A stretch of DNA of 64,000 nucleotides from Theionarchaea archaeon. Its GTDB lineage: Archaea; Methanobacteriota_B; Thermococci; Methanofastidiosales; SZ-28-30. A model generated the notes under the pieces. The model was not told where the DNA came from. It searched no databases and saw only the letters and a list, made by a program, of their open reading frames with translations. The stretch lies in NCBI GenBank assembly GCA_018992685.1, contig JACVGT010000018.1, positions 128,001 through 192,000 on the forward strand, in the 5' to 3' direction. This document shows, piece by piece, positions 1 through 64,000 of the stretch (positions are counted from its first letter, which is position 1; every line of letters begins with the position of its first letter). The translations under genes and the position numbers were made by a program.

Positions 1-128
1 CCATTTGAATAAAAGGCTTTCCACATTTCTGAGAGAGATATGGGTTCCAGTCTTCCTCAACTGTGAAATCTCTCTTTGAATACCATTCAGTTCGAAATCC
101 TTAAGAACTTGGAGAGCCTTTAAAGACT

Positions 129-1229
129 ATGAAATGGTCCTACAGAATTATCACCATATTTGGGATTCCTTTGAAGATGCATATTACCTTTCCTATGCTG
201 ATCATTGCATATGCGGCCCTCTTCGGGTACCAATATGGAATCTGGGCAGCCCTCCGTGGGACTGTACTCATCAGTGCACTCTTTGTGTTCGTTGTGTTTC
301 ATGAGCTGGCCCACTCAAAACAGGCTCAGAAGTATGGGGTTAAGGTAAGAGATGTCACACTGCTGCCGATCGGGGGAGTTTCCAACATGGAGAGCATGCC
401 TTCAGAGCCAAGAGAAGAACTGAAGGTGGCTCTTGCTGGTCCTCTTACCAGTCTTGTCCTCGGATTTATCGTGCTGGGATTGAATTACCTGGCAGGCTAC
501 CGCATTCTGGATTTCAGTCTTGAGAAAATCGCCACGAGCTGGGACTATATTCCTGTGTACCTGGGATGGATCAACATATTTCTGGCATTCTTTAATTTGC
601 TGCCTGCTTTTCCCATGGACGGAGGGAGAGTGGTCAGGGCATACCTTGCTCAGAGGATGAACTATGCGAGAGCCACACGGGTGGCAGCCTCCATTGGTAA
701 ACTGTTTGCCGTCCTTTTTGGAATTGCAGGGCTTCTGGTTAACCCCTTCCTCATCTTCATAGCCTTCTTCGTGTATCTGGGTGCCTCATCAGAAGAACAG
801 GGGGCCATCGTGGGAGAGATTCTCAGGGATATGAAGGTAAAGAATGTGATGAACACACAGTGTGATACTGTCCCAGCAGAGACAACGCTGGCCCAAATTG
901 TGGAAAGCATCTTTCATGGTTCGTGTGGGGGAGCTGTCCCGGTGACAGAGTATGGTACGTTCATTGGGGTGGCAACTCGAGACGACATTCTGTCTGCAAT
1001 CCACGAACATGGACTGGAAATCAACCTTGGGAGAATCGTGAGAAGAGACACTCCCTTCGTTAATGGTGACGAGTCATTGAACGAAGTATACGTGAAGATG
1101 CAGCAAAACCAGCGTAATGCTTTTGCAGTGGTCGAGCGAGGAGAACTGGTGGGCATAGTCACACTGGAAGACCTGGGAAGAGCCTACGCACTAAAGTCGG
1201 CCATACTATCCGGGAAGAACACTATGTAG
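129..1229 (+). CDS. Site-2 protease (peptidase M50) with C-terminal CBS pair
   Basis: HELAH zinc motif, LAGP and FNLLPAFPMDGGR M50 motifs, several TM segments, C-terminal CBS repeats (VKNVM..., LVGIVTLEDL). Confidence 0.93.
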   Translation: MKWSYRIITIFGIPLKMHITFPMLIIAYAALFGYQYGIWAALRGTVLISALFVFVVFHELAHSKQAQKYGVKVRDVTLLPIGGVSNMESMPSEPREELKVALAGPLTSLVLGFIVLGLNYLAGYRILDFSLEKIATSWDYIPVYLGWINIFLAFFNLLPAFPMDGGRVVRAYLAQRMNYARATRVAASIGKLFAVLFGIAGLLVNPFLIFIAFFVYLGASSEEQGAIVGEILRDMKVKNVMNTQCDTVPAETTLAQIVESIFHGSCGGAVPVTEYGTFIGVATRDDILSAIHEHGLEINLGRIVRRDTPFVNGDESLNEVYVKMQQNQRNAFAVVERGELVGIVTLEDLGRAYALKSAILSGKNTM

Positions 1230-1436
1230 TGCCTTCTTTCCCCCATTCCATTGAGGAAATTCGAAGTAGTGGGGTTTTTCCCAGTGTGGGTTGTTATCCT
1301 TTCCAACACTGGATATATCCCCGAATTCCTGTCAGGGAGTATCCTGACTTCCGCCCTCCGCTCTCGATGTACCAGGCTTTTATTTTTCCACTGCTCTCCC
1401 TCAAGAAATTATTACTTCTCTTCCCTCATTACTACA

Positions 1437-2501
1437 ATGGACCGGACAATTTCCCATGTGGACATGGATGCATTTTACGCATCCTGTCACATCAGAGAAA
1501 CTCCAGACCTGAAAGGAACACCCGTCATCATCGGAGGGGATCCTGAAAAAGGAAGAGGTGTGGTGACTACCTGTTCCTACGAAGCGCGAAAGTATGGAAT
1601 CCACTCTGCCATGCCCATTTCTACGGCTTACCAGCTGTGCCCTCATGGCACGTATCTTAGGCCCGACTTCCAACTGTACAAAAGCGTATCAGACAACATT
1701 ATGGGGATACTGGTCCAGTTTGCAGACATTTTTCAAAGGGCCGGAATTGATGAGGCGTACTTGGATGTCTCCCAGAAAATTACCCACTACCAAACGCCCT
1801 ACCACTTTGCGAAGGCAATACAGGACTCAATACTGACTCATGAACGCATAACGTGCTCTGTAGGGATTGCTCCCAATAAATCAGTTGCAAAGATCGCATC
1901 TGACTTCAGAAAGCCACATGGTATCACCGTCATACCTCCAGATGAAGTATTGTCATTTTTGAGGCCGTTGCCCGTTGAAAGAATCAGTGGAGTGGGAAAG
2001 AAAACGAAACAGATTCTGAACGATCACGGCATTGGAACCATTGGACAACTTGAAAAGATGGACGTGACTCAATTGGAGAGAATTCTTGGGAAACCCGGTG
2101 GGTGGCTGTGGATTGTGGCAAACGGAAAAGACGAGAGACCTGTAGGGTATAGAGGTTCTGTGAAATCTGTAGGGAAAGAGCATACCTTTACCAAAGACAC
2201 AAGAAATATTCAGGATATGTCCAATGCTATAGAATGGATAGCAGACCGGTTGGCCAGAAGACTTCACGTGAGGACCATGGAGTTCAAGACTGTGAGCATC
2301 AAAGTGAGACTCCGGGGATTTCGAACGTACACTCGCAGTAGGACATTGCCCTGTCACGTTGATACCAAAGAAGTAATCATTCTTGTGTCCAGCGAGTTAT
2401 TTCAGGAATTCCGGGGAGAATACGTTCGATTACTGGGAATCAGGCTAACGAACCTCAGAGCAACAACAACATATCAGGAGAATCTCCTGCAATGGTTCTA
2501 A
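1437..2501 (+). CDS. dinB: DNA polymerase IV (Y family)
   Basis: HVDMDAFYAS, CSYEARKYGIHSAMP, GIDEAYLD, SVGIAPNKSVAKIASDFRKPHG. Start moved from 1251 to the ATG at 1437, where homology begins. Confidence 0.95.
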   Translation: MDRTISHVDMDAFYASCHIRETPDLKGTPVIIGGDPEKGRGVVTTCSYEARKYGIHSAMPISTAYQLCPHGTYLRPDFQLYKSVSDNIMGILVQFADIFQRAGIDEAYLDVSQKITHYQTPYHFAKAIQDSILTHERITCSVGIAPNKSVAKIASDFRKPHGITVIPPDEVLSFLRPLPVERISGVGKKTKQILNDHGIGTIGQLEKMDVTQLERILGKPGGWLWIVANGKDERPVGYRGSVKSVGKEHTFTKDTRNIQDMSNAIEWIADRLARRLHVRTMEFKTVSIKVRLRGFRTYTRSRTLPCHVDTKEVIILVSSELFQEFRGEYVRLLGIRLTNLRATTTYQENLLQWF

Positions 2502-2504
2502 AAC

Positions 2505-3431
2505 CTACTGCACAGACAAGACATAGACGTGCCTGTCCAGGCTCTTGTGAACATGGAGAATGAAATGTTCTCTCTCTTCATATCCAAGTCTTTCAAAATC
2601 ATAGGGGCGAGACAGCACAATGCACGCTTTCTTGGTAACATCCCGTATGGACTCAAATGCACTCTCGTACAACTGCTTCCGGGAAGAGGTAAGTCGAGAT
2701 GCTTTTCCGTAGGGCATGTCTGTGACTACTGACTCCACCTCCTGGAAGTGGTTGTGCAAACGGGTGGCGTCGCCCTGGAATATTCTATGAGTTCTAATCC
2801 CAAAGTGTTCTAGATTCGTCCGTGTTCCTGCTACCATATGTTCTGAAACATCCAGACCTTTCACCTCCAGTCCCATGAGCCCTGCTTCAATGAGAATTCC
2901 TCCTGTCCCACAAAAGGGATCCAGCACCTCACGGCTGCACCTTCCCAGGTTCACGAGGGTCCTGGCTATTCGGGGATGGACAGAAGAAGGATGGAAGTAC
3001 GGCCTGTAATGTGGCTTTCTTCCTTCATAGGAATAGGGAAAATCCATAACAGTCTGTCCCAGAAACCGTTTTCCTTTCTGCAAGATACAGTACACTTCCT
3101 GTTCTGGATTTTCGAGATCTACAGGAATTCTGCCGTACTCTTTCTGAAGATCATCTGCAATCTCCCTTTCCAGCTGTAACGTGTCTGCCTCAGAGAGGAG
3201 TTTCTTCACCCGCACCCTGAAGGGCTGCTTTGAAAGAGAGAAATCCACAGATAGAATCTTGTGAGTCATGGACAGTCTCGATAATCCAGGAAAAATCTCA
3301 GCCTCATAGATTGCCACCTGATGCTCAAGAAGGAGACACCTCCACGGGATGTGATAGGTCTCGAATAGGGCTCTCACCTCTGCCTCTGCCATTCCAGTAT
3401 GTTCTCCAGAAAGGTAAAACAGGAGCCTCAT
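2505..3431 (-). CDS. tRNA (guanine-10-N2)-methyltransferase Trm11/TrmG10 family (THUMP + MTase)
   Basis: LSGEH N-terminus, RPYFHPSS, LDPFCGTGGILIEAG SAM motif, TDMPYG. Start moved to the ATG at 3431. Confidence 0.88.
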   Translation of the reverse strand: MRLLFYLSGEHTGMAEAEVRALFETYHIPWRCLLLEHQVAIYEAEIFPGLSRLSMTHKILSVDFSLSKQPFRVRVKKLLSEADTLQLEREIADDLQKEYGRIPVDLENPEQEVYCILQKGKRFLGQTVMDFPYSYEGRKPHYRPYFHPSSVHPRIARTLVNLGRCSREVLDPFCGTGGILIEAGLMGLEVKGLDVSEHMVAGTRTNLEHFGIRTHRIFQGDATRLHNHFQEVESVVTDMPYGKASRLTSSRKQLYESAFESIRDVTKKACIVLSRPYDFERLGYEEREHFILHVHKSLDRHVYVLSVQ

Positions 3432-3756
3432 ACACCAGGATGGACGTGCACCATAAAAGCATTTCCTGACACACGGGCAGGACCACAGTCCTATTGCCCG
3501 CATTGCCATGACGCCATCCATCAGATGACCACTCCGCATGTCCCCCACTAGAGTCGAGACCTCAGGACAGATGATGCTGCAGTATCAGCATACTGTATCA
3601 CGGGCAGAATCTACCCACTTAAAATTCACCTTGCCTTAAGTCATCCTGTCTTTTGTTATAGGGCGACAAGAAACAGGACAAAAATCTTATGGAGACTATG
3701 TACCTACATCGGATAATTACCGATAAATTTTTAAGTTTGCCCCAGCGAGTTCGGCC

Positions 3757-5676
3757 ATGGGACAAGAACTGGAACTCGTCCAGGAACATAATTTGGAAGA
3801 CCTGGGTGTTGATTTTGAAACCACCCGGACTGTCCCTATACCTGATTTTCTGATTGACCAGGTTATTGGGCAGGAGCATGCTGTGGAACTTGTGAAGATA
3901 GCTGCTAAACAGAGACGAAATGTTCTCTTGATAGGTGATCCCGGCAATGGCAAGTCCATGCTGGGACAGGCGATGGCTGAACTGCTTCCTCGGGAAGAGC
4001 TCCAGGATGTAATTGCATATCCCAATTATGAAGATCCCAATACTCCCAGAATACGCACTGTACGTGCAGGAGAGGCACGCGAAATCGTGGAAAGAGACAG
4101 AGAAAGTGCAAAAAAACAGGAAGGGTCAAAATTCATCTTCTTTCTGCTCATGGGTGTAATTATAGCGTATCTGGTGATTCGTTCCAATTTAGAACCCAAC
4201 ACCATTTTGCTGGGCATTCTGATTATGATGTTGATGGTATTCTTGCTGCAGTCTGTGCGCAGCAAGGCATCAGTCATGGTTCCCAAAGTGCTGGTGGATA
4301 ATTCAGACAGAGAACATGCCCCGTTCGTGGATGCCACAGGTGCCCATGCTGGAGCACTCTTGGGTGATGTGAGACACGATCCCTTTCAAAGTGGCGGTCT
4401 GGGAACTCCTGCCCACGAGAGGGTTGAAGGCGGAATGATCCATAAGGCGCATAAAGGTGTGTTGTTCATTGATGAGATATCCACTCTCAAGGTGAACATG
4501 CAACAGGCGATCCTGACTGCCATGCAGGACAGGAAATTCGCCATCACAGGGCAGTCGGAAATGTCCTCTGGTGCCATGGTGCACACCAGTCCCGTCCCTT
4601 GCGATTTTGTGCTGGCGGCTGCAGGTAATCTGGAGACCGTGAACCAGATGCATCCTGCCCTGAGGTCCCGGATCAGAGGATATGGATATGAAATCTACAT
4701 GAATAATTCCATGCCGGATACGCCAGAGAATAGAAGGAAGATCGTTCAATTTGTGGCTCAAGAAGTCGTAAAAGACGGAAAGATTCCTCATTTTACAAAA
4801 GGAGCTGTCCTTGAGATCTTGAGAGAAAGCAGGAGAAAATCGGGCAGGAAGGGACATTTGACCTGCATATTCAGAGATCTGGGTGGACTGGTGAGGTCAG
4901 CAGGGGACCTGGCCCTGAAGAACGGTAAGAAATATGTTGATGCTGATGACATTGTGGGATCGAAGAAACTGGCCCGTACACTTGAACATCAAATAGCTGA
5001 TAGATACATAGAACAAAAGAAGGAATATCAGGTGATGCGGACAGCCGGGCTGCAGATCGGCCGAGTCAACGGGCTGGCAGTCATAGGACGATCGGGGGAA
5101 TCTGGCATTCTGACTCCCATTGAAGCAGAAACGCCTCCGGCCTCCAGTAGATCAGAAGGAAAAGTCATTGCCACCGGCAAACTGGGGAAGATTGCCAAAG
5201 AAGCAGTCGCCAATGTATCTGCCCTGATAAAGAAGTATGCCAAAAAGGACATGTCCCAATTTGATGTACACATTCAATTTCTGCAAACCTACGAAGGGGT
5301 GGAGGGAGATTCAGCCAGTGTATCCATTGCTACAGCAGTAGTATCTGCCTTGGAAGAATTGCCTGTAAAGCAGAATCTTGCCATGACTGGCTCATTGTCT
5401 GTACGAGGAGAAGTCTTGCCCATTGGTGCTGTGAATGCCAAGATTGAGGCAGCTATTGAGGCCGGGATTGAGAAAGTGTTGATACCTTATGCCAACCTTG
5501 GGGAAGTCATGTTGAGCCGAAGTAATCTGGAAAAAATCGAGATCATTCCTGTGAAAACACTGGGTGAAGTCATTGATCATGCCATGGTTGGTGAAGGAAA
5601 AGACGTCCTAGTGAAGAGAGTGAAAGCATCGATCAACCAGTTTGAGAATCACGTAGAGAGTCAGGCAGCGAACTAG
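3757..5676 (+). CDS. lonB: Archaeal membrane-anchored ATP-dependent protease LonB
   Basis: DQVIGQEHA, Walker A GDPGNGKS, two-TM insertion, LFIDEI, GVEGDSAS catalytic Ser, AKIEAA Lys. Confidence 0.97.
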   Translation: MGQELELVQEHNLEDLGVDFETTRTVPIPDFLIDQVIGQEHAVELVKIAAKQRRNVLLIGDPGNGKSMLGQAMAELLPREELQDVIAYPNYEDPNTPRIRTVRAGEAREIVERDRESAKKQEGSKFIFFLLMGVIIAYLVIRSNLEPNTILLGILIMMLMVFLLQSVRSKASVMVPKVLVDNSDREHAPFVDATGAHAGALLGDVRHDPFQSGGLGTPAHERVEGGMIHKAHKGVLFIDEISTLKVNMQQAILTAMQDRKFAITGQSEMSSGAMVHTSPVPCDFVLAAAGNLETVNQMHPALRSRIRGYGYEIYMNNSMPDTPENRRKIVQFVAQEVVKDGKIPHFTKGAVLEILRESRRKSGRKGHLTCIFRDLGGLVRSAGDLALKNGKKYVDADDIVGSKKLARTLEHQIADRYIEQKKEYQVMRTAGLQIGRVNGLAVIGRSGESGILTPIEAETPPASSRSEGKVIATGKLGKIAKEAVANVSALIKKYAKKDMSQFDVHIQFLQTYEGVEGDSASVSIATAVVSALEELPVKQNLAMTGSLSVRGEVLPIGAVNAKIEAAIEAGIEKVLIPYANLGEVMLSRSNLEKIEIIPVKTLGEVIDHAMVGEGKDVLVKRVKASINQFENHVESQAAN

Positions 5677-5826
5677 AACCACCATCGCAGGGTCGAATTA
5701 CTATTCTGAATCACTTTTCCAATTCTTCCTTGTTCAATGAAATTGAGAACAGTTCATCTCGACAATACACTAACATGCCATTCAGGACTTGTCTGAGGAA
5801 AGAAAATAGGAAAAGAAAGAGAAGAC

Positions 5827-5991
5827 TTAGGTGCACTCTGATCCTGACGAAAGATCCCATTTCCTTTTCAGTGAGAATCTGGATGATCGTGATTTCTGGG
5901 TTGTGAACATTCTCCTTCTTTCAGAGTTCTCAATGGCCTCTTGCACTTTCTGCTTTCCCAGTTCATACAAGAACAATTCAGTTCCATTCAT
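5827..5991 (-). CDS. Small basic hypothetical protein (54 aa), not in the ORF track
   Basis: GAGGTG SD before ATG; MNGTELFLYELGKQKVQEAIENSERRRMFTTQKSRSSRFSLKRKWDLSSGSECT*; followed on the minus strand by a T-rich tract. Confidence 0.55.
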   Translation of the reverse strand: MNGTELFLYELGKQKVQEAIENSERRRMFTTQKSRSSRFSLKRKWDLSSGSECT

Positions 5992-6387
5992 TTTTCACAC
6001 CTCTTGAGATTGTTTTCCTATTCAGTATTTATGTGCTGTATCTGTTATTATTAACAATAAATGTATTTATAAACTTATCGGTTGTATGTTATTTTATAGT
6101 AGATGAGCCGAAATAGAAGTACTGAAAGAGAAATCGTCAATACCCCTGAAATGTCTGAAAGCTCCGATATGCGACCATCTTCCACCCATGGGGGAATCAC
6201 CCTCTCCAGACAATGAGGAACCAGCGAGCAAGATCCAGACAGTGGACCTGCAGTTCTTGGAGGCAGGCAGGAACTTCTATATATTGAACAAAATAATGAT
6301 CCCACCTAAGAGGAGTCAGCTCCGATAATAAAGAGATGATAACAATGATTTATCGGTTAATGGTCACGGTTTCAACTAAATCCGATT

Positions 6388-6918
6388 TTATTCCTCCAGA
6401 AGATCACTGACTTTGAATAGAAGTGATAGAAGAACCTGTTTAACGCTTTCTCTCTCAAGTGCGACACAGGGAATTAATGGAACATCTTCTGGAAGACTGA
6501 GCTTGTCCCTGATCGTATCCAGATCCGCAGCCCCCTCCACGTCCTGTTTATTGGCAGCCACCACAAAAGGAGCGTTCACACATTCAAAAAACTTTAGTAT
6601 CCTCCTGGTTTGCTCAAGGCTCTCAGAATCACTGCTATCCACCAGAACTACATAACCCAGGATACCTTCAGACAGAATCTCCCACATGAAATCAAATCGA
6701 TCTTGGCCTGGAGTGCCAAAGAGATGCAGGGCGATTTCATCATCAATAGTTATCCTTCCAAAATCCATGGCCACGGTCGTTTCCGTTTTCTCTTTTTCGT
6801 TTCCAGAGTGAGAGACAATTCTCTTCTCCGTTTTCACTGGTTCAATCTCACTGATAGACTGAATGAACTGCGTCTTTCCTGCATTGTATGTACCTGTTAT
6901 GAGGATCTTCAACTGCAT
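6388..6918 (-). CDS. MglA/CvnD-like small GTPase (ATP/GTP-binding protein)
   Basis: G1 GTYNAGKT, TTVAMDFG, G3 GTPGQDRF, G4 NKQD. Confidence 0.92.
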   Translation of the reverse strand: MQLKILITGTYNAGKTQFIQSISEIEPVKTEKRIVSHSGNEKEKTETTVAMDFGRITIDDEIALHLFGTPGQDRFDFMWEILSEGILGYVVLVDSSDSESLEQTRRILKFFECVNAPFVVAANKQDVEGAADLDTIRDKLSLPEDVPLIPCVALERESVKQVLLSLLFKVSDLLEE

Positions 6919-6919
6919 A

Positions 6920-7576
6920 CTACATCCCCTGTATCCTCTGGATAACCTTGGAGAGAGTTTGTCTTGTCAACCCCCTAATTCGAAATAAAGCTATCTCGGT
7001 CTTGATATCGACACTAACTTTATTCTCGCAGAAAAAAGGAACTTCCTCCTCAACAATGCCCTGAATTCTCTCTTTCATAGTAGAAACTTCCTCTTGAGAC
7101 GGTACTGTCACGACAACTGTTCCCGAAATCGAAAGTCCATCAACCTGTAACTCCAATCTACTGGTACCTGTACTGCGGCTACTTGCCATGGTTTCGTCTA
7201 TCCTGTCTTGTATTCTGTTTTCCAGTATCCTGGTGTCTGTTCTCCGGAAACTGTCAAAGTACGAATCAACTTTGGAGGCAATTCTCCCAGTAAGAGCACT
7301 GACCAGTGCCAGATTCGCTTTCTCATTGAGAACAGCACCTAGGACAAAATGGCGAGTGACTCGCACCACGATGGAAGAATGAGTAGTTTCCACCCATATT
7401 TGCTGGAGTGAAATTCTATCAGACAAAGCAAGGATTAGGTATCTCAAATTTCGATGAAATAAGGACTCGTCCTTCTCTTGTGACTTGGGAAAGATAAAAA
7501 CCTGCTGGACCCCTCTCGTATCTCTTTTGAGCCCCAAGAAAAAGGCCGATAGACTGGTTGATTCTCTGTTTATCAC
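6920..7576 (-). CDS. Hypothetical protein; N-terminal half resembles a divergent Roadblock domain
   Basis: IWVETTHSSIVVRVTRHFVLGAVLNEKANLALV parallels the Roadblock C-terminal pattern. Probable GTG start at 7576 overlaps the upstream stop (GTGA). Confidence 0.65.
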   Translation of the reverse strand: MINRESTSLSAFFLGLKRDTRGVQQVFIFPKSQEKDESLFHRNLRYLILALSDRISLQQIWVETTHSSIVVRVTRHFVLGAVLNEKANLALVSALTGRIASKVDSYFDSFRRTDTRILENRIQDRIDETMASSRSTGTSRLELQVDGLSISGTVVVTVPSQEEVSTMKERIQGIVEEEVPFFCENKVSVDIKTEIALFRIRGLTRQTLSKVIQRIQGM

Positions 7577-7851
7577 GAAGACTCCCCCATGCAGCAAGAA
7601 GTCAATTCTTCAATTTCCACAAGAAAGGTAATATTAATCCCTTCCGATTCTTCGGGATTGAACCCCTCAGTAAACTTGAGAGGTTCGTCCGATCCGTAGG
7701 CGATCACAGTGTCAACTCCTGAGTCTTTGAATAATACATAGTAGGTATATTCCTCTGAATCTACTTCGTTTTTTCTGGTGAAATAGACTGTGCCTCTGTT
7801 TCTAACCAGTCTCTTGAAATCATCCAGGTTCTTGATTCGCATCCTGATCAT
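7573..7851 (-). CDS. Hypothetical protein (92 aa) in the GTPase operon
   Basis: GGTGA SD plus ATG, co-oriented, stop overlaps the next gene. Confidence 0.75.
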   Translation of the reverse strand: MIRMRIKNLDDFKRLVRNRGTVYFTRKNEVDSEEYTYYVLFKDSGVDTVIAYGSDEPLKFTEGFNPEESEGINITFLVEIEELTSCCMGESS

Positions 7852-7896
7852 GTGATCACCATTTCATCTTGGTTTTTCAAAAGAGAGAAGGAAGAA

Positions 7897-8538
7897 CTAT
7901 GAGAGACTCTCTCTCTTACTCTTTGAGATTCTGAATACATCTGCAGGATTTCCCATTGCTCTGCATTCGATCTCTCTGACTTCATGGCTCGCTCCTGAAA
8001 TCCAGTACATGAAATACTCAAGCATACCTACGTAGATATTGCAGACAGGCTTGTCAGATTTCCGCCCATCGCTTTCGAAGCGATCCCTGTGGATCAAAAG
8101 GAAGTGATCGTCGTGTTCCTGAATTTCTACTTCCGGGAGATCGGAATGAGAAGTGAACATCTTGTCCGTCTGTTCGGCAACTCTGTCCAGCAACATCTTC
8201 ATTTTCTTCTCTTCTGGAATGAGACGGGCCGCTAGTGACAAAGCTTTGGCCATTGCTGAACGTCCCTCTATTCCTTCACGGGCAAATTCACGGCCCACTC
8301 GAAGTGAAAGAGCGCGCGTGCCAGTTTCTCCAAATAACTCATAAAGGGCAGCAAACAACGTCTGTGCATCTGTCACGGGAACCTCAAGCTTCCCGTTGTC
8401 TGGGGGAAAACTGCCGACATACTTCTGTAGGTGAGAATAGTTCAGGACTGAATTGAGTCCATTTATTCCTACAATGTTTTGGATCGTCTTAAGGTAGGTT
8501 TTCATCAAAAAATTGTCAATCATCTTCTCTTCATTCAT
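7897..8538 (-). CDS. V4R (4-vinyl reductase) domain protein
   Basis: PVCNIYVGMLE...EVREIECRAMGNPADVFRISK V4R signature. Confidence 0.88.
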   Translation of the reverse strand: MNEEKMIDNFLMKTYLKTIQNIVGINGLNSVLNYSHLQKYVGSFPPDNGKLEVPVTDAQTLFAALYELFGETGTRALSLRVGREFAREGIEGRSAMAKALSLAARLIPEEKKMKMLLDRVAEQTDKMFTSHSDLPEVEIQEHDDHFLLIHRDRFESDGRKSDKPVCNIYVGMLEYFMYWISGASHEVREIECRAMGNPADVFRISKSKRESLS

Positions 8539-8546
8539 GAACTCAC

Positions 8547-8921
8547 CTACACCAGGGTAGCTACTTCTTCTGCCGTTCTCTTCATGTCCAAAAAGACCAG
8601 CCCTAGTTTGGCCTCTTTTCTTGCCAGAGCAGTCAGGACGGCATTCTCACCTGATGCCATCAACACTATGTATCCATCCTCTCCTTTGACGTAGACTTCT
8701 GACAAATCTCCTCTGGCCAGCTCCTTGGCTGTCCTCTCTCCGAGTGATAGCATTGCAGCAGACATGGCAGCCACTCTATCCTCTTCCACATCTCGGGGTA
8801 GAGCAGACGCTATCATCAATCCATCCACAGAAACGACAGCAGAAGCTTCAATATCAGGAGTTGTAGCTTCCAAGTCTTTCAAGAGATCTGTTAGGTCTTC
8901 AACCTTTGATTTTCTCGCCAT
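8547..8921 (-). CDS. Roadblock/LC7 (MglB/CvnB-like) protein
   Basis: ASAVVSVDGLMIAS, DRVAAMSAAMLSLGER, AKLGLVFLDM. Start set at MARK by comparison with the paralog at 47205. Confidence 0.93.
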   Translation of the reverse strand: MARKSKVEDLTDLLKDLEATTPDIEASAVVSVDGLMIASALPRDVEEDRVAAMSAAMLSLGERTAKELARGDLSEVYVKGEDGYIVLMASGENAVLTALARKEAKLGLVFLDMKRTAEEVATLV

Positions 8922-9249
8922 CTTTCTTTCCTCCTGCATATCATCTATGAGGGTATCACCTTTCATTGAATAAATAAATATATGAAAAAAACAGTGAAAA
9001 CGGGTTTCACCGTCTCAATATAAGATATTCCCCCTCAGTTCGTTGAACTGATGCCAAATGAGAACAGTCTTGCTTATTTCTCCTTCAAAATCATTTTGAG
9101 ACATGTCTCTCATATGGTGATTGAATCTCCCAGTAAATATCAATCAGGTACTTCAGGAACGAAAAAATGAAACTTCTATGGACGCCATTCATACTTCTCC
9201 ATGAGGGGATTCCAGCAATCTTTAAAAGAGCCGCTGGGTACCCACAGAT

Positions 9250-9642
9250 ATGATCGTCGTTGTCGCTGGAACCTTCGACATACTACACCCTGGACACGTG
9301 TACCTGCTCGAAGAAGCTGCAACCCTGGGAGATCTCTATGTCATCATAGCGAGGGATTGCAACATCAACAAAACGAAAATCGTTTTCAATGAGAAAGAAA
9401 GACTGAAGATGGTACAGATTCTGAAACCTGTGATGAAAGCAATTCTTGGTGATGAAAAAGACTTCTTCAGACCCATAGAAGATATTTCGCCTGATTACCT
9501 GTTCCTTGGTCCTGATCAAGACTATGAATGGGTGAAATCGCAGATCAAAGAACGAAATTTGGCCATTACAGTGAAACAATTACCTGAGAGGCTGCCTTAT
9601 TCTTCCACTGAAATCAGGAATCGTATCTGTGAAGAACATTGA
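9250..9642 (+). CDS. ribL: FAD synthase (cytidylyltransferase family)
   Basis: AGTFDILHPGH (HxGH), VIIARD, LGPDQ, SSTEI. Confidence 0.8.
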   Translation: MIVVVAGTFDILHPGHVYLLEEAATLGDLYVIIARDCNINKTKIVFNEKERLKMVQILKPVMKAILGDEKDFFRPIEDISPDYLFLGPDQDYEWVKSQIKERNLAITVKQLPERLPYSSTEIRNRICEEH

Positions 9643-9680
9643 AAGACGAACACAATTCCAAAAGAAATCGTAGAAGAGTT

Positions 9681-10889
9681 TCAGTAGACAACAACACGAA
9701 CATGACCTGGAACCAGGGTAATTTTTGCCTGTGCTGTGATCAGATCCTTTCCGAATCCCTGCCTACTCCTGAGCAAATCCTTCAGCAGATCCTCCGCTCT
9801 CACGTACTTTCTGTCAACCATGGCATAGATCCTGTCTCCACACACACCTGCCATTACATGTTTGTGGAGGAACCGCTCACAATGCTCTTTCTCAAATACT
9901 GGAGGACCCATGTGTCTTCTTGAGGGAGGTAACTCAAAGACAGAGAGTTCTATGATGATTCCTCTGTCAAATACGGCTGTATTGAAGACGCGAAACCCCT
10001 GGTGCTCCAGTGTCTTTACCATGTATTCTCTGGTTTTCCTCAATTGAGGGAAAAGAATATCATCTATAACATCTAGTTGAAAATCGATTCTGTACAATTC
10101 AGTTCCTGCTATCCGTGCATAGGATTCCGGTTCTCTGAAAAAATAAGAGGGGTCGGGATTCTTCAGGAATTCTCGAGCATGGTACACCAGTCTGGTAAAA
10201 TTCTCCAGTGACACCACTGCAGCCACATTTCGTTCTGGATCCACTGGGTCTATGAACACCAAAGGTTCAGTGAACTCCTTTGAAGGAGGCACGCCCAGGC
10301 GCAGACAGCATCCCTGCTTTGCAGTGCTCATGTTCTCCAAAACCCTGGTAAAGGTGTCATATTTAATGACAAGAAGCTCACACAAATACCCCGATAACCC
10401 CTGAACCTTGAGATCAGACCCATACACCCCGATAGAACGGGTGAATTTCTTGAGAAGTCTCACCTGGTCTTTGTCATTGAGGTGAGTGAGTACGTACTCT
10501 GTGTGCAAGGGGGTTCTATCAACCGAACTTCTGATCCCTTCTCTGAACCTGTAGGCTGGAACCACATCCACTTCGTATCCTTCAACAAAATTCCTCACAT
10601 ACGGGTGTTCTGCATAGGCGATCTCGTGCTCTCCCAGGACACCGATCTCCAATCCATATGTCTTCAATTCCTTCTCAGAATAGTCATGAGAAAAGACGAG
10701 GAACATATCGACATTCCTATCACCTGAGATCCAGGTGTCTTTGGCCATTGAACCCTGGAGAGAAACCTCCGCATCCAACCCTTTTTCATCAATTCTGTCT
10801 TCCAATATGACTGTACATTCTTTAATTACCTTTTCAACAGCCTTTCGTTCTTCTTCTGTGGGACGAATCTTCTCCAACACTTCTTTCAT
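9681..10889 (-). CDS. cca: Archaeal CCA-adding enzyme
   Basis: GSMAKDTW, YAEHPYV, VDVVPA, SSVDRTPLH, GLSGYLCELL, DPVDPERNVAA. Confidence 0.95.
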   Translation of the reverse strand: MKEVLEKIRPTEEERKAVEKVIKECTVILEDRIDEKGLDAEVSLQGSMAKDTWISGDRNVDMFLVFSHDYSEKELKTYGLEIGVLGEHEIAYAEHPYVRNFVEGYEVDVVPAYRFREGIRSSVDRTPLHTEYVLTHLNDKDQVRLLKKFTRSIGVYGSDLKVQGLSGYLCELLVIKYDTFTRVLENMSTAKQGCCLRLGVPPSKEFTEPLVFIDPVDPERNVAAVVSLENFTRLVYHAREFLKNPDPSYFFREPESYARIAGTELYRIDFQLDVIDDILFPQLRKTREYMVKTLEHQGFRVFNTAVFDRGIIIELSVFELPPSRRHMGPPVFEKEHCERFLHKHVMAGVCGDRIYAMVDRKYVRAEDLLKDLLRSRQGFGKDLITAQAKITLVPGHVRVVVY

Positions 10890-11425
10890 AGCCGAATTTC
10901 CTCTATATCTGTATATATGGGACCTTTCTTCGTTAACTCACTCTTCTTGAGTCGTATGGTGTCCACCATCATGTCTCCCACGCGTACCTCGGCTAGTGCT
11001 TCCACCTGAGTCTTCAGGACTGCCTTATTTCCAGGAAATTTCACCCTTCCTATGGTCAGGTGGGGAACAAGATTTCGTTCCTGCTTGAACCCCAGTCTTC
11101 CCATGCCGGAATCCACCAGTCGGGACAGAGAAAAGAACTCTTCGCTTTCCACGCCCACCCAGACCACTTTCATGTAATCCAAAGAGGGGAAAGCACCCAC
11201 TGTCTTCAAAGTAATGGGAAAGGGCTTGAAGGCACTGCATATCTCTTTGAGTTTGACTGTCACATCGTGCCCTTTCTTTTCAGTGATGTCTCCAAGGAAT
11301 TTCACGGTGAAATGCAGGTTTTCAGGTTCGACAAATTTTATCTTTCCCTCTGTGATATGGGTTTGGATATCAACTACTGTGGGAATCAGCTCTTCTGCCA
11401 GATCCACAGCAATGAAGCTTCTCAT
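10886..11425 (-). CDS. thpR: RNA 2',3'-cyclic phosphodiesterase (2H family)
   Basis: MRSFIAVD, two HxT motifs (LHFTVKFLG, PHLTIGR), GPIY. Confidence 0.93.
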   Translation of the reverse strand: MRSFIAVDLAEELIPTVVDIQTHITEGKIKFVEPENLHFTVKFLGDITEKKGHDVTVKLKEICSAFKPFPITLKTVGAFPSLDYMKVVWVGVESEEFFSLSRLVDSGMGRLGFKQERNLVPHLTIGRVKFPGNKAVLKTQVEALAEVRVGDMMVDTIRLKKSELTKKGPIYTDIEEIRL

Positions 11426-11892
11426 GGAGTCACCTTCTTACACACAGGCATTTTCTCCCAGGGGAATATTATCCATCTGTCAGTTTGGAAGATATAGTAG
11501 TCAGGGTCTACAATGCTCTGGGGTTTCTTGGCAATCACTGCAATGCGCACGTCGCGACAACCCTTCTTCCGGATGTCTTCTTTCACCACCTTCAAAGTTT
11601 TTCCTGTGTCTGCCACATCATCAACAATGAGAATATTCTTGTTCTCTATGGGCTCAGTCAAAGGGACGGTAATCTCAGGTAGCTCTGTATGCTGTTCAAC
11701 ATCAGTATAGAATTTGACGTCCATCACCCGCATGAGAATGTTATCCATGATGTGCGACATTCGCACTGCAGGAATCAGCCCTCCTCTGGCTATTCCCACG
11801 ATAATGTCCACTTTGTAGTCTTTCCTCACGTAATCGGCCAATGTCCAAATCGCTTCATCCACCTTGGACCAGTGCAGGTACTCCTTCTCCAT
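11422..11892 (-). CDS. Type I phosphoribosyltransferase (xanthine/guanine PRT-like)
   Basis: GIARGGLIPA, LIVDDVADTGKT PRPP motif, WIIFPWE. Confidence 0.9.
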   Translation of the reverse strand: MEKEYLHWSKVDEAIWTLADYVRKDYKVDIIVGIARGGLIPAVRMSHIMDNILMRVMDVKFYTDVEQHTELPEITVPLTEPIENKNILIVDDVADTGKTLKVVKEDIRKKGCRDVRIAVIAKKPQSIVDPDYYIFQTDRWIIFPWEKMPVCKKVTP

Positions 11893-12098
11893 GTTCTTTA
11901 GTTATTGGAAGTTCTTAAAAGGTTTTAGGTATATGGGTATATGGGTAAAGAATCGGTCCTATATATCTACTGTACATCAATCCCACGCATGGTCTTTCAG
12001 ATTCGAGAAATATTACGATCCTATCTGAGACATCACTGCAAGATCTGTGCCATCTTCACCGAACCCAAATGAGTGGCCTCCTCATGTTCCTTTCTTAT

Positions 12099-12992
12099 CT
12101 AGTTCTTTCCATAAACCTGTTTTGGCGTGAGGTATTGGGGAAACCGATCCAGTAATTCCAGCCTTCCACAGTAGCAGCAGTGACAGGCATCGACGTACAC
12201 ATCATCATGATCCACCTTGTATTCTCGGAGTAGCTGGGCAGGGCCACCTCGAATAAGCTGCCCGACTACAGGATGAGCATAAGGATCATACTCTTCAAAT
12301 AGCTGATAAAGAGGCGTCTCCCACACATTTCCTATTGATATGCCCTGACAGACGTGCACATTGCCAAAAGGGTCTATATGAACTCTCTTTGGGTCTTCTA
12401 GATCCTCGTAAGGGCATTGATTGAAGTGATGCCACAACCTCTGGGGCAACCCTGTGGCCAGGTTCTCCACAGCCCTCCCCCTGAACATGCAACCACCACC
12501 CACAACAGGTTCTCCTTTTTCTTGGTCTTTGTCCGTCTTCACTGTTGGCTTCTCAATACAGATTGTACTCACAGGGATGCCTGCCATTTCAGCAGCTTCC
12601 ACAGCTGCTTTAGCTGGATTCAATTGATCTTCATAATGGAATGAATCATCACTTACACTCAAATCATAAAGATTGGCTTGAGAGAGTGGAGCCAGCCACA
12701 AAGCTGCATCTTCAACGGATGTTGCCCAGTAGCCGTTCGTTACTACCCCTGCCTTCAGTCCAATGGCATGAGCCATCCGGACGCCTTCCACCAGGAGAGG
12801 AAAGTACAGGAAAGGTTCGCCTCCTTCGAAATATACCTGTTCTAGAGACGTGATTCTCTCCGCATCTTCGAACAGAGTTCTCAACTGCTGCAGCAAGAAC
12901 GTTCCCACAGATTTCGGGCTGCAGTACAGAAAACAATGATCGCATTCAAAATTACACGCATAGGTGAGGAGGATGTGTATCCCTGTTAGCAT
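12099..12992 (-). CDS. Radical SAM protein
   Basis: CNFECDHC CxxxCxxC, EGGEPFL, VVTNGYW, C-terminal SPASM/twitch-like Cys. Start moved to the ATG at 12992. Confidence 0.88.
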   Translation of the reverse strand: MLTGIHILLTYACNFECDHCFLYCSPKSVGTFLLQQLRTLFEDAERITSLEQVYFEGGEPFLYFPLLVEGVRMAHAIGLKAGVVTNGYWATSVEDAALWLAPLSQANLYDLSVSDDSFHYEDQLNPAKAAVEAAEMAGIPVSTICIEKPTVKTDKDQEKGEPVVGGGCMFRGRAVENLATGLPQRLWHHFNQCPYEDLEDPKRVHIDPFGNVHVCQGISIGNVWETPLYQLFEEYDPYAHPVVGQLIRGGPAQLLREYKVDHDDVYVDACHCCYCGRLELLDRFPQYLTPKQVYGKN

Positions 12993-13165
12993 GCACGGTA
13001 ATTCTATGCGGTAAATAAATAAGTATGGGTTAAAGGTTAGAGAACACAACGTCACATTGGCCGATTGTGGGGCTGATTCACCGATTTCCAATTCCCCGCA
13101 TGAGTATACGGAGGAGAACAAAAGCCTTTTAAATGCATGGGGGAGGGAGAACATAGGGTGTTCAC

Positions 13166-14371
13166 ATGGAATGGGAATCTCGCTACTCGGAAAGGGCCAG
13201 AGGAATGAAGGCCTCTGAAATCCGTGAATTGCTCAGGCTAACACAACAACCGGATATCATCTCCTTTGCAGGAGGACTCCCCAGTCCTGAATCGTTTCCT
13301 ACTGTGGATATTGCAGAGGTTACGACACACATCATGCTCACTGCTGCTGAAGAAGCACTGCAATATGGTACAACTGAAGGATACAATCGACTGAGGGAAT
13401 ACTGCGCGTATTGGTCGAAAAAAGAAGGCATTGAGGCAACTATGGACAATGTAGTCATCACCAGTGGGTCTCAACAGGGCTTGGACATCGTATCAAAGAT
13501 ACTGCTTGATCCCAATGACGTGGTCATTGTGGAAGCTCCCAGCTACCTGGGAGGACTGGGAGCCATACGGGCATACCAGGCCTCGTTTACTGCGGTGAAG
13601 ATGGATGACGAAGGACTGATGATGGACCAGCTGGAGGATACCATCAAGAAGATGAACCATCCTCCCAAGCTGGTATACACCGTACCCACCTTCCAGAACC
13701 CTGCTGGAGTGACCATGATCGAGAAGAGGCGGAAGAAACTGGTGGACTTGGCCCATGACTACGATTTCGTTATCATGGAAGATAATCCGTATGGAGATCT
13801 CCGATATTCTGGTGATCCTGTGAAGGCAATCAAAGCATTCGATGATGAGGGGAGAGTAATCTACACGTCCACCTTCTCCAAGATTTTCTCACCCGGAATG
13901 CGATTGGCCTGGATTATCGGGCACGAGACGTTCATTCGAAAATTCGTCATTGCAAAACAGAGTACTGATCTGTGTACCAATTCCTTTGTGCAGCGTATTC
14001 TCTATGAGTACTGTCGCAGGGATCTAATCGAGAACCATATCAACAAGATCAGGGAAATCTATCGAGAGAAACGAGATGTCATGCTGGAGAGTCTGGAAGA
14101 GTACTTCCCTGAAGGATGCTCATGGACAAGACCTGATGGAGGTCTGTTCTTGTGGGCCAGGGTTCCAGAATACATCGACACCAAGGTCATGATCGGAGAA
14201 GCCATCAAAGAAAGGGTGGCCTATGTTCACGGCGCAGCCTTCTTCGTGGACGGATCAGGGACCAATACCATGCGGTTGTGTTTTTCATATGCATCAAACG
14301 AAAAGATCAGGGAGGGGATAAAACGGCTCGGAAGGGTCATTGAAAAGGAGATAAAGGCCCATAAAGCCTGA
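13166..14371 (+). CDS. PLP-dependent aminotransferase class I/II (aromatic/2-aminoadipate type)
   Basis: ISFAGGLP, TSGSQQGL, FQNPAG, EDNPY, STFSKIFSPGMRLAW. Confidence 0.93.
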   Translation: MEWESRYSERARGMKASEIRELLRLTQQPDIISFAGGLPSPESFPTVDIAEVTTHIMLTAAEEALQYGTTEGYNRLREYCAYWSKKEGIEATMDNVVITSGSQQGLDIVSKILLDPNDVVIVEAPSYLGGLGAIRAYQASFTAVKMDDEGLMMDQLEDTIKKMNHPPKLVYTVPTFQNPAGVTMIEKRRKKLVDLAHDYDFVIMEDNPYGDLRYSGDPVKAIKAFDDEGRVIYTSTFSKIFSPGMRLAWIIGHETFIRKFVIAKQSTDLCTNSFVQRILYEYCRRDLIENHINKIREIYREKRDVMLESLEEYFPEGCSWTRPDGGLFLWARVPEYIDTKVMIGEAIKERVAYVHGAAFFVDGSGTNTMRLCFSYASNEKIREGIKRLGRVIEKEIKAHKA

Positions 14372-14400
14372 TCTTTTATTTTTTACTTTATTTCCTTCTA
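14372..14400 (+). terminator. Putative archaeal poly(T) terminator between convergent genes
   Basis: TCTTTTATTTTTTACTTTTATTTCCTTCT directly after the aminotransferase stop. Confidence 0.5.
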
Positions 14401-14417
14401 TGTCAAACTGTTACTGA

Positions 14418-17042
14418 TCATTCTTTTTCCTTGATACCCTGAGAGAAATCAGAAGTCCCTCCCCCTCTCCCATACTTCTTGATGAGTTCATTGGCTTTGT
14501 ATCCCTTCTCCACAGCTTTTTTACCACAGAAGACCACCAGATCACCTTTTTCATTGTGAAGGATTACTACCCCATTATCACACACCAGGCTGAGCCCGGT
14601 TTCCCGCAACACATCTCTGTCCCCTTCCACCTCTTCTTCCAGAAAGAGAATATCCCCTTCTTCTGTGAAGCACTCGTTGAGTCGTATTTTCCGTATCTGA
14701 GACAATTCTCGCTTCAAAGTATCAATCTCCTTTGACTTCATCTTCCATTCATCAAAGAAGCGCTGAGCAGTTTTCACCACCTGCGATTTTTCAACCCGGA
14801 GAATCTCCCCTATTTCCCGCAGCATATCTGCATCTTCTTGCACACATTTCAAAGCTGTCAATCCTGCAGTGAATTCCAGCCGCAAAACGGCATCCGATAT
14901 CTTTTCAAAGTTCACAATCTTAATAAACCCTACTTCACTGGTGCTGTCTGCATGGGTTCCCCCACAAGCTTCCACGTCAAACCCAGAAATGTTCAATACC
15001 CGCAAGACTTTTCCCGGTACAGCACCTCCCTGGTATAACCTGAACCCGTACTCTCTTTCCGCTTCATTGCGAAAAAGGAACATCTTCTGAATGTGGATTC
15101 CCTTGAGAACCATGTCGTTGGCAATCTTCTCTATCAGGTGAAGCTCCTGTGAAGTCAGGGTTTCGTAGTGTGTAACATCCAGTCTCCCACATGATTCCGA
15201 TATATGAGAACCTGCTTGCCACACGTGGTTACCCAGGACCTTGCGACAGGCTCCGTTGATTAGATGGGCTGCTGTATGGTGTCTCGTAAGCGTATCCCTT
15301 CTTTCTCCATTGATTCTACAAGAAACAGATTTTCCTTTCTTAATGGTTCCTTCCTTCAGACGATGAACTACAGTTTTTCCTTCCTTGAACACATCAACGA
15401 CTTCTCTATCATCAATCCATCCTGTATCATGTTCCTGACCGCCTCCTTCGGGATAGAATGCGGTTTTGTCCAGGACAACAAGTGTGTCGCAGCTGTCTAT
15501 GACGGTGGCAGTGAATTCCCTCATCTTCTCGTTCTCATAGTACAGGGGTTCTGTTTCATAGGGCGGAAATACTGCAGGCTCCTGTTCACATATGGGGGCA
15601 GCCTTCTCGACTTCTTCAAACCGCGGTATGGAGAATGAAATCCCTGCTTCCTGGGCTGCTTTCTCCAGCAACTCTGGATTGACGCCGTGAGATTGGTACA
15701 ATTCTGCCAGTTTATGATGAGTAATCTTCTTTGAGGAAAGTGCCTTTTCAAGTTCTTTTTCCACTTTTATGCGTGCCTTCCTGTATTTTCTCTTCTCCAC
15801 ATCTATAATTTTGTAGATATCCTCCAGGTTTTCAGTCAATTCAGGAAATTGCGGCTTCAAATACCGGGCATGTTCTTCAAATACGTTCTCCAGGGAAATA
15901 TCCCAGCCGTATGTTTGAATGAAGTTCAGGCATCGCCTCAGTAAAGCACGGAGGTTATATCCTCCCCCAATATTTGAAGGGAGGGCGCCATCATTAAGGG
16001 CAACTAAAAGTCCCCTCGTATGCTCTCCAATAGAGTATAAAGCTGCCTGATTTTCAACTCTCTTTCTGAGAAATTCTGGGTCAACTTCTAAAATGCGAGC
16101 CGTGTGATTCCATGCTTGGTTCACGTCATCAATTTCATCTATATTAAATAATCCCGCATAGGGAGCGAATTTATCCATTAATGGACGATCAGGCTTGAAC
16201 CCCGTCATCTTGTACAACATGTCCATGACAGTGGGGAAAACAGCATCGTACGATGTTGACAGCCCGGAGCAAAACCATGTGTTTCGTTCCTGACCCATCC
16301 CCATGTCCAGCACCTTGAGGTTCAATTCATCATACCCTGATTCAGTCAGGGTATACAACATGTATACCTGATTTCCCAGTTCCAGTCCCCCTGAGAAATA
16401 CTCCATACAGGCTCCTCCATTTCCTCCTCCTGCCCAGCCGTCCTCATGAAAGATTATCTCATCTTGGGGGATTCTCAGTCCTTGCGTCAGCCAGGAATAG
16501 ATGTGATCAAGATATTCATTCTGATCATAGGCTTCGGGGGGTTCAAAGGCATGCTGCCCGATCATGACAAATCCTGTGTAGTGGATGCCAGTAATTCCAA
16601 CATTTTCCACATCCACAAATCGCAAGGAAAACTGGGGCACAACTAACGGATTGGCAGGAGGATCGACAGCACCTGATACCACATGGGGCTGGAAATCGTA
16701 GATTGAGGCCTGCACAAAATCGGTATCATCCCTCCACCTGGCTACCACTGGATATCTTTGGATGGGCGTATACCCAAACTTCTCAAACATGGCGCTGAAC
16801 TCATCCCATACTTCAGTGTACGTAAGAGAACGGTAAGGAGTTCTGCCCACAAACTGGAAGGTGCCCTGGCATTGAGGGTCTCCGCACACTGCTCTTTCAC
16901 ATGTGCTCCAGAAGTACTTGCCGCACCTTGTGCACTGGTGCCTGGAAAACCCTAAATTCCTCAGCGTTTCCACTCCGAAGTACCTTTCCGGCTGGTTGGA
17001 TGCAACCTGTCTAAACATCTCCTTGGTCTTCTTCACATCCAT
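14418..17042 (-). CDS. alaS: Alanine--tRNA ligase (archaeal type)
   Basis: N-terminal Zn motif, RYPVVARWRDD, ELGNQV, FYPEGGGQ, HTAAH...CGGTH editing domain, C-terminal GGG. Confidence 0.97.
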   Translation of the reverse strand: MDVKKTKEMFRQVASNQPERYFGVETLRNLGFSRHQCTRCGKYFWSTCERAVCGDPQCQGTFQFVGRTPYRSLTYTEVWDEFSAMFEKFGYTPIQRYPVVARWRDDTDFVQASIYDFQPHVVSGAVDPPANPLVVPQFSLRFVDVENVGITGIHYTGFVMIGQHAFEPPEAYDQNEYLDHIYSWLTQGLRIPQDEIIFHEDGWAGGGNGGACMEYFSGGLELGNQVYMLYTLTESGYDELNLKVLDMGMGQERNTWFCSGLSTSYDAVFPTVMDMLYKMTGFKPDRPLMDKFAPYAGLFNIDEIDDVNQAWNHTARILEVDPEFLRKRVENQAALYSIGEHTRGLLVALNDGALPSNIGGGYNLRALLRRCLNFIQTYGWDISLENVFEEHARYLKPQFPELTENLEDIYKIIDVEKRKYRKARIKVEKELEKALSSKKITHHKLAELYQSHGVNPELLEKAAQEAGISFSIPRFEEVEKAAPICEQEPAVFPPYETEPLYYENEKMREFTATVIDSCDTLVVLDKTAFYPEGGGQEHDTGWIDDREVVDVFKEGKTVVHRLKEGTIKKGKSVSCRINGERRDTLTRHHTAAHLINGACRKVLGNHVWQAGSHISESCGRLDVTHYETLTSQELHLIEKIANDMVLKGIHIQKMFLFRNEAEREYGFRLYQGGAVPGKVLRVLNISGFDVEACGGTHADSTSEVGFIKIVNFEKISDAVLRLEFTAGLTALKCVQEDADMLREIGEILRVEKSQVVKTAQRFFDEWKMKSKEIDTLKRELSQIRKIRLNECFTEEGDILFLEEEVEGDRDVLRETGLSLVCDNGVVILHNEKGDLVVFCGKKAVEKGYKANELIKKYGRGGGTSDFSQGIKEKE

Positions 17043-17232
17043 TAATTCTCATTTCTTCACCCATTTTTATATCTATGGGATAACCGGTGTGGAGGCATTC
17101 ATGAATCGGCACAAAGAGTGACAAGAATCAATTGACTATCCAGCCAGCAATTATTTAACTACTACAGGTATAGTAAATTTAGAGGTTGTCACCCTCTCAA
17201 CTCAGCATATATGGAATTTGGATGGTGATTGA

Positions 17233-18405
17233 ATGAAGGGATTTTCATCCAGAAGTATACTTGCAATACTGGTGGCAGCATGTATAGTGACCGGGTGCAT
17301 AGATTCCTTCCGGGAACACGAAAAAGAAAAAAACTTCGTACTCGTAGAAGAGTATCCTGGAGTATGTCTGACGAACGATCTGACTGCCCTGCCCCTGGCA
17401 ACATCAGGACATGATGTCTATGTTATCGGAGAGCTTCATGGCACGCGAGAAATACATCTCCTGTTTGTTACATACCTGAAAATGCTTCACGAGACATGTG
17501 GTCTGCGCGATGTCATTATGGAAGTCAACCAGCATGCAGAAGAAGAGGCCAATGCCTATGCTGTGGGGGAACTTGAAGAATTTCCCGCAACAATATGGAA
17601 CAGGCCTGACAGATTTGACGTTCTTGAATACATCAGGGAAATGAATGAGGGGTTACCCGACAAGGGAAAGATCAGGGTACATCTCGTGGACCTAGATATC
17701 GCCCCTCAGGGTGTTGAGCCGTATACCTACTTCTACATGCATCTGGTGGAGCTCAGAGAAGAACTGAAGGCTGAATCCATCAATATTCCCCCCGTACAGG
17801 AGTTTGCACAATGGGATGAAACTGAAATGCTTGAAGTAGTGGAAGCCCTCGAAAAGGAAACGGAGGATGAGAAAGTTCTCAATGAACTACGGACAGTGCG
17901 GACTTCAATCAAATTCAAAAGCGGACAAAATGACTTTGATCTCCGTGAGGAAGCTATAGCCCAAAACATCCAAAACGTTTTGAAAGAAGTGGATCGTGCA
18001 CCATTACTGGCACTGTATGGTCGCTACCATTCATTCAAGGTAAGGGGCACCTATTCCTGGGGTGATCCGTGGGTGGATCGCCTGAGAGATTCAGGAACAT
18101 CAGTGTATTCAGTGAGCGTGACAGCAGCATCGGGAGAGTATTGGCTCGATTACCACGTGTTTGACGCCGGTGCTGAAGGGTTCTATATGGATGACGTGCT
18201 CCTGGAAAAAGACACTCCGCTGAAAGCGCTTTTTGACATATGGGCAGACTATGAGATTGCATATGTGGATCTTCATACAATTACGTACCTGGTGGTACCG
18301 TGGCAGGCAAGTGGCCACTGTCCTTTGGAATGCGGTACCAGTCTCTCAGAAGCGTTTGATGGGATAGTACTGTTCAAAGAGGTGAGCCCCAGTAGGACCT
18401 CATAA
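17233..18405 (+). CDS. Putative lipoprotein, erythromycin-esterase/ChaN/TIKI-like fold
   Basis: Signal peptide with lipobox-like IVTGC; VIGELHGT, VIME, REEAIAQNI, LYGRYH, FDGIV. Confidence 0.6.
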   Translation: MKGFSSRSILAILVAACIVTGCIDSFREHEKEKNFVLVEEYPGVCLTNDLTALPLATSGHDVYVIGELHGTREIHLLFVTYLKMLHETCGLRDVIMEVNQHAEEEANAYAVGELEEFPATIWNRPDRFDVLEYIREMNEGLPDKGKIRVHLVDLDIAPQGVEPYTYFYMHLVELREELKAESINIPPVQEFAQWDETEMLEVVEALEKETEDEKVLNELRTVRTSIKFKSGQNDFDLREEAIAQNIQNVLKEVDRAPLLALYGRYHSFKVRGTYSWGDPWVDRLRDSGTSVYSVSVTAASGEYWLDYHVFDAGAEGFYMDDVLLEKDTPLKALFDIWADYEIAYVDLHTITYLVVPWQASGHCPLECGTSLSEAFDGIVLFKEVSPSRTS

Positions 18406-18500
18406 ACCGAATGGCGCTGGTGATCCTCATCTGAAAGGGGATCCAGGTATTCCAGATCTGGTATCACAACCCATATAAACGTGCTGGAGCCACAACTATC

Positions 18501-21038
18501 ATGGTGCAGCGGACTGGACTCGTTCTGGCATCAGTTCTGGGATCGAGTATTCTTGCAGGTGTCGTACTACCATACCCTTTTTACATTGTAGCATGGATGG
18601 TGGGACTCTTCTTTGTCACCGGGGCCGGGATCTTGCTGCACCTGGAACCGACGTTGAATCTCGATACGTTGTTGACCTCTGTCCTGGTAGGACTGTGTGT
18701 TCATGTGGTGTATGGATACGTTTTGGGGGCTCTTCAGATAGAATTGACCCTGTGGCTTCTCTTGGCTCCCAGCGTCCTCAGCAGCATCTCAGTAATGCGT
18801 AGCCGGCAAAATATACATCTAAATCTGAAAGACAGCCTCCTCCTGATTCCTCTAATGGTCTTTGTGGTCTTGGCCGGTCATGCAGTTCCTGGGGAACAGG
18901 CTGGCCTCTTTGCTTTTCGGTCCATCATGGAAGCAGGATTCATACCTTCTCATTATCCACTGTATGAGATTCCTTTGAAGACTCCCCTGGGGTTTCATTT
19001 TCTGGTGTATGAGGTACTTTTTTTGGCTGGAGACTGGCACTCTTATTCTCTCTGTGGGGTGATACTGAGTTCTCTTGCTTTTATTCCCTGCTATCTCATG
19101 GCAAAGAGTCTTCACTCAGAGAAGGCAGGATGGGCCGCAGGAATGTGCGCTCTCTTTGCTTCAGTTGCCCTTGTAGACTGCGCACAGGATGGGCTGTATA
19201 GTCTCGGCCTATCTCTTGTAATCCAAGGAACTGTCATGTATTGGGCTCTAGATTCCTCAAAGCAATGCAGTGCCAGAAAACTAGTTCTCGTGGGGCTGGG
19301 TTGTGCTGCTGGAATCGAAGTACATACTTCATTCGTGGTGGTTCTTCCTGCAGTTCTTGTTCTTGCACTGTACGGTGTCTTTCGCAGTTACAGGGGGCGA
19401 CCTATCAAGCCCCTGGCAGTCTTCGGAGGCAGTCTCTTCGTGTTTTTCATTCCATTTGTGGGACAGTCATGCGATGTGACGTCTTCCATCCACGAAGTCG
19501 CGTACTGGGCTGGGGAGATCGGGACTGCAGGAACACCAGGATTTGTCACCGCTAATGTAGGAATCTGGGTAATATTCATTGGAGCTGTGGGATTCCTGTT
19601 TGTGAGAAAAGTGCATGTCCTCTTCTTTGCCGGCTGGATCGGTCTCGGTGCTTCTGCAGCATTGATCAGTGGGTTCATGCTCTCATTTCCTGTGTGGTCC
19701 ATGATTTCCAGCGCAGAGGGACTGAAAATCCTGTCTATTCCCCTATCTGTTCTCGCTGGGATTGGGTTGGTTCATCTCACCAAGCCCTCCTGGAGCATTG
19801 TCTTTCTGCTCTTGCTCATGTCAGTGACACCACAGCCGGTGGTCCGCGAGACCCCTTCCCTACTCACTGGACCCTTTGTTCCTGCAGACTCACAGTATTT
19901 CCTGGATGACCAGGAGGCTATGCAGCTTCTGGAACCCTATCCTGACAGTTATATCCTCAATGACTGGTGGATGGGGACAGGTTCATCCTGGATACTTCCC
20001 CTGGTTGAAAGAAAGGTGATGTTTCCATATCTATACAGGTATGATGGAGCTGTTTCAACATTGAATATTCCAGAGAAGGAGAAAAAATCCTTCCTAGTGG
20101 CAGCACTTCCTGATATTGAGCCATCCTTGCTGTTCTTAAGAGAGGAAGGGGTGGACTACGTTTTCTTATCAGGATATATACGGCCTGAGGTCGCATGGAG
20201 GAGAATCCTGTGGGATCCTGAATGCATGCTGAAAAGCCTGAACTACAACCTCGTTTTCCACAGAGGAGATACCTATCTCTTCAAGGTCTTGCCTTCCTTC
20301 ACCTTTTCAAATACCTACAGGATATCAGAGGTTCCCACGTTTGTGGGGTTCACTGGACGTTGTCCGGCTGGAGGCGGTATGCTGCAGAGCGATGTCCAGC
20401 CTGTTCTTGTGGACTTTGATGGAAATGGCCAGGCGATCATCGCCTGGGGTAGCATGAGTTTTCGTCCTGCACTCTATGTGAGGATCACCTTCCTGGATTC
20501 AGGCTTTGACCCATTTGACATCCTGGTGAGAGAGCAGGAAGAATTCTTTCTGGCCACGGTACCCAGAACGAATTCTGGCCTGTGGGAAACCCTGTACTTC
20601 AGACTTCCTGTTGAAATTGAGGAAGGTGCTGCTGTGATGCTGACTCCTCATGGAACTCCTGTCACTGTGAGTGATGTAGCTGTGATGGCATGTTTTCACG
20701 GGATGAAAGTGTCTGATGAAGTTGTTCTTGTGGGAGATTCGTGGAGCCAGGTCAACGAGGTGTATGTTGCCAAATCATCAGCCACAACCAGCCACATCTA
20801 TGTACTTTCCCCCTTGATTACTGTTGTGAACATAACCTACTTTGATGATGCTCCGGGCAATGTGGATTTCAACATTCTGCTCAGTGGTGGTCAGCTGGGC
20901 AGGTTCATCCTTGAGAGAACGGGAGACGGGAATGTGAAATGTGTGAGTATCCCTATCCCTACAGGGTATTCGTTCCTGGATATTGGCGTTTCTGCCTGGG
21001 AGAGTGATCTCACAATCCTCGCTATATCCTGCGAATAG
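18501..21038 (+). CDS. Multi-pass membrane protein, GT-C (PMT/STT3-like) fold; paralog 1
   Basis: Many TM helices, PLGFH loop, soluble domain with NDWWMGTGSSWI and VDYVFLS. Confidence 0.7.
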   Translation: MVQRTGLVLASVLGSSILAGVVLPYPFYIVAWMVGLFFVTGAGILLHLEPTLNLDTLLTSVLVGLCVHVVYGYVLGALQIELTLWLLLAPSVLSSISVMRSRQNIHLNLKDSLLLIPLMVFVVLAGHAVPGEQAGLFAFRSIMEAGFIPSHYPLYEIPLKTPLGFHFLVYEVLFLAGDWHSYSLCGVILSSLAFIPCYLMAKSLHSEKAGWAAGMCALFASVALVDCAQDGLYSLGLSLVIQGTVMYWALDSSKQCSARKLVLVGLGCAAGIEVHTSFVVVLPAVLVLALYGVFRSYRGRPIKPLAVFGGSLFVFFIPFVGQSCDVTSSIHEVAYWAGEIGTAGTPGFVTANVGIWVIFIGAVGFLFVRKVHVLFFAGWIGLGASAALISGFMLSFPVWSMISSAEGLKILSIPLSVLAGIGLVHLTKPSWSIVFLLLLMSVTPQPVVRETPSLLTGPFVPADSQYFLDDQEAMQLLEPYPDSYILNDWWMGTGSSWILPLVERKVMFPYLYRYDGAVSTLNIPEKEKKSFLVAALPDIEPSLLFLREEGVDYVFLSGYIRPEVAWRRILWDPECMLKSLNYNLVFHRGDTYLFKVLPSFTFSNTYRISEVPTFVGFTGRCPAGGGMLQSDVQPVLVDFDGNGQAIIAWGSMSFRPALYVRITFLDSGFDPFDILVREQEEFFLATVPRTNSGLWETLYFRLPVEIEEGAAVMLTPHGTPVTVSDVAVMACFHGMKVSDEVVLVGDSWSQVNEVYVAKSSATTSHIYVLSPLITVVNITYFDDAPGNVDFNILLSGGQLGRFILERTGDGNVKCVSIPIPTGYSFLDIGVSAWESDLTILAISCE

Positions 21039-21147
21039 GAATTCTGGTCAGGAATAGGAAAGTCATGAGGGCAGAGAAAGCTGAGGGGACTCAAAGAAGT
21101 CATCTGGACTCACAATTCTTAAATAGGAGAACCTACCATTCACAACA

Positions 21148-23628
21148 ATGAAGCCCTTTCTGACCACACTCGCTCTCTGCAGCATCGTGGTGACTGTTCT
21201 GGCACCTCCTGAAGCGAAACTGGCAGCTGTCTTCGTGCTGCTCCTCTTGCCTGGAGCAGGGATATCCCTCACCATGTACCCCAAGAGAGATTTCGTCGAC
21301 CAGATGGTCTTCTCGGTGCTGTGTGGTCTGGGGTTTCAGATCGTCTATGGCTACTTCCTTTCCATGGTATCCCATTTCTCTCTTGTCAGTTTGAGCGTCC
21401 CTGCTGTAGCGTTTTCTCTCTTAGCGGATTTCAAAGCGATGAAGACTGTGAGCCTTGATAAAAAGTCTCTCCTCATCTTTGTTCCCGCCCTCCTGTTCGG
21501 GTTGGCAACCTGGAACGTGGTGCCTGGAGAAGACGCAATTGCCCATTTACTGATAATTGAAGATATTGTCCAGGAGGCAGCTGTTCCCCAGACATACCTT
21601 TTGTATCCCGAAATTCCTACAATCATTTATCCCTTGGGTGTTCATATTCTCACAGCACAGCTCGAACTCTTTTCTGGGATGAACAATCTCATATTCGGAA
21701 TGGCTTCCTTTCTTGCTGCTGTATTGTGCTTGTCAATATACTGGTTTACCAAGACCATGTTTTCCACAGAAATGGGGCTTCTGGCAGGCGTTCTTGCAGT
21801 ATTTTCCACACTCCCCCCTTTGAACAGTGTCATTCTCAGCAATTATTCCACATTACTGGCCTATGTGATGACCTGTGCCGCAATAGGGGTGATAGTCAAT
21901 CTTAATTCGAGGAAGGATTTTAGGTTATGGGCTGTACTGGCCCTGCTGCTGGCTGCAGGAGCAGAGAGTCACCTTCTCTTTTTTGTGGTCCTGATACCTC
22001 TATCAGTGCTCTTGGTACAGGAGCTGAGAAAGAAGCCTCGTTCTTGGATCAACTACGTTCTCATAATCGGGCTGGCTGCCGTGTTCTGTCTGCCCTTCTT
22101 GCTGCGCATTTCTTCCGCCTACATTCCTTCCAGAGAAGCAGATTTCTCATCTGTGGAATATCTCGTGAGACAGGAAAGTCACTTCTTCCAACGATTCTCT
22201 GCTGACTTGGTTCCTCGAACCATTGGGATATGGATAACCCTGGTGGGCGCACTGGGATTCTTCCTCCTACAAAAATACCGATTGTTCTTTGGTGTATGGG
22301 CTGTCACATTCCTTTTTCTGGCCCTAAATAGTGCAATGGGCATCGAATTCCCATTATGGTACACTTTCTTTGCTCCTCGGATGATAGACCAGTTATTCAT
22401 CCCCTTTTCTGTGATGGGAGCCTTTTTCCTCCTGCAGATGAAAGACTTCTCTAGGCCAGGAGCTGTAATTCTTTCGGGAATCTTACTGCTGTCTGGATGT
22501 TCATATATCCTTCAGACCCCACGGGCAGACCGGGGAGAGCTGTTTCCCACCACATCCCCGTTTTTTGAGAATGATCAAAAGGGCATGATATGGCTCCTGC
22601 AGACTGAACAGGAGAGTATCATACTCAATGATTGGTGGACGGGGACGGGGTCTGCATGGATCCCAAGTCTCACCAGGAGAAAGGTGGTCTTTCCCTACAC
22701 CGTAAATGCTTTCTCCATAAATGTTTTTGCCCGCAAAGATTACGTTAAAGCGTTGAACTTGGCTCAGAAAGAACAGAAAAGCTTCCTAATTGCTGCATAT
22801 CCGGACTCTAAAGAAGCCCATGCCTATCTCAAGGAATGGCACGTAGATTATATATTTTTGTCCAGCTATGTTCTGGAGGAATCCAAATGGAGAGCCGCTC
22901 TGTGGAACCCCTATGGACTGACAGAGAGTCCCAACTATGAATTGGTGTTTCAAGATGGGTATACCTATATCTTCAACGTGAACAGTGAATTTGAATACAG
23001 CACAACCTTCAGATTGAAGGAGCTGGGTGAAGTCAACGTAGAACAGAGTACACCCACTGAGCTCGATGTGTCTCTCGGGTTGTTGAGTTTTCCGGTGGAC
23101 AGAATCCTGGATATCCAGTTTGAAGACGAAGGATTGGGACAGATCGAAGTGAGAACAGGGGATTCCCTTCTGGCACTGATTCCTCAGACTGACAGTAAGA
23201 GTATGGTTCATGTAGCATTCAGGCTCCCTCTTGATGTGGAGCGGATTACACTGTCCTGTCCAGATCGGCCCATAACTGTGGCAGCATCTGTTACCACGAC
23301 TTTCATGACCAGCATTTCCTGTGGAAATACCGTATTCATAGGAACGTCATGGCAGAAGGTAGAATCAGGATGTGAATTATACGATCAGGGACACATCTAC
23401 TTGATCAATCCTTCAGGAGAGGTGGCATTGACATACCTGGACGTGGGCGAAGGCAATGTGGATTTGAATGTCTTCCTCAAGGGTGAATGGCAGAAGGTAA
23501 CTACCATCTACCGGGAAAATGATGGATTGAAGAAGACGATTGTTCTGAAAATGCCTGAAGGATACACACTGCTGGACGTAGGAATTAAAACCTGGGGCGA
23601 CCCTCTCGTGCTTGTTGCAGTCGAATAG
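21148..23628 (+). CDS. Multi-pass membrane protein, GT-C (PMT/STT3-like) fold; paralog 2
   Basis: YPLGVH loop, NDWWTGTGSAWIP, VDYIFLS; clearly homologous to the upstream gene. Confidence 0.72.
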   Translation: MKPFLTTLALCSIVVTVLAPPEAKLAAVFVLLLLPGAGISLTMYPKRDFVDQMVFSVLCGLGFQIVYGYFLSMVSHFSLVSLSVPAVAFSLLADFKAMKTVSLDKKSLLIFVPALLFGLATWNVVPGEDAIAHLLIIEDIVQEAAVPQTYLLYPEIPTIIYPLGVHILTAQLELFSGMNNLIFGMASFLAAVLCLSIYWFTKTMFSTEMGLLAGVLAVFSTLPPLNSVILSNYSTLLAYVMTCAAIGVIVNLNSRKDFRLWAVLALLLAAGAESHLLFFVVLIPLSVLLVQELRKKPRSWINYVLIIGLAAVFCLPFLLRISSAYIPSREADFSSVEYLVRQESHFFQRFSADLVPRTIGIWITLVGALGFFLLQKYRLFFGVWAVTFLFLALNSAMGIEFPLWYTFFAPRMIDQLFIPFSVMGAFFLLQMKDFSRPGAVILSGILLLSGCSYILQTPRADRGELFPTTSPFFENDQKGMIWLLQTEQESIILNDWWTGTGSAWIPSLTRRKVVFPYTVNAFSINVFARKDYVKALNLAQKEQKSFLIAAYPDSKEAHAYLKEWHVDYIFLSSYVLEESKWRAALWNPYGLTESPNYELVFQDGYTYIFNVNSEFEYSTTFRLKELGEVNVEQSTPTELDVSLGLLSFPVDRILDIQFEDEGLGQIEVRTGDSLLALIPQTDSKSMVHVAFRLPLDVERITLSCPDRPITVAASVTTTFMTSISCGNTVFIGTSWQKVESGCELYDQGHIYLINPSGEVALTYLDVGEGNVDLNVFLKGEWQKVTTIYRENDGLKKTIVLKMPEGYTLLDVGIKTWGDPLVLVAVE

Positions 23629-23701
23629 GGCTACTAGGAATCCTTACCTGCTCTTGAGCCCCATGGGAAAACCTTTTTATAACCTCAGAAGGAGAAAAAC
23701 T

Positions 23702-24244
23702 ATGATTCTAGCAGGATCACCAACGGAATATGAGGCAGTAATGGAAGCTGCAAAGCTGATACTGGCTTCCATCAGGACTGCTCCTAAGTCAAGAGGACGG
23801 GATACAATCTGCTCCTGCATAGTGACAGGCGCAGAAAAACAGAAAGTGGCTGACTGGTTGATAGCCCGTAAGGAAAAGGCAGCCTTCTTTGAAAGAGATG
23901 GAATATGTGTAGAAAAGGCACAGGCTCTAATCTTGGTGGGAGTCAAGGGAGAACCTGTTGACCTCAATTGTGGTGGATGCGGCTTTAAAACGTGCCAGGA
24001 ACTCAGAAGTACACAGAAAATCCAGGGAACTGACTTCACAGGGCCGAATTGCATTTTCAAGCTGATGGATCTGGGAGTTGCCCTGGGATCTGCAGCCAAG
24101 ACTGCTAGCCTTCTCAATGTGGATAACCGTCTCTTTTATACTGCAGGAACTGCAGCTCACGCACTCGGATTCCTGGAAGAAGCAGATGTTATCATTGGCA
24201 TTCCTCTGGTCTTAGCAGGGAAAAATCCCTTCTTTGACCGGTAA
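23702..24244 (+). CDS. DUF2148-type ferredoxin-domain protein
   Basis: RTAPKSRG, LNCGGCGFKTC, GPNC, DLGVALGSA, VDNR, GKNPFFDR. Start moved to 23702. Confidence 0.85.
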   Translation: MILAGSPTEYEAVMEAAKLILASIRTAPKSRGRDTICSCIVTGAEKQKVADWLIARKEKAAFFERDGICVEKAQALILVGVKGEPVDLNCGGCGFKTCQELRSTQKIQGTDFTGPNCIFKLMDLGVALGSAAKTASLLNVDNRLFYTAGTAAHALGFLEEADVIIGIPLVLAGKNPFFDR

Positions 24245-24247
24245 CTG

Positions 24248-25795
24248 TTACTGGCTTCGTAACCACTTGACCATTCTCTGCATTTTCTTTTCTCTGCTGC
24301 GCTCTGCCCACAGATAGGCTTCATCCCTGGAGTCCTTAGTGATCAGGATGACGACTTTCCCCACTTCGGACCTCCCTGTCCTCCCTTTTCTCTGGATCGA
24401 CCTAATCTCAGAAGGAATTGGTTCATAAAACACCACCAGATCTACAGCGGGGATGTCTAATCCTTCTTCTGCTACTGAACTTGCCACCAGAATATTGTAT
24501 TCCCCCTTTTTAAAGTCCTCCAGGATCTTTTTCTGCTCATCCTGCTTCAATCCCTTGTCCGTTCGGGATGATTGTCCCACGAATCGCACAGGTTTTGCAT
24601 GCAGAATAGGCTGAACCTCTTCAAGAATTGAAGAAATCGTATCCCTGTACTGGGCAAACACAATGATGAGAGAAGCTTCTTTGGTGTAAAGTTGTCTCTC
24701 CAGTACTGCACGCAGGGCCCGTAACTTGGGATGTGATATCTCAGAACACGCCTGCACCTCCCGGTACAGTGCCTGAACTCTCTCGTCGTTGACAAGGATC
24801 TTCTCAGAACGTTTCTCGCAGGGGCCTTCAATCATTCGTTTCAGATAATCCCGCAGTGGATTAACACCCTGTGTTTCCAGAAGCTCCAGACAGTGATATA
24901 AAGAAATGGCCATTGCCTGATTCAAGTACGCGGCAAACCGGTATTTGGACCGGTACCCTGTGAGGTACCTGGGTATGTATCCTCTCAAATCCAGCAAATC
25001 CTTCTTGGATGTATATTCCTTTTTCTTGTAGGTCAGAAGTCCCAGATTGTTCAATTTCTCAATCTTTTCGTAGAGGAGAGGTTCCACCTTCCTTCTCAGA
25101 GCTTCCATTTCTGGAGTCAGCTCAACCTTATGCCATTCAATCTTGATGTCCTTAACATAACTGATGACGTCCTCATCCTGACGTACCCTGGCCTCCACAT
25201 TCTGTACATAGAGGTTTTCCATTACCTCCTTTATTTTTGCTTTCTGAGAACCCGGAGAAGCTGTCAATCCGAGAATCAAGGGCGCCTGTCTCTGATTGAC
25301 ATAGGACTGCGCTATCTCCACGTATGCATAGTCCCCGACTGCCCGGTGTGCTTCATCAAAGATTATGAGTGCTGTGTCCTCCAGGGTGTACAGGCTATTG
25401 TGCAAGTCATTCCGGATTACCTGGGGCGTGGAGAATATGAACTCACTATCTCTCCACAGATCCTTTCTCTTCTCTGGAACAGTCTTTCCAGTGAGCACAG
25501 TGCTGGACTTCATGACCAGCATTTCATCAAATGAGTGCTGATGCTGAAGTACTAAAGGCCTGGTAGGAGCAAGCATGACAACTTTTCCCTTTTTCATTAC
25601 ATCTGCTGCCACCAAAACGGCTATTACTGTCTTGCCAAGTCCTGTGGGAATAACAACGAGTGTGTTCTCCTTCTTGGCCTTTTCAGCAATATCCATTTGA
25701 AATGCCCTTTCCCGCACCGTTTTGGGTTTGATGGCAGGGTGAGAAACGAACCCTCTATCTTGGGCTACATAGTCATCCAGTTTCAGCTGCTCCAT
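24248..25795 (-). CDS. Hef/FANCM-type SF2 helicase (helicase domain only)
   Basis: PTGLGKT, DEAHRAVGDYAY, GLTASPG, SVAEEGLDIP, PSEIRSIQRKGRTGR; ends before any ERCC4 nuclease domain. Confidence 0.92.
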   Translation of the reverse strand: MEQLKLDDYVAQDRGFVSHPAIKPKTVRERAFQMDIAEKAKKENTLVVIPTGLGKTVIAVLVAADVMKKGKVVMLAPTRPLVLQHQHSFDEMLVMKSSTVLTGKTVPEKRKDLWRDSEFIFSTPQVIRNDLHNSLYTLEDTALIIFDEAHRAVGDYAYVEIAQSYVNQRQAPLILGLTASPGSQKAKIKEVMENLYVQNVEARVRQDEDVISYVKDIKIEWHKVELTPEMEALRRKVEPLLYEKIEKLNNLGLLTYKKKEYTSKKDLLDLRGYIPRYLTGYRSKYRFAAYLNQAMAISLYHCLELLETQGVNPLRDYLKRMIEGPCEKRSEKILVNDERVQALYREVQACSEISHPKLRALRAVLERQLYTKEASLIIVFAQYRDTISSILEEVQPILHAKPVRFVGQSSRTDKGLKQDEQKKILEDFKKGEYNILVASSVAEEGLDIPAVDLVVFYEPIPSEIRSIQRKGRTGRSEVGKVVILITKDSRDEAYLWAERSREKKMQRMVKWLRSQ

Positions 25796-25902
25796 GTATA
25801 GTGGTTTCTGTCATGGTTAAAAAAGGTTGTCCACTGGTTGGTTCCACCAGGTTGTTGTCAGTCAACAGGCTGAACTATATAGATGGGACCCCTAGAATCT
25901 GC

Positions 25903-26103
25903 GTGAAGCTACAGATAGCAAAAGACCGCTGTACACAATGCAGAAAATGCGTTGAGATTTGTCACAAGGGGCCCCTGATCTTTGATATTGATAAAAAGGA
26001 AATTAAGAACATGGATTACTGCAACCTGTGTCGTCTCTGTATTACTGTATGTCCTGAACATGCTTTGAAATGCCTTAATCATCGTCAATCATCAACCAGA
26101 TGA
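25903..26103 (+). CDS. 2x[4Fe-4S] ferredoxin
   Basis: CTQCRKCVEIC and CNLCRLCITVCP; probable GTG start at 25903. Confidence 0.8.
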   Translation: MKLQIAKDRCTQCRKCVEICHKGPLIFDIDKKEIKNMDYCNLCRLCITVCPEHALKCLNHRQSSTR

Positions 26104-26138
26104 GAAACCTTTATGTTCTTCTCCAGTATTGAAAGATA

Positions 26139-27113
26139 ATGTGCAACCTTGAGTGCCAGGGATATGCCAGAGGAAGCTGTCTCACAAAGACGGGGAGCAG
26201 AATGGTCCCTGCATGTGAAGCTACTCTGCTGAAAGAGGAAACAGTGCACCGGCTGGTGATGAGTGCGCACTTGTCCAGGCCGGAACACTACTTCTCTGTG
26301 TATCAGTCTGGATGCAACCTCACGTGTCTGAAATGCCACTCTCACGAGTTCACCCAGGTGGCCACAGGACACTGGTACTCCCCTTCTGACATTCTGGACC
26401 TGGCCAAAGGCTACGAACTTCAGGTTACCTATATAGAGAAGAAGGAGCACGTTACTGCCTTCCACGGAGCTTCAATGTGCAGAGGATGTGGGAGGTGCGT
26501 CACTCATGTGAGGCCGCGGTCATGTCCAGGTGTTGTGGACCCCACGCAAGTCGTCCTCTCGCCTCAGGGGTGGGGTCCAGCACGTAACATCATTGGATTC
26601 ACAGGAGGTGACATAACCTGCTGTCCTGACTTCTATGCAAAATGTGCCAGATTAATCAAGGAACAAACAGATCTGTATGTTCTCATTGAGACCAATGGGT
26701 TCGGATTGACTCCAGCGAACCTGGATATCCTCAAGAAGGCAGGTGTGGACTCTTTCTGGTTGGACATTAAAGCATTCAAGGATACCATTCATAAGACACT
26801 AACCGGGGTCTCCAACAAGCGGATACTGGAGCTGCCGTGGGAGATGAATCATATGGGATTCGTTCTGGAAGTCTCCACATTGTATATCCCTTCCTGGGTG
26901 GAAATTGACCAAATCGAGCACATTGCAGAGCTCCTGGTGGACGTTGATCCCGAAATACCTTTCACAATACTGGCATACTTTCCCAGCTTCAAGATGACGG
27001 AAAGATCCCCCACCTACGACGAGATGGTATCTGCATATGAAGTGGTGCGAAATGTGGGGCTCAAGAATGTGAGAATGGGCAACCTATCAGTAGTGTCTGA
27101 GACAGCCGAGTGA
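26139..27113 (+). CDS. Radical SAM protein (PflA/activating-enzyme-like)
   Basis: GCNLTCLKC, FTGGD, IETNG, LDIKA, extra CxxCxxC cluster. Confidence 0.85.
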   Translation: MCNLECQGYARGSCLTKTGSRMVPACEATLLKEETVHRLVMSAHLSRPEHYFSVYQSGCNLTCLKCHSHEFTQVATGHWYSPSDILDLAKGYELQVTYIEKKEHVTAFHGASMCRGCGRCVTHVRPRSCPGVVDPTQVVLSPQGWGPARNIIGFTGGDITCCPDFYAKCARLIKEQTDLYVLIETNGFGLTPANLDILKKAGVDSFWLDIKAFKDTIHKTLTGVSNKRILELPWEMNHMGFVLEVSTLYIPSWVEIDQIEHIAELLVDVDPEIPFTILAYFPSFKMTERSPTYDEMVSAYEVVRNVGLKNVRMGNLSVVSETAE

Positions 27114-27319
27114 TGCACCAGAACTGTCGAGGACTGTGTCAGGATCACTGCTCTGAAATTCCCTGATGGAACGGCGAGTCAAGAGGTGATCGCTGAGATG
27201 ATCTGCATAACGTAGCATATGGTAGTGGAGCATCCCGAGCTGAAGGGATATCCCAGAAATGAAAAGCACTCCCGTGTCCGGGACTGGTGTATCCTCCTCA
27301 ACAGGCGGACCACAGTAAC

Positions 27320-28429
27320 TCAAAATCTGAATTCTTTCCTTCTTACAGTGAATTTCTCTACCACATCATCGTGAACGTGCACACCAATTCCTGGTCCTTC
27401 AGGAACAGTGATGGTTCCATCAGGATTCAGCATGAAGGGGTCAGTAATATCCTGATGATAGTACCTGTCAGTGGCTGAAATATCATTTGGCAGGCAAAAC
27501 CCGGGCAAGGAACTGAGAGCAATATTCGTGGCCCTCCCGATGCCGAATTCCAGCATGCCTCCAGCCCAGACAGGCACCTTGTTCTTCATGCAGAGATCGT
27601 GAATCTTCCGGGAAGCCGTCAACCCGCCTACCCGTCCATGCTTAATATTGATGATTTTGCAGCTCCCCATCTTCAAAGCTATCTCTGCATCTCGGACTGA
27701 TTCAATGGACTCGTCAAGGCAAAGTGGAGTGGCCAATTCCTTCTGGAGTACGGCGTGATCATACAAATCATCGTACCCCAATGGCTGCTCAATCATCATC
27801 AATCCATACTGGTCGAGTTCTTTCATGATGTCCATGTCGGCCAACGTGTAGGCAGCATTGGCATCTACCATCAACGGTATGTCGCCCATCTCTTTTCTGA
27901 TTCTCTTCACAACCTGGACGTCCCACCCGGGTTTAATTTTGACCTTGATCCTCTTATACCCTTCCGCCCATTTCTCAGCTACATTCTTTAGAAGCGTCTC
28001 CATTTTATCGATACCGATACTTACACCACTTTCAATTGTGGATTTATTTCCACCCAGAACTCGTGATAATGACACCCCTTTCTGGGTTGCATAGAGATCA
28101 TACAGTGCTTCCTCTATCCCTGCCTTGGCCATCGGATGGCCTCGAATTCTCTTGAATATTCCTTGAAGATCATCGGGAGTCTCGAATTCGCGAGATTCCA
28201 TTTCCGGTATAATGAAATCTTCCAAGATGTGCCATTCAGTGTTCACTGTCTCATAGGAATAGGAGGGTTTGTCCAGGGCTACGCACTCTCCGAATCCTTC
28301 CATCTCCTCACTGCAGAGGTGCACAATAATCTCCTGATTCCTCTCTTCCCTGCCAAAGCTGGTTTCAAAAGGGTAGATATACGGGATTTCTACAACTCGT
28401 AACTCAATTGCTTTTATCTTCATGGACAT
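27320..28429 (-). CDS. menC: o-Succinylbenzoate synthase / N-succinylamino-acid racemase (enolase superfamily)
   Basis: PFETSFG, KxK (RIKVKIKPG), VDANAAY, IEQP, LDES, INIK, GGMLE, PNDIS. Confidence 0.88.
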   Translation of the reverse strand: MSMKIKAIELRVVEIPYIYPFETSFGREERNQEIIVHLCSEEMEGFGECVALDKPSYSYETVNTEWHILEDFIIPEMESREFETPDDLQGIFKRIRGHPMAKAGIEEALYDLYATQKGVSLSRVLGGNKSTIESGVSIGIDKMETLLKNVAEKWAEGYKRIKVKIKPGWDVQVVKRIRKEMGDIPLMVDANAAYTLADMDIMKELDQYGLMMIEQPLGYDDLYDHAVLQKELATPLCLDESIESVRDAEIALKMGSCKIINIKHGRVGGLTASRKIHDLCMKNKVPVWAGGMLEFGIGRATNIALSSLPGFCLPNDISATDRYYHQDITDPFMLNPDGTITVPEGPGIGVHVHDDVVEKFTVRRKEFRF

Positions 28430-29240
28430 CCTTCCGCAACAGGTAGTAAGTCCTTCTCTCCTCGTCTTTCATTTCTGATGTCACATTGTACACAGAATAC
28501 CCTGCAGAAAAGTACGTTTCAAATATCTGTCTGGTGATGTCACGCCATTCTTGAGCTATTCTCATGTCCTCCTCCTTGATGTTATTGATATCTGAGGGTA
28601 TTTCCAAAAGCAGTCTCTTGTTGGTCAGCCTCAGGTTGAGAGACGCACATTTCCTGATCCCATCCCTACTCTCAGTTTCATTGATAATTCCTGCCTGGGG
28701 AATCTTGTCCAGAATGGGTTGCTGGAAGGTGCCTTCAACCCGCCGCACCACGTCATCCGCTTTGACCCTCCACTCTACCAGAAGACGATCAGAAACCAGC
28801 CCCCTGTTTAGAGAGTCTCTCATCTCGCCATAATAGTTCTCACAGTACGTGCTACTCACGACGCCCAGTTTAGCGAAGTTGAAATATGCGTTTGAACTCT
28901 GCAGTGGATCAAATGTCCAGGTAACTAATTCCAGTCCCTGGGAAATCACGAATTCCCTCTGTTTCTGCTTCAACTGGTATCCCACTCCCTTGTATCGATC
29001 CAGAACACCTGTCACATGAGAATGGTGGTGCAGTTCTCCCTTGTAAAATGCCAAGAATCCCACCAGAATGCCAACCATGGTACCGTTCTCAAATGCCCCA
29101 AGTACAAGCCCCCCTTGTTCGTTGATCGGCTTGAGCACATGATGAGGTATGACATCACGATCATCAAATTTCCAGATCGCTTTCATGGTTTTTTCACAAG
29201 CCGTGTACTCTTCAGGAGTTTCCAGTCTTTTGATGATCAT
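28404..29240 (-). CDS. GNAT-family acyltransferase associated with NSAR/OSBS
   Basis: HSHVTGV, WTFDPLQSSNAYFNFAKLG, NYYG...SDRLLVEW; overlaps the menC-like gene. Confidence 0.85.
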   Translation of the reverse strand: MIIKRLETPEEYTACEKTMKAIWKFDDRDVIPHHVLKPINEQGGLVLGAFENGTMVGILVGFLAFYKGELHHHSHVTGVLDRYKGVGYQLKQKQREFVISQGLELVTWTFDPLQSSNAYFNFAKLGVVSSTYCENYYGEMRDSLNRGLVSDRLLVEWRVKADDVVRRVEGTFQQPILDKIPQAGIINETESRDGIRKCASLNLRLTNKRLLLEIPSDINNIKEEDMRIAQEWRDITRQIFETYFSAGYSVYNVTSEMKDEERRTYYLLRKDVHEDKSN

Positions 29241-29305
29241 TATAGATCAATACCTGGTGGGTCTTATGAATATTTCTGTTGAACCAAAGAACGATGGATG
29301 AGCTA

Positions 29306-30439
29306 CTAGGCAGACCGCATGTCACATCTCAGGCTGCAATCATCGCACACTCTGGGACACGGTTCTACATGGATGACCACATCTTTTCTGAATTTTTTGG
29401 CGATGTCATCTTCAAGATGGTGGGCAAGCTGGTGAGCCTCTCGCAGTTCCATGTTCTTATCCACCAGAATATGGAAATCAATCTTCTGCCCTACATCCAC
29501 AGCGTGGCAAGACACGACTTCTTTGTGAGCCTCCACAATAGCTGAAATCTCTTCTTTCAAGGACTCATCCACAGTGAATCCATCGATGTGTACCACAGCT
29601 GACGCATTGAGCTCCTCCTCAATCTTTTGTTCCACGTCATCAGCTATGGCATGGGCTTCTTTCAATCCCATAGGCTCAACCTGTATGTGCATTGAAATGA
29701 CCTTTCTCTCCCCGTAGTGGTGCACATTGACACTGTGAATGTCTGTGATTCCTGCGTGTGAAGCAAGTCTCTTTACTTGAAAGATCAGGTCATCAGGAGG
29801 AGCCTTCCCCAGCAAAGTACTGGAGGCATCTCTGGCTATGGTGTAGCCAACATAAACGATAACGCCTGAGACTAACATACCCGAGATGGCGTCAACCCAG
29901 TAGTACCCGTAAATCGAGGCAAGAATACCAAATGCTACAGGGATGACTGCCAGAGCATCACTTCTGTGGTGCCAAGCGTCTGCAAGCAGGGCATGGGAAT
30001 TTATCTTCCGGGAAAGATACAGGGAATAGCGAGCTAGAATTTCTTTTGCGGCAGCAGTCGAGAGTATGACCAGAAAGAAGACAACGCTACCCTTGACTAT
30101 CTCGGGGCGATAGAGACGTTCAATTGAAGAGATGAAGAATTGAGCTCCCACTATCGCCAGCAGAATTGCAATAATAAGTGAAGCAATATCCTCGTAGCGC
30201 CCATGGCCGAAGGGATGTTCTTCATCCGGCGGCTGCTGGGAGAATTTGAATCCTATGATGACTACGAGGGACGTAAGGAGGTCTGATAGGGTATGGAACC
30301 CATCTGCAATGAGCGCGATTGAATTTATGTAAAACCCAACTCCGAACTTGACAAAGGAAAGGGCTAAATTAATCACTATACTCACTGCACCTTCCAGATA
30401 ACCATAATGTGCTCTTTCTTTTTCTGTGAGAGATTCCAT
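29306..30439 (-). CDS. Cation diffusion facilitator transporter with duplicated C-terminal dimerization domain
   Basis: ADGFHTLSD, HPFGHGR, ADAWHHRSD, two EAH...H(I/V) C-terminal repeats. Confidence 0.93.
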   Translation of the reverse strand: MESLTEKERAHYGYLEGAVSIVINLALSFVKFGVGFYINSIALIADGFHTLSDLLTSLVVIIGFKFSQQPPDEEHPFGHGRYEDIASLIIAILLAIVGAQFFISSIERLYRPEIVKGSVVFFLVILSTAAAKEILARYSLYLSRKINSHALLADAWHHRSDALAVIPVAFGILASIYGYYWVDAISGMLVSGVIVYVGYTIARDASSTLLGKAPPDDLIFQVKRLASHAGITDIHSVNVHHYGERKVISMHIQVEPMGLKEAHAIADDVEQKIEEELNASAVVHIDGFTVDESLKEEISAIVEAHKEVVSCHAVDVGQKIDFHILVDKNMELREAHQLAHHLEDDIAKKFRKDVVIHVEPCPRVCDDCSLRCDMRSA

Positions 30440-30753
30440 GACAGATACCGCTTATTGATGCTTTTAAAGGTTGGTTAGGCATGCCAAACAATTTCTATCT
30501 GTTTTTTAATCTCCTCAAGAGAAATTAGTAAACATTCCACTGGTCGGGCAGGCGCTGGTTGGTAGGTCACACCTCAGGTTTGACACGACCTGATCAGGGT
30601 ATCCACGAATAGGTTGGTAACGGTATGAAGAACATTGCTGGGAGTCCTCCGAGAGAAGGGTACATCACCAGGAGCCCGGTACAGTAGATCGACATTTAGA
30701 TAATTTCTGCACACTCGATTCTTAAAAAACCAACGAATAGTGGAGGTGATGGC

Positions 30754-30864
30754 ATGAGAGAAGTATGTTTCATTGATAAAGGAGGAGGAATTGGAGTATG
30801 CACTCAAGACACAGTGACATCATGTGAAAAATGCGATTTCAGGAAACTTTGTGATGCTCACTGA
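30754..30864 (+). CDS. Cys-rich microprotein (36 aa) or gene remnant
   Basis: GGAGGTGA SD, 4 nt, then ATG; MREVCFIDKGGGIGVCTQDTVTSCEKCDFRKLCDAH*. Confidence 0.45.
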   Translation: MREVCFIDKGGGIGVCTQDTVTSCEKCDFRKLCDAH

Positions 30865-31295
30865 CCATGTTGTTACCTCCCAATCCGTTCTCATTTGGCG
30901 TATAAATCCCAAGCCACCGCTTGGACACCAGCACGCCCTGCTGAAGTGAGCATTCAAAACAGTAGCAGAAGAGAAGTAAGAATGCTTGAGATTGTAAATT
31001 TGCTCAGGACGTGACAATGGCATACTTGAGGCTCAGTAGTTGAACGACGGCCATATTCATTAAAGAGCACCTCGAAGACATAAAGAGAAATGTGGGAGCA
31101 GTTGAGACACGCAGTAGGAGGAGAGGGAATAGGAGATTAGGCAGAGGGCAAGAAACGAGTGAGGTACACAGATAAAGGAAAGAGCCAAAAATCAAGCTAG
31201 GCACACACCCATAGCGAATACCGATTATCTGGTTTACAACAAAGATCAGCATCCAAAGATTTAAAAATACAACTATCTCATTAAGAAATGAATAG

Positions 31296-32381
31296 GTGGT
31301 TAGCATAATTGGTGAAACTTCAACATTAGAGAATCTAGCCAAGAAGTATAGAATTGAAGACTTTGAGAGACTCTTTAGTTTTATCACTACAGAATATGTT
31401 GAAGACACCACTTCTGGAATGAAGGCATTCCTATTTATAAGTAAATATGGTATCCCGGAATGGAGCAAGATAAGGAAGAGAAATGCCAGAATTGATGTTT
31501 CGATCATCAAGGAAGGCGATGATTTGTACACGATGACTCTCAATCGCGTGGACAGACACATTCGATGTTTCTTCATAGCAACAGAAGTCAATAGCAACAT
31601 CTTCTTGCTAATCACGGATGAAAAGATGATAGAAAACATTAAACCAACTCTGGATGTCTTCCTGAATTCTCTGTATCCTCATGTCCACAGGATTTACTTG
31701 AGAAACCTAGACATGGATTTGATAATTAACAAGTTGAAGGAGCTTTATAATACAGTTTTTATCAGTGAGATAAGAGCAGAGAATGATAAAGGGTTGTCGC
31801 ATTTTGACAAAGAAGAGGCAAATCGAAACTATTTGGAAAGAGAACACGAGGAAAGCAGACTGAAGGGTAAGGCAATCAAGCTTATGAAACTTTTATGTAG
31901 AGACGAGAGGAATCGATTAATTCTCGGAACAACAATCAAAAGAGACGGCTCATCAACTCTGAATTCTGGTGACCTGCAGTTCTTCAAATCAGATATCATT
32001 GACAATATCTCATTATTATTGGAAAATAATAACCAAAAACTCAAAGGAAGAGAACGTAAATTTGATGAAATACTCAATCAAGTAGTCATCAAGCCTATCT
32101 TCCTCAAGTACAAGAACAGATTCAATGAAAGTCAAATCTGCTTAATTAGAAAGGTCCTTGAGAAACCCAACTTTTCAAGTGAGACGTCTTTCTCTTCAAA
32201 TCCATATTTTTCCGCAACGGTGCTCGATAACCGAGATTTTTCAACTTTCGACTTGAATATTGTTGATAATGTCATAGCTCTAATCCCCAGAGCTGCGATG
32301 TCATCCTCTTCCTTGTCGGAATTCTGTGATCTGATTTTAACAAGATTGGGTGAACCTGAAAGTATTGATATCGGGGAGTGA
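31296..32381 (+). CDS. Hypothetical protein (361 aa), first gene of an AT-rich two-gene module
   Basis: Long ORF in AT-rich DNA, adjacent to the nuclease-like gene; no motif recognised. Confidence 0.8.
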   Translation: MVSIIGETSTLENLAKKYRIEDFERLFSFITTEYVEDTTSGMKAFLFISKYGIPEWSKIRKRNARIDVSIIKEGDDLYTMTLNRVDRHIRCFFIATEVNSNIFLLITDEKMIENIKPTLDVFLNSLYPHVHRIYLRNLDMDLIINKLKELYNTVFISEIRAENDKGLSHFDKEEANRNYLEREHEESRLKGKAIKLMKLLCRDERNRLILGTTIKRDGSSTLNSGDLQFFKSDIIDNISLLLENNNQKLKGRERKFDEILNQVVIKPIFLKYKNRFNESQICLIRKVLEKPNFSSETSFSSNPYFSATVLDNRDFSTFDLNIVDNVIALIPRAAMSSSSLSEFCDLILTRLGEPESIDIGE

Positions 32382-33909
32382 TTCCATTTTTGACAATTAT
32401 GAGAGTGATTTGAAAAGAGAGATGGAACAGAGATTCGAGGAAATAGATTGGAGAGTCAAGAACTACAAACACAATAAGAGTGTCACAACTTTTCTCAAAG
32501 GAGAATTAGAAAAAAGAGGACTGAAGTTCATAGGAGAAGATATATCCCTACAAAATGTTAATAGAAGAGTTTGTAGGCCGGATTTGGCCTTCTTATGTGA
32601 AGACGATTTCGCTATCTTGATAGAAATAAAATCATCTCTGCCTAATCATCATGATATTTCAAGAACAGAAATCCAGAGTATTGGCCAAGGAGAAGACGAA
32701 TATTTTAACATGTTCGTGAAAGAGATGCAAGAAAAAGAAAATTGCTTTGAGAAACTCATAGACTATGTTAGACATGAGATAATTTTTGTAGTCCATGATC
32801 AAGACAAACATAAATTCAGCGAAATGGTCTTTCCTCCCAATTCAAGAAAAGAACTGACTTTTATGCTAGCACGAGACTATAATTTCCAATTATGGTATTG
32901 GGTGTTTCAGAGAGACAAAAGAGACAGAGAGATTATCAAGGTTGAGCCTTTGAAGAGAACGCAATCAAGTTGTCAGAAACTCACACAAATCCCCCATCTA
33001 CAGACCAAATCTCATGGAGATTTCATTTATGCAATGGAGTCAGTGAAATTCATTCATGAAAAACCCGTAACTGAGTATACAATGGCATACTTACTCACAA
33101 ATCTTCAAGGATTAATTAGAAAACACACATCTGAAGCTGAACCAGATACATATGTATGGAAAAGCGCCGATGATATCCATGAGATAATACTTGTTAATCA
33201 TGAATCCTTGTTCGGGCCAATTCCAAAAAAGGGGTGGATCAAAGAAGCTCTCGAAGAATTAGTTGAATTGGGATATGTAGAGAAAAGACATTACAAAGAT
33301 GATCAATATAAAATCCCTCTCGCGAGGAGATGGGCACCAAAGACCATTTATGAGAAGTTCGCAGAACAACAGATTCTGAAAAAATATGGCCTTCTAAAAA
33401 AAAGAATTATGTCAAGAAAAAGGAGGTCAGTAGAGGAGTTTTTTATTCCAAATGCTACCTACAATCAGGTCAAAGACATTGTCCTTAGGGTGTATGAATC
33501 TGGAGGAATAATCACAAAGGATGAACTCAAAGAGAAGCGAAATAGTGCTGATATTCATCAGGAAAAGAACGTTGCTTGTTACCTAGATCTTATCGAGGAA
33601 AAAGACGGGGAAATCCTCATTACAAAGTTAGGAGCAAAATACGCAGAATCTGACGATTCTGGACAAAAAGGAATTTTCCATGACTCTGCAAATAATAAGA
33701 TCCCTCTTTATCATTTTATTTTCGAAAAACTTAGTGAAGAGAGATTCCTAACAAAGGAACAAGTATGCGATGAAATCCAGAGTAGAAGGGATGATCCATA
33801 TTCAAGAAAATCCATAATAGCAATTACAAACACGATCATGAATTGGCTCAAAACCACAGGCCATTGCCGTTACGAAAGGAGAAAAAAGGGATATTATTTT
33901 GTTCAATAG
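32350..33909 (+). CDS. Putative PD-(D/E)XK nuclease with winged-helix domains
   Basis: RPDLAFLCEDDFAILIEIKSS motif; wHTH-like IKEALEELVELGYVEK and YLDLIEEKDGEILITKLG. True start may be the ATT at 32386. Confidence 0.7.
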   Translation: MNLKVLISGSDSIFDNYESDLKREMEQRFEEIDWRVKNYKHNKSVTTFLKGELEKRGLKFIGEDISLQNVNRRVCRPDLAFLCEDDFAILIEIKSSLPNHHDISRTEIQSIGQGEDEYFNMFVKEMQEKENCFEKLIDYVRHEIIFVVHDQDKHKFSEMVFPPNSRKELTFMLARDYNFQLWYWVFQRDKRDREIIKVEPLKRTQSSCQKLTQIPHLQTKSHGDFIYAMESVKFIHEKPVTEYTMAYLLTNLQGLIRKHTSEAEPDTYVWKSADDIHEIILVNHESLFGPIPKKGWIKEALEELVELGYVEKRHYKDDQYKIPLARRWAPKTIYEKFAEQQILKKYGLLKKRIMSRKRRSVEEFFIPNATYNQVKDIVLRVYESGGIITKDELKEKRNSADIHQEKNVACYLDLIEEKDGEILITKLGAKYAESDDSGQKGIFHDSANNKIPLYHFIFEKLSEERFLTKEQVCDEIQSRRDDPYSRKSIIAITNTIMNWLKTTGHCRYERRKKGYYFVQ

Positions 33910-34020
33910 TGGGAAAAGAAGGAATCGAGTAGAATTAATCCCAGAATCGACAAATCTTATACAAAAAGAGGTTTAGCCTTTCAAAGAGGATACTTGCCTA
34001 TGATTATCAAATTGTGAATC

Positions 34021-35224
34021 TCACGAGAGTGTACAAGAATCATCTACATGTTGATCAACAATCAGCTCAGCAAACGTCATTAACGTAACATGACCATACT
34101 CAATGACAACGGCATTGAACAGGTAATACCCGTTTCGAATTAATAACCCAAAGAGAACAAAGAACCACCTTACTGAGAAATCCTTACATGTGGTCTTGGT
34201 TCTTACCTCTCCAAGCATACGATATGATGTCTCCACTGTCCACCTGTTCCGGTATAGTTCACACAGTTTCTCAATTTGCTCAGCATCTACTGCTAAATTG
34301 GTAACAAAGGCATATACTTCCTTCTTCCTCTCATTACCCTTCTCCTTGACAGTCTCAATGAGTATTAATGTCATGTCAACAGTCTTATTCCTGCTTCCCA
34401 ACGTGTAAGGCATGACAACGGGATAATCTCTGTTTTCCTTGATTATCTTCTGTATCTTGGTGTTCTTAATGGCGGGCATTAAGTACTTCAATCCAAGTTT
34501 CTCAAAAGTCTTAATGCATGGAACGCTAAAGAATCCCCTATCCACGTATGTTACCCCAATATGACCGTCTATGTACTTCAATGCCTTTACTAACATCTCT
34601 TCCAGCGTCTTTGGAGTGGAAGATAATTGAGTCATTGGCGTTGCAGAAAGCGTATATCTATCCTTCTGCGCAGTGACACACTGTCATGTACCTGAATGCG
34701 TAATTCGTTCCCAATTTCCGCTTCGTTCCTATGATTCCCCTTGTATTTCTCTTCCCGTAGAATGGTATGTCGTGAATGTCAATGGCTAAATCCACCCATC
34801 CTTTGAACACTCTCGCCTTTACGGCGGATTCAAGCAATTTCCTATTAGCCTCTTCATATCTGTTGATCCATTCTCTCGTGTCTACCTTCTTGGCTCTGTT
34901 AAAGACTGTATCAGAGGTTGGATAGCTCGGAACGACAATTCCCCTCACAATCTTAGGTTTCAGTAGATTAAGACTATTCACCGTGTCTTCAAGGCAGGTA
35001 TTTCTCTTTCCAGCCTGCACAACTACGTCTAATATCTCACCAGAAGTCCACTGTAAATTATGCCGTCCAGGCAGCTCCAGAAAAGGATACACTATTCTTT
35101 TTATCTTCCTGACTGTGTGGTCAGAAATCTCTCTAAAACTCTTACCGCTCCCAACGGGGAGCATACTTTTATATTCCCTCTCACCAATTGGTGAATCGGT
35201 GGAGGTGATTTTCTTTGGGTACAT
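34021..35224 (-). pseudogene. Frameshifted ISH3-family (IS4-like DDE) transposase
   Basis: Two ORFs (34658-35224, 34021-34635) carry LAIDIHDIPFYG, GTNYAFRY, YVDRGFFS and YRNRWTVETSYR; a frameshift near 34660 joins ...EG to RYTLSATPM. Confidence 0.85.
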
Positions 35225-35241
35225 ATTGGATCACCTTCGCC

Positions 35242-35280
35242 CCCCACAGAGGCTTTTCTTGCAGGAATCCCTCTGTGGGG
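35242..35280. repeat. Inverted repeat/hairpin in the transposase leader
   Basis: CCCCACAGAGG (35242-35252) and CCTCTGTGGGG (35270-35280) form a perfect 11-bp stem. Confidence 0.7.
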
Positions 35281-35572
35281 TTATGCGATTTATTTCATTT
35301 CTTCATTGGCAGCTTTCACTACCATTATCAGTTGAATAGCATTACTATATAAATGAAATCCGTCAGAGCACAGGAAAAATAATACTATATCGCATATAGT
35401 AAATGATGAATCTACAGAATCTTCTCATTTTGCATATTGTGTTAATGATGGATGAATGAAATATACGATGTTCTTTGACAAAAAAATAATAATGATAAAA
35501 ATACTATTCACTCAATCAAGATAAAAATAAAGAATTACATATTTAAAAAAATAAAAAAAGAAATAATAAACC

Positions 35573-35734
35573 TTATTGGAGAAGGTCTATTACTATTCCA
35601 AAGAGTCTATCTATCGCTTTCTGCACAAATTTCAGTGATGGAATGAGCTGTCCATGATTGTGCAAGTTGTCAACCACTATGCCAACACCGAATGCAATCG
35701 CAATAGCTATAATCCATCTCAGCCATCTGTTGAT
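35573..35734 (-). CDS. Small membrane protein (53 aa) with probable ATC start
   Basis: AGGAGGTGA SD, 4 nt, ATC; (M)NRWLRWIIAIAIAFGVGIVVDNLHNHGQLIPSLKFVQKAIDRLFGIVIDLLQ*; followed by a long T-rich tract. Confidence 0.55.
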   Translation of the reverse strand: MNRWLRWIIAIAIAFGVGIVVDNLHNHGQLIPSLKFVQKAIDRLFGIVIDLLQ

Positions 35735-36149
35735 TGTATCACCTCCTCAAAGCCTTTTCGAGGGAGGTGTATCCCACATTTTTCAAATTCCGCCCCACTG
35801 TAATTCAGAAACACAAGATTTATATACTTGCAGTTAGATGAACTACATGTTACAAGTGAACATTTCTGTGGGAGGGAATTCGTGTTTAGAGATTTTCCTC
35901 CCTATTTAATTAAATATTTACTCGGTTTATAAAGGTTACGATTTTTTATATATAATTTTGAGAACATTTGCTACTTGGTAACCATTTTGGATAGTAGATT
36001 TCATAGAGTGGTTTTTCCATCAGATATGTAGGTTAAATCAACATTCAATTCAATCCAGATATTTCCTCATGCAAGACATGAAATTTCTTACCGTGTCAAA
36101 ATTACAATTCTCGAATAAATAGAGTGATTGATCAGAGTTTTTATCAAAG

Positions 36150-36335
36150 GTGATTATAATGAGCAATGTTAAGAATAAGAAATCAAGGAACGAACAACAA
36201 AAGGAGAATGAATCAGATAAAAGAGATTATTCGGATAGAGAAGATGAAATATTCAATATTGGTAGAGACTCTTTTTACCCACCAAAGAAAAGAAGGACTT
36301 CACATTATTCACGTAAGAAGAACACACATTTTTAG
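36150..36335 (+). CDS. Small basic hypothetical protein
   Basis: AAGGTGA SD before the ATG at 36159; highly charged, no motif. Confidence 0.4.
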   Translation: MIIMSNVKNKKSRNEQQKENESDKRDYSDREDEIFNIGRDSFYPPKKRRTSHYSRKKNTHF

Positions 36336-36391
36336 TAAATGAAAAAAAGAAATGAAAAAAAAGAACGATTTCTTCCTTGATTATCTTAGGA

Positions 36392-36637
36392 TTAACCAGC
36401 TCCAAATAGGAGAAGTCCTCCAATGAGAGCCATTATACCACTCGGAATCCATACAATAAATGGTGAGGTAAATCTCTGTTCACTTATCCATTGAGTGACT
36501 TCCGGTAGGTATCTAAATATCCATTGGGGTAGATTGTTGAGGAGCCATGAAGCACCATTTGTGTGAAACCAGATGTTCACAAATGCAGACAAGAGGAATA
36601 TTACTCCTATGGAAGGAACAATATCTTCTCTCCTCAT
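36392..36637 (-). CDS. Small two-TM membrane protein
   Basis: GAGGTGA SD, 4 nt, ATG; two hydrophobic segments; T-rich tract downstream. Confidence 0.65.
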   Translation of the reverse strand: MRREDIVPSIGVIFLLSAFVNIWFHTNGASWLLNNLPQWIFRYLPEVTQWISEQRFTSPFIVWIPSGIMALIGGLLLFGAG

Positions 36638-36894
36638 GTTATCACCTCTATTTCTTTTAGTAAACTCCCCAACAGATGTGCTTTGACTGTCCTCCGATGT
36701 TTATTGTAGGATTTACAATCCTCAAACCATACCTTTTTAAGGAATGGTGCCTCTATATGGGATGCTTGAGTTATGAATGGAAACTCTCTATCTTCTATCT
36801 GTTGGGGAGTTTCCATATCTACATTTGCGGGCCTCCTTTTATACTTATCTGTCAAATAATCTTTCGAAAGACTAACCTTGGAGAAATAAATCAT
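36634..36894 (-). CDS. Hypothetical protein or degraded gene fragment
   Basis: Stop overlaps the next gene's ATG (ATGA); no clear SD; upstream frames interrupted. Confidence 0.35.
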   Translation of the reverse strand: MIYFSKVSLSKDYLTDKYKRRPANVDMETPQQIEDREFPFITQASHIEAPFLKKVWFEDCKSYNKHRRTVKAHLLGSLLKEIEVIT

Positions 36895-37331
36895 GAAATA
36901 CGTATTTTTCTATACCCATGCCGGCTGATTGTAATGGGTTAAAACCGCACTTTTCTCACACATATTAATAGTCATCCTCCATTCTGAAGACAGTAATTTT
37001 GAAAATGTCTATCTAGTTTTAATTTCTGAGATTATTAATTAAAATGGACTTATTCATCGTGGAATTATATGCTATATATAACACTATATAATCATTATAG
37101 CAAATACGGAAAATTTTTATTCATAAAACTGTCTCATATCAGGGAGATATGATAAATATTGTTGTAGTGATATTCACAATATGTGTGCAGTAATTTTCTA
37201 CATTCGGAACTACTGCGGTAACCACAACCTTTATAAGTGTCCTCCAATACTGGCTCCAAAGGTGTGTGATATGTGCCAATTTTGATATGTCGGCCCGAAT
37301 TAGATTCAACCACTTATTCTGAGGTGTTTTC

Positions 37332-38819
37332 ATGTTAACAGTACAGGATAAAAAAGTATTGCTGGCTTTAGAAGATACTGGTGACATTCAGGGGTTGATA
37401 GAGAAGACACAGCTCCCAGAGGTTGCCATCATGAGGAGTGCCCTCACGCTGCAGGACAACAATCTGGCTGAGATTCATGAGCATACAGAGGCTGTCGTTG
37501 ACCTGACAGAAGAAGGTGAATACCTTTCTCAGGAGCTTCCAGAGCGGAAGATTCTCAACCTATTCAAAGAACCTGACACACTGGATGTGGAAGATATCTC
37601 AATAGACCCGTCAGAGGTAACTATTGCCCTGGGCTGGCTCAAGAGAAAAGGACTCATTGACATTCTGAAAAAGGACACATCCCTCACTCTGAAGATCACT
37701 GAAAGAGGAAGAGAATACCAGAAGATGAAGCTACCCGAAGAAGAAGCCCTGGACAAGATACGATCAGGAATGGGAGGAGACACACTTTCTCCTGAAATCC
37801 TCAAGACGTTGAAATCCAGGAAAGCAGTCACCATCAGGGAGAAGACACAGAGAAAGATCATCCTGACTGAAAAAGGAGCCCAGAAAATCAGAGAAGGCCT
37901 TGAATTGACAGAGCAAATCTCACAGGTTACACCTGAGGTGCTCCGGGAAAGAAAGTGGACCACCATTGGGTTCAGACCCTATGACATTACAGCAGACGTG
38001 AGAGATATCCCGTACGGCAAGAGGCATTTTGTCAATCGGGCCATAGAATACGTGCGGAAGATCTGGTTGGAGATGGGGTTCAAGGAAATGAAAGGGCCCT
38101 TGGTGTCCTCGGCATTCTGGAACTTTGACGCCCTCTTTCAACCCCAGGATCATCCCGCCCGAGACATGCAGGACACCTTCTTCGTGGCAGGAAAAGCCGA
38201 TCTACCTGAAAATTCTCTGGTGGAAAGAGTGAAAGCCATGCATGAGCATGGAGGAGACATCTCTTCAACAGGGTGGAAATACCAATGGGATAAAAAAGAG
38301 GCACAGAAACTTGTGCTCAGAACGCATACCACCGTGCTATCTGCCAGGACGCTGGCTGAAATCAAGAAGAGCGATTTGCCTTTGAAGTTCTTCTCCGTGG
38401 GGAAAGTCTTCAGGAATGAGAAACCTGACTGGAACCACCTTGCAGAGTTTTACCAGACAGATGGAATTGTGGTGGGAGAAGGTGTCAACCTGAGAAACCT
38501 CCTGGGGTATCTGGCACGGTTCCTGCAAAAGATGGGAATACAGAACTTCAGGTTCAGGCCAGCCTACTTCCCCTATACTGAACCCTCGGTGGAAGCAGAA
38601 GTGTACAATTCCCGCACCAAAGAGTGGGTGGAACTAATAGGATCTGGAGTGTTCAGACCGGAAGTGGTGGTTCCTCTCTTGGGAGAAGACATCCCTGTGC
38701 TGGCATGGGGACCTGGATTCGGAAGAATCATCATGGACTACTACAGAATAACGTATTTGAGGGATCTGTACAGAAACGATCTCAGGCAGATTAGAGACCT
38801 GGAATTGTGGATGTGGTGA
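37332..38819 (+). CDS. pheS: Phenylalanine--tRNA ligase alpha subunit
   Basis: WNFDALFQPQDHPARDMQDTF, LRTHTT, HLAEFYQ, YFPYTEPS, archaeal N-terminal wHTH. Confidence 0.97.
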   Translation: MLTVQDKKVLLALEDTGDIQGLIEKTQLPEVAIMRSALTLQDNNLAEIHEHTEAVVDLTEEGEYLSQELPERKILNLFKEPDTLDVEDISIDPSEVTIALGWLKRKGLIDILKKDTSLTLKITERGREYQKMKLPEEEALDKIRSGMGGDTLSPEILKTLKSRKAVTIREKTQRKIILTEKGAQKIREGLELTEQISQVTPEVLRERKWTTIGFRPYDITADVRDIPYGKRHFVNRAIEYVRKIWLEMGFKEMKGPLVSSAFWNFDALFQPQDHPARDMQDTFFVAGKADLPENSLVERVKAMHEHGGDISSTGWKYQWDKKEAQKLVLRTHTTVLSARTLAEIKKSDLPLKFFSVGKVFRNEKPDWNHLAEFYQTDGIVVGEGVNLRNLLGYLARFLQKMGIQNFRFRPAYFPYTEPSVEAEVYNSRTKEWVELIGSGVFRPEVVVPLLGEDIPVLAWGPGFGRIIMDYYRITYLRDLYRNDLRQIRDLELWMW

Positions 38820-38820
38820 A

Positions 38821-40482
38821 ATGCCTCTCATAACACTTGATAAACAGGATGTGCTTCAGCTTCTGGGAAAGACCGTATCGGATGATGATCTGGCCTACAA
38901 CATCTCCATGATGGGTACAGACCTGAGACAGGTGAAAGACACAATTGAGGTTGAAGTCTTCCCTGATCGACCTGACATGCTGTCCACGGAAGGATTCGTC
39001 ATGGCACTGGAGGGGTACCTTGGTATCAGGACAGGACTTCCAGACTTTCATGCTGCCGGCCCCAGCAATGCGAACGAATCTGAGTACTCTGCATATATTG
39101 ATGAGAAAGTGGCTACTGTGAGGCCCTATGCAGTGTGTGCTGCAATCAGGGACGTACATCTGTCTGATGGGGCAGTGAAGTCGCTGATGCAGGTTCAGGA
39201 GAAGCTGCACATAACTCACGGACGAAACAGAAAGAAGGTGGCCATAGGAGTGCACGACCTGGACAAGATAGCATTTCCCGTTACCTATACAACCCGTCCT
39301 CTGAATTTCGCGTTTGTCCCCCTGGAATGGTATACTGAATTGACCTTGAAGGAGATTCTAACCAAACACAAGAAAGGGATTGAATTCGCTCACCTGCTCG
39401 AAACCTACGCAGAATATCCTCTGTGGATTGATAAGAAGGGAACTGTCTTATCCATGCCCCCTATTATTAACTCTGAAGATACCAAAGTTGAAGAGGATAC
39501 TGAGAACCTCTTTCTGGATGTTACCGGGTACTCCCGGCTGGCTTTAGAACAGGCTCTGAACATACTGGTATGCAGTCTTGCAAGGCGGGGCGGAACCATT
39601 CACCCAGTACACGTCCATGAACAGGAAAAAGAACTCTGGTATCCTCACCTGACTCCCCAGGAAATGGAGGTTGATCTAGACTATGTCAACAGATGGCTGG
39701 GCCTCAGTCTATCCTGGGACCAGGTAAAGGGATATCTTGAACGGATGCGGTATTCACTGAAAGGACACATAGCAATGATACCACCCTACAGGGCAGACAT
39801 TCTTCACCCTGTGGATATCATAGAAGACATTGCCAAAGCCTATTGCCTAGACAAAATGGAACCTGTCATCCCAAAAGTTTCAACCATCGGTGAAGAGGAC
39901 CCTCTGGAGGTGTTTGTGAGAAAGGTTGCCTACTTGATGGTTGGATTCGGCCTGCTGGAAGTGAAGAACTATTACCTCACTTCACGGGAGTTCTTTTTGA
40001 AGACCCGGATTGGTGATGACGTTGTGGAAGTGGTAAATGCAATTACAGCTGAATACAATGTCTTGCGATCCTGGCTCCTCCCTGAGATGCTGTACACCCT
40101 CTCATCCAACAAACACCATGAATACCCGCAGAATATCTTTGAAGTGGGAGAGGTGGTGAAACCCTCTTCAAAAGCCCAGGAACGCACCAGAGAGGAATAT
40201 CATCTCGCTGTAGTGCTGTGCCATCCCAGAGCATCCTTCACCGAAGCAAAGGAAATCCTCAAAGCATTTACAAAGAATGTGCGAAACCCCTTCACTCTTG
40301 ATGTCACTGAACATCCTGCCTTTATTGAAGGACGATGCGGATCCATTATCATGGGAGAAAAAGTGGGAGTAATTGGTGAGGTAGCCCCTGAGGTCCTGCT
40401 GGCATGGGGCCTGGAAGTTCCTGCTGCATGTTTTGAGCTCGATCTGGGGAAGGTGCTTTCTGAGGTGACAGCAGTCACCTGA
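38821..40482 (+). CDS. pheT: Phenylalanine--tRNA ligase beta subunit
   Basis: PDRPDMLS, QEKLH...RKKVAIGVHD, MPPIINS, PPYRADILHPVDIIEDIA. Confidence 0.97.
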   Translation: MPLITLDKQDVLQLLGKTVSDDDLAYNISMMGTDLRQVKDTIEVEVFPDRPDMLSTEGFVMALEGYLGIRTGLPDFHAAGPSNANESEYSAYIDEKVATVRPYAVCAAIRDVHLSDGAVKSLMQVQEKLHITHGRNRKKVAIGVHDLDKIAFPVTYTTRPLNFAFVPLEWYTELTLKEILTKHKKGIEFAHLLETYAEYPLWIDKKGTVLSMPPIINSEDTKVEEDTENLFLDVTGYSRLALEQALNILVCSLARRGGTIHPVHVHEQEKELWYPHLTPQEMEVDLDYVNRWLGLSLSWDQVKGYLERMRYSLKGHIAMIPPYRADILHPVDIIEDIAKAYCLDKMEPVIPKVSTIGEEDPLEVFVRKVAYLMVGFGLLEVKNYYLTSREFFLKTRIGDDVVEVVNAITAEYNVLRSWLLPEMLYTLSSNKHHEYPQNIFEVGEVVKPSSKAQERTREEYHLAVVLCHPRASFTEAKEILKAFTKNVRNPFTLDVTEHPAFIEGRCGSIIMGEKVGVIGEVAPEVLLAWGLEVPAACFELDLGKVLSEVTAVT

Positions 40483-40957
40483 TTCTGGTGCCACAGAATC
40501 GGCAGAACTTGGCCGTGGGTTCTAACTCCTTGCCACACTTCTTGCAGGACAGAGATTCCTGAGGTACACGTGAGGAGATCAGTCCTTTCAATTTGTTGAA
40601 GGTGGGTTCATCAATTTCTCCCTGGGCCAGAGAGAGCCTAAGCTTCTGGAATGCTTCTTCTTCAGGCAAAGACAGAATTTCTTCTGTGAGAGATTTCTGA
40701 GCTGTGTGAGGGGAATCAGGGGACTCAACTCTTTCAGGTTCTTTACGCTCAACAGATTCCTCCCTGGATTCACCCGAACCCGTGCGGAACGCATCAATTT
40801 TCTCTGCGAGAATTTTTCTCACTTCAGTGGAAAACATGTCGGAGACAGCAGGGCGTATTTTGTCAGATACCTCCTCGATCAGTTTTTTCCTGACCTCGGC
40901 CTCCAGCAAATTCATGAACTCAGGGAGTTCAATCTCAATACACGTAGGTTCAGCCAT
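40475..40957 (-). CDS. SHOCT-like plus C-terminal zinc-ribbon protein
   Basis: KLRLSLAQGEIDEPTF (SHOCT-like); CKKCG...FCRFCG zinc ribbon. Confidence 0.75.
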   Translation of the reverse strand: MAEPTCIEIELPEFMNLLEAEVRKKLIEEVSDKIRPAVSDMFSTEVRKILAEKIDAFRTGSGESREESVERKEPERVESPDSPHTAQKSLTEEILSLPEEEAFQKLRLSLAQGEIDEPTFNKLKGLISSRVPQESLSCKKCGKELEPTAKFCRFCGTRIR

Positions 40958-41149
40958 GATGTCACTGCATGGCACAGGATAAAAACCTTTCGTAGGAACG
41001 AAGAAGGCACATATTGCTCAGAAATCAGCAAAATCGTTCAGTTGGAACCAGAAAGGAGATCAGCTGTTGTACGTATGCCTCCTGTATCATGACTGTCCTC
41101 TCAGGTTCATGACGCTGGCTACTTCATTAGCCCAACTCCTACCCAAAGC

Positions 41150-41202
41150 TTTATATAGTTTAACAATTATCACATAATAAATATCACATAATAATCGTGA
41201 TA
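41150..41202 (+). promoter_or_regulatory. TATA box followed by a putative operator (direct plus inverted repeat)
   Basis: TTTATATA at 41150-41157; TATCACATAATAA at 41168-41180 and 41182-41194; TATCAC-N9-GTGATA palindrome at 41182-41202. Confidence 0.6.
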
Positions 41203-41487
41203 CAACAAATGACAGAGAAGGTTGAACGAGAGATGAAGATGACTACCGCTGACGTTAAGGCTCTTCCCTACGAAATCAAGCGAAATCCTACGGCTCTGCT
41301 GATTCTGCTTTATTTGGCCGAGAATGGTGGGGCCAACTCAATCTGTTTTATTGCAGGTGAAATCGGATTCACGGAAGCAGCTGTTTCAAAAAGCGCCGAA
41401 AGACTACTAAAATATGATTTGATAGAGAAATCATATGGCAAAAGTGATTTAGGCAAAAGGAAGACTTTGATCAGACTGAAAAAGTAA
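41197..41487 (+). CDS. Winged-helix transcriptional regulator (MarR/ArsR-like)
   Basis: LLILLYL...IAGEIGFTEAAVSKSAERLLKYDLIEK...KRKTLIRL; real start may be the ATG at 41209 or 41232. Confidence 0.8.
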   Translation: MIQQMTEKVEREMKMTTADVKALPYEIKRNPTALLILLYLAENGGANSICFIAGEIGFTEAAVSKSAERLLKYDLIEKSYGKSDLGKRKTLIRLKK

Positions 41488-41511
41488 GAATTAGTAATAT
41501 GAGGTGATAAT

Positions 41512-42585
41512 GTGATTGTAGCAATCTTGGGAGCTGGTAATGGAGGTCAGGCTCTGGCCGGATACCTCTCCCTAAAAGGATTTTCCGTAAACCTATTCAA
41601 TCGGAGTGAGAAGAGAATCAGACACATTAAGAATGATGCAGGTGTTCATATACAGGGGCTTTTTGAGGAATTTGCCCCTCTAAATATCGTTACGACTGAC
41701 ATCAAGAAAGCACTTTCTGATGCTGACCTGGTCATGGTCGTGGTACCTGCTCAGGCGCACAAGCATGTTGCAGAAATCTGTGCTCCTCATCTGGAGGACG
41801 GCCAGGTTGTTGTTCTCAGCCCTGGACGTACGGGGGGCGCTTTAGAATTCAAGAAGACGCTGGATAAGAATGGGTTCTCAAAGAGAATATACCTTGCAGA
41901 AACTCAAACCTTTTTGTTCGTGAGCCGTGTGGTGAACAACAAGGCTAGAATCACAGGCACCAAGAACTCAGTTCCTGTGGCAGCTTTCCCCGCTTCAGAC
42001 ACGGACAGGGTGATGAGTATGTTGAGACAGGTTCATCCTTCTTTCGAGAAGGCAGAGAACGTGATGGAAACAAGTCTAGCCAACATAGGGGCCATTTTCC
42101 ATCCCTCGACTATGATTCTTAACATGGGCAGAATCGAATCAAGCCAAGATTTCAGCTACTATTTTGATGGGATTACGCCTTATGTGGCACGGTTTCTTGA
42201 GCGGATCGATAAGGAGAGGCAGCGGGTTGCTCGAGCTATCGGAGTTCAGACACTGTCTGCACGCCAGTGGCTGAAGAGAGTTTACAACGCTCAGGGAGAG
42301 ACCTTGTTTGAACGCATCCAGGACAATGGAAAATATCGAGGAGTAGGGTCTCCACAAACCCCGATGCATCGATACATCATGGAAGACATACCCACAGGGC
42401 TGGTGCCCATTGCATCACTTGGTAATCATCTGGGAGTACACGCCCCGGCAATTGACAGTGTCATTGGGATCGCCACCCATCTATATGGGATTGATTTTGA
42501 AGCAAAGGGAAGGACAGTCGAGAGCCTGGGTCTCGAAGGAATGAATAGCCGGCGGATGATAGAATACGTGACAAGAGGTGCATAG
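41512..42585 (+). CDS. NAD/NADP octopine/nopaline (opine) dehydrogenase family protein
   Basis: GAGNGG Rossmann motif, PGRTGGALEF, NIGAIFHP, RYIMEDIPTGLVP. Confidence 0.9.
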   Translation: MIVAILGAGNGGQALAGYLSLKGFSVNLFNRSEKRIRHIKNDAGVHIQGLFEEFAPLNIVTTDIKKALSDADLVMVVVPAQAHKHVAEICAPHLEDGQVVVLSPGRTGGALEFKKTLDKNGFSKRIYLAETQTFLFVSRVVNNKARITGTKNSVPVAAFPASDTDRVMSMLRQVHPSFEKAENVMETSLANIGAIFHPSTMILNMGRIESSQDFSYYFDGITPYVARFLERIDKERQRVARAIGVQTLSARQWLKRVYNAQGETLFERIQDNGKYRGVGSPQTPMHRYIMEDIPTGLVPIASLGNHLGVHAPAIDSVIGIATHLYGIDFEAKGRTVESLGLEGMNSRRMIEYVTRGA

Positions 42586-42586
42586 C

Positions 42587-44227
42587 ATGAGAAAGAGACT
42601 ACTTGGGGCGTCAATTGGAAGTTGCATTCATGTGGCAGGGGTTTTGAATTTTTTAGACCTTGCTGAAAAGCTAGGATATCAAACAAAATATATGGGACCC
42701 GCGGTTCGTGTTGAAGATCTCGTTGACGAGATCTTAGAATCTGATCCTGACATCATTGGGGTCTCGTATCGCCTGACCCCAGAGAATGCACAGGTGCTGT
42801 TTGAAGAATTGAAGAGAAGGATAGTGCAGTACAATATACAGAACAAGAGATGGATATTCGGGGGGACCAGACCAGTGTGTATTGTTGCTGAACGCTCGGG
42901 ACTTTTTGAAAGAGCCTTTGACGGGCTATCTACCATGGAGGACGCTATTTCATACTTAAAGTGCCAGGAAGTAACCCAGGAACAAGAGTACTATCCCCAG
43001 ACATTGATTGAACGTGTTTTTCTCAAGAAACCCTTTCCCATTCTACGGCACCACTTTGGATTACCCTCGCTGGAAGAAACGATTGACGGTATTCAGACGA
43101 TTGCTGAAGCTCAGGTGGTGGATGTAATCAGCATTGCTCCTGACCAGAATGCGCAGGAGAGCCTATTCCGTCCGGAAGAGATGACAGAAGAAACAGGTTC
43201 TGGAGGCGTTCCCTTCCGCAGTAAGGAAGATCTTGCGAGGATGTACAGGGCTTCCAGACGGGGGAACTACCCCCTCTTGCGATGCTATAGCGGGACGCGG
43301 GACCTGGTCAAGATGTCAGAGCTTCTCAAGGAATCGATCAACAATGCATGGACTGCCACTCCTTTGACCTGGTACAGTGTACTGGACGGAAGAAGTTGCA
43401 GGCCTTTGAAGGAAGCCATTTCCGAGAATCAGAAGAATATGACGTGGAATGCAGAAAGAGGAATTCCTGTGGAGGTTAATGAAGCCCATCAGTGGTCACT
43501 GAGAAACGCTCATGATGCTCTGGCTGTTGTCATGGCCTACCTTGCTGCCTACAACGCAAAGAAGATGGGTGTATCAACCTATGTGGCGCAATACATGTTC
43601 AACACGCCCCTGGGGACATCTCCTTTGATGGATGTGGCCAAGATGCTTGCCAAGATTGAACTGATCGAATCTCTACACGATCAAACGTTCACTTCGCTTC
43701 GACAGGTGCGGGTGGCTGGACTGCTGAGTTATCCTGTGGACACAGACTCTGCCATAGGGCAGCTCGCCTCTGCAGTCAATATAGGAATGAGCATTCACCC
43801 TGATATTGTACATGCTGTATCATACAGTGAAGCAGATCATGCAGCAACCTCTGAGGACGTTATCAGGACTTCGAAGATTGCAAAACGTGTTATCCAGAAC
43901 TGTCTCATGGGCATGCCCGATGCAGCGTCTGACCCCAGAGTGATTCAGAGAAAGAACCAGTTGGTAGAGGAAGCTCAGATCCTCCTTAATGCCATCAGGA
44001 CTCTGGGGGACAGTGTCAGAGAATCGTTCACTGATCCACGGGTTCTGGAGGAAGCTGTGAGAAGTGGGCTGCTCGATGCTCCTCAGTTGAAAGGCAATCC
44101 CGTTGCTAAAGGTGAAATCGAAACACAGATGGTCAATGGGGCATGCTATGCCGTGAATGGGGATCAAATCATGACAGAATGGGAGCGAACAGAAAGACTG
44201 ATGGAGGATGTTATTCGTGAATATTAA
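42587..44227 (+). CDS. Cobalamin-binding-domain protein with a large C-terminal (probably TIM-barrel) domain
   Basis: CIHVAG (DxHxxG variant), VSYRL and FGGT B12-binding motifs; C-terminal RHHFG, YSGT, NEAHQWSLR, QYMFNTP. Confidence 0.8.
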   Translation: MRKRLLGASIGSCIHVAGVLNFLDLAEKLGYQTKYMGPAVRVEDLVDEILESDPDIIGVSYRLTPENAQVLFEELKRRIVQYNIQNKRWIFGGTRPVCIVAERSGLFERAFDGLSTMEDAISYLKCQEVTQEQEYYPQTLIERVFLKKPFPILRHHFGLPSLEETIDGIQTIAEAQVVDVISIAPDQNAQESLFRPEEMTEETGSGGVPFRSKEDLARMYRASRRGNYPLLRCYSGTRDLVKMSELLKESINNAWTATPLTWYSVLDGRSCRPLKEAISENQKNMTWNAERGIPVEVNEAHQWSLRNAHDALAVVMAYLAAYNAKKMGVSTYVAQYMFNTPLGTSPLMDVAKMLAKIELIESLHDQTFTSLRQVRVAGLLSYPVDTDSAIGQLASAVNIGMSIHPDIVHAVSYSEADHAATSEDVIRTSKIAKRVIQNCLMGMPDAASDPRVIQRKNQLVEEAQILLNAIRTLGDSVRESFTDPRVLEEAVRSGLLDAPQLKGNPVAKGEIETQMVNGACYAVNGDQIMTEWERTERLMEDVIREY

Positions 44228-44993
44228 TGCAGAATTACTGAAAGAACACCTGATTGACTTTATCAGTGGCGAAGTGGCCAAATCTCCCTTCGACAAGGTT
44301 GTTATCGGTATTTCGGGAGGGATCGATTCTGCTGTGGTTGCATACTTGGCCGCTGAAGCCTTGGGAAAAAGGAATGTCATTGGAATCTTAATGCCGTACA
44401 GGACAATGTCTGAAGAGAACAAAGAGGATGCGTCAGCTGTTATTGACGATCTGGGAATACCTTATGTTGAGGTGGATATTTCTCCCATGGTGGACGCTTT
44501 CAAAGTCCTGGTAGATGACACCGACAAGAGACGACTTGGGAGCAAAATGGTCAGAGAACGTATGAGCATTCTGTACTACTATGCAGACAGGTATAAGGCT
44601 GCAGTCTTGGGAACTAGCAACAAGTCTGAAGACCTCTTGGGATATTTCACCAATCATGGAGATTCTGCCTGGGATATTAACCCAATCTCGGGATTATTCA
44701 AGACTCAGGTTATCATGCTAGGTCTGGAACTGGGAGTTCCTGAACGTATTGTGGAGAAGAAGTCAACTGCTGATTTCTGGGTCGGTCAGACAGATGAGGA
44801 GGAATTCGGATTCACCTATTTCGAAGCCGACACCATACTGCATCAGATTGAGAAAGGATATTCCGCAGAAGACCTGGTAGACATAGGACTTGATGAACAG
44901 GTAGTCAGGAAGGTTCTTGAAAGAGTGGATAAAACTGCCCACAAGAGAGTTCCTCCTTCGATACCACAATTGCCTCGTGAGGTACTCAGATGA
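44208..44993 (+). CDS. nadE: NH3-dependent NAD+ synthetase or NadE-like amide ligase
   Basis: SGGIDSAVV PP-loop, RERM, GTSNKSE..GYFT..GD, KTQV, GQTDEEE. Confidence 0.8.
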   Translation: MLFVNINAELLKEHLIDFISGEVAKSPFDKVVIGISGGIDSAVVAYLAAEALGKRNVIGILMPYRTMSEENKEDASAVIDDLGIPYVEVDISPMVDAFKVLVDDTDKRRLGSKMVRERMSILYYYADRYKAAVLGTSNKSEDLLGYFTNHGDSAWDINPISGLFKTQVIMLGLELGVPERIVEKKSTADFWVGQTDEEEFGFTYFEADTILHQIEKGYSAEDLVDIGLDEQVVRKVLERVDKTAHKRVPPSIPQLPREVLR

Positions 44994-45940
44994 AGGTCGG
45001 AATTGTGTACAGCCAGAGGTGCATAGAACGATTGGAGAAAAAAATCTATGCTGATCACCCCGAAATGAAGGGAAGAACACTCCAGGCTATCTACAGGGCG
45101 CTGGACGACGTGTCCGAGCCAGAGTTCATAAACGAAGATGGAGCTATTATCCCTGCTTTGAGGAGGATGGATGCAGTATTCAACTTGAGCACAGGTTTGA
45201 GAGGAGAAAGCAGGCAGGCACACATTCCAGCCCTTCTGGAACGACTGGAAATACCCTATACGGGATCAGGAGTCCTGACGCATGCGATGGGGCTGAACAA
45301 GCCGAAATCTAAGGAAGTTTTCATAGCCAATGGTGTCCCAACCCCTCCCTTCGAGATTCTGGATACCCTTCAGATAACCCGTAAGGATCTTGATGGCATA
45401 GATTTCCCAATGGTGTTGAAACCCACGAATGGAGGTTCCAGCCGAGGCGTAAGAATAGCGGACTCCCTTACCCAGTTGAAAAAGGCGGTCAGAGAGGCTA
45501 TTCCCAAGTACGGCAGAGTGATGATTGAGCCTTTCGTCGAGGGAAGGGAACTAACAGTGGGGATTCTGGGAAATGAATCACCAGACGTACTTCCCATTTT
45601 GGAAACTGATTTTGAAGATCTTGATACAGTCGTTTACAATTTTGAAGTGAAAGCACGCATCGGGTATACCACAGAACATACATTCCCGGCTCAATTGACT
45701 CCTCAAGAGAGAGAAACAGTGTGTCAGGTGGCGATGAAGGCATACAGAGCGCTCCTCTGCAGGGATTATGCCCGTGTCGACATCCGGTTAGAGGACGGCG
45801 TCCCGTACGTACTTGAGATTAACACGCTTCCTGGACTCTACGTTGACTACAGTGCGATCCCCACCATGGCCCGAGTACGGGGATTGCCCTTTGAAACACT
45901 CATCAGAAGAATATACTTGTATGCTATGGAGCGCGAATGA
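44990..45940 (+). CDS. D-Ala--D-Ala ligase-like ATP-grasp enzyme
   Basis: IPYTGSG, KPTNGGSSRGV, EGRELTVG, YARVDIR, LEINTLPG. Confidence 0.88.
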   Translation: MKVGIVYSQRCIERLEKKIYADHPEMKGRTLQAIYRALDDVSEPEFINEDGAIIPALRRMDAVFNLSTGLRGESRQAHIPALLERLEIPYTGSGVLTHAMGLNKPKSKEVFIANGVPTPPFEILDTLQITRKDLDGIDFPMVLKPTNGGSSRGVRIADSLTQLKKAVREAIPKYGRVMIEPFVEGRELTVGILGNESPDVLPILETDFEDLDTVVYNFEVKARIGYTTEHTFPAQLTPQERETVCQVAMKAYRALLCRDYARVDIRLEDGVPYVLEINTLPGLYVDYSAIPTMARVRGLPFETLIRRIYLYAMERE

Positions 45941-46153
45941 CCTGAGTTCTCGCTCGAGGAACAATGCCAACCAGAGAGTGTCACACAAGTCCTGAGTTCT
46001 CTGGCTGCTTGTTCTCACCTGTACAAAGTTAAAACCCTGAAACCAGTCTTCTTCTTGAGGTCAGACTCATGGTTGTGACGGAGATAGTCTCCTGCACTCG
46101 GCAATTTCGTGTCGCCAAACAGGATCTGAGGTAATGTACCATTCTGGTGTCGT

Positions 46154-46786
46154 CTACGCCAATTTTCTGGCCTTCGAGACCCTGAATACGTCAGCATTAC
46201 ATCCTTGGGCTCTGCACTCAATTTCCTCCACTGTATGAGGATGACCTGTGATCCACTCCACCAATCCATAGAGAAGTCCAGCATAGATATTGCATACAGG
46301 AGACTGGGAGACTAATCCTTCGCTTTCGGTGCTGCTCTTTTCGATGATCAGAAAGTGATCTTCTTCCTCCCTGACCTCAATGCGCGGCCTGTGTTCAGAG
46401 GGCAATCTTTTCTCTGATTCTTCTGCGTATTTTTCCAGAGCAAGACGCATTCTTCTGTTCTCTGGCAGAAGGTGTGATGCTGCAAGAAGTGCTTTTGCCA
46501 TTGTACCTGCCTCCACGACTCCTACCCGCACAAATTCGCGGCCAGCTCTGAACTGGAGGGCGCGAGCACCCTTCTCACCAAACAGCTCAGTCAGGCCTGC
46601 TACTAGGCTCCGAACGTCCTGCAGAGGGATTTCTATGCCATCATTCTGGGGAGGCAATTCCTCAATGTATTTCTGCAGGCGGGCGAAGTTAAGAATCGAT
46701 TTCAGTCCGCCTGGGCCAACAGTATTCTCCAATGTCTCTAGGAAGATTCTCATTGTGAGATTGTCCATTTTTCGCTCATCAGACAT
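46154..46786 (-). CDS. V4R domain protein (paralog of 7897-8538)
   Basis: PVCNIYAGLL...VEEIECRAQGCNADVFRVSK. Confidence 0.88.
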   Translation of the reverse strand: MSDERKMDNLTMRIFLETLENTVGPGGLKSILNFARLQKYIEELPPQNDGIEIPLQDVRSLVAGLTELFGEKGARALQFRAGREFVRVGVVEAGTMAKALLAASHLLPENRRMRLALEKYAEESEKRLPSEHRPRIEVREEEDHFLIIEKSSTESEGLVSQSPVCNIYAGLLYGLVEWITGHPHTVEEIECRAQGCNADVFRVSKARKLA

Positions 46787-46833
46787 GATACCACCAATTT
46801 GAACATGAATCCTCTCATTCTGACTGTTCTGGT

Positions 46834-47205
46834 CTACACCAGCTTCGCTACCTCTTCTGCCGTTCTCTTCATGTCCAGGAAGACCAGCCCCAACTTGGCG
46901 TCTTTTCTTGCCAGTGCAGTCAGGACGGCATTCTCACCTGATGCCATTAGCACCACATACCCGTTCTCTCCCTTAACATAGACTTCTGAGAGGTCTCCCC
47001 TTGCTAGCTCATTTGCTGTCCTCTCTCCCAATGATAACATGGCAGCAGACATAGCAGCAACTCGGTCCTCTTCCACATCTCGGGGTAGAGCGGATGCTAT
47101 CATCAATCCATCCACAGAAACGACGGCAGAAGCTTCAATGTCAGGTGTTGTAGCTTCCAAATCTTTTAGAAGGTCTGTGAGAGCTTCAGTTTTGGGTCTT
47201 GCCAT
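46834..47205 (-). CDS. Roadblock/LC7 protein (near-identical paralog of 8547-8921)
   Basis: Same core sequence; AAGGTGA SD before the ATG at 47205. Confidence 0.93.
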   Translation of the reverse strand: MARPKTEALTDLLKDLEATTPDIEASAVVSVDGLMIASALPRDVEEDRVAAMSAAMLSLGERTANELARGDLSEVYVKGENGYVVLMASGENAVLTALARKDAKLGLVFLDMKRTAEEVAKLV

Positions 47206-47740
47206 TCTTGTCACCTTTTTTCTTTCTCATTTGAATTGAGATCAGGTTGTGACAGTAGTCTTTTTGACAGAGCCAGGGTAGTCAACTATCTGTCACAGCC
47301 ACTTCCTACCTATGCTCTCATTGTATATGAATCCTGTTTTTCGTTATTCAAGCAACTTTTCCAACCTTTTTCTGCAGAGATACGTATGTCACTTCATATC
47401 AATGGTAGAGCCAACTCTATCACAATACAGGCAAACTAAGCTCAGCATTTGAACGTGTCAGTTACATCATCAATTGCCTGAACATACTGTGATTTCACAC
47501 TTCCTTGTTCAAATGGAGTTGAAAGGTGAGAGACATCCATGTAAAATGAAGATTCCAAAATGCTGAAACAGAACCCTGGTAAGCTCTCATGGCGGCAAAA
47601 TGGCACATATTAGTGAGATCGAAAAGCCAGATGTCTACGAAAGGGCAACAGCCAGTATTGGCACACGACTGGTAGACAAGTCATGAAGGGTATCATTTAA
47701 ATTGTGGCGATCAATAGTCAAGCTGTTAGGAGGTCTAACT

Positions 47741-48934
47741 ATGTGGTATTTCTACTCGCCGATCGTGGTTTTCGGGGAAGATGCCCTGGATCACCTGGAA
47801 ACCATTGAAGGAAAAAGATGCTTTATAGTGACAGACCCAGGTATCAAGAGCCTGGGATTGCTGGAAATCCTCACCAGAAAATTGGAACGATTGGGAAGGA
47901 GCTGGGAAGTCTTTTCTGATGTTGAACCTGATCCCAGAGAAGAGACTGTGTATAGAGCTGCTGAGCAATGCAAAAAATATAATCCAGATCTCATCATTGG
48001 AATTGGAGGAGGTTCGTCGCTTGATGCAGCAAAAGGTGTCTGGGTCTTATATGAACATCCAGAATTCAAGAGTGTGGACGAGATCCATCCTTTTCAGAAT
48101 TTGAATACTGGGAAGAAAGCCCGGTTGATCGCGATTCCTACGACCTCGGGAACAGGTGCTGAAACAACGTGGGCTGTGGTCATTACCAGAACCAAAGAAG
48201 GGAAAACCCTGAAACTTGAGCAGGGAAACAAAGGAGTTATCCCCACGTATGCTGTGGTTGACCCTGTTTTCACCAAGGGAATGCCTCCAGGCCTGACAGC
48301 TGGAACAGGGTTTGATGCGCTGGCCCACAGTATGGAGTGCTTGATATCCACCTGGCAGAACATGTTTTCGGATGCCTTGGCCATTGGAGCTATCCGTCTC
48401 ATTCTTGAGTATCTACCGCTGGCGGTGAAAGATGGAGATAATATGAAAGCTCGAGAAGCACTGCATAATGCAGCCAGCATGGGGGGACTGGCATTCGGAA
48501 ACGCACAGGTGACATTGGGGCACGCCATGGCTCATGCTCTGGGCGCTGTTTTTCATATTCCTCACGGCACTGCGGTGGGGTTGTGTCTGCCCTATGCCAT
48601 GGAATACTGCATTCACGATCCTGAAAGTGACAGCTCAATTGAGAAACTTGCCCTGACTGCAAAATCAGTGGGGGTTGCTCAATGGTCAGATGACAATTCT
48701 GGAGCTGCCGAGAAGCTCGTGGAGAAGGTGAAGTGGCTGCAGAAAGAGACGGGACTACCCGTCTCGTTGCAGGCCTTGGATGTCTCGAGGGAAGATTTGG
48801 ATGAGAACCTGGATACCCTCATCACCCTGTGTATGGAATCAGCCAGTACCGTGATGACTCCTCGGAATATTGGCGTCTCGGAATTTAGGAAGCTCTTTGA
48901 CTATATGTACTCTGGAAGGAAAGTCGACTTCTGA
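47741..48934 (+). CDS. Iron-containing alcohol dehydrogenase
   Basis: GGGSSLDAAK, PTTSGTGAE, DALAH, HAMAH, HG metal ligands; AGGAGG SD before the ATG at 47741. Confidence 0.93.
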   Translation: MWYFYSPIVVFGEDALDHLETIEGKRCFIVTDPGIKSLGLLEILTRKLERLGRSWEVFSDVEPDPREETVYRAAEQCKKYNPDLIIGIGGGSSLDAAKGVWVLYEHPEFKSVDEIHPFQNLNTGKKARLIAIPTTSGTGAETTWAVVITRTKEGKTLKLEQGNKGVIPTYAVVDPVFTKGMPPGLTAGTGFDALAHSMECLISTWQNMFSDALAIGAIRLILEYLPLAVKDGDNMKAREALHNAASMGGLAFGNAQVTLGHAMAHALGAVFHIPHGTAVGLCLPYAMEYCIHDPESDSSIEKLALTAKSVGVAQWSDDNSGAAEKLVEKVKWLQKETGLPVSLQALDVSREDLDENLDTLITLCMESASTVMTPRNIGVSEFRKLFDYMYSGRKVDF

Positions 48935-48944
48935 AGGTGATATC

Positions 48945-50774
48945 ATGAAAGGATTCCGCGGGAAGATCTTGGTGGTGGACTTGTCCTCAGAGACCATTAA
49001 GACTGAACTGGTGAATGAAGAGATTGCCAGGGCGTTTCTGGGTGGAGCTGGATATGCTGTTCGATACCTCTATGATCTTGTGGATGAGGGTACGGACCCT
49101 TTAGGGCCAGAAAATCCTCTTTTTTTCATGACGGGACCTCTCACCGGGACTCTTGCTCCTTCTGCAGGCCGGTGGGTGGTATGTGCCAAGTCGCCACTCA
49201 GCCAGATCTGGGGAGAATCCAACTGTGGAGGCTTTTTCGGAGCTGAGCTAAAATTCGCCGGCTTTGATGGCATTCTGGTGAAGGGAACTTCTGAACATCC
49301 TGTATACGTGTGGATTACCAACGATGAACAAGACATAATGGATGCATCTGATCTGTGGGGGAACGGTATCTATGAAACCCACTCCAGACTGAAACAAGCA
49401 GTTTCGGACAAACTAGCACGAGTAGCCTGTATCGGTCCTGCAGGGGAAAACCTGGTAAAATATGCCAGCATTGGATCTGAAGAACGAGCAGCGGGAAGGA
49501 CAGGGATGGGAGCTGTCATGGGCAGCAAGAACCTGAAGGCTGTGGTGGTCAGGGGAAAACTACGGGACATTGACCTCGCACATCCCGACCAGTATAATCA
49601 GCTGGCAAAGACCATCAAGAATGAGATCATGGATATCTTTACTGCCCAGATGATGGGTGAACTGGGAACGTCAGGTGGTGTTGATATGTACAATTATAGA
49701 GGACAGCTTCCGGTCAAGTACTGGACGAGAGGTGAATTTGACGGTGCCTATGATATCTCGGGTTCCACCATGAAAGAGACAATTCTGGTACGTCCCCGTC
49801 ACTGTTTTGCCTGCCCCATTGGGTGTGGGCGAGTGGTCAACGTGAAAGAAGGGAGATACAAGACCCCTGGTGAGGTGGAAGGGCCTGAGTACGAAACGGT
49901 GGCGGGATTTGGATCCCAACTCCTCAACAATAACCTAGAAGCCATAGCCAAGGCTAACTATCTGTGCAATGACTACGGGATTGACACCATCTCCTCAAGT
50001 GTTATTATTTCTTTTGTATACTACCTCGTGGAAAAAGGAATTGTTTCTGCTGGAGACCTTGATGGAATCAACCCCCGGTTTGGAGACTTTGATCCTGCAC
50101 TGGAGTTCATTTCCAGGATTGCCCAGCGAAAAGGAATTGGGAATCTGCTTGCTGAAGGTGCTCAAGCTGTTGGCAGCCACTTTGGCGTTTCCCGTGACGA
50201 GATTGCCACCGTTGACGGCATGGAGGTAACATATCATGATCTGCGCTCCACGTATGGGATGGCCATTGCGTATGCTACAGGGCCCCGAGGACCTGGGCAT
50301 AACTCCTGTGATATGTACATGACCTCCACGGGGCAGCCCTTTCCAGAACTGGACATTCCTGTTCCAGATCACTATGATGAGAGTTGTGTCATGACTGATG
50401 CCTGCGCCCGCCTCCAGGATTATCGAGCTTTCTACAGTACTGTGATCTTCTGCATGTTCTGCAACCCCGCTCCCTCTTCCATTGGTGACCTCATTTCGTT
50501 GGCCACTGGGTGGGACATTGGAATACCGGAGATCAAGATCATCGGAGAGCGAGTCTTCACCATGAAGAGGCTGTTCAACATCAAGATGGGCCTCTCTGGA
50601 GACTGGGACACCATTCCTGAGATATTGACAGCGCCGGTGTCTGATGGAGGGTCAGCAGGGAGGAGCCCCGACTGGAAAAAGATGCTCAGACAGTATTATG
50701 AATTTCGAAAATGGGACCCGAAGACGGGTATTCCTTCAAAAGAAAAACTGGAAGAACTGGGAATCCATGTGTAG
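48945..50774 (+). CDS. aor: Tungsten-dependent aldehyde:ferredoxin oxidoreductase family protein
   Basis: KSPL, ESNCGG, IGPAGEN, GRTGMGAVMGSKNLKA, CFACPIGC, GPEYET, GIDTIS. Confidence 0.93.
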   Translation: MKGFRGKILVVDLSSETIKTELVNEEIARAFLGGAGYAVRYLYDLVDEGTDPLGPENPLFFMTGPLTGTLAPSAGRWVVCAKSPLSQIWGESNCGGFFGAELKFAGFDGILVKGTSEHPVYVWITNDEQDIMDASDLWGNGIYETHSRLKQAVSDKLARVACIGPAGENLVKYASIGSEERAAGRTGMGAVMGSKNLKAVVVRGKLRDIDLAHPDQYNQLAKTIKNEIMDIFTAQMMGELGTSGGVDMYNYRGQLPVKYWTRGEFDGAYDISGSTMKETILVRPRHCFACPIGCGRVVNVKEGRYKTPGEVEGPEYETVAGFGSQLLNNNLEAIAKANYLCNDYGIDTISSSVIISFVYYLVEKGIVSAGDLDGINPRFGDFDPALEFISRIAQRKGIGNLLAEGAQAVGSHFGVSRDEIATVDGMEVTYHDLRSTYGMAIAYATGPRGPGHNSCDMYMTSTGQPFPELDIPVPDHYDESCVMTDACARLQDYRAFYSTVIFCMFCNPAPSSIGDLISLATGWDIGIPEIKIIGERVFTMKRLFNIKMGLSGDWDTIPEILTAPVSDGGSAGRSPDWKKMLRQYYEFRKWDPKTGIPSKEKLEELGIHV

Positions 50775-50876
50775 ATTGATCAGATTTTTCTTCTCTTTTC
50801 CTCTTTCACCCAACCGTATGACAGTGCCAGCACGCTATTCATGCCACCATAAGTATGATACTGAAGCAATGAACAG

Positions 50877-51581
50877 CTAGCGCCTGCGAGCCAGCTCCTC
50901 CATCAGCTCCATCTGAATCTCCTGGATCTGCAGGAGTCTCTGCCACTGATTTGCCAGCAGATGATCAATTTTTTCATGAAGATTCCGTATCTCCACTTCT
51001 GCTTTGAGGTTGACAACATAATCATGCTCTGACCGCAAACGATCCTTTGATTCCTGACGATTCTGACTCATCATGATAACAGGAGCCTGTATTGCAGCAA
51101 GACATGACAGCACAAGGTTCAGGAGAATGAAGGGATAAGGATCAAAATGTTTAGAAAGGAGCACCACACTGTTTATGCCGATCCATACAACCAGTATGCT
51201 AAAGAACATCATGATAAAAAGCCAGCTCCCAGCAAATTTGGCAAGTGCGTCTGAAAGGCGTTCTCCGAAGGTGAGGTTCTGTTGAAACTCAACATTAATA
51301 TCTCTGGATATGAGCTCCTGTTCTCTGAGACTTTTCATTACCTGTTCCTCCAATGAGGAGAGTTCGCCTTTCTCAGTTTCCAGGATCTCCCTCACATACT
51401 CTGATCTGAAGTGGTTGAGGTCAGAAAGACAGATAAATCCAGAGGGGGACCACTGAGGGTACTTCTTCTGGATAGTCTCAACCAGGGGGTCTCGAATGAG
51501 ATCTCCCGGGATGACCTCATCCGGATCTTTATGTTCTCCACAAATCCCACATACAATAGTCTTCTTATCTGCATCTGTCAT
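50877..51581 (-). CDS. DUF1003 membrane protein
   Basis: FDPYPFILLNLVLSCLAAIQAPVIMMSQNRQ signature. Confidence 0.92.
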   Translation of the reverse strand: MTDADKKTIVCGICGEHKDPDEVIPGDLIRDPLVETIQKKYPQWSPSGFICLSDLNHFRSEYVREILETEKGELSSLEEQVMKSLREQELISRDINVEFQQNLTFGERLSDALAKFAGSWLFIMMFFSILVVWIGINSVVLLSKHFDPYPFILLNLVLSCLAAIQAPVIMMSQNRQESKDRLRSEHDYVVNLKAEVEIRNLHEKIDHLLANQWQRLLQIQEIQMELMEELARRR

Positions 51582-51847
51582 ATTACCACCTCTGAAGGTT
51601 CCTGAATTTATACTCCCGGAGTCTAATAAATTCTTTCATCGCCATCCTCAATCCTCAAAACGGCAGGGCCTGCAGGAAGTTCCTCCTGTTGGGAACCCGT
51701 GGGCGTGAGGAAGACCACGTTGCAGGCGATGACAAAGATGTCTCCTGAATACTCAGGCTACAAGAATGATGGTACCTCGCTTTGATATCGAGGCCATCCT
51801 GCAGATTTTTAAGGTGTGACAGCAATACATAGGAGAATGGTGATGTC

Positions 51848-53587
51848 ATGACAGAGAAAAGACCAAAGTTGACTGGTGGCGACGTTCTTGTGCAGTGTTT
51901 GGTCCAGGAGGGAGCCAAGAAGGTTTTCGGTGTCCCTGGAGATCAATTATACCCTTTCTTGGATGCCATATACAAATCAGATGAAATCGATTTTGTTACC
52001 ACCCGGCATGAACAGGCTGCAGCCCACGCAGCAGATGCCTGGGCACGGGTAACGGGTAACCCAGGAGTCTGTGTGGGAACTGTGGGACCAGGTGCTGCAG
52101 ACCTGGTTCCTGGCGTGTATGTCGCATATGCAGATTCCATTCCTATGATTGTAATAACAGCTCAAAATCAATCCTGGAAGATACATCCTGATCATGGTTC
52201 TATGCAAGCTCTGGATCAGCAGTCCCTGTTTCATCCTATTACCAAGTGGAGAGTGCTAGTAAATCACTGGAAGAGAATTCCTTCTTTGGTCCAGTGGGCG
52301 TACCGGAATGCTGTGTCAGGCCGGCCGGGTCCTGTGCTCCTAGACTTTCCTGCAGATGTCTTGTTTGATGCGGGGTATCCTGAAGAGCTGGAGAGCCCTG
52401 TATTACCCCCTCACCAGTACAGAGCTGTAGCCTCCCCCGTGGGGAATCCTGAGGCCATACGAACGGCTGCACAGTTGCTGGTTGAAGCCAAGGCCCCTCT
52501 TATTCATGCAGGAGGAGGTGTCCTGCAATCTGAAGCATCAGATGAAATCGTTGGGCTCGCAGAACATTTGCAGGCCCCTGTCACCACGTCGCTGATGGCC
52601 AGAGGAGTCATACCTGAAGACCACGAGCTCTGTCTGCTTCCTGCAGGGTACGGTTCTCTGGCAGCACAGGTTGGAGCAGATATTGTCCTTGCCGTAGGAG
52701 GCAGGTTCGGTGATCTGGACTTTTGGGGAAAGCCTCCTGGATGGGGCGAACCTGATGAGCAGAGAGTGATCCAGATAGACATTGATCCCACCATGCACGC
52801 ATTGAACCGTCGCGTGGATCTGGCAATTACAGGAGATGCAAAGGTTACCCTCCGGCAGCTGCTGGAAGAAGTCAAGAAAATTCACCCAGAGAAGAAAATC
52901 CCCAGAGAAGACCTCGAGGATGATAGGGCAGCTCAGGAGGCGTGGCTGAATGATTTCAAGGAATTGAGTAACTCCAGCCAGGTACCTATCCACCCTTTGA
53001 CTGTGATCCAGAAAGTACGCGATTTCTTTCCCCGTTCAGCCATCAGTATCGTTGATGGAGGAAATACTGCAATCTGGGCCGTGTATCTCAATCGGATTTA
53101 TGAGCCCCGTACGTTCTTGTGGGCATCTGATTCTGGCCACCTGGGTACAGGTATTGGTTATGCTATCGGTGCCCAACTAGCCCGACCTGATAGGAGCGTG
53201 TACTGCATTACCAGTGACGGCTCAGTCATGTTTAACATACAGGAACTTGAAACTGCGGCGCGCCTGTGTGTTCCAATAGTCATTATCGTGGTTAATGATC
53301 AAGCCTACGGAATGATCAAAGCAGGCCAGAAGGCAGTGTGTGACTCCCGATTCATTGGAGTGGACTTCACTGATGCGAGATATGACAGGATTGCAGAAGC
53401 TATGGGATGCTATGGGGAGCGTATTCAGTCTCCTGATGAAGTCACCCCTGCACTGCAGAGAGCTGTAGATTCGGGCAAACCTGCCTTGCTGGATGTGGTT
53501 GTGGACAGTGATGTCAATTTAGAACCTCCTGATTTCAAGACCGTGGCTGCGCTCTGGTTGGAAGGCTGTGAAATGCCCGATGAGTAA
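51848..53587 (+). CDS. Thiamine-pyrophosphate-dependent enzyme (ALS / 2-hydroxyacyl-CoA lyase-like)
   Basis: RHEQAAAHAA, GPG, GRPGPV, GHLGTG, SDGS...VNDQAYGMI TPP motif; no ALS small subunit nearby. Confidence 0.88.
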   Translation: MTEKRPKLTGGDVLVQCLVQEGAKKVFGVPGDQLYPFLDAIYKSDEIDFVTTRHEQAAAHAADAWARVTGNPGVCVGTVGPGAADLVPGVYVAYADSIPMIVITAQNQSWKIHPDHGSMQALDQQSLFHPITKWRVLVNHWKRIPSLVQWAYRNAVSGRPGPVLLDFPADVLFDAGYPEELESPVLPPHQYRAVASPVGNPEAIRTAAQLLVEAKAPLIHAGGGVLQSEASDEIVGLAEHLQAPVTTSLMARGVIPEDHELCLLPAGYGSLAAQVGADIVLAVGGRFGDLDFWGKPPGWGEPDEQRVIQIDIDPTMHALNRRVDLAITGDAKVTLRQLLEEVKKIHPEKKIPREDLEDDRAAQEAWLNDFKELSNSSQVPIHPLTVIQKVRDFFPRSAISIVDGGNTAIWAVYLNRIYEPRTFLWASDSGHLGTGIGYAIGAQLARPDRSVYCITSDGSVMFNIQELETAARLCVPIVIIVVNDQAYGMIKAGQKAVCDSRFIGVDFTDARYDRIAEAMGCYGERIQSPDEVTPALQRAVDSGKPALLDVVVDSDVNLEPPDFKTVAALWLEGCEMPDE

Positions 53588-53598
53588 CTGGTGATGAG

Positions 53599-54615
53599 GT
53601 GAAGGCTGCAGTATTTTACGGAGAAAAGGATGTCCGCATTGAAGACGTGGATGATCCTTCTCCAGGACCGGGTGACGTCCTGCTCAGTCCCTTGTATTGT
53701 GGAATCTGTGGTACAGATGTTGATGCCTGGAAAACTGGCATGTATACACCTGGAGTGATACTGGGTCACGAATTCTCTGCCAGAGTTGTTGAATGCGGAC
53801 CTGGAGTGGACGGATGGAGCCCCGGGGACAACGTGGTAGTCAACTCGATTATCCCCTGTGGGACCTGTTCTTTCTGCGTACAAGGGAGGTACAGCCTGTG
53901 TGACAATGTGAAAATGCCGGGTATTACTGTCAATGGTGGTCTTGCTGAGCTTGTCTCCATCCCTGCTGATTCATTATTGCGGATGCCAAATTCTGTTACT
54001 GCAAGAGAAGCTGCCCTTACAGAACCACTGGCTGTTGTCCTGCACGGGTTCAATTTAATCAAAGGGGACTGGGGACTGGGCAACAAAGCACTGGTGACAG
54101 GTGCAGGCACCCTGGGATTACTTGCACTGCAGGTGGCTCACGCTGCAGGTGCTTCTCTTGTGGCAGTTTCTGAACCCAATTCCTCCAGGCGGGACACTGC
54201 AGTCGCTCTGGGTGCTGACATGGTAATTGATCCTGAAGTATCTAATGTGTGGGTGGAATTTGGAGAAAAGGCAGGTCACCTTCCCGATCTAGTGGTGGAA
54301 TGTTCAGGATCGGCCCTGGCTGCAACAGAAACGTTCTCTCTGGCCAAGAAAGGAGGGGTGGTCCTTGTCTTGGGAATATCTGAAGAGCCAGTAGAAGCAG
54401 ATTTCATGGCAGCAGTCCTTAACGAATTGACCTTTCACTTCAGTTACTGTGGATATTCAGAGTTTTCCGCCGCACTGGCTATGATTGAAAGGAAGATAGT
54501 CCGCGTAGGTGACTTAATCACTGAAATACCCCTGGACGATACCGTTGAGAAGGGATTTCAGAGGCTGGCAGATTCCCACTCTGACGTAGTAAAACTCTTG
54601 GTAAAAATATCATGA
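53599..54615 (+). CDS. Zinc-dependent alcohol dehydrogenase (MDR family)
   Basis: CGICGTD, GHEF, CGTCSFC...C structural Zn, GAGTLG. Confidence 0.92.
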   Translation: MKAAVFYGEKDVRIEDVDDPSPGPGDVLLSPLYCGICGTDVDAWKTGMYTPGVILGHEFSARVVECGPGVDGWSPGDNVVVNSIIPCGTCSFCVQGRYSLCDNVKMPGITVNGGLAELVSIPADSLLRMPNSVTAREAALTEPLAVVLHGFNLIKGDWGLGNKALVTGAGTLGLLALQVAHAAGASLVAVSEPNSSRRDTAVALGADMVIDPEVSNVWVEFGEKAGHLPDLVVECSGSALAATETFSLAKKGGVVLVLGISEEPVEADFMAAVLNELTFHFSYCGYSEFSAALAMIERKIVRVGDLITEIPLDDTVEKGFQRLADSHSDVVKLLVKIS

Positions 54616-55040
54616 ATGGAGGTGATTGTATTCTCTTAGGTTGTGAAGAGTATCTCGAAGAAGCTAAAAAGCGGGTGAATGAGGATTCTCAGTATGAAGA
54701 GCTAGCCAAGGAAATTAATGACTCCTATACCTTGGTAATGGAGGCAGAACCCACCAAGGGGGTTCCCAATTCCATGGTTCTGGGATTTCAGATCTCCAAT
54801 GGAAAAATGATTGATATCTGGCGCGGTGACAGGAAAACTGATTTCATCCTTTCAGCCAAATACGGAGACTTTGTGGACATCTTGATGGGAAACCTCAATG
54901 TCACCAAGGCGTTTGTCACCCGGAAACTGAAGATAAAAGGGTCTCTAGCCCGCATGCTGAAAACTTCAAAAGCCACAGAACGGTTTGTTGAAGTGCTGAA
55001 GGCTATTCCTACAGAATTTGAGGGAGACTACTGCAAATAA
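54612..55040 (+). CDS. SCP2 sterol/lipid-binding domain protein
   Basis: GNLNVTKAFVTRKLKIKGSL SCP2 motif; probable ATT start at 54630. Confidence 0.88.
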   Translation: MNGGDCILLGCEEYLEEAKKRVNEDSQYEELAKEINDSYTLVMEAEPTKGVPNSMVLGFQISNGKMIDIWRGDRKTDFILSAKYGDFVDILMGNLNVTKAFVTRKLKIKGSLARMLKTSKATERFVEVLKAIPTEFEGDYCK

Positions 55041-55058
55041 GAAATTAGAAAAAAAGAA

Positions 55059-55463
55059 TTAGTAAAACTGCGTATCGATCAACGTGATAGTGCGAACAAG
55101 CTCCTGGGCTGCTTTGACCGCCCGCATGACTTTGGCCATTTCACCTTTGAGCTTGAATTTGCCAGTCATCAATCCCTGGATGGGATCCAATTTCCCTTCC
55201 ACTAACTTGACATAGTTTGAGTAAGGACCTTCGTATACGAAGGCACTCTCTACCTCATCAGGAGACTGGAGGACTCTTCCATCGCGGGCCTCACCATGCC
55301 AGAGATCAATCCACAGAAATATGTCATGATCCAGCGGACCATCTGCTCTGATGATGAAGATGAAGTCACCTTCCCATGTGCTGGCAGCTTCACCATAAGC
55401 TGGGTTTTTGTTCAGCCTATCCATATATTCCTGACACCATTCTTCTGTTCCAAAAAGGGGCAT
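55059..55463 (-). CDS. SCP2 sterol/lipid-binding domain protein
   Basis: GKLDPIQGLMTGKFKLKGEM SCP2 motif; start taken as MPLFG. Confidence 0.9.
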   Translation of the reverse strand: MPLFGTEEWCQEYMDRLNKNPAYGEAASTWEGDFIFIIRADGPLDHDIFLWIDLWHGEARDGRVLQSPDEVESAFVYEGPYSNYVKLVEGKLDPIQGLMTGKFKLKGEMAKVMRAVKAAQELVRTITLIDTQFY

Positions 55464-55877
55464 TGAGTTCAACTCCTCTTTACGTATGTTGAGGTTGTTT
55501 CGATCTTCGTCTAATAAATGTTTGCAGTAATGACTCGCATCTTGGTCCCGCAGCGCCAGATTTATTTGATAGCCATCATGGTTTCTGATTCTGAGCTACA
55601 TTGATGATGTTCGAAGTTTCCCCTCAAGGCGGGCGTCCTTTCGAGACCAGACAACTCCAGACTGGCAAAAGGAAGGCAGATCTCTGATTCTCCTTTTCTA
55701 TTCGGCTTATATTTTGTGTTCTTTCTTTGATATATTCTCATATTCTCATGAAACGTTCAAGCTTTCCCGTGAATTCCTTCTTATGACGGTATTAGAAACA
55801 TCCTGATCATCTCACTATCGACGATACCATTAAATATATCATGTGTCCAAAGGAAGCCAGAAAAGAACCTGAAGAGG

Positions 55878-56252
55878 TTGCACATGAAAACTCACCACTT
55901 CACCTGTATCAAGTGTCCTTTAAGCTGCCAAATAGAACTCATTGAAGACAATGGCACTGTCCTGGAAATAAGAGGATGTACATGCAATCAAGGAGAACAA
56001 TACGCTCTTGACGAGTTCAGTAACCCTCTACGAATTGTCACCACTACTGTTCGCGTCACTGAGGGAATACTTCCTGTTGTCCCTGTTCGAAGCCAGGCCC
56101 CCCTGCCAAAATCATTGATCGCTGACTGTGTTAGTGTGTTGAATACTACGGAGGTTGAAGCACCGGTGACGTGTGGGCAGATCGTCTGCAGCAACATCCT
56201 GGACACAGGTATTGATGTAGTAGCGTCCCGAGATCTAGAAAGGAGGCATTAG
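55878..56252 (+). CDS. DUF1667 (CxxC) small subunit of a G3P-dehydrogenase-type complex
   Basis: CIKCPLSC, GCTCNQGEQYA..E..NPLRIVTTTV, VVASR. Confidence 0.88.
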   Translation: MHMKTHHFTCIKCPLSCQIELIEDNGTVLEIRGCTCNQGEQYALDEFSNPLRIVTTTVRVTEGILPVVPVRSQAPLPKSLIADCVSVLNTTEVEAPVTCGQIVCSNILDTGIDVVASRDLERRH

Positions 56253-56253
56253 T

Positions 56254-57813
56254 ATGTATGTTCTGGTTATTGATGCAGGGACCACAGGTATCAGGTCCAT
56301 TATTTTCGATAAAGAGACCACCGTCGTCTCACAAGCATATGAAGAAATCCCCCAGATTTACCCTGAGCCGGGCTGGTGTGAGCAAGATCCTGTTGTCATC
56401 TGGGAAAAATGCGTTAGTGTCCTCAAGCAGTCCTTGGAAAAGGCCAAACTATCCTCAACCGATATTGTGGCCATAGGAATGACCAATCAGAGATCCACCA
56501 GTTTGCTCTGGGACAAGAAAACAGGTGTTCCCATCCATAATGCTGTTACCTGGCAGGACACCAGAACAGCTCACTTATGTAAAGAAAAAGACAGAGCCTT
56601 CAAGATAAGGGCACTTCGAGGTGCAGGTTCTGCAGTGAAGCTTCTTGGTCAGATAATCAAGCCAATCAAGAGGAGCCGCACCGGAAAATTGCTGATGACG
56701 GTGTCGAACCTTTCCTTCAGCCCTGCTACTTCACTAGCCCATATTGCATGGGTTCTCAACAATGTAAATGGAGCACGAGAAAAAGCAGAAAAGGGGGATC
56801 TCCTTGCGGGTACCATTGATACCTGGTTAATCTGGAACCTTACAAGAGGCAGTGTTCACGCCACAGACTATAGCAATGCCAGTGCCACCAATATGTTTGA
56901 TACCTTCAGCCTGAAGTGGAGCACCCTGTTTCTGGGGCTATTTGACATTCCTCTTTCATTACTGCCTGAAGTCAGAGAATCCAGTGGAGATTTCGGCAAA
57001 ACCCATCCCGACCTGTTTGGCACTCCAATACCCATCACAGGTGTGTGTGCAGACCAGCAGGCTGCCCTCTTCGGGGAGACCTGTTTCAACGCAGGTGACG
57101 TGAAATGCACACACGGGACGGGCACCTTCATTGATATGAATGTGGGAGAAGAACCGGTCACCTCTCCTCACAAGCTTGTTCCCCTCATTGCCTGGTGTCT
57201 GAATAAGAAGGTGACCTACATGCTGGAAGGATATCTCGGGGCAACAGGTTCTGCTGTCCAGTGGCTGTGTGATGGACTGCAAATCGTCAACGCTCCCTCA
57301 GAAACGGATGATATCGCCTGTTCCATAGGAGACACAGGAGGAGTCTACCTTGTACCCGCCTTCCAGGGGCTGACCTCTCCATACTGGGACCCTCTGGCCA
57401 GGGGAGTTGTGGTAGGACTGACCCGGGGAACCAGAAAGGAACACGTGGTCAGAGCAACTCTGGAGGCCATTGCATACTGCTGCAGAGATATCATGGTAGC
57501 TATGGAAGAGGATTCTGGAGTGACCATCAAGACCATAAAGGCGGATGGAAATGCTTCCACCAACAATTTCATAATGCAATTCATGGCGGATCTCCTGGAT
57601 GTGGAGATCGAGAGACCTGCAATGCTGGAGTCTACAGCACTGGGAGCAGCATTCCTTGCTGGATTGTCTGTAGCCTACTGGAAATCACAGGAAGAGCTCA
57701 AGAAATACCGGAAAATAGATTCAAGATTCCAACCTGCAATGGACCACGCAGAAAGAGAGAAACTGTATAAAAAATGGAAAAAAGCAGTGAAAAGATCATT
57801 TGACTGGGCTTAG
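56254..57813 (+). CDS. glpK: FGGY-family glycerol kinase, GK5-like
   Basis: DAGTTG, TNQRST, WQDTR, ADQQAALFG, KCTHGTGTF, PAFQGL..PYWD, ADG; carries an extra amphipathic insert. Confidence 0.88.
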   Translation: MYVLVIDAGTTGIRSIIFDKETTVVSQAYEEIPQIYPEPGWCEQDPVVIWEKCVSVLKQSLEKAKLSSTDIVAIGMTNQRSTSLLWDKKTGVPIHNAVTWQDTRTAHLCKEKDRAFKIRALRGAGSAVKLLGQIIKPIKRSRTGKLLMTVSNLSFSPATSLAHIAWVLNNVNGAREKAEKGDLLAGTIDTWLIWNLTRGSVHATDYSNASATNMFDTFSLKWSTLFLGLFDIPLSLLPEVRESSGDFGKTHPDLFGTPIPITGVCADQQAALFGETCFNAGDVKCTHGTGTFIDMNVGEEPVTSPHKLVPLIAWCLNKKVTYMLEGYLGATGSAVQWLCDGLQIVNAPSETDDIACSIGDTGGVYLVPAFQGLTSPYWDPLARGVVVGLTRGTRKEHVVRATLEAIAYCCRDIMVAMEEDSGVTIKTIKADGNASTNNFIMQFMADLLDVEIERPAMLESTALGAAFLAGLSVAYWKSQEELKKYRKIDSRFQPAMDHAEREKLYKKWKKAVKRSFDWA

Positions 57814-57815
57814 AA

Positions 57816-58799
57816 CTATTCTGAATCAGGGGAGAAGGCATAGTGGACAGTTATCGTGCCATCCTCTCCAATAAGTGCAGTGATTCCGCTGTGCCTGGTT
57901 TCATTCCCCATGAATGCATCATACCAGAGAACCTGCCAATTCTCTTCTCCGACCTGAGTGACTACCACAGCCGGGAGCCGCGCCTTGGCCAGGAATGCCT
58001 GTATTTTTTCATCCTTTCTGGAATAGGAGACTGCTTTCTCAGGAGTGTCCACTGGAGGATCAGAAACAGTGTCCAATAGGGGCAGAGTCTCAACAGTCCG
58101 CGTTTCCAGGATGCTCTGGGAAAGAGTGTTCACGGTGTATATGTAGTATATCCGGGCTTTCTCATCCTCTCTCTGGACCACTACTGACCATATGTGGGGT
58201 AAAGCAGTGGGGAGACCATAGCCCTCTTCTCCTGCCTCTTTTTGGACAGTGGCGAGGGCCACTCCTTTTTCGTAGTACCGTATTCCAAAAAAAGTGGCTA
58301 CAAGACAGAGAGATACCACCGCGAGGACCTTCACGGTCTTTCTATCCTTGCGATAGTGACCAACTACAGCAGCCAAAAGGAAAATGGCGAAGAAGACTGG
58401 ATCAAAGAAACTGGTGATATCGAACACAGTTCTCGAATCTGAGAATGGCCATCGTATAGCCATGCTCCACGGAGTCAGTAAATCAAGGAAAAGGTGACCA
58501 AAAGCTCCGATCATGAATAGACAGAGCATCAAGAGGACCTTGTTCTTCTGAAAGTTGGACAGTTGGACAGTCATCACGAGATACAGCAGTCCCAGAACAA
58601 GAGCCCCAACAATAACTCCCACAATCGAGTGAGTGACTCCTCTGTGGTACTGGAATACAGCATCTATGCCCCCCAGAATGGAGACACCGTCAAAGTCAGG
58701 GAGCATGCATGCCGCTACAAAGAGCACCCAGGATTTCTTATCCAGGTTCAGCCCTCTGCCAATCACGATTCCTACCAGCCCATGAGATATGAGGTCCAT
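57816..58799 (-). CDS. Membrane-bound metal-dependent hydrolase (YdjM-like)
   Basis: MDLISHG, LPDFD, HRGVTHS, HLFLDLL. Confidence 0.88.
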   Translation of the reverse strand: MDLISHGLVGIVIGRGLNLDKKSWVLFVAACMLPDFDGVSILGGIDAVFQYHRGVTHSIVGVIVGALVLGLLYLVMTVQLSNFQKNKVLLMLCLFMIGAFGHLFLDLLTPWSMAIRWPFSDSRTVFDITSFFDPVFFAIFLLAAVVGHYRKDRKTVKVLAVVSLCLVATFFGIRYYEKGVALATVQKEAGEEGYGLPTALPHIWSVVVQREDEKARIYYIYTVNTLSQSILETRTVETLPLLDTVSDPPVDTPEKAVSYSRKDEKIQAFLAKARLPAVVVTQVGEENWQVLWYDAFMGNETRHSGITALIGEDGTITVHYAFSPDSE

Positions 58800-58942
58800 T
58801 CATGAATCACCTGTATATGGTCAATCCAGAGTCTCAATTGTTAAATACTTTCTCACTATCACGGAAATAATCAAAATGTCTGCACAACACAGAACCATCA
58901 ATATATTGACGTGTTGTACCTTGAGCTTTCTTCCTCGAAAGC

Positions 58943-60199
58943 TCATTCCCCTAGTCTAATAACATCAAAGTGCAGTTCCTCATTCACATTTTCAAGTACA
59001 GCTTTTTCCATTTGCACCTTGACCATTTCAGGAGGTTTGACAATCCTCTCCTTTTTTTCCTTGACTACTTCCCCTTGTGAGGATATGATAACCTTCACAT
59101 TCTTCTCAATTTCCTTTACACGTAGGTAAAACACAATGTCTTCCTTGGGATGTCCTCGGATTATCTGAGGAACAACATAACTAACATTTCGTCCCTTTTT
59201 TACTGAAACGACGGTATCCCTTCTCTCTACGGTTCCTTTAACGCAGGCTGCAGCACCTTTACCTGCGACTTCAGCCGCCTGAGATACGTCATCCACCAGG
59301 TCGTGGACATGCACCACATTTCCACAGGCGAATATCCCAGGAACAGAGGTTTCCATCGACTCATCTACCACCGGCCCTCCTGTGGTCAAGTCCATTTCAA
59401 TGGTAGCTTTCCTGGATAACTCGTTTTCTGGAATCAGTCCCACAGACAACAACACGGTATCACACGGAATATACCGTTCAGTTCCAGGTACCGGTTTGAA
59501 TCTCTCATCAACTTGCGCCACTGTCACTCCCTCGACTCTCTCCTTCCCTTTGATGTCAACGATCGTATGTGAAACATGCAAGGGTATCCCATAATCCTCC
59601 AGACACTGAACCACATTTCTGGTCAACCCCCCAGCCCTTGGCAGAATCTCGTATACTCCCTCCACGTCTCCGCCTTCCAGAGAAAATCGCCGAGCCATGA
59701 TTAACCCCACATCGCCTGAACCCAGAACAACCACTTTCTTTCCTGGTAGTAGTCCTTCCATGTTGATGAACCGCTGAGCAACCCCTGCAGTATAAATGCC
59801 TGATGGCCTCTCCCCCGGAATCAAGATCTGTGAGCGTGTTCTTTCCCTGCATCCCATGGCCAGTATTACGGCTTTCGCCTTCATGGTGACCACCCCCTCT
59901 TCGGGATTCACAACAGTCACCTTTTTGTCAGAGTCCAGGTCCACCACCATGCTATTTAGCATAACGCTGATTCCTGTTTTCTCAATCTCCTCAATGTATC
60001 GCTGGGCATATTCAGGACCTGTCAACATCTCGCCAAAGACAAAATTCCCAAACCCATCATGAATACACTGAGGCAGGATACCCCCCAGCTCGAAATCACG
60101 TTCCAGAATTACCACCTGTTGAGCTCCAGCCCTGTATGCACTCAGAGCAGCCGCCAACCCCGCAGGACCGCCTCCAATGACCACAATATCCACATTCAT
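58943..60199 (-). CDS. NAD(P)/FAD-dependent oxidoreductase, partner of a G3P dehydrogenase
   Basis: GGGPAG, GGILPQCIH.GFG, MGCRER, GSGDVG, GNVVHVHDLVD. Confidence 0.9.
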   Translation of the reverse strand: MNVDIVVIGGGPAGLAAALSAYRAGAQQVVILERDFELGGILPQCIHDGFGNFVFGEMLTGPEYAQRYIEEIEKTGISVMLNSMVVDLDSDKKVTVVNPEEGVVTMKAKAVILAMGCRERTRSQILIPGERPSGIYTAGVAQRFINMEGLLPGKKVVVLGSGDVGLIMARRFSLEGGDVEGVYEILPRAGGLTRNVVQCLEDYGIPLHVSHTIVDIKGKERVEGVTVAQVDERFKPVPGTERYIPCDTVLLSVGLIPENELSRKATIEMDLTTGGPVVDESMETSVPGIFACGNVVHVHDLVDDVSQAAEVAGKGAAACVKGTVERRDTVVSVKKGRNVSYVVPQIIRGHPKEDIVFYLRVKEIEKNVKVIISSQGEVVKEKKERIVKPPEMVKVQMEKAVLENVNEELHFDVIRLGE

Positions 60200-61953
60200 G
60201 AGACCACCTTTGTTTTGCTGGCCACAATGTATGATCCTCCACCCTTTTTCGTAACTCTCTCCAGTGGTAAGCCCTGCTCTCTGGACAGTATTTCAGCTAC
60301 CCTGGGTCCACAGAACCCACCCTGACACCTTCCCATCCCCGCCCTGGTTCTCCTCTTGACTGCGTCCATAGTCACAGCTGGTATTGACCCATGGATTGCA
60401 TTAACAATCTCAGCTTCAGTAACCTGCTCACATCGACACACTATGTGTCCATATCGTGAATTTTTCTTGATCAGTTCTGTCTTTTCTTCTGCAGACAGTT
60501 CTTTAAACACTGGAGGTGCCTTCCTCACTGGGTTAAACCCTTCCTTCTCCTTCAAAGGAACACCTGATTTTCTCAATATGTCCACAACCCTCTTGGCAAT
60601 CACAGGAGCAGCTGTCAACCCGGGGGATTGTATGCCTGCTGCATGGATGAATCCCCTTACCCTGGAAGGTCCAATCACGAAATCTTCAGTGTACGTGGCA
60701 GCTCTCACGCCGGCAAAATATGTAATAACAGAATTCAAGGGAAATTCGGGGACTGCTGGATGGTATTTCTCCACCATGGTCTCAAGTTCACTCTTGCTCA
60801 CAGATGTATCCTCCCTGTCTGAGACTTCCACTGCTGTGGGTCCCCACAACATGTTGCCGTCCACGGTCTCTAGGACCCCGCCTCCCTTGGTATGGGGATC
60901 CTGAGGGAATCGTAACTCGCTAACCTGGTGTGTAAGATACCCCTCAGTCTTATCAAAGAGCAAGATACTTCCTTTCCGGGGATGGATTGTGTACTCTCTG
61001 GCCCCTGCCATGCCGGCAATCACATCCGCATACACACCTGCTGCATTGATCACGGTCCTACAGGAAATGTCCCCTCTGGAGGTTGCTACTTTCCTGACAG
61101 CATCATTCTCTACCATAATGTCGAGCACTTCAGTATCTAGAACAAAGGTGACTCCATTCTCGACAGCGTTTTCTGCCAGGGCAATTGTGATCTTATAGGG
61201 ACAGGTTACACCATACCCAGGCATTAATATGGCTTTTACTGCCCTTTTCGTTATGTGGGGCTCCATCTGTAGCAGTTCCTTTCTGTTCACAACGCGGGGA
61301 GTATCTCCCACACTTTTGCCCCTGTGAGCCACAAAGTATGGTACTATGTACGTGAGAATAATTCGGGAAAGAAAAGAAGGAACCCACTGGGGCAGACTCT
61401 CCTCTGTTAATAAGATTAAGAGCCCATTCTTCTCATAGGGAACATCCAGATCTTCTGCAATCTTTTGGTATAGAGGCCAGGCTTCAGCACACAATTCTTT
61501 CTTAAGAGTGCCGGATTTCTCTCCGACCCCGGTGTGGATCTGTCCATTATTGGCTTTGGTTGCCCCACATGCCACATCTGATTCTTTTTCCACCACCACA
61601 ACATCTAGATTATACCGGGACAGCTCCCTGGCAACAAAACAGCCAATGACCCCTGCCCCTATGATGACTACATCTGTTTTTCCTGGAAGTTTCATACGTA
61701 TTCCAGAATCTCTGAAAAAGGACTGAGCCTCATCTTTACGCTCTGTGATATCTCTGCTTTTAGTATTATTGACAATCCCCCTCACTCCTTTCAGGCTGCC
61801 CGCATAGTGACCTATCTGCACCACGTCGTCCCATGTGTCAGCTAATCCAGCAATGGTGACAATTCTATCTTCTACAGAAACTTTAATAGACGATAGATTC
61901 TTTTTTTCCAGGAATTTTTCTAATTTTTTCTTTATTTTTTCATTTGTGGTCAT
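60196..61953 (-). CDS. FAD-dependent glycerol-3-phosphate dehydrogenase-like protein with N-terminal BON and C-terminal BFD-like [2Fe-2S] domains
   Basis: N-terminal IKVSVEDRIVTIAG...KGVRGIVNN (BON); GAGVIG, ATKAN, SPGLTAAP; CRCE...RAGMGRCQGGFC. Confidence 0.88.
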   Translation of the reverse strand: MTTNEKIKKKLEKFLEKKNLSSIKVSVEDRIVTIAGLADTWDDVVQIGHYAGSLKGVRGIVNNTKSRDITERKDEAQSFFRDSGIRMKLPGKTDVVIIGAGVIGCFVARELSRYNLDVVVVEKESDVACGATKANNGQIHTGVGEKSGTLKKELCAEAWPLYQKIAEDLDVPYEKNGLLILLTEESLPQWVPSFLSRIILTYIVPYFVAHRGKSVGDTPRVVNRKELLQMEPHITKRAVKAILMPGYGVTCPYKITIALAENAVENGVTFVLDTEVLDIMVENDAVRKVATSRGDISCRTVINAAGVYADVIAGMAGAREYTIHPRKGSILLFDKTEGYLTHQVSELRFPQDPHTKGGGVLETVDGNMLWGPTAVEVSDREDTSVSKSELETMVEKYHPAVPEFPLNSVITYFAGVRAATYTEDFVIGPSRVRGFIHAAGIQSPGLTAAPVIAKRVVDILRKSGVPLKEKEGFNPVRKAPPVFKELSAEEKTELIKKNSRYGHIVCRCEQVTEAEIVNAIHGSIPAVTMDAVKRRTRAGMGRCQGGFCGPRVAEILSREQGLPLERVTKKGGGSYIVASKTKVVS

Positions 61954-62107
61954 AGTAGTCCCTCCAGCAACCTCAGATCACCAAGAACGGGCTAAGATTT
62001 TAAATGTTTCTGTGTACTGAAGCGTCTTTTCTAGGAATTGAGCAGGAAGCAGCATCATAGCTCTGTGTCCACAGCAATCCACTGAATCCTTCAGCAGAAT
62101 CTATACT

Positions 62108-63310
62108 CTATTGATTCATGCTTTCAAAAACGATTTCTGACAGATCACGCGATTCAGAATTCCTGGTCCTCTTAAAAGCAATTTTGCACGCAGGGCAGGC
62201 AGTGACCACAGTGTCAGCAAGCTCACACAACTCACTGTCCCTAGCTCGCAGCAGTGTGACAGAAAGTTCAGGATTGGTCATGGCCAGGAGCCCACCTATT
62301 CCGCAGCATCGAGTGTGCTCCCTGGTCAGAGGAGGCTCCCTCACGGATACGCCCGGGATAGCTTCCAAGACCCTTCTTGGCTGTTCAATGATATGCAATT
62401 TCCTGGCCAGGACACAGGGATCATGATACACCAGGTCTTTGTTGAGCTCTTTCAACTGAATCTTCCCTTGTTCAATCAATTCCAGAAAATACTCAGACGT
62501 GTGCATCACGTCAGCTTTCACGGGGAATCCTGCTTCAGCATATACGTCCTTGAAGGTATACACACACTCAGGACAGCTACAGATCATCTTCTTACAGCCA
62601 CTTTTCTCAATGATATCTGCATTACGGGCTGCGAATTCCTTGAAATCATTTTCAAACCCCAAGAGATTCAAAGGAGCCCCGCAGCACCATTCCTCGGGTA
62701 ACGTAGTCACAGCAATTCCTACTTTCTCGAGAATCTTCATGGTGGTCTGGGCAATGACTCGTTCCTTGTTCAGCACCGTGCACCCAGCAACGTACAGTAT
62801 ATCTGCTTCTCGTGGCTCCAGCCCCAGGGAAGTCCTGGAATTCTGATAGATGGTGTGGCTGTTGACAATCTGATCTCTAATGCCCATCAGCATCTCTGGA
62901 GCCAGATTCCTGTCCACCAGATCTCTTCTCACCCCTATTAAGAGATCATCCACAGAAAAATCAAAAGGACACCACTGCTGGCATGCAGAACATGCAGCAC
63001 ATGCATACATCAAATCCACGGCATCTTGAGATGAAACCCGGCCCATCTCCAGTAAATAAGCTATCCGTGCCCTGCCTGCGGGTGCATATGTTTCAGACTT
63101 GGCTGCCTGCAACACGGGGCAATCAAATCGGCACATATTAGGACAGAGTGCACACTTCAAAATGTCATCCACGTGTGCCTTCGTTTTGCCATCTGGTAGA
63201 TACTTCTTCTTTGCTGTGAGAAACCTGACCACAACTTCCTTTTGCGTAGAAAGGGCCAACCTTGAGATAGCTTTTGCAATCCAGAAATACTTTTTGAATT
63301 CTTCCAGCAT
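62108..63310 (-). CDS. (Fe-S)-binding CCG-domain protein (GlpC/GlcF/HdrD-like)
   Basis: CALCPNMCRFDCP, CAACSACQQWCP, two CCG motifs, YHDPC, TACPAC. Confidence 0.9.
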   Translation of the reverse strand: MLEEFKKYFWIAKAISRLALSTQKEVVVRFLTAKKKYLPDGKTKAHVDDILKCALCPNMCRFDCPVLQAAKSETYAPAGRARIAYLLEMGRVSSQDAVDLMYACAACSACQQWCPFDFSVDDLLIGVRRDLVDRNLAPEMLMGIRDQIVNSHTIYQNSRTSLGLEPREADILYVAGCTVLNKERVIAQTTMKILEKVGIAVTTLPEEWCCGAPLNLLGFENDFKEFAARNADIIEKSGCKKMICSCPECVYTFKDVYAEAGFPVKADVMHTSEYFLELIEQGKIQLKELNKDLVYHDPCVLARKLHIIEQPRRVLEAIPGVSVREPPLTREHTRCCGIGGLLAMTNPELSVTLLRARDSELCELADTVVTACPACKIAFKRTRNSESRDLSEIVFESMNQ

Positions 63311-63311
63311 G

Positions 63312-64000
63312 TTATAACCCCATTTTTCCCGGATTCATTACATACTCAGGATCCAATGCTTTCTTTATCGTTCTCAGAACTTCAAGAGATGATCCCAGTT
63401 CCTGTTGTACCCACGGGCTCCGCAAGATTCCAATGCCGTGGTGATGACTTATGGAACCTCCAGCGTGCAAGCACGCTTTCATGGCAGCATCCCATACAGT
63501 CTGGTAGAAATCTGTAGGACTCCCAGTCATGGGTGTTCCCCCGAAAGTGAAATAGAAACACACACCCTGGGGATAGAAGTGTGAGGCGTGGGCAGATGCG
63601 ATAATCACCCCGTCAATTGATTTCATTGCAGAAATCATGGATTGATATAACTCCATGGATTTATCCCACATGACAGAGACTTCAATGGTGTCAAAAACAA
63701 CATCTCGGGGGGTGAATTCTGAGATTTCCTTCACATTGAAGCGGGTCTCTAACCAGTGGGCTGCGGGTCCCTCACCTACTGAGATTCCGCCGTGCTCTGT
63801 GCATACTGCATGAGAGACGGATCCTTCAAGGTCTACCAGCTCTCTGTCTCCTTCCAGAATCAGAATCAAAACACACTTTCCTCTTGTCTTCTTTGTACGG
63901 TAAAAATGCCTTTCTGTCTCCACCTGATCATATAATCGGGCCACAGCAGGAAAGATGCCTCTTCTCAAGATGATTCGTATGGATTCTAATGCCTCTTCCA
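63312..64000 (-). CDS. FAD-linked oxidase, alkyl-dihydroxyacetonephosphate synthase (AGPS)-like; C-terminal part, 5' end beyond the window
   Basis: DTIEVS..W, SAHASHFYPQGVCFYFTF, SISHHHGIG, ALDPEYVMNPGK; the frame stays open to the window edge. Confidence 0.85.
   Translation of the reverse strand, partial: EEALESIRIILRRGIFPAVARLYDQVETERHFYRTKKTRGKCVLILILEGDRELVDLEGSVSHAVCTEHGGISVGEGPAAHWLETRFNVKEISEFTPRDVVFDTIEVSVMWDKSMELYQSMISAMKSIDGVIIASAHASHFYPQGVCFYFTFGGTPMTGSPTDFYQTVWDAAMKACLHAGGSISHHHGIGILRSPWVQQELGSSLEVLRTIKKALDPEYVMNPGKMGL

What the first reader, a model, noticed from the sequence alone, without database searches (positions are those of the whole stretch)
6388..8921. Archaeal conservon/MglAB-like G-protein operon with a V4R sensor in place of a kinase
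Seen: five co-oriented genes, Roadblock - V4R - 92-aa hypothetical - Roadblock-like hypothetical - small GTPase. Established: MglB/Roadblock proteins act as GAPs for MglA-type GTPases, and actinobacterial conservons pair such GTPases (TTVAMDFG, GTPGQ) with a Roadblock and a sensor kinase. Inference: a soluble ligand-sensing GTPase switch with V4R as input and the two hypothetical proteins as adaptor or effector. Its output is unknown.
Basis: partly seen in the sequence, partly recalled or inferred. Interest (0 to 1): 0.7.

Follow-up and report, generated by a model that had tools for sequence, protein, structure and literature searches.

The report
Small-GTPase switch operon with V4R sensor
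An uncultured sediment archaeon carries a five-gene operon that joins a small-molecule sensor and two "Roadblock" regulator proteins to a Ras-like GTPase switch, giving a testable idea of how stand-alone V4R sensors and orphan Roadblock proteins work.

Summary
The five co-oriented genes are real and tightly packed (minus strand, 8921-6388): Roadblock (Robl), V4R, a 92-aa protein (g3), a 218-aa protein (g4) and a small GTPase. g4 has no sequence family, but its model has a Roadblock fold plus a C-terminal alpha/beta domain.

The GTPase has the MglA group 2-5 hallmarks (GTPGQ, Thr-Thr). Its closest relatives outside its own order are bacterial, mostly Chloroflexota. Fifteen of 80 such bacterial loci also carry a V4R gene.

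The operon looks composite:
- **Sensor cassette:** a Robl-V4R pair. Nine of 14 Robl genes in this genome have a V4R neighbour. The Robl copies are about 86% identical with saturated synonymous sites; the V4R copies are 35-62% identical to the operon's.
- **Switch core:** g3-g4-GTPase, found again in a metagenome contig behind a histidine kinase and without V4R.

The sister species has lost g4 and the GTPase at this locus.

A complex prediction places V4R on the two-helix face of the Robl dimer (score 0.86, best control 0.01). That is the face on which MglB binds MglA. My reading is that V4R gates Robl's access to the GTPase according to its ligand. The output is unknown.

The scan noted the Robl-V4R cassette before on another piece of this genome (e1-702427). 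I rate this a new variant of a known kind.

The parts
8547..8921 (-). Robl: 124-aa Roadblock/LC7 (CvnB/MglB-type) protein, the nearly invariant 'adaptor'
   Evidence: Pfam Robl_LC7 E 2e-18. Closest solved chains are Thor-RB 7f8m (E 1.3e-37) and CvnB5 3leq (E 6.5e-26). The Asp33-Gly34 pair is invariant. There are 13 paralogs at 69-93% identity; dN/dS is about 0.03 with saturated dS.
7897..8538 (-). V4R: 213-aa stand-alone V4R (Bet3-like) ligand-binding protein, the variable 'sensor'
   Evidence: Pfam V4R 31.2 bits, cut-off 31. Profile against PDB: MJ1460 E 3.5e-4. C166 and C192 are invariant. Predicted to bind the Robl dimer through residues 21-34, 41 and 64-80. That patch is more conserved than the rest of the protein.
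7573..7851 (-). g3: 92-aa protein of unknown fold with an acidic C-terminal tail; travels with g4-GTPase and with Robl-V4R
   Evidence: No Pfam or NCBIfam family. Three homologs among 5.8 billion clusters. Found in 4 of 34 genomes of the order. AF2 model is poor, pLDDT 60. Present in L049, L144 and L145.
6920..7576 (-). g4: 218-aa protein with a divergent Roadblock-fold N-domain (5-110), a long helix and an alpha-beta-beta-alpha-beta C-domain (113-198); its gene lies directly upstream of the GTPase gene
   Evidence: AF2 pLDDT 84.7. Foldseek MglB 6h5b_B E 1e-5. VIA Z 12.7 to 9jue, 12.6 to 6hjm, and 10.1 to the MamB C-terminal domain for residues 113-198. Family of 17 representatives among 1.84 billion proteins. 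GTGA start/stop overlap with g3.
6388..6918 (-). Small GTPase of the MglA family, group 2-5 type (CvnD-like), with the bacterial-type G1-G2 insertion
   Evidence: Pfam ATP_bind_1 and Arf. G1 GTYNAGKT, G2 TTVAMDFG, G3 GTPGQ, G4 NKQD; G1-G2 spacing is 30 residues against 17 in short archaeal relatives. 51-57% identical to Chloroflexota homologs. Tree.
8922..9016 (-). Upstream leader with the ribosome-binding site GGAGG (8934-8930), an AT-rich stretch and a terminator-like hairpin at 9016-8988. The promoter is not defined.
   Evidence: Read from the sequence. The hairpin comes from a consensus scan only. This part is inference.

Best explanation
This is a soluble small-GTPase switch operon of the MglA/MglB kind. 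It is built from two modules.

**Module 1, the sensor cassette (Robl-V4R).** Robl is a nearly invariant Roadblock dimer. V4R is a small-molecule-binding protein with many diverged paralogs.

**Module 2, the switch core (g3-g4-GTPase).** g4 is a second, divergent Roadblock-fold protein whose gene is translationally coupled to the GTPase gene.

**Proposed mechanism**
1. The Robl dimer acts on the GTP-bound GTPase through its two-helix (alpha2) face, as MglB does on MglA. This is inferred from homology.
2. V4R docks on the same face through a conserved N-terminal helical patch. This is predicted, not shown.
3. V4R and the GTPase would then compete for Robl, and ligand binding in V4R's variable pocket would decide whether Robl is free to act on the GTPase. 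This is inference.
4. About ten V4R paralogs with their own Robl copies would let many ligands converge on the genome's two GTPases of this type.
5. g4, possibly with g3, is the GTPase-proximal adaptor or effector, in the position that DUF742 (CvnC) holds in conservons and PATAN/DUF4388 holds in bacterial relatives.

The cellular output is not known.
For: **Operon anatomy:** gaps of 8, 45, -4 and 1 nt.

**GTPase and Robl carry the group 2-5 hallmarks** defined in PMC4316618 (passages): GTPGQ, Thr-Thr in G2, and an Asp-Gly pair in the MglB homolog.

**Cassette logic**
- 14 Robl and 17 V4R Pfam hits in the genome, 9 Robl with a V4R within about 1 kb, but only 2 GTPases of this type.
- Robl paralogs: median 86% amino-acid identity, dS 2.6, dN/dS about 0.03 over 21 pairs.
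- V4R paralogs: 35-62% identical to the operon's V4R.

**Complex model**
- Robl x2 + V4R scored 0.86, 0.86 and 0.87; best of 3 controls 0.01. That mark was reached by 116 of 157 solved complexes and 2 of 215 mismatched pairs.
- The runs share at least 92% of contacts; partner pLDDT is at least 83.
- The interface is Robl 32-35 and 48-63 of both copies with V4R 21-34, 41 and 64-80.
- V4R interface residues are more conserved than the rest: 0.62 against 0.43, matched by 8 of 5000 random sets.

**Linkage elsewhere**
- V4R lies 1-2 kb from homologous GTPases in 15 of 80 bacterial loci.
- L081 reads DUF4388-GTPase-Robl-V4R.
- g3-g4-GTPase recurs in L144 and L145 with the same coupled overlaps.

**g4:** Roadblock fold. 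The paralogous locus reads Robl-g4-like-GTPase.

**Solubility:** no 19-residue window has a mean hydropathy above 1.42 in any of the five proteins.
Against: - No experiment exists. The V4R-Robl contact is a model's confidence, run with my own alignments and with two copies of one chain, which is unlike the tool's calibration set.
- The overlap with the GTPase site is inferred from MglB of Thermus. No Robl-GTPase or g4 complex could be modelled because the cap was one job.
- The sister species kept Robl-V4R-g3 intact while g4 decayed and the GTPase is gone. L144 and L145 keep the GTPase core with only a 28-residue Robl remnant and no V4R. Each module can therefore persist without the other at this locus.
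- 5 of 14 Robl genes have no V4R beside them, and 7 or 8 of 17 V4R genes have no Robl.
- No fused V4R-Roadblock protein was found (weak evidence).
- The V4R Pfam score sits right at the cut-off, and no ligand is known.
- Archaeal paralogs lack the CxxC motif and third Cys that the bacterial V4Rs have, so pocket chemistry is uncertain.
- No RNA data were available.
Confidence: 0.5

Rival explanations
1. Two unrelated modules lie side by side. On this reading the Robl-V4R pair is a self-contained two-protein sensor or scaffold that needs no GTPase, with V4R occupying the site a GTPase would use. Its position next to g3-g4-GTPase here is a lineage-specific accident of gene order.
For: - 8 further Robl-V4R pairs in the genome have no GTPase beside them, and there are 14 Robl genes for 2 GTPases.
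- The sister species lost g4 and the GTPase at this locus but kept Robl (95% identical), V4R (72%) and g3 (63%).
- L144 and L145 keep g3-g4-GTPase without V4R.
- 328 orphan MglB homologs are reported in PMC4316618.
- V4R is predicted to fill the GTPase-binding face of Robl.
Against: - The five genes are packed with coupled starts.
- V4R is linked to homologous GTPases again in Chloroflexota, in 15 of 80 loci. One locus reads GTPase-Robl-V4R, with Robl 61% identical to this one.
- The paralogous GTPase locus also starts with a Robl of the same invariant type.
- L144 still carries a Robl remnant in front of g3.
Confidence: 0.27
2. V4R is not the input. It is a partner or output: together with the Roadblock proteins it forms a TRAPP-like regulatory platform (Bet3-fold plus longin/Roadblock-fold subunits) that acts as exchange factor or scaffold for the GTPase. 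Alternatively, V4R carries a hydrophobic cargo whose handling the GTPase controls.
For: - V4R is the prokaryotic relative of Bet3/TRAPPC3 (PMC2253512, text searched; PMC10933270, passages).
- The V4R-Robl dimer contact is predicted with high confidence.
- Two Roadblock-fold proteins and one Bet3-fold protein sit in one operon with a small GTPase.
Against: - The many diverged V4R paralogs combine a variable middle region with a conserved Robl patch. This looks like sensor diversification rather than a constant scaffold.
- The predicted V4R site overlaps the site where MglB binds MglA, which argues against a ternary platform built in that way.
- No exchange activity can be inferred from sequence.
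- The partners are Roadblock proteins, not longin proteins.
Confidence: 0.13
3. The operon is an anti-phage or anti-mobile-element system. The diversified V4R sensors would detect an infection signal, and the GTPase with g4 and g3 would be the effector arm.
For: - Distribution is patchy, with signs of transfer between bacteria and archaea.
- There is local decay in relatives and expansion of fast-evolving sensors.
- A 2026 preprint proposes immune roles for some V4R-containing and MglA/MglB-containing systems (10.64898/2026.10.19.760177, passages).
Against: - None of the five proteins matches PADLOC at E 0.01 or better.
- No nuclease, TIR, pore or other effector domain was found.
- The neighbours are housekeeping genes: LonB, a cytidylyltransferase-like gene, and by my reading of the ORFs a CCA-adding enzyme.
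- Robl is under strong purifying selection, not an arms race.
Confidence: 0.05

Closest known systems
MglA family groups 2-5 with coupled MglB homologs, especially the PATAN-linked 'Group 5' (Wuichet & Sogaard-Andersen 2014, PMC4316618)
   Same: - GTPGQ in G3, Thr instead of the Group 1 arginine finger, and NKxD.
- An insertion between G1 and G2 as in bacterial MglA.
- A coupled Roadblock partner with the Asp-Gly pair.
- The nearest relatives are in Chloroflexota, Aquificota, Chlorobiota and Actinomycetota. These are the phyla named for Group 5, and the paper says the few archaeal members came by transfer.
   Different: - No PATAN/DUF4388 gene is present here, although it lies directly upstream of the GTPase in 12 of the 15 bacterial loci I sent to Pfam.
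- g4, a new Roadblock-fold protein, holds that position instead.
- V4R is part of the operon. That paper does not mention V4R (0 occurrences).
- I did not place the sequence in the paper's own tree, so the group number is inferred.
Actinobacterial conservon CvnA-CvnB-CvnC-CvnD (Komatsu 2006, as summarised in PMC4316618)
   Same: - Roadblock (CvnB-like; 3leq E 6.5e-26) and a GTPGQ GTPase 42-48% identical to the actinomycete homologs found.
- A sensor gene at the head of the operon and one more gene between Roadblock and GTPase.
- A relative (L144) even has a histidine kinase upstream.
   Different: - No kinase in this operon.
- No DUF742 (Pfam none; hhalign probability 0.1%).
- The GTPase lies outside the conservon clade in the quick tree.
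- V4R, g3 and g4 have no conservon counterpart.
MglA/MglB/MglC polarity module of Myxococcus and Thermus
   Same: - A Roadblock dimer acting on a small GTPase through its two-helix face (PMC3199381).
- A second, divergent Roadblock paralog (MglC) in the system. MglC chains are among the fold matches of g4 (7ct3; 7cy1 Z 9.4).
   Different: - Group 1 MglA has TVPGQ and an intrinsic arginine finger, which this GTPase lacks.
- There is no link to motility genes here.
- V4R has no counterpart.
Eukaryotic TRAPP core and the Asgard Roadblock/TRAPPC3 proteins (Tran et al. 2024, PMC10933270)
   Same: - A Bet3/V4R-fold protein, Roadblock/longin-type folds and a small GTPase.
- Thor-RB (7f8m) is the closest solved relative of this Robl (E 1.3e-37).
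   Different: - That paper states that MK-D1 GTPase genes generally do not lie in operons with Roadblock, longin or TRAPPC3 genes. Here they do.
- This organism is not an Asgard archaeon, and the GTPase is MglA-like rather than Rab-like.
- TRAPP uses longin subunits and is an exchange factor. Neither point was tested here.

Membership tests
MglA family, groups 2-5 (PMC4316618) | G3 motif GTPGQ | tested here: met
   G68-T69-P70-G71-Q72 are invariant in 7 of 7 aligned relatives.
MglA family, groups 2-5 (PMC4316618) | Thr in place of the Group 1 arginine finger, next to the conserved G2 Thr | tested here: met
   T47-T48 in TTVAMDFG, invariant. The criterion was read.
MglA family, groups 2-5 (PMC4316618) | Coupled MglB homolog carrying a conserved Asp-Gly pair | tested here: met
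   Robl lies in the same operon. D33 and G34 are invariant in 16 of 16 rows.
MglA family, bacterial type (Group 5 by taxa) | Insertion between G1 and G2; clusters with Chloroflexi/Aquificae/Chlorobi sequences; PATAN gene nearby in some members | tested here: inconclusive
   G1-G2 spacing is 30 residues against 17 in short archaeal GTPases. The sequence nests in a Chloroflexota/Actinomycetota clade with SH-aLRT 89 in a quick tree. No PATAN gene is in this operon. It was not placed in the paper's own tree.
Actinobacterial conservon | CvnA-type histidine kinase as first gene | tested here: not met
   None of the five proteins has a kinase domain. A kinase is upstream only in the relative L144.
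Actinobacterial conservon | CvnC (DUF742) between Roadblock and GTPase | tested here: not met
   Pfam finds none for g3 or g4. hhalign of the g4 family against a Streptomyces DUF742 protein gives probability 0.1%.
V4R domain (PF02830) | Match to the family model at its curated threshold; conserved Cys positions | tested here: met
   31.2 bits against a cut-off of 31, so marginal. Profile of 17 relatives against MJ1460 V4R gives E 3.5e-4. C166 and C192 are invariant, but archaeal copies lack the CxxC motif and third Cys seen in the bacterial ones.
Roadblock/LC7 (for g4) | Roadblock fold: helix, antiparallel sheet, central helix alpha2 | tested here: met
   VIA Z 12.7 (rmsd 2.5, 103 residues) to 9jue and Z 12.6 to MglB 6hjm. 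Foldseek E 1e-5 to 6h5b_B. The model shows one strand where the first hairpin should be.
Roadblock/LC7 (for g4) | Sequence match to PF03259 | tested here: not met
   No Pfam hit at E 0.1 or better. hhalign against the Robl profile gives probability 16%, though the alignment is in register.
TRAPP-like GTPase regulator | Bet3-fold subunit bound to longin-fold subunits, with exchange activity on a Rab | not testable with these tools
   Only a predicted V4R-Roadblock contact is available. The partners are Roadblock proteins, not longin, and the GTPase is MglA-like. Activity needs an assay.
Known anti-phage defence systems (PADLOC 2.0) | Match of any component to a defence-system model | tested here: not met
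   0 of 5 proteins matched at E 0.01 or better.

The most novel reading that the evidence does not exclude
A Bet3-fold protein (V4R) docks on the GTPase-binding face of a Roadblock dimer and so acts as a ligand-gated 'anti-GAP' or exchange-type regulator of an MglA-like GTPase. This V4R-Roadblock-GTPase triad is shared by archaea and Chloroflexota. It would be the prokaryotic counterpart, and possibly the forerunner, of the Bet3-plus-longin/Roadblock platforms (TRAPP, Ragulator) that control eukaryotic small GTPases. It would also explain why prokaryotes hold hundreds of 'orphan' MglB genes and stand-alone V4R genes.
Probability: 0.15. Interest if true: 0.85.

Novelty: new variant of a known kind. 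Interest (0 to 1): 0.58.

Why it matters
- **Uncharacterised families.** Stand-alone V4R proteins have 'no clear function' (PMC3791482), and no orphan MglB had been characterised as of the 2014 survey (PMC4316618).
- **What this locus adds.** A V4R-Roadblock cassette is physically joined to its likely GTPase, and the complex model gives a concrete interface. That makes a simple bench test possible: binding, competition and GTPase assays, then a ligand screen.
- **Link to eukaryotic GTPase control.** Work on Asgard archaea could not pair GTPases with Roadblock or TRAPPC3 regulators because those genes are not in operons (PMC10933270). Here the pairing is written in the gene order, although in a euryarchaeal-type lineage and with a GTPase of bacterial type.
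- **New families.** g4 adds a new Roadblock-fold family and g3 a small orphan family, both tied to this switch.

Tried and rejected
- **g4 word-index search:** found only itself.
- **g4 related to PATAN/DUF4388?** hhalign probability 17%, so no relation shown.
- **g4 related to DUF742?** Probability 0.1%.
- **g3:** the model is poor (pLDDT 60), so no fold search was run on it. The ESM Atlas gave no usable hit.
- **The 162-aa gene upstream of Robl-GTPase in family f3 (L019):** I suspected a V4R. Pfam found none and hhalign gave 0.4%, so I dropped it.
- **Fused V4R-Roadblock proteins** ('longer' search): none scored. This is weak evidence.
- **Expression:** no RNA holder was listed for this stretch.
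- **Gene conversion as the cause of Robl identity:** rejected, because synonymous sites are saturated.
- **Metagenome scan with the 13-row g4 alignment:** the tool could not use it. A 4-row alignment gave 2 loci that carry the same sequence.
- **Careful tree:** it did not finish in the time allowed, so only the quick tree with SH-aLRT support is reported.
- **Defence-system models:** none matched.
- **Literature searches that found no description of a V4R-Roadblock-GTPase operon:**
  - V4R + Roadblock + GTPase + archaea: 3 papers.
  - V4R + MglB: 3 papers.
  - COG2018/COG1719/COG2229: 1 paper, irrelevant.
  - PATAN + Roadblock + GTPase: 25 papers, 15 listed.
  - conservon + Roadblock + archaea: 2 papers.
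- **Papers I could not check:** Koonin & Aravind 2000, Anantharaman et al. 2001 and Makarova et al. 2006 are not in the library. I recall that they discuss Roadblock, V4R and PATAN gene contexts, and they may already note part of this linkage. The supplementary table S2 of PMC4316618 (gene neighbourhoods) was not read.
Full report
**Observation**

The window's minus strand between 8921 and 6388 holds five co-oriented ORFs with almost no spacing.

| Gene | Coordinates | Size | Family evidence |
|---|---|---|---|
| Robl | 8921-8547 | 124 aa | Pfam Robl_LC7, E 2e-18; ATG behind GGAGG |
| V4R | 8538-7897 | 213 aa | Pfam V4R 31.2 bits, cut-off 31, C-terminal 48 residues only |
| g3 | 7851-7573 | 92 aa | none |
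| g4 | 7576-6920 | 218 aa | none |
| GTPase | 6918-6388 | 176 aa | ATP_bind_1 E 1.6e-18, Arf E 1.8e-12 |

- The gaps are 8 nt, 45 nt, a 4-nt GTGA overlap and 1 nt.
- I prefer GTG 7576 as the g4 start because the same 4-nt overlap is seen in a homologous locus.
- No 19-residue window in any of the five proteins has a mean hydropathy above 1.42, so all look soluble.
- Assembled contigs from runs of other studies cover 6300-8658 with 0 differences and 6422-8658 with 3 differences. They break only inside Robl, where depth jumps from 14-48 to 406-1279. That is expected for a multi-copy, near-invariant gene. The gene order is therefore not an assembly artefact.

**The GTPase and Robl**

- The GTPase has G1 GTYNAGKT, G2 TTVAMDFG, G3 GTPGQ and G4 NKQD.
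- In the survey of prokaryotic Ras-like GTPases (PMC4316618, passages read), GTPGQ plus a Thr in place of the Group 1 arginine finger defines MglA groups 2-5. The coupled MglB homologs share an Asp-Gly pair. Robl has that pair (D33-G34, invariant in 16 of 16 rows).
- Robl's closest solved relatives are the Thorarchaeota Roadblock 7f8m (E 1.3e-37) and the conservon protein CvnB5 (E 6.5e-26).

**g4 and g3**

*g4*
- A full HMMER scan of 1.84 billion representatives found 17 relatives.
- The AF2 model built on 13 of them has pLDDT 84.7.
- Residues 5-110 match Roadblock proteins: VIA Z 12.7 to an Asgard Roadblock and Z 12.6 to MglB; Foldseek gives E 1e-5 to MglB.
- Residues 113-198 form an alpha-beta-beta-alpha-beta domain like the cytoplasmic domains of cation-diffusion transporters (Z about 10). 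This is a common arrangement, and I read it only as a likely dimerisation or binding domain.
- Sequence profiles show no clear link to Robl (16%, but in register), to DUF4388 (17%) or to DUF742 (0.1%).

*g3*
- It has three homologs in the 5.8-billion-cluster collection. The two homologs that carry a source name are labelled Theionarchaea.
- Its model is poor (pLDDT 60).

**The operon is a composite**

In the window's own genome (3.03 Mb, 45 contigs):
- There are 14 Pfam-level Robl genes and 17 V4R genes. Nine Robl genes have a V4R within about 1 kb, including a second pair inside this window.
- Only two GTPases of this type exist. The other one sits in a Robl - g4-like (196 aa) - GTPase locus without V4R.
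- Eight full-length Robl paralogs are a median 86% identical in protein but 76% in DNA. dS is 2.6 and dN/dS about 0.03 over 21 pairs. They are old copies under very strong constraint, not products of gene conversion.
- The V4R copies are only 35-62% identical to the operon's.

In relatives:
- In the same-genus genome G001, the orthologous locus lies behind what looks like the same flanking gene. It keeps Robl (95%), V4R (72%) and g3 (63%). g4 is a frame-shifted fragment with stops, and there is no GTPase.
- Two metagenome contigs carrying the same sequence read multi-PAS histidine kinase - 28-residue Robl remnant - g3 (48%) - g4 (38%) - GTPase (66%), without V4R.

So g3-g4-GTPase is one unit and Robl-V4R another. 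The full five-gene form was seen only in this genome among the 34 genomes of the order that I searched.

**Wider relatives**

- A scan of one genome per species for the GTPase found more than 614 stretches. The best 80 were all bacterial: Chloroflexota at 51-57% identity, plus Aquificota, Caldisericota, Chlorobiota and Actinomycetota, including Streptomyces conservons.
- By tblastn with the archaeal proteins, 15 of these 80 loci hold a V4R homolog 1-2 kb downstream, all from Chloroflexota. 25 of 80 hold a Robl homolog, five of them 61-68% identical. Many loci are short contigs, and divergent Roadblocks are missed, so these counts are lower bounds.
- I sent ORFs from 15 loci to Pfam:
  - 12 had a DUF4388 (PATAN) gene directly upstream of the GTPase.
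  - 6 had a V4R hit, 3 of them above the curated cut-off.
  - L081 reads DUF4388 - GTPase - Robl - V4R.
  - The Streptomyces locus reads kinase - Roadblock - DUF742 - GTPase.
- In a quick maximum-likelihood tree (66 rows, SH-aLRT only, careful search unfinished):
  - The long archaeal GTPases fall inside a Chloroflexota/Actinomycetota clade (support 89), with Aquificota next.
  - The conservon clade lies outside.
  - The short 150-aa archaeal GTPases of the same order sit on a very long branch.
- The G1-G2 spacing is 30 residues here against 17 in those short forms, matching the insertion that PMC4316618 describes for bacterial MglA.
- This fits that paper's remark that the few archaeal members of the bacterial groups came by transfer. 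I did not resolve the direction.

**How it may work**

  - Scores were 0.86, 0.86 and 0.87; the best of three controls was 0.01.
  - The tool reports that this mark was reached by 116 of 157 solved complexes and 2 of 215 mismatched pairs.
  - The runs share at least 92% of contacts, and partner pLDDT is at least 83.
  - The counts hold only roughly, because I used my own alignments and two copies of one chain.
  - I know of no solved V4R-Roadblock complex that could have been memorised. TRAPP is the nearest analogue.
- The interface is Robl residues 32-35 (which include the Asp-Gly pair) and 48-63 of both protomers, against V4R residues 21-34, 41 and 64-80. I take Robl 48-63 to be helix alpha2 from its position in the Roadblock fold; I did not check this against a model.
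- Those V4R positions are more conserved among 13 archaeal paralogs than the rest of the protein (0.62 against 0.43; 8 of 5000 random sets reach this). The middle of the protein is the most variable part.
- My reading, which is inference: V4R sits where the GTPase would sit, so V4R and the GTPase compete for Robl. Ligand binding to V4R would decide which one wins. The many V4R-Robl cassettes would funnel different signals to two GTPases.
- g4 is the GTPase-proximal partner in the slot filled by DUF742 or PATAN elsewhere. It may pair with Robl the way MglC pairs with MglB.
- Nothing here shows the output.

**Against this reading**

- Both modules survive alone at this locus in relatives.
- 5 of 14 Robl genes lack a V4R neighbour, and 7 or 8 of 17 V4R genes lack a Robl.
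- No fusion protein was found.
- No RNA data exist.
- The archaeal V4R copies lack the CxxC motif and third Cys of the bacterial ones.
- The strongest rival is that Robl-V4R works by itself and the adjacency here is incidental.

**Compared with what is known**

- It works like an MglA/MglB or conservon switch and meets the sequence criteria of MglA groups 2-5.
- It fails two defining features of the conservon: no kinase and no DUF742.
- It also lacks the PATAN gene of its nearest bacterial relatives.
- The link to V4R is absent from PMC4316618 (0 mentions).
- The searches found no paper describing it.
- Tran et al. 2024 state that in MK-D1 the GTPase genes generally do not lie in operons with Roadblock or TRAPPC3 genes.
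- Older subscription papers on Roadblock, V4R and PATAN contexts could not be read and may bear on priority.
- The scan itself described the Robl-V4R cassette earlier on another piece of this genome (e1-702427). I reached the same reading independently. What I add is the locus that joins the cassette to a GTPase, the g4 fold, the bacterial parallels and the predicted interface.

**Verdict**

I rate this a new variant of a known kind, of moderate to high interest.

Noticed in passing
window 46154-47205, minus strand: A second Robl-V4R cassette inside the same window. Robl is at 46837-47205 (93% identical to the operon's) and V4R at 46154-46786 (47% identical). No GTPase lies beside it.
   Followed up: partly
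window 8744-8837: In sediment metagenome contigs, summed depth over the invariant Robl core jumps to 406 and 1279, against 14 and 48 on the flanks, and contigs break there. Many copies or organisms in those samples appear to share this near-identical stretch.
   Followed up: no
L002 (G000:C19:10000-15000), 2058-2522: A 155-aa paralog with only the g4 N-domain lies between two DUF835 sensor proteins, one REC-PAS-DUF835-HTH and one PAS-GAF-DUF835.
   Followed up: partly
G000:C6:3988-5312 (own genome, outside the window): A protein whose N-terminus reads like a MinD/ParA-type ATPase (261 aa), a 70-aa ORF and a divergent 110-aa Roadblock protein lie in a row. A 2026 preprint says ParA can displace MglA in MglA-MglB systems.
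   Followed up: no
L052, L060, L062, L077 and similar Chloroflexota loci: A conserved bacterial block: DUF4388/PATAN - GTPase - alpha/beta hydrolase - V4R - hexapeptide-repeat transferase. The hydrolase and transferase hint at a small-molecule pathway tied to the V4R sensor.
   Followed up: partly
L020, L021, L023 (genomes G007, G004, G019 of the same order): A different GTPase form about 386 aa long: the small-GTPase domain is fused behind a longer N-terminal region, next to a 217-aa partner and ribosomal protein genes. It resembles the KaiC-GTPase-Roadblock trio described in earlier scan notes.
   Followed up: no
L049 5736-6100 (G001:C147): A decayed g4 remnant in the sister species: two frames, in-frame stops, residues 11-73 only, and no GTPase follows it.
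   Followed up: yes
window 7573-7600 (C-terminus of g3): g3 ends in Cys-Cys-x-Gly within an acidic tail. The pair is kept in the 63%-identical homolog but not in the more distant ones. Its meaning is unknown.
   Followed up: no

Follow-up and report, generated by a model that had tools for sequence, protein, structure and literature searches.

The window, a stretch of 64,000 nucleotides from a Theionarchaea archaeon, contains five tightly packed ORFs, all on the + strand, that encode a small winged-helix regulator (wHTH), an opine dehydrogenase (ODH), a B12-binding protein, a NadE protein and a Ddl-like ATP-grasp protein (Table 1). A first-pass annotation had described them as five tightly coupled or overlapping genes behind their own wHTH regulator, and this was borne out by the short gap and the overlaps between them as well as by a second genome of the same genus (G001), where the five genes occur in identical order with 79-86% identity. 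Since the order is kept in G001, the arrangement is genuinely conserved and the ORFs did not come together by chance, and the genes of the operon are almost certainly co-transcribed. Profile and PDB matches also confirmed the earlier family calls for the ODH, B12, NadE and Ddl-like proteins. The wHTH gene probably starts at the ATG at 41233 or 41239. For the B12 gene 42587, 1 nt past the ODH stop, is the likely start because the corresponding protein (P0001) has 546 aa and this length fits. The direct repeat in front of the wHTH gene could possibly be the operator for the wHTH protein. Among the relatives' loci, wHTH homologues (70-79% identity) are found 5' of ODH in L015, L016 and L017 only, and the 70% identical homologue in L016 passes the MarR_2 cut-off (30.7 bits vs 27).

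Table 1. Coordinates of the genes and upstream elements of the operon within the window.
Feature	Position	Strand	Remarks
TATA-like box TTTATATA, putative archaeal promoter	41150-41157	+	read from sequence, function inferred
Direct repeat, two copies of ATCACATAATAA	41169-41180 and 41183-41194	+	read from sequence, 5' of wHTH gene
wHTH, small MarR-like winged-helix regulator	41197-41487	+	MarR/MarR_2 matches weak, below cut-off
ODH, CENDH-like opine dehydrogenase	41512-42585	+	24 nt past wHTH gene; PF02317
B12 protein	42578-44227	+	start at 42578 overlaps ODH by 8 nt; PF02310
NadE, NH3-dependent NAD+ synthetase	44208-44993	+	20 nt overlap with B12 gene; NF010587
Ddl-like ATP-grasp ligase	44990-45940	+	4 nt overlap with NadE; PF07478

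ODH matched the PF02317 profile (2e-46, 158 bits vs a cut-off of 30), gave Rossmann-domain matches over residues 3-102 and contains the GxGxxG nucleotide-binding motif. It aligned with N-(1-D-carboxyethyl)-L-norvaline dehydrogenase (CENDH, PDB 1bg6) at 8e-76 over residues 3-346, a full-length match, and shares about 40% identity with a true N-carboxyalkyl-amino-acid dehydrogenase. The catalytic residues of CENDH, which we take to be His202, Arg292 and Asp297, all align with identical residues of ODH in the phmmer alignment, and H197, R287 and D292 of ODH are invariant in 23/23 pair-linked ODHs. In these features ODH resembles CENDH and octopine dehydrogenase; unlike theirs, its gene is strictly coupled to that of a B12 enzyme.

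The B12 protein is a single chain with an N-terminal B12-binding domain (PF02310, 34.6 bits vs a cut-off of 32.1) followed by a GlmE-type TIM barrel. The barrel was seen by fold, in a predicted model, and not by sequence, where PF06368 gave a weak match below cut-off (17.7 bits vs 26.6). The AF2 model (pLDDT 90.5) found its best fold match in glutamate mutase E (6h9e_B and 1cb7_B; Foldseek E ~1e-17, TM 0.57-0.65), followed by Lys and Orn aminomutases and methylmalonyl-CoA mutase. In place of the canonical DxHxxG, the motif around the cobalt ligand is CxHxxG, with Cys instead of Asp in 23, the His in 24 and the Gly in 24 of 26 sequences; the SxL and GG motifs are present as S-Y-R-L and F-G-G. 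Because Cys stands for Asp, and because the sequence of the B12-binding domain matches methyltransferase corrinoid proteins (4jgi, 1e-6) better than it does GlmS (2e-3), the protein may carry out methyl-transfer chemistry. MutL, a protein similar to the glutamate mutase reactivase, is fused to three relatives (P0151, P0157, P0158) and an ATP-grasp domain to a further one (P0133); in L016 and L017 the gene directly upstream of the operon encodes a CobA/BtuR adenosyltransferase. With the fold of the model, the MutL fusions and the adenosyltransferase gene point to a putative glutamate-mutase-like AdoCbl isomerase that probably uses adenosylcobalamin. Like glutamate mutase (GlmS/GlmE = MutS/MutE; 1cb7, 6h9e) it would combine a B12 Rossmann domain with a TIM barrel and has relatives with MutL-type reactivases, whereas it differs in having both on one chain, the B12 domain first, in its CxHxxG motif and in its partner, which is ODH instead of methylaspartase. 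A true GlmE was not found by PF06368 in five carrier genomes, and the PDB profile search gave no GlmE alignment.

ODH adjoins the B12 gene in 15/15 relatives' loci and, across many phyla of Bacteria and Archaea, in 74 of 80 loci, and two cluster representatives (P0134 and P0184) are in-frame ODH-B12 fusions. Carriers of the family include Theionarchaea, Methanofastidiosum-like genomes, Thorarchaeota and many bacterial phyla, and in 15 of the 17 small Methanofastidiosum-like genomes (group g4) the pair is found on its own, with no accessory ligases. The conserved unit comprises two genes only, ODH and the fused glutamate-mutase-like B12 protein, and the locus is a widespread two-gene module to which lineage-specific genes have been attached in this lineage. 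The single pathway of ODH, B12 protein, NadE and Ddl-like ligase that had initially been proposed is not upheld, as NadE and the Ddl-like gene are not conserved with the pair. In the neighbourhood analysis seeded with the B12 protein, which had been put forward as a check, the ODH link stood, NadE was beside the pair in none of the 80 distant loci and a Ddl-like gene appeared sporadically (5/80).

The first-pass annotation knew of no characterised pathway with this gene set, and we found none in the literature either; the gene set itself, however, is not without precedent. Zhang, Rodionov, Gelfand and Gladyshev (BMC Genomics 2009;10:78; PMC2667541) predicted a new family of B12-dependent proteins with an N-terminal, distant B12-binding domain, whose gene always adjoins a pfam02317 octopine/nopaline dehydrogenase gene and, in several organisms, has D-Ala-D-Ala ligase and asparagine synthase genes nearby. 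The passage of that paper devoted to the family lists 11 bacteria from four phyla and no archaea, and proposes no function. The N-terminal B12 domain and the neighbouring genes match our locus, whereas the carriers reported here include archaea and many bacterial phyla. We found no characterisation of the B12 family in the literature after 2009. Relative to that passage, the GlmE-like fold, the CxHxxG motif, the MutL and ATP-grasp fusions, the Cys-less AsnB-like partner and the c-di-AMP riboswitch described below are new.

The Ddl-like protein matched PF07478 (3e-41, 141.8 bits) and scored below the NCBIfam Ddl cut-offs (NF002378, 195 vs 243; TIGR01205, 181.5 vs 245.65); its match to PDB Ddl structures begins only at about residue 56. 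In the RxD and ExN motifs R262, D264 and N278 are invariant and E276 is nearly so. On these scores, and in an archaeal host without murein context, the protein is better filed as a Ddl-family ATP-grasp than as a true D-Ala-D-Ala ligase. The gene is a lineage-specific accessory, being the sole strong Ddl-family match in this genome (G000) and found in 2 of 41 related genomes. Its proposed co-conservation with the pair comes down to sporadic linkage, with the five distant loci and the one B12-ATP-grasp fusion; in one of these loci, L078, it begins within the end of the B12 gene, overlapping the stop codon, behind a c-di-AMP riboswitch. Neighbourhoods seeded from the Ddl side had ODH/B12 nearby in 0/80 relatives. 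In 22 of the 80 loci the B12 gene has an AsnB-like neighbour, nearly always directly downstream, and in L017 one follows past one intervening gene. Only 2 of the 23 AsnB-like proteins thus linked to the pair have the Cys2 nucleophile.

We scanned 42 bacterial loci of the 80 for riboswitches, leaving out the other 38. A c-di-AMP riboswitch (RF00379) was present upstream of ODH, on the same strand and at a distance of 27-485 nt, in eight of them (L039, L040, L077, L111, L078, L059, L109 and L074) and was not found in the other 34. Seven of the eight reach 69-118 bits, and L074, at 38.1, lies just above the gathering score of 38; in L039 we could read the full layout of promoter, aptamer, terminator and ODH. 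This placement directly upstream of the operon is a new regulatory result, and it lends independent support to the compatible solute that had been among the initial suggestions. The regulon of this riboswitch class, as summarised in PMC7266159, includes K+ and amino-acid transporters, cell-wall remodelling genes and osmotic-shock proteins. Near the pair we also found ClC+CBS channel genes in six loci and MscS genes in five, with the orders ODH-B12-MscS in L084 and ODH-B12-AsnB-like-MarC-ClC in L067 and L079, neighbourhoods that partly reflect lineage synteny within Bacteroidota and Ignavibacteria. In the archaeal window an RNA-family scan of 40000-47500 returned zero matches, RF00379 included, and the genome also encodes a DAC-domain diadenylate cyclase; c-di-AMP would be linked to this locus through homology only. 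A separate observation is a fluoride riboswitch that precedes ODH in L065.

Our preferred explanation, which we put forward tentatively, is that the pair produces a compatible solute, or has some other part in osmoadaptation, starting from a glutamate-type amino acid, with lineage-specific genes added here. The mutase would act on a glutamate-type amino acid, or on its N-carboxyalkyl derivative, by radical 1,2-rearrangement, and ODH would use NAD(P)H to make or break a C-N bond, through an opine-type reductive condensation or through imine reduction, the product being a small organic solute for osmotic adaptation. In many lineages an ATP-dependent carboxylate-activating enzyme encoded downstream, usually AsnB-like and mostly without the glutaminase Cys, sometimes an ATP-grasp ligase, would presumably amidate, cyclise or ligate this product. 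In this Theionarchaeal genus the module would have gained the MarR-like regulator, NadE and the Ddl-like ATP-grasp, the latter probably ligating the product to an amino acid. The osmolyte role is proposed solely from regulation and neighbours. The occurrence of the pair by itself in most g4 genomes counts against it and would also fit a step of central metabolism. The lack of a c-di-AMP riboswitch in 34 of the scanned bacterial loci and at the archaeal locus, and the fluoride riboswitch of L065, likewise count against it.

The alternative that survives best, although we consider it unlikely, is a dedicated pathway of four enzymes (ODH, B12 protein, NadE and Ddl-like ligase) in which a pathway carboxylate, and not NaAD, is what the NadE-type enzyme amidates, in the slot that AsnB-like enzymes occupy elsewhere. 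The overlapping frames are in accordance with such a pathway, and so is the position of NadE, which corresponds to that of the AsnB-like gene in the 22 loci; both are PP-loop enzymes adenylating a carboxylate, most of the AsnB-like proteins lack the glutaminase Cys, and NadE is likewise of the ammonia type. Against this, NadE has the hallmarks of a canonical NAD synthetase: it passes the NAD+ synthase equivalog cut-off (NF010587, 304.9 bits vs 255), carries the PP-loop SGGxDS motif as GISGGIDSAV and matches the NH3-dependent NAD+ synthetase 2e18 at 1e-54 over nearly its full length. It adjoins the pair only in this genus, G001 being the sole other genome with the linkage, and was seen at this position in 0/14 relatives' loci outside the genus, as in none of the distant loci. 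As the only strong NAD_synthase match in this genome, which is 91% complete, it would have to supply NAD, unless a long copy lies in the ~9% that is unassembled. G001 has, besides the short operon NadE, a long Gln-dependent one above the NF010588 cut-off, so the short form may perhaps be more than housekeeping. G002 has the long form, and the B12, Ddl-like and short NadE genes were looked for there and not found; since G001 has both forms and G002 the long one only, the short NadE appears to travel with the cluster, an argument weakened by the 84% completeness of G002. NadE is most likely just a genus-specific passenger that serves the cell as NAD synthetase and is co-transcribed with the operon, and its proposed membership of the pathway is largely contradicted by these results.

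We regard it as rather improbable that the pair performs a central amino-acid conversion with no osmolyte pathway, taking three versions together: glutamate could be converted to 3-methylaspartate and, by oxidative deamination, to 2-oxobutyrate for isoleucine; 2-oxoglutarate could be reduced to 2-hydroxyglutarate and this rearranged to 3-methylmalate; or the pair could be a step in amino-acid fermentation. The fold closest to glutamate mutase would suit such a conversion, as would the solitary pair in g4 and in many anaerobic fermenters, the His-biosynthesis and NAD-biosynthesis genes that neighbour the pair in some lineages and the AsnC/Lrp-type regulators that adjoin it in four Bacteroidota loci. 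A c-di-AMP riboswitch is however not expected for amino-acid biosynthesis, and the scan of the 42 loci turned up neither a T-box nor an amino-acid riboswitch. AsnB-like and ATP-grasp partners are moreover ill-suited to a keto-acid route, and the identity of ODH to a true N-carboxyalkyl-amino-acid dehydrogenase also speaks against one.

Because the c-di-AMP regulon includes cell-wall genes, a role in the cell envelope has to be weighed, in which the pair makes an unusual (D-)amino acid that the Ddl-like and AsnB-like enzymes build into wall peptides or another peptide. M20 peptidases near the pair in four loci, a weak M15-peptidase fusion (P0139) and a D-glutamate-cyclase-like gene in L017 could be read in this way along with the Ddl-like and AsnB-like genes, yet the pair is common in archaea that lack murein (Theionarchaea, Methanofastidiosum-like genomes, Thorarchaeota) and about 70% of the loci have no ligase or peptidase gene adjoining it, which makes this reading distinctly improbable. 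The opine-type metallophore suggested earlier, comparable to staphylopine or pseudopaline, is very improbable: the ODH fold is that of opine-forming enzymes in metallophore pathways and a cobalt-dependent partner might hint at a metal link, but the gene clusters present in at least two loci include neither a nicotianamine-synthase-like gene nor a conserved exporter or importer, and the signal in the riboswitch control is c-di-AMP, not a metal.

Two known systems bear comparison with the locus. In pyrrolysine biosynthesis PylB, PylC and PylD perform a glutamate-mutase-type rearrangement, a Ddl-family ATP-grasp ligation and an NAD-dependent dehydrogenation, the same three kinds of step as would be encoded here; PylB, however, belongs to the radical-SAM enzymes and does not depend on B12, and PylD lies outside the Octopine_DH family. 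The locus was rejected as a pyrrolysine system, there being no PylS or tRNA-Pyl context here. For the osmolyte that we favour, the NAGGN pathway serves as a working analogy only: it consists of the amidotransferase AsnO and of Ngg, which has an ATP-grasp domain, and would share with our loci an ATP-grasp ligase and an AsnB-family enzyme, the conversion of an anionic amino acid to a neutral amide solute and osmotic control. It differs in that no GNAT domain occurs here, the proteins are non-orthologous and the core of the present locus is an ODH with a B12 mutase.

The interval 41197-45940 of the forward strand is filled by five open reading frames encoding a wHTH protein, an opine dehydrogenase (ODH), a B12 protein, a NadE-type protein and a Ddl-like ATP-grasp protein. 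The database copy of the B12 protein (P0001) has 546 aa, consistent with translation beginning at 42587, 1 nt past the ODH stop. All five genes are found in unchanged order and with 79-86% identity in another genome of the same genus (G001). The five tightly packed genes proposed in the first-pass annotation are borne out by the reading frames, their overlaps and this conservation, and its family calls by profile and PDB matches. Upstream of the wHTH gene lies a TATA-like box, TTTATATA, followed by an exact direct repeat of two copies of ATCACATAATAA separated by 2 nt, a candidate operator for autoregulation by the wHTH protein. The Ddl-like gene is followed by convergent V4R and Roadblock genes. 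The assembly of the window's own genome (G000) has a completeness of 91% and totals 3.03 Mb over 45 contigs; near-identical proteins carry names that assign it to Theionarchaea / Methanofastidiosia. A gene between pheT and the cluster encodes a protein with a C-terminal, DUF7575-like zinc ribbon (68% identity in G001). Further downstream, genes for an Fe-alcohol dehydrogenase and an aldehyde:ferredoxin oxidoreductase (AOR) overlap; the two, probably an aldehyde/alcohol fermentation unit, adjoin the cluster in G001 too, at 83-86% identity.

Genes and regulatory elements of the cluster, its surroundings and the compared loci (L-numbers)
Feature	Source	Position	Strand	Size	Match or arrangement
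Zinc-ribbon protein	window	40475-40975	-	166 aa	
Direct repeat	window	41169-41194			between TATA-like box and wHTH start
wHTH	window	41197-41487	+	96 aa	MarR matches weak only
ODH	window	41512-42585	+	357 aa	24 nt 3' of wHTH gene; PF02317, 2e-46
B12 protein	window	42578-44227	+	549 aa	overlaps ODH gene by 8 nt as listed; PF02310 just over cut-off, PF06368 weak
NadE	window	44208-44993	+	261 aa	overlaps B12 gene by 20 nt; NF010587 'NAD+ synthase' equivalog, 305 bits against a cut-off of 255
Ddl-like	window	44990-45940	+	316 aa	overlaps NadE gene by 4 nt; PF07478, 3e-41, under every NCBIfam Ddl cut-off
Fe-alcohol dehydrogenase and AOR	window	47702-50774	+		
Second Octopine_DH paralogue	G000, L215	L215:7389-9753 (G000:C5 ~181.4-183.8 kb)	-	369 aa	
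Ddl-like gene	L078				overlaps B12 stop codon
Ddl-like gene	L083				29 nt upstream of first aligned ODH residue
Ddl-like gene	L098, L102, L106				0.7-4 kb from pair
c-di-AMP riboswitch	L039, Caldanaerobacter (database name)				RF00379, 117.5 bits
c-di-AMP riboswitch	L040, Thermoanaerobacter				RF00379, 111.4 bits
c-di-AMP riboswitch	L111, Fervidicola				RF00379, 105.1 bits
c-di-AMP riboswitch	L078, uncultured bacterium				RF00379, 101.5 bits
c-di-AMP riboswitch	L077, Bacillota				RF00379, 92 bits
c-di-AMP riboswitch	L059, Armatimonadota				RF00379, 87.5 bits
c-di-AMP riboswitch	L109, Syntrophothermus				RF00379, 69.1 bits
c-di-AMP riboswitch	L074, Limnochordales				RF00379, 38.1 bits, borderline
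FMN riboswitch	L083, Lutispora thermophila	9730-9844	+		
Fluoride riboswitch	L065, Bacillota MAG	6691-6752	+		RF01734, 50.3 bits against a gathering threshold of 34

At the centre of the locus stand a competent-looking opine dehydrogenase and, strictly coupled to it, a B12 protein of the GlmE fold. ODH matches N-(1-D-carboxyethyl)-L-norvaline dehydrogenase (CENDH; PDB 1bg6) at 8e-76. It keeps the positions aligned to CENDH His202, Arg292 and Asp297, and these are invariant in 23 pair-linked ODHs; ODH most likely functions as an opine-type or imine oxidoreductase. A second Octopine_DH paralogue in G000 overlaps a gene for a PALP-family PLP enzyme (443 aa) and is divergent from a D-serine dehydratase/alanine racemase-like gene, with fumarate-reductase-like flavoprotein and Fe-S genes adjoining; no B12 gene was found at this locus.

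For the B12 protein, sequence searches (PDB profile search included) matched solved relatives in the N-terminal B12 domain only. An AF2 model computed from 26 sequences (pLDDT 90.5) gave glutamate mutase E as the top Foldseek match (6h9e_B and 1cb7_B, E about 1e-17), followed by lysine-5,6- and ornithine-4,5-aminomutases and acyl-CoA mutases. In the cobalt-ligand motif G-x-C-V-H-V-A-G, the His and the Gly are each present in 24/26 sequences, and Cys replaces the canonical Asp in 23/26. Three 50%-cluster representatives (P0151, P0157, P0158) are fused to MutL, which resembles the glutamate mutase reactivase; other family members are fused to a glutathione-synthetase/RimK-type ATP-grasp domain (P0133), to the C-terminal part of an Octopine_DH protein (P0134, P0184) or to a region with a weak M15 peptidase match (P0139). 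Because of the glutamate-mutase-type fold, the MutL fusions and an adenosyltransferase gene beside the pair in the genus g7, the evidence points to a putative adenosylcobalamin (AdoCbl) radical isomerase. In five carrier genomes PF06368 gave weak matches only, two of them the B12 genes and one (G041, L205/L206) unrelated to the queries, and a search of five carrier genomes for the distant paralogue P0171 (~600 aa) recovered only the main B12 family.

The coupling of the two genes extends far beyond this genus. The B12 protein is encoded in 19 of 41 related genomes, G000 included; by genus, with G000 excluded, it was found in 1/2 genomes of g1, 2/4 of g7 and 15/17 of the Methanofastidiosum-like g4, and in none of the other seven genera. 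ODH directly adjoins the B12 gene at all 15 relatives' loci fetched, of which G001 alone has NadE and Ddl-like genes beside the pair, and only G001 and two g7 genomes a wHTH gene. More than 6,200 proteins of the B12 family were matched in the first search, and clustering at 50% gave 726 representatives at E <= 1e-3 and 137 at E <= 1e-30. The family occurs in Asgard archaea, Theionarchaea, methanogen relatives and many anaerobic bacterial phyla. A scan of genome contigs gave at least 563 loci, of which the best 80, used as a wider set, cover Thorarchaeota and other archaea, Bacillota, Bacteroidota, Ignavibacteria, Aminicenantes, Actinomycetota, Armatimonadota, Gemmatimonadota and others. By tblastn, ODH is adjacent to the B12 gene in 74 of these best 80. 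The B12 gene lies at a contig edge in three of the remaining six (L035, L071, L036), and tblastn found no ODH in the flanking sequence present at the other three (L041, L058, L073).

Carboxylate-activating enzymes are frequent downstream of the pair. The commonest third gene encodes an asparagine-synthetase-like (AsnB-like) protein of ~447 aa (Asn_synthase with weak GATase_7), present at 22 of the best 80 loci of the contig scan and at L017, nearly always directly 3' of the B12 gene. Its synthetase domain resembles E. coli AsnB most (1e-41), with beta-lactam synthetase further off (1e-17). Only 2/23 AsnB-like proteins start with Met-Cys, the others having Ala, Ser, Pro or Gly at the position of the glutaminase nucleophile. 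In g7 a CobA/BtuR adenosyltransferase gene is followed, in this order, by MarR-like, ODH, B12, D-glutamate-cyclase-like and AsnB-like genes; a search of G000 for the D-glutamate-cyclase-like family PF14336 gave no match, nor did control genomes.

In the window NadE occupies this place; beside the pair it was found in none (0/80) of the best 80 loci from the contig scan. It matches the NH3-dependent NAD+ synthetase 2e18 over nearly its full length (1e-54) and is the sole strong NAD_synthase match in G000. The f1/f2 relatives G001, G002, G003 and G016 carry a long Gln-dependent NadE (~530-560 aa) passing NF010588. G001 has both long and short forms and in G000 only the short one was found; in G002 (84% complete) the long form turned up without a short one, and neither a B12 nor a Ddl-like gene was found. 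From this distribution, the short NadE is a genus-specific addition travelling with the cluster. Unless a long gene sits in the unassembled part of G000, it must also serve that cell as NAD synthetase. A neighbour by mere positional chance is ruled out by the 20-nt and 4-nt overlaps and the conservation in G001, which argue for co-transcription. NadE is probably a canonical enzyme riding in the operon, and that it also replaces the AsnB-like amidating enzyme is a minor possibility, well short of an even chance. Its annotation as NAD synthetase should stay, and the five genes should not be labelled as one pathway.

The Ddl-like gene is the only strong Ddl-family gene in G000 and was found in 2/41 related genomes; its closest relatives outside the Theionarchaea are Bacillota proteins named 'ATP-grasp / Ddl family' (39-45% identity). 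Ddl-like genes lie near the pair in 5 of the best 80 of the 563 or more loci scanned out of genome contigs. No ODH, B12, NadE or AsnB-like gene was found in the flanks of 80 metagenome loci with Ddl-like relatives (31-42% identity), and no riboswitch in eight of them. This makes the window protein one of a broad subfamily whose members mostly have no link to the pair. The link is real but sporadic, seen at five loci, in this genus and in one fusion. In the metagenome loci (L123-L202) the relatives often form tandem pairs of two diverged Ddl-family genes, with neither ODH nor B12 gene nearby.

In several bacterial lineages the pair is under the control of a c-di-AMP riboswitch. When 42 of the 80 loci, all bacterial, were scanned with Rfam at gathering thresholds, eight had the riboswitch RF00379, each time on the same strand as ODH and 27-485 nt 5' of it; 34 were without it, including all ten of one batch. 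The L039 leader runs from a promoter (11/12 consensus matches) through the aptamer to a terminator hairpin ending in a T tail, with ODH after it, and at L078 the riboswitch precedes ODH, B12 and Ddl-like genes. PMC7266159 ties this riboswitch class to genes for K+ and amino-acid transporters, for remodelling of the cell wall and for osmotic shock. Near the pair we found ClC+CBS channel genes at six loci and MscS genes at five, in orders such as ODH-B12-MscS (L084) and ODH-B12-AsnB-like-MarC-ClC (L067, L079). A DAC-domain diadenylate cyclase is encoded in G000. Positions 40000-47500 of the window gave no riboswitch, and the MarR-like protein with its repeat-bearing promoter stands in its place. 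We found no literature linking the c-di-AMP/ydaO riboswitch to opine dehydrogenase, in a check that lay outside the gene lists of Block et al. (2010) and Nelson et al. (2013).

Taken as a scheme, the B12 protein would carry out an AdoCbl-dependent 1,2-rearrangement of a glutamate-type substrate, and ODH would make or cleave a C-N bond linked to NAD(P)H. In some lineages the product may be amidated, cyclised or ligated to a neutral solute for osmotic adaptation. A bolder reading makes the pair the core of a hitherto unknown, B12-dependent pathway. Its product would be a new compatible solute, namely an amino acid with a methyl branch or an N-carboxyalkyl group that is neutralised by amidation, lactam formation or ligation. 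The genes would be switched on when c-di-AMP falls in bacteria and governed by a MarR-like repressor in Theionarchaea, and here a NadE-type enzyme would have been recruited for amidation, replacing the Cys-less AsnB-like protein. We think this bolder reading, taken as a whole, rather unlikely to hold. Confirmation of the pair's role would bring to light an AdoCbl-dependent reaction not seen before and possibly an osmolyte as well, and would give anaerobes a further reason to require B12. The NAGGN pathway, which uses an AsnB-type enzyme with an ATP-grasp enzyme, and PylBCD, a mutase with a Ddl-type ligase and a dehydrogenase, would share a similar logic by analogy, not by membership.

One rival places the pair in central amino-acid conversion. 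Another assigns it to envelope or peptide chemistry; cell-wall remodelling is among the functions tied to the riboswitch class. Of the first-pass reading, the compatible-solute option gains support from the riboswitch and channel context, but a single pathway of four enzymes, itself one of the rivals, does not hold, as NadE adjoins the pair at none of the 80 loci and the Ddl-like gene is sporadic. Metallophore synthesis, which that reading also offered, ranks below these. A pyrrolysine cluster is ruled out, there being no radical-SAM PylB and ODH not being PylD-like.

The idea that no such gene set is known does not stand, as Zhang et al. (BMC Genomics 2009;10:78; PMC2667541) already report the gene association. 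Our literature searches found no characterisation of the pair's function since 2009, and no paper joining octopine dehydrogenase with glutamate mutase or opine dehydrogenase with adenosylcobalamin; a search on 'Methanofastidiosa' mutases returned nothing relevant. The association is therefore in print and the function is not. What the locus shows is a known, functionally uncharacterised ODH/B12 module with lineage-specific additions, and few other putative cobalamin enzymes so widespread are without an assigned reaction. The riboswitch link makes the pair's role directly testable in cultured thermophiles.

Some loci of the pair carry further elements. Genes for L-aspartate oxidase (nadB) and quinolinate phosphoribosyltransferase (nadC) are divergent from the pair and upstream of it at L049, L052, L069 and L070, of which three come from Aminicenantes MAGs, a second association with NAD biosynthesis besides the window NadE that may be coincidence or lineage synteny. 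The FMN riboswitch of L083 lies directly 3' of the B12 gene and presumably controls the next gene, not the pair. At L065 a fluoride riboswitch precedes ODH (at ~6901) in the slot that the c-di-AMP riboswitch occupies elsewhere; ClC-type channel genes, too, recur near the pair.

What the first reader, a model, noticed from the sequence alone, without database searches (positions are those of the whole stretch)
47741..64000. Candidate anaerobic glycerol-ether-lipid degradation pathway in an archaeon
Seen: about 16 kb holds an AGPS-like flavoprotein (HHH motif), a CCG Fe-S protein, a three-part G3P dehydrogenase set (FAD-BFD, NAD(P)/FAD, DUF1667), a glycerol-kinase homolog, a membrane metal hydrolase, two SCP2 lipid carriers, a Zn-ADH, an Fe-ADH, a W-AOR and a TPP enzyme. 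Both the kinase and the dehydrogenase carry extra membrane-type inserts. Established: AGPS acts on the ether bond of alkyl-DHAP; SCP2 domains carry lipids; ADH plus AOR convert alcohol to aldehyde to acid; archaea build their own lipids on G1P and do not need AGPS or G3P for that. Inference: alkylglycerol is phosphorylated, oxidised to alkyl-DHAP and cleaved at the ether bond. The long-chain alcohol is carried by SCP2, oxidised by ADH/AOR and possibly shortened by the TPP lyase. I know of no characterised O2-independent ether-lipid catabolism in archaea.
Basis: partly seen in the sequence, partly recalled or inferred. Interest (0 to 1): 0.88.

Follow-up and report, generated by a model that had tools for sequence, protein, structure and literature searches.

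The report
AGPS-like glycerol-phosphate redox gene module
A marine-sediment archaeon carries a widely conserved, undescribed gene module that joins an ether-lipid-synthase-like flavoprotein and its iron-sulfur partner to an altered glycerol kinase and a glycerol-phosphate dehydrogenase, which may break down ether-linked glycerol lipids without oxygen, though this is unproven.

Summary

**Conserved core (six genes)**
- An AGPS-like flavoprotein, closer to AGPS than to D-lactate dehydrogenase. It keeps the residues aligned with AGPS Arg419, Tyr578 and the HHH loop.
- An HdrD/GlpC-like CCG iron-sulfur protein, next to it in 77 of 80 genome loci. Predicted to bind it: ipSAE 0.92, best control 0.00.
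- Homologues of the recently characterised electron-bifurcating G3P oxidoreductase FngABC. Here FngA has an N-terminal BON domain.
- An FGGY kinase.

**Kinase signature**
- None of the 97 AGPS-like-linked kinases has the canonical GlpK glycerol-binding signature. The window's has R-S-A-D-F instead of R-E-Y-D-F, plus a basic amphipathic insert.
- Thermococcaceae-like relatives without the AGPS-like gene have canonical kinases and a BON-less FngA.

**Periphery**
- SCP2, YdjM and Zn-ADH were found beside the core only in the same-genus relative (1 of 160 loci), as was the TPP enzyme.
- AOR and Fe-ADH were found in none.

**Reading**
- Best reading (confidence 0.4): catabolism of an O-substituted glycerol, such as 1-O-alkylglycerol.
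- Archaeol cannot enter through C2 oxidation.
- A soluble polyol-phosphate function remains a serious rival.

The parts
63312..64000 (-). AGPS-like FAD flavoprotein (AGPSL). Only the C-terminal 228 aa lie in the window. The whole gene is 495 aa and runs to about window-equivalent position 64799 (G000:C1:191315-192799).
   Evidence: Pfam FAD_binding_4 + FAD-oxidase_C. Best PDB hits are AGPS 2uuu (2e-66) and 4bby. R288, Y416 and H452-454 align with AGPS R419, Y578 and HHH. Fold search puts AGPS first, TM 0.80-0.83.
62108..63310 (-). HdrD/GlpC-like iron-sulfur protein (Fer4 dicluster + two CCG domains), the predicted electron-transfer partner of AGPSL.
   Evidence: Pfam CCG and Fer4_8. NCBIfam TfrB, LdhH and GlpC are all below cut-off. 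Adjacent to AGPSL in 77 of 80 and 62 of 80 loci. Complex prediction ipSAE 0.92 against best control 0.00.
60196..61953 (-). FngA-type FAD/[2Fe-2S] glycerol-3-phosphate dehydrogenase subunit with an extra N-terminal BON domain.
   Evidence: Pfam DAO, Fer2_BFD and BON. Best PDB hit is GlpO 4x9m. The BON region is conserved in 25 of 25 linked homologues and detected by Pfam in 4 of 5 others tested. It is absent in 7 of 7 Thermococcaceae-like relatives.
58943..60199 (-). FngB-type FAD/NAD(P) oxidoreductase subunit (the 'NOX' of the Thermococcus complex).
   Evidence: Pfam Pyr_redox_2. Synteny. Subunit description in PMC13689815.
57816..58799 (-). YdjM-family membrane metal hydrolase, 327 aa, 5 hydrophobic segments plus a soluble C-terminal half. 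Specific to this genus.
   Evidence: Pfam YdjM. Hydropathy. Found in only 1 of 160 related loci.
56254..57813 (+). GK5-like FGGY kinase with an altered glycerol-binding signature (R-S-A-D-F) and a basic amphipathic insert of about 26 aa.
   Evidence: Pfam and NCBIfam. Alignment to GlpK structures. Comparative alignments. Signature residues from PMC3245297. Nearest atlas cluster is 'Glycerol kinase 5'.
55878..56252 (+). FngC-type DUF1667 [4Fe-4S] subunit.
   Evidence: Pfam DUF1667. N-terminal CxxCxxxC...C motif, matching the FngC cysteines named in PMC13689815.
55059..55472 (-). SCP2 lipid-carrier-type protein b.
   Evidence: Pfam SCP2, 2.6e-9. One of 4 SCP2 genes in the genome. Conserved only in the same genus.
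54612..55040 (+). SCP2 lipid-carrier-type protein a. Its start overlaps the end of the Zn-ADH gene.
   Evidence: Pfam SCP2, 4.6e-12. Coordinates.
53599..54615 (+). Zn-dependent alcohol/polyol dehydrogenase.
   Evidence: Pfam ADH_N and ADH_zinc_N. Below all NCBIfam cut-offs.
51848..53587 (+). TPP enzyme of the acetolactate-synthase / 2-hydroxyacyl-CoA-lyase superfamily. Specificity is unresolved.
   Evidence: Pfam TPP_enzyme_N/M/C. The PDB hits BbmA, ALS, OXC and HACL all score 213-267 bits.
50877..51581 (-). DUF1003 membrane protein, probably unrelated.
   Evidence: Pfam. Hydropathy.
48870..50774 (+). Tungsten-type aldehyde:ferredoxin oxidoreductase.
   Evidence: Pfam AFOR_N/C. One of 5 copies in the genome.
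47702..48934 (+). Iron-containing alcohol dehydrogenase.
   Evidence: Pfam Fe-ADH and ADH_Fe_C.

Best explanation
The stretch has two layers.

**Layer 1, shown by comparison.** A conserved six-gene module:
- an AGPS-like flavoprotein;
- its CCG iron-sulfur partner;
- BON-FngA, FngB and FngC, homologues of the P. furiosus ferredoxin- and NAD-dependent G3P oxidoreductase;
- an FGGY kinase that is not a canonical glycerol kinase.

**Layer 2, specific to this genus.** YdjM hydrolase, two SCP2 proteins, Zn-ADH, TPP enzyme, AOR and Fe-ADH.

**Inferred function.** The module catabolises a glycerol whose sn-1 oxygen carries a substituent. The most plausible substrate is 1-O-alkylglycerol released from detrital bacterial or eukaryotic ether lipids in sediment.
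1. The kinase phosphorylates it at a membrane surface.
2. BON-FngABC oxidises C2, or oxidises free G3P.
3. The AGPS-like/CCG complex acts on the C1-O bond of the glycerone/glycerol-phosphate moiety by AGPS-type flavin chemistry. Unlike AGPS, it passes electrons to or from the Fe-S partner.
4. A triose phosphate goes to glycolysis and an alcohol or aldehyde is released.

In this genus SCP2, ADH and AOR may handle the released chain. AOR would also supply the reduced ferredoxin that FngABC consumes. The substrate, the direction of the pathway and the role of CCG are all inferred, not shown.
For: **AGPS likeness**
- 227.8 bits to AGPS against 137.1 to D-LDH.
- R288, Y416 and H452-454 are invariant in 16 homologues from Theionarchaea, Thermoplasmatota, Bathyarchaeota, Asgard and Zixibacteria.
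- They align with the residues changed in PDB 4bc7 (Arg419His) and 4bca (Tyr578Phe).

**Module conservation, 80 genome loci**
- CCG 77, FGGY kinase 58, FngA 25, FngB 22, FngC 20.
- The order AGPSL-CCG-FngA-FngB-FngC-kinase holds in Thermoplasmatota and Bathyarchaeota.
- Asgard loci have AGPSL-CCG-kinase-alpha/beta hydrolase.

**Module conservation, 80 metagenome loci seeded with a Zixibacteria-type homologue**
- CCG 62, FngA 36, kinase 39, FngB 28, FngC 25.

**The kinase is not a plain GlpK**
- 0 of 58 and 0 of 39 linked kinases have the canonical GlpK signature.
- The window kinase has Ser for Glu84 and Ala for Tyr135. The signature residues are from PMC3245297.
- 3 of 3 kinases examined from same-class relatives without AGPSL are canonical and lack the insert.

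**Hints of membrane or lipid association**
- The BON domain on FngA is conserved in linked homologues. It is absent in 7 of 7 relatives without AGPSL.
- The kinase insert is basic and amphipathic.
- 2 of the genome's 4 SCP2 genes and a membrane hydrolase sit inside the module.
- Alpha/beta hydrolases recur in 33 Asgard loci and 13 distant loci.

**Other points**
- The authors of the FngABC paper themselves speculate that its glycerol comes from membrane-lipid turnover.
- The genome has one GlpK-like kinase only, and acyl-CoA and hydroxyacyl-CoA dehydrogenases.
Against: - No experiment or expression data bear on the substrate.
- The CCG partner, predicted to bind through its first Cys cluster, implies net redox. 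That is typical of soluble 2-hydroxy-acid dehydrogenases such as GlcDF.
- The kinase class varies. Among the 58 kinases of the genome loci, 28 are xylulokinase/AI-2-kinase-like, below all cut-offs. Among the 39 of the metagenome loci, 23 belong to a separate class about 24% identical to the window kinase.
- The FngABC paper's abstract says FngABC and FngAB homologues mostly use polyols as well as glycerol.
- AGPSL lacks the N-terminal 130-180 residues and an internal insert of eukaryotic AGPS. Whether these build the lipid tunnel could not be checked.
- The fold alone does not separate AGPS (TM 0.80-0.83) from D-LDH (0.72-0.76).
- No lipase, transporter or SCP2 is conserved with the core across phyla.
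- The lipid-binding role of BON is recalled, not tested.
Confidence: 0.4

Rival explanations
1. Ordinary catabolism of soluble glycerol or another polyol. The kinase makes a polyol phosphate, FngABC oxidises it with ferredoxin and NAD, and AGPSL-CCG is a second polyol-phosphate or 2-hydroxy dehydrogenase of the GlcD/GlcF type. It would pass electrons to another acceptor such as a disulfide, sulfur or a membrane carrier. The ADH, AOR, TPP and SCP2 genes are unrelated neighbours.
For: - FngABC is a proven G3P enzyme, and FngABC and FngAB homologues mostly use polyols in addition to glycerol (abstract of PMC13689815).
- The pairing of a VAO-type flavoprotein with a CCG protein is predicted to form a complex. 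This matches GlcDF/LdhH-type dehydrogenases (NCBIfam hits).
- Many linked kinases are xylulokinase-like.
- The peripheral genes are not co-conserved.
- The genome has 5 AOR copies.
Against: - AGPS-specific residues (Tyr578 and HHH equivalents) are invariant, whereas the glcD model scores 42 against a cut-off of 568.
- It is unclear why two dehydrogenases for one product would sit in one operon.
- None of the 97 linked kinases keeps the glycerol signature.
- BON on FngA appears only where AGPSL is present.
Confidence: 0.3
2. Biosynthesis or remodelling of non-isoprenoid alkyl ether lipids. AGPSL works in the AGPS direction (acyl-DHAP + fatty alcohol gives alkyl-DHAP). AOR and ADH reduce fatty acids to the alcohols, and SCP2 carries them. 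CCG keeps the flavin oxidised in a reducing cytoplasm.
For: - All AGPS catalytic residues are kept.
- AOR + ADH can run in the reducing direction (established knowledge, recalled).
- SCP2 genes lie nearby.
- AGPS homologues in archaeal MAGs have been read as possible ether-lipid genes (PMC11868695, passages read).
Against: - No acyltransferase (GNPAT) or fatty acyl reductase was seen in the window cluster or among the conserved neighbour families annotated.
- The constant partners are a kinase and a catabolic-type G3P oxidoreductase.
- The genome has G1P dehydrogenase for normal archaeal lipids (434 bits against a cut-off of 413).
- PMC13012113 (passage seen in its preprint version) found no evidence of the plasmalogen pathway in Archaea.
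Confidence: 0.12
3. Supply or interconversion of the glycerol-phosphate backbone. AGPSL-CCG would link DHAP with a glycerol phosphate stereoisomer such as G1P. In Asgard archaea it could stand in for the missing G1P dehydrogenase.
For: - 3 of 3 Asgard genomes carrying the module have no G1PDH above the cut-off (best 129 bits against 413).
- The Bathyarchaeota and Thermoplasmatales genomes tested do have it.
Against: - The window genome and the Thermoplasmatota and Bathyarchaeota carriers have both G1PDH and the module.
- A kinase would not be needed.
- Only 5 genomes were examined.
Confidence: 0.06

Closest known systems
Alkylglycerone-phosphate synthase (AGPS, EC 2.5.1.26; PDB 2uuu, 4bby)
   Same: - VAO-type fold; AGPS structures are the top sequence and fold matches.
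- The Arg419, Tyr578 and HHH equivalents are conserved.
   Different: - No N-terminal domain and no internal insert.
- Always paired with, and predicted to bind, a CCG Fe-S protein.
- Neighbours are a kinase and FngABC, not an acyltransferase or acyl reductase.
- About 28% identity in the structural alignment.
FngABC, the electron-bifurcating ferredoxin- and NAD-dependent G3P oxidoreductase of Pyrococcus furiosus (the Thermococcus 'GlpTk-NOX-MOX' complex)
   Same: - The same three subunit families and cofactor motifs: DAO + BFD, Pyr_redox_2, and DUF1667 with the Cys motif.
- Adjacency to a glycerol-kinase-type gene (PMC13689815, PMC11962113).
   Different: - FngA carries an N-terminal BON domain and about 11 extra hydrophobic residues.
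- The kinase is non-canonical.
- AGPSL-CCG is added.
- There is no glycerophosphodiesterase gene in the cluster.
Glycolate oxidase GlcDEF / D-lactate dehydrogenases with CCG subunits (GlcF, LdhH, GlpC)
   Same: A VAO-family flavoprotein paired with a Fer4 + 2xCCG protein, predicted to dock so that the first Cys cluster of the CCG protein lies at the interface with the flavoprotein.
   Different: - The flavoprotein scores far below the glcD cut-off (42 against 568).
- It is closer to AGPS than to D-LDH.
- It has HHH where the AGPS structures also have HHH.
Glycerol kinase GlpK / eukaryotic glycerol kinase 5
   Same: - FGGY fold, 507 bits to S. aureus GlpK.
- Arg83, Asp245 and Phe270 equivalents are kept.
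- The nearest ESM-atlas cluster is named 'Glycerol kinase 5' (score 0.98; a lead only).
   Different: - Glu84 is Ser and Tyr135 is Ala.
- It has a basic insert of about 26 aa.

Membership tests
AGPS (alkylglycerone-phosphate synthase) | FAD_binding_4 + FAD-oxidase_C (VAO) fold, closest to AGPS structures | tested here: met
   Pfam. phmmer gives 227.8 bits to 2uuu against 137.1 to D-LDH. Foldseek ranks 1-30 are AGPS, TMq 0.80-0.83. The model's mean pLDDT is 78.9.
AGPS (alkylglycerone-phosphate synthase) | Catalytic Arg419, Tyr578 and the His615-617 loop. Their roles are recalled. The positions are confirmed by the titles and sequences of the PDB mutant entries. | tested here: met
   R288, Y416 and H452-454 align with them. 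They are invariant in 16 sequences.
AGPS (alkylglycerone-phosphate synthase) | N-terminal domain and internal insert of eukaryotic AGPS | tested here: not met
   The alignments start at chain residue 131 (2uuu) and 180 (4bby). There is a gap of about 25-35 residues after query residue 295.
AGPS (alkylglycerone-phosphate synthase) | Redox-neutral enzyme with no dedicated electron-transfer partner, in a genomic or metabolic context with an acyltransferase and a fatty acyl reductase | tested here: not met
   A CCG Fe-S gene is adjacent in 77 of 80 and 62 of 80 loci. Predicted complex 0.92 against 0.00. The neighbours are a kinase and FngABC.
AGPS (alkylglycerone-phosphate synthase) | Exchange of the acyl group of acyl-DHAP for a fatty alcohol | not testable with these tools
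   Needs an enzyme assay.
FngABC G3P oxidoreductase | FngA: DAO domain plus a BFD [2Fe-2S] domain | tested here: met
   Pfam DAO 3.8e-70 and Fer2_BFD 5e-15. About 40% identity to the homologues in Thermococcaceae-like relatives.
FngABC G3P oxidoreductase | FngB FAD oxidoreductase and FngC DUF1667 with four Cys, encoded nearby | tested here: met
   Pfam Pyr_redox_2 and DUF1667. CxxCxxxC...C motif. Subunit definitions.
FngABC G3P oxidoreductase | Ferredoxin- and NAD-dependent oxidation of free G3P | not testable with these tools
   Needs an assay. The extra BON domain is a difference from the characterised enzyme.
GlpK glycerol kinase | FGGY_N + FGGY_C domains and the equivalog score | tested here: met
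   TIGR01311 gives 594.1 against a cut-off of 590.35, only just met. NF000756 gives 632.6 against 498.
GlpK glycerol kinase | Five specificity residues: Arg83, Glu84, Tyr135, Asp245, Phe270 (PMC3245297) | tested here: not met
   3 of 5 are kept. Glu84 is Ser81 and Tyr135 is Ala158. The same change is found in all linked GK5-like kinases. The canonical signature is found in relatives without AGPSL.
GlcD/GlcF-type 2-hydroxy-acid dehydrogenase | Flavoprotein matches the glcD or D-LDH models | tested here: not met
   TIGR00387 gives 42.1 against 567.9, measured on the C-terminal 228 aa. D-LDH scores 137 bits against 228 for AGPS.
GlcD/GlcF-type 2-hydroxy-acid dehydrogenase | CCG Fe-S subunit that binds the flavoprotein | tested here: met
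   Adjacency. Complex prediction gives a median of 0.92 over 3 runs, best control 0.00, at least 92% contact agreement and partner pLDDT of at least 89. The pass may partly reflect likeness to solved complexes.

The most novel reading that the evidence does not exclude
The AGPS-like/CCG complex is an oxygen-independent ether-bond-cleaving flavoenzyme acting on 1-O-alkyl-glycerol-3-phosphate or alkyl-DHAP. The GK5-like kinase is the long-sought alkylglycerol kinase; that this activity has no assigned gene is recalled, not checked. Together with BON-FngABC they would form the first anaerobic pathway for ether-lipid catabolism. It would be widespread in sediment archaea (Asgard, Thermoplasmatota, Bathyarchaeia, Theionarchaea) and some bacteria, and related to eukaryotic AGPS and GK5.
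Probability: 0.25. Interest if true: 0.9.

Novelty: new variant of a known kind. Interest (0 to 1): 0.66.

Why it matters
Alkyl glycerol ethers are abundant and persistent in anoxic sediments, and they are used as biomarkers. My literature searches turned up no oxygen-independent enzymatic route for breaking them down.

The module makes that question testable. It has six conserved genes and two obvious assays, one for the kinase and one for the AGPS-like/CCG complex.

Even if the substrate proves soluble, three results stand.
- AGPS-like/CCG would be an uncharacterised redox enzyme family found across archaeal phyla.
- It extends the newly described FngABC family with a BON-domain variant.
- It shows that 'AGPS' annotations in archaeal genomes should not be read as ether-lipid synthesis.

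Asgard archaea carry AGPS-like and GK5-like genes side by side. This also bears on the origin of eukaryotic ether-lipid enzymes.

Tried and rejected
**Readings considered and rejected or left open**
- 'The flavoprotein is a D-lactate or glycolate dehydrogenase': rejected on scores and motifs.
- 'The inserts are transmembrane': rejected.
- 'SCP2, ADH, AOR and TPP belong to the conserved pathway': not supported. They were found next to the core only in the same genus. L003 is cut just after the Zn-ADH gene. One search showed the TPP gene follows it in that genome.
- TPP enzyme as a 2-hydroxyacyl-CoA lyase: unresolved. ALS, glyoxylate carboligase, OXC, HACL and BbmA all score alike.

- No RNA holder was listed for the stretch.
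- The conserved 492-aa Asgard protein upstream of AGPSL has no match in Pfam, NCBIfam or PDB.

**Papers**
- The AGPS structure papers (Razeto 2007, Nenci 2012) could not be fetched. The residue roles are therefore recalled. Only the mutant entries in the PDB support the positions.
- Not in print, as far as these searches go:
  - function of archaeal AGPS-like proteins;
  - anaerobic catabolism of alkylglycerols or ether lipids.
- Supplements were closed. Tables S1, S2 and S5 of PMC13689815 (genome context of 4,273 FngA homologues) may already list the AGPS-like and CCG neighbours.

**Limits of the analysis**
- No phylogeny with bona fide eukaryotic or myxobacterial AGPS was made, because no such sequences were available as session proteins.
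- In some searches a gene counted as present only at tblastn E of 1e-10 (1e-8) or better and at least 50% query coverage. Many loci are short contigs, so the misses include truncations.
- In one search, 10 of 41 genomes matched at E of 1e-40 or better. Only G000, G001, G019 and G013 are 70% or more identical. I treat the 28-37% hits as other VAO-family proteins.

Full report
**What is there**

The window is G000:C1:128001-192000 of a 3.03-Mb, 45-contig genome that is 91% complete. The closest named relatives of its proteins are Theionarchaea MAGs, at 83% identity. Metagenomes that hold the stretch are from marine sediment.

The FAD-linked oxidase is cut by the window end. Read from the genome it is 495 aa with FAD_binding_4 + FAD-oxidase_C. 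A divergent subtilase follows, so the cluster ends there.

**The flavoprotein is AGPS-like**

- Against all PDB sequences, the best hits are AGPS from Dictyostelium (2uuu, 2e-66, 227.8 bits) and guinea pig (4bby, 223.3 bits).
- D-lactate dehydrogenase (137.1), glycolate oxidase (127.2) and LctD (123.4) come well below.
- The glcD model gives 42 bits against a cut-off of 568 (on the C-terminal part).
- An AlphaFold model (mean pLDDT 78.9) finds AGPS chains first (TM 0.80-0.83, E about 1e-35). D-LDH follows (TM 0.72-0.76, E about 1e-31). The fold agrees with the sequence result but does not decide by itself.
- In the HMMER alignments, R288, Y416 and H452-454 align with the guinea-pig residues that differ in PDB 4bc7 ('Arg419His mutant') and 4bca ('Tyr578Phe mutant'), and with the HHH run.
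- These residues are invariant in 16 homologues, 52-83% identical, named as Theionarchaea, Thermoplasmatota, Hod-, Hermod-, Heimdall-, Odin- and Promethearchaeota and Zixibacteria.
- Their catalytic roles are recalled from the AGPS structure papers, which I could not fetch.
- The archaeal protein lacks the N-terminal 130-180 residues and an internal insert of eukaryotic AGPS.

**Its constant partner is the CCG protein**

- In 80 loci from one-genome-per-species contigs, a homologue of the CCG protein lies directly downstream in 77.
- In 80 metagenome loci seeded with the Zixibacteria-type homologue, it does so in 62. Many misses are contig ends.
- A complex prediction with both alignments gave ipSAE 0.92, 0.92 and 0.93, against 0.00 for all three controls. 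Contact agreement was at least 92% and partner pLDDT at least 89.
- In the tool's calibration, 58 of 80 solved complexes and 2 of 110 mismatched pairs reached the mark. The counts hold only roughly here because my own alignments were used.
- A pass may also reflect likeness to solved flavoprotein/Fe-S complexes.
- The interface uses CCG residues 51-63, which include invariant Cys53, 56 and 60. Invariant Cys64 lies just beyond it.
- This points to electron exchange between the FAD and Fe-S clusters.

**The three-part dehydrogenase is a known type**

- The DAO + BFD, Pyr_redox_2 and DUF1667 trio is the Thermococcus 'GlpTk-NOX-MOX' set (PMC11962113, passages read).
- In October 2026 it was characterised in P. 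furiosus as FngABC. This is an electron-bifurcating enzyme that oxidises G3P and reduced ferredoxin together to reduce NAD+ (PMC13689815: abstract, section 15 part 1 and passages).
- The window's DUF1667 protein has the N-terminal Cys motif.
- That paper's main text does not contain the words BON, FAD-binding or FAD-linked.
- Its authors speculate that the glycerol comes from membrane-lipid turnover.

**A conserved module**

| Gene near AGPSL | 80 genome loci | 80 metagenome loci |
|---|---|---|
| CCG | 77 | 62 |
| FGGY kinase | 58 | 39 |
| FngA | 25 | 36 |
| FngB | 22 | 28 |
| FngC | 20 | 25 |
| YdjM, SCP2a, SCP2b | 1 each (L003, same genus) | 0 |
| Zn-ADH | 5 (4 are about 30% hits elsewhere in the locus) | 0 |
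| TPP, DUF1003, AOR, Fe-ADH | 0 | 0 |

- In Thermoplasmatota, Bathyarchaeota and 'Euryarchaeota' MAGs the order is AGPSL-CCG-FngA-FngB-FngC-kinase on one strand.
- In Asgard MAGs the order is (unknown 492-aa protein)-AGPSL-CCG-kinase-alpha/beta hydrolase. The hydrolase is present in 33 loci and the unknown protein in 34.
- In the 42-47%-identical group of metagenome loci the order is AGPSL-CCG-FngA-kinase-FngB-FngC. An alpha/beta hydrolase lies upstream in 13 loci.
- A genome search shows TPP-ZnADH-SCP2 next to the module only in the same-genus genome G001.
- The genome has 5 AOR and 4 SCP2 genes. AOR's nearness therefore means little. Two of the four SCP2 genes lying here is mildly notable.

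**The kinase and FngA differ wherever AGPSL is present**

The window kinase is very like GlpK: 507 bits to 3g25, and TIGR01311 at 594.1 against 590.35. At the five GlpK specificity positions (Arg83, Glu84, Tyr135, Asp245, Phe270; PMC3245297) it reads R, S, A, D, F. It also has about 26 extra residues between positions 113 and 150.

| Kinase class next to AGPSL | Genome loci, n = 58 | Metagenome loci, n = 39 |
|---|---|---|
| Window type: QR[S/A] (or LRS), long insert, no Tyr | 21 | 5 |
| Shorter form of the same (Asgard, 40% identity) | 9 | 1 |
| Xylulokinase/AI-2-kinase-like, below all cut-offs | 28 | 4 |
| Separate 'HRS/HRG' class with a hydrophobic insert | 0 | 23 |
| Other | 0 | 6 |

- None of the 58 and none of the 39 has the canonical Glu plus Tyr signature. 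Five of the 28 xylulokinase-like kinases keep a Glu at the first position but lack the Tyr segment.
- The 7 of 7 Thermococcaceae-like relatives (family f5) lack AGPSL.
- The three of their kinases that I aligned are canonical and have no insert.
- Their FngA homologues align only from residue 83-93 onward, so they have no BON domain.
- All 25 AGPSL-linked FngA proteins in the genome loci share the N-terminal region.
- The distant metagenome FngA proteins align from residue 1-5.
- Pfam finds BON in 4 of 5 further examples: 3 above the cut-off, 1 at 25.8 against 27, and 1 not found.
- Neither protein has a transmembrane segment.
- The stretch around the kinase insert has 10 K/R against 1 D/E and the protein's highest hydrophobic moment.
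- The ESM atlas puts the kinase nearest a cluster auto-named 'Glycerol kinase 5' from chordates (0.98). This is a lead only.
- The genome has no second GlpK-like kinase.

**Interpretation**

Three things are shown.
- The conserved six-gene module exists.
- The flavoprotein has AGPS-type residues together with a redox partner.
- The kinase has a non-canonical signature.

The rest is inferred. Four observations suggest a glycerol phosphate substituted at O1, handled at a membrane surface, rather than free glycerol.
- AGPS chemistry acts at C1 of a glycerone-phosphate ester.
- The kinase has lost two hydroxyl-binding residues.
- Both the kinase and FngA have additions that look surface-active.
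- Hydrolases recur next to the module, and SCP2 genes accompany it in this genus.

1-O-alkylglycerols fit chemically. Archaeol does not, because its C2 is etherified.

The CCG partner requires net electron flow. Two ways to reconcile this are possible, and both are speculation.
- Oxidative ether cleavage: the flavin oxidises a carbon next to the ether oxygen, giving a hemiacetal that falls apart.
- Alkyl-G3P dehydrogenation followed by AGPS-type elimination.

I give 0.4 to catabolism of an O-substituted glycerol.

The other readings:
- 0.3 to a soluble glycerol or polyol-phosphate redox module;
- 0.12 to ether-lipid synthesis or remodelling;
- 0.06 to a glycerol-phosphate backbone role.

The backbone role is prompted by three Asgard carriers lacking G1PDH above the cut-off. 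It is weakened because the window genome has both G1PDH and the module.

**Novelty**

- Archaeal AGPS homologues have been noticed: 'surprisingly ... detected in archaeal MAGs', PMC11868695. One study found no evidence of the plasmalogen pathway in Archaea (PMC13012113; the passage was seen in its preprint).
- My searches found no description of the AGPS-like/CCG pairing, the BON-FngA variant, the altered kinase or an anaerobic alkylglycerol pathway.
- All the parts belong to known families, so I rate it a new variant of a known kind. It carries a 0.25 chance of being a categorically new pathway.

Noticed in passing
window 30001-38000: A stretch of lower G+C (0.36-0.42, against 0.45-0.50 elsewhere). 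It may be an island or foreign DNA.
   Followed up: no
window 42578-45940: A 549-aa protein with a B12-binding domain and a weak methylaspartate-mutase E match. NAD synthase and a D-Ala-D-Ala-ligase-type ATP-grasp protein follow on the same strand.
   Followed up: no
window 46154-47214 (-): A V4R-domain protein and a Roadblock/LC7 protein lie just upstream of, and divergent from, the Fe-ADH/AOR pair. They may be a small-molecule-sensing regulator pair.
   Followed up: no
L031:8424-9902, L049:8386-9864 and 32 other Asgard loci: A conserved protein of about 492 aa lies directly upstream of the AGPS-like gene on the same strand. It has no match in Pfam, NCBIfam or PDB.
   Followed up: partly
Genomes G041, G042, G043 (behind L049, L062, L038): Three Asgard genomes that carry AGPSL-CCG-kinase have no G1P dehydrogenase above the NCBIfam cut-off (best 129 bits against 413). 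The Bathyarchaeota and Thermoplasmatales carriers have one.
   Followed up: partly
G002:C142:1636-3366 and G038:C11:1234202-1235689: The FngA homologues of two relatives contain one in-frame stop each (TGA and TAA). This could be sequencing error, a pseudogene or recoding.
   Followed up: no
L002:9713-11527 (about 9.7 kb beyond the window end): A second AOR gene lies close by, 604 aa. It is one of 5 AOR genes in the genome.
   Followed up: partly
L128-L174 group of metagenome loci: A distinct FGGY kinase class with an 'HRS' motif and its own hydrophobic insert sits between FngA and FngB in the more distant, probably bacterial, version of the module.
   Followed up: partly
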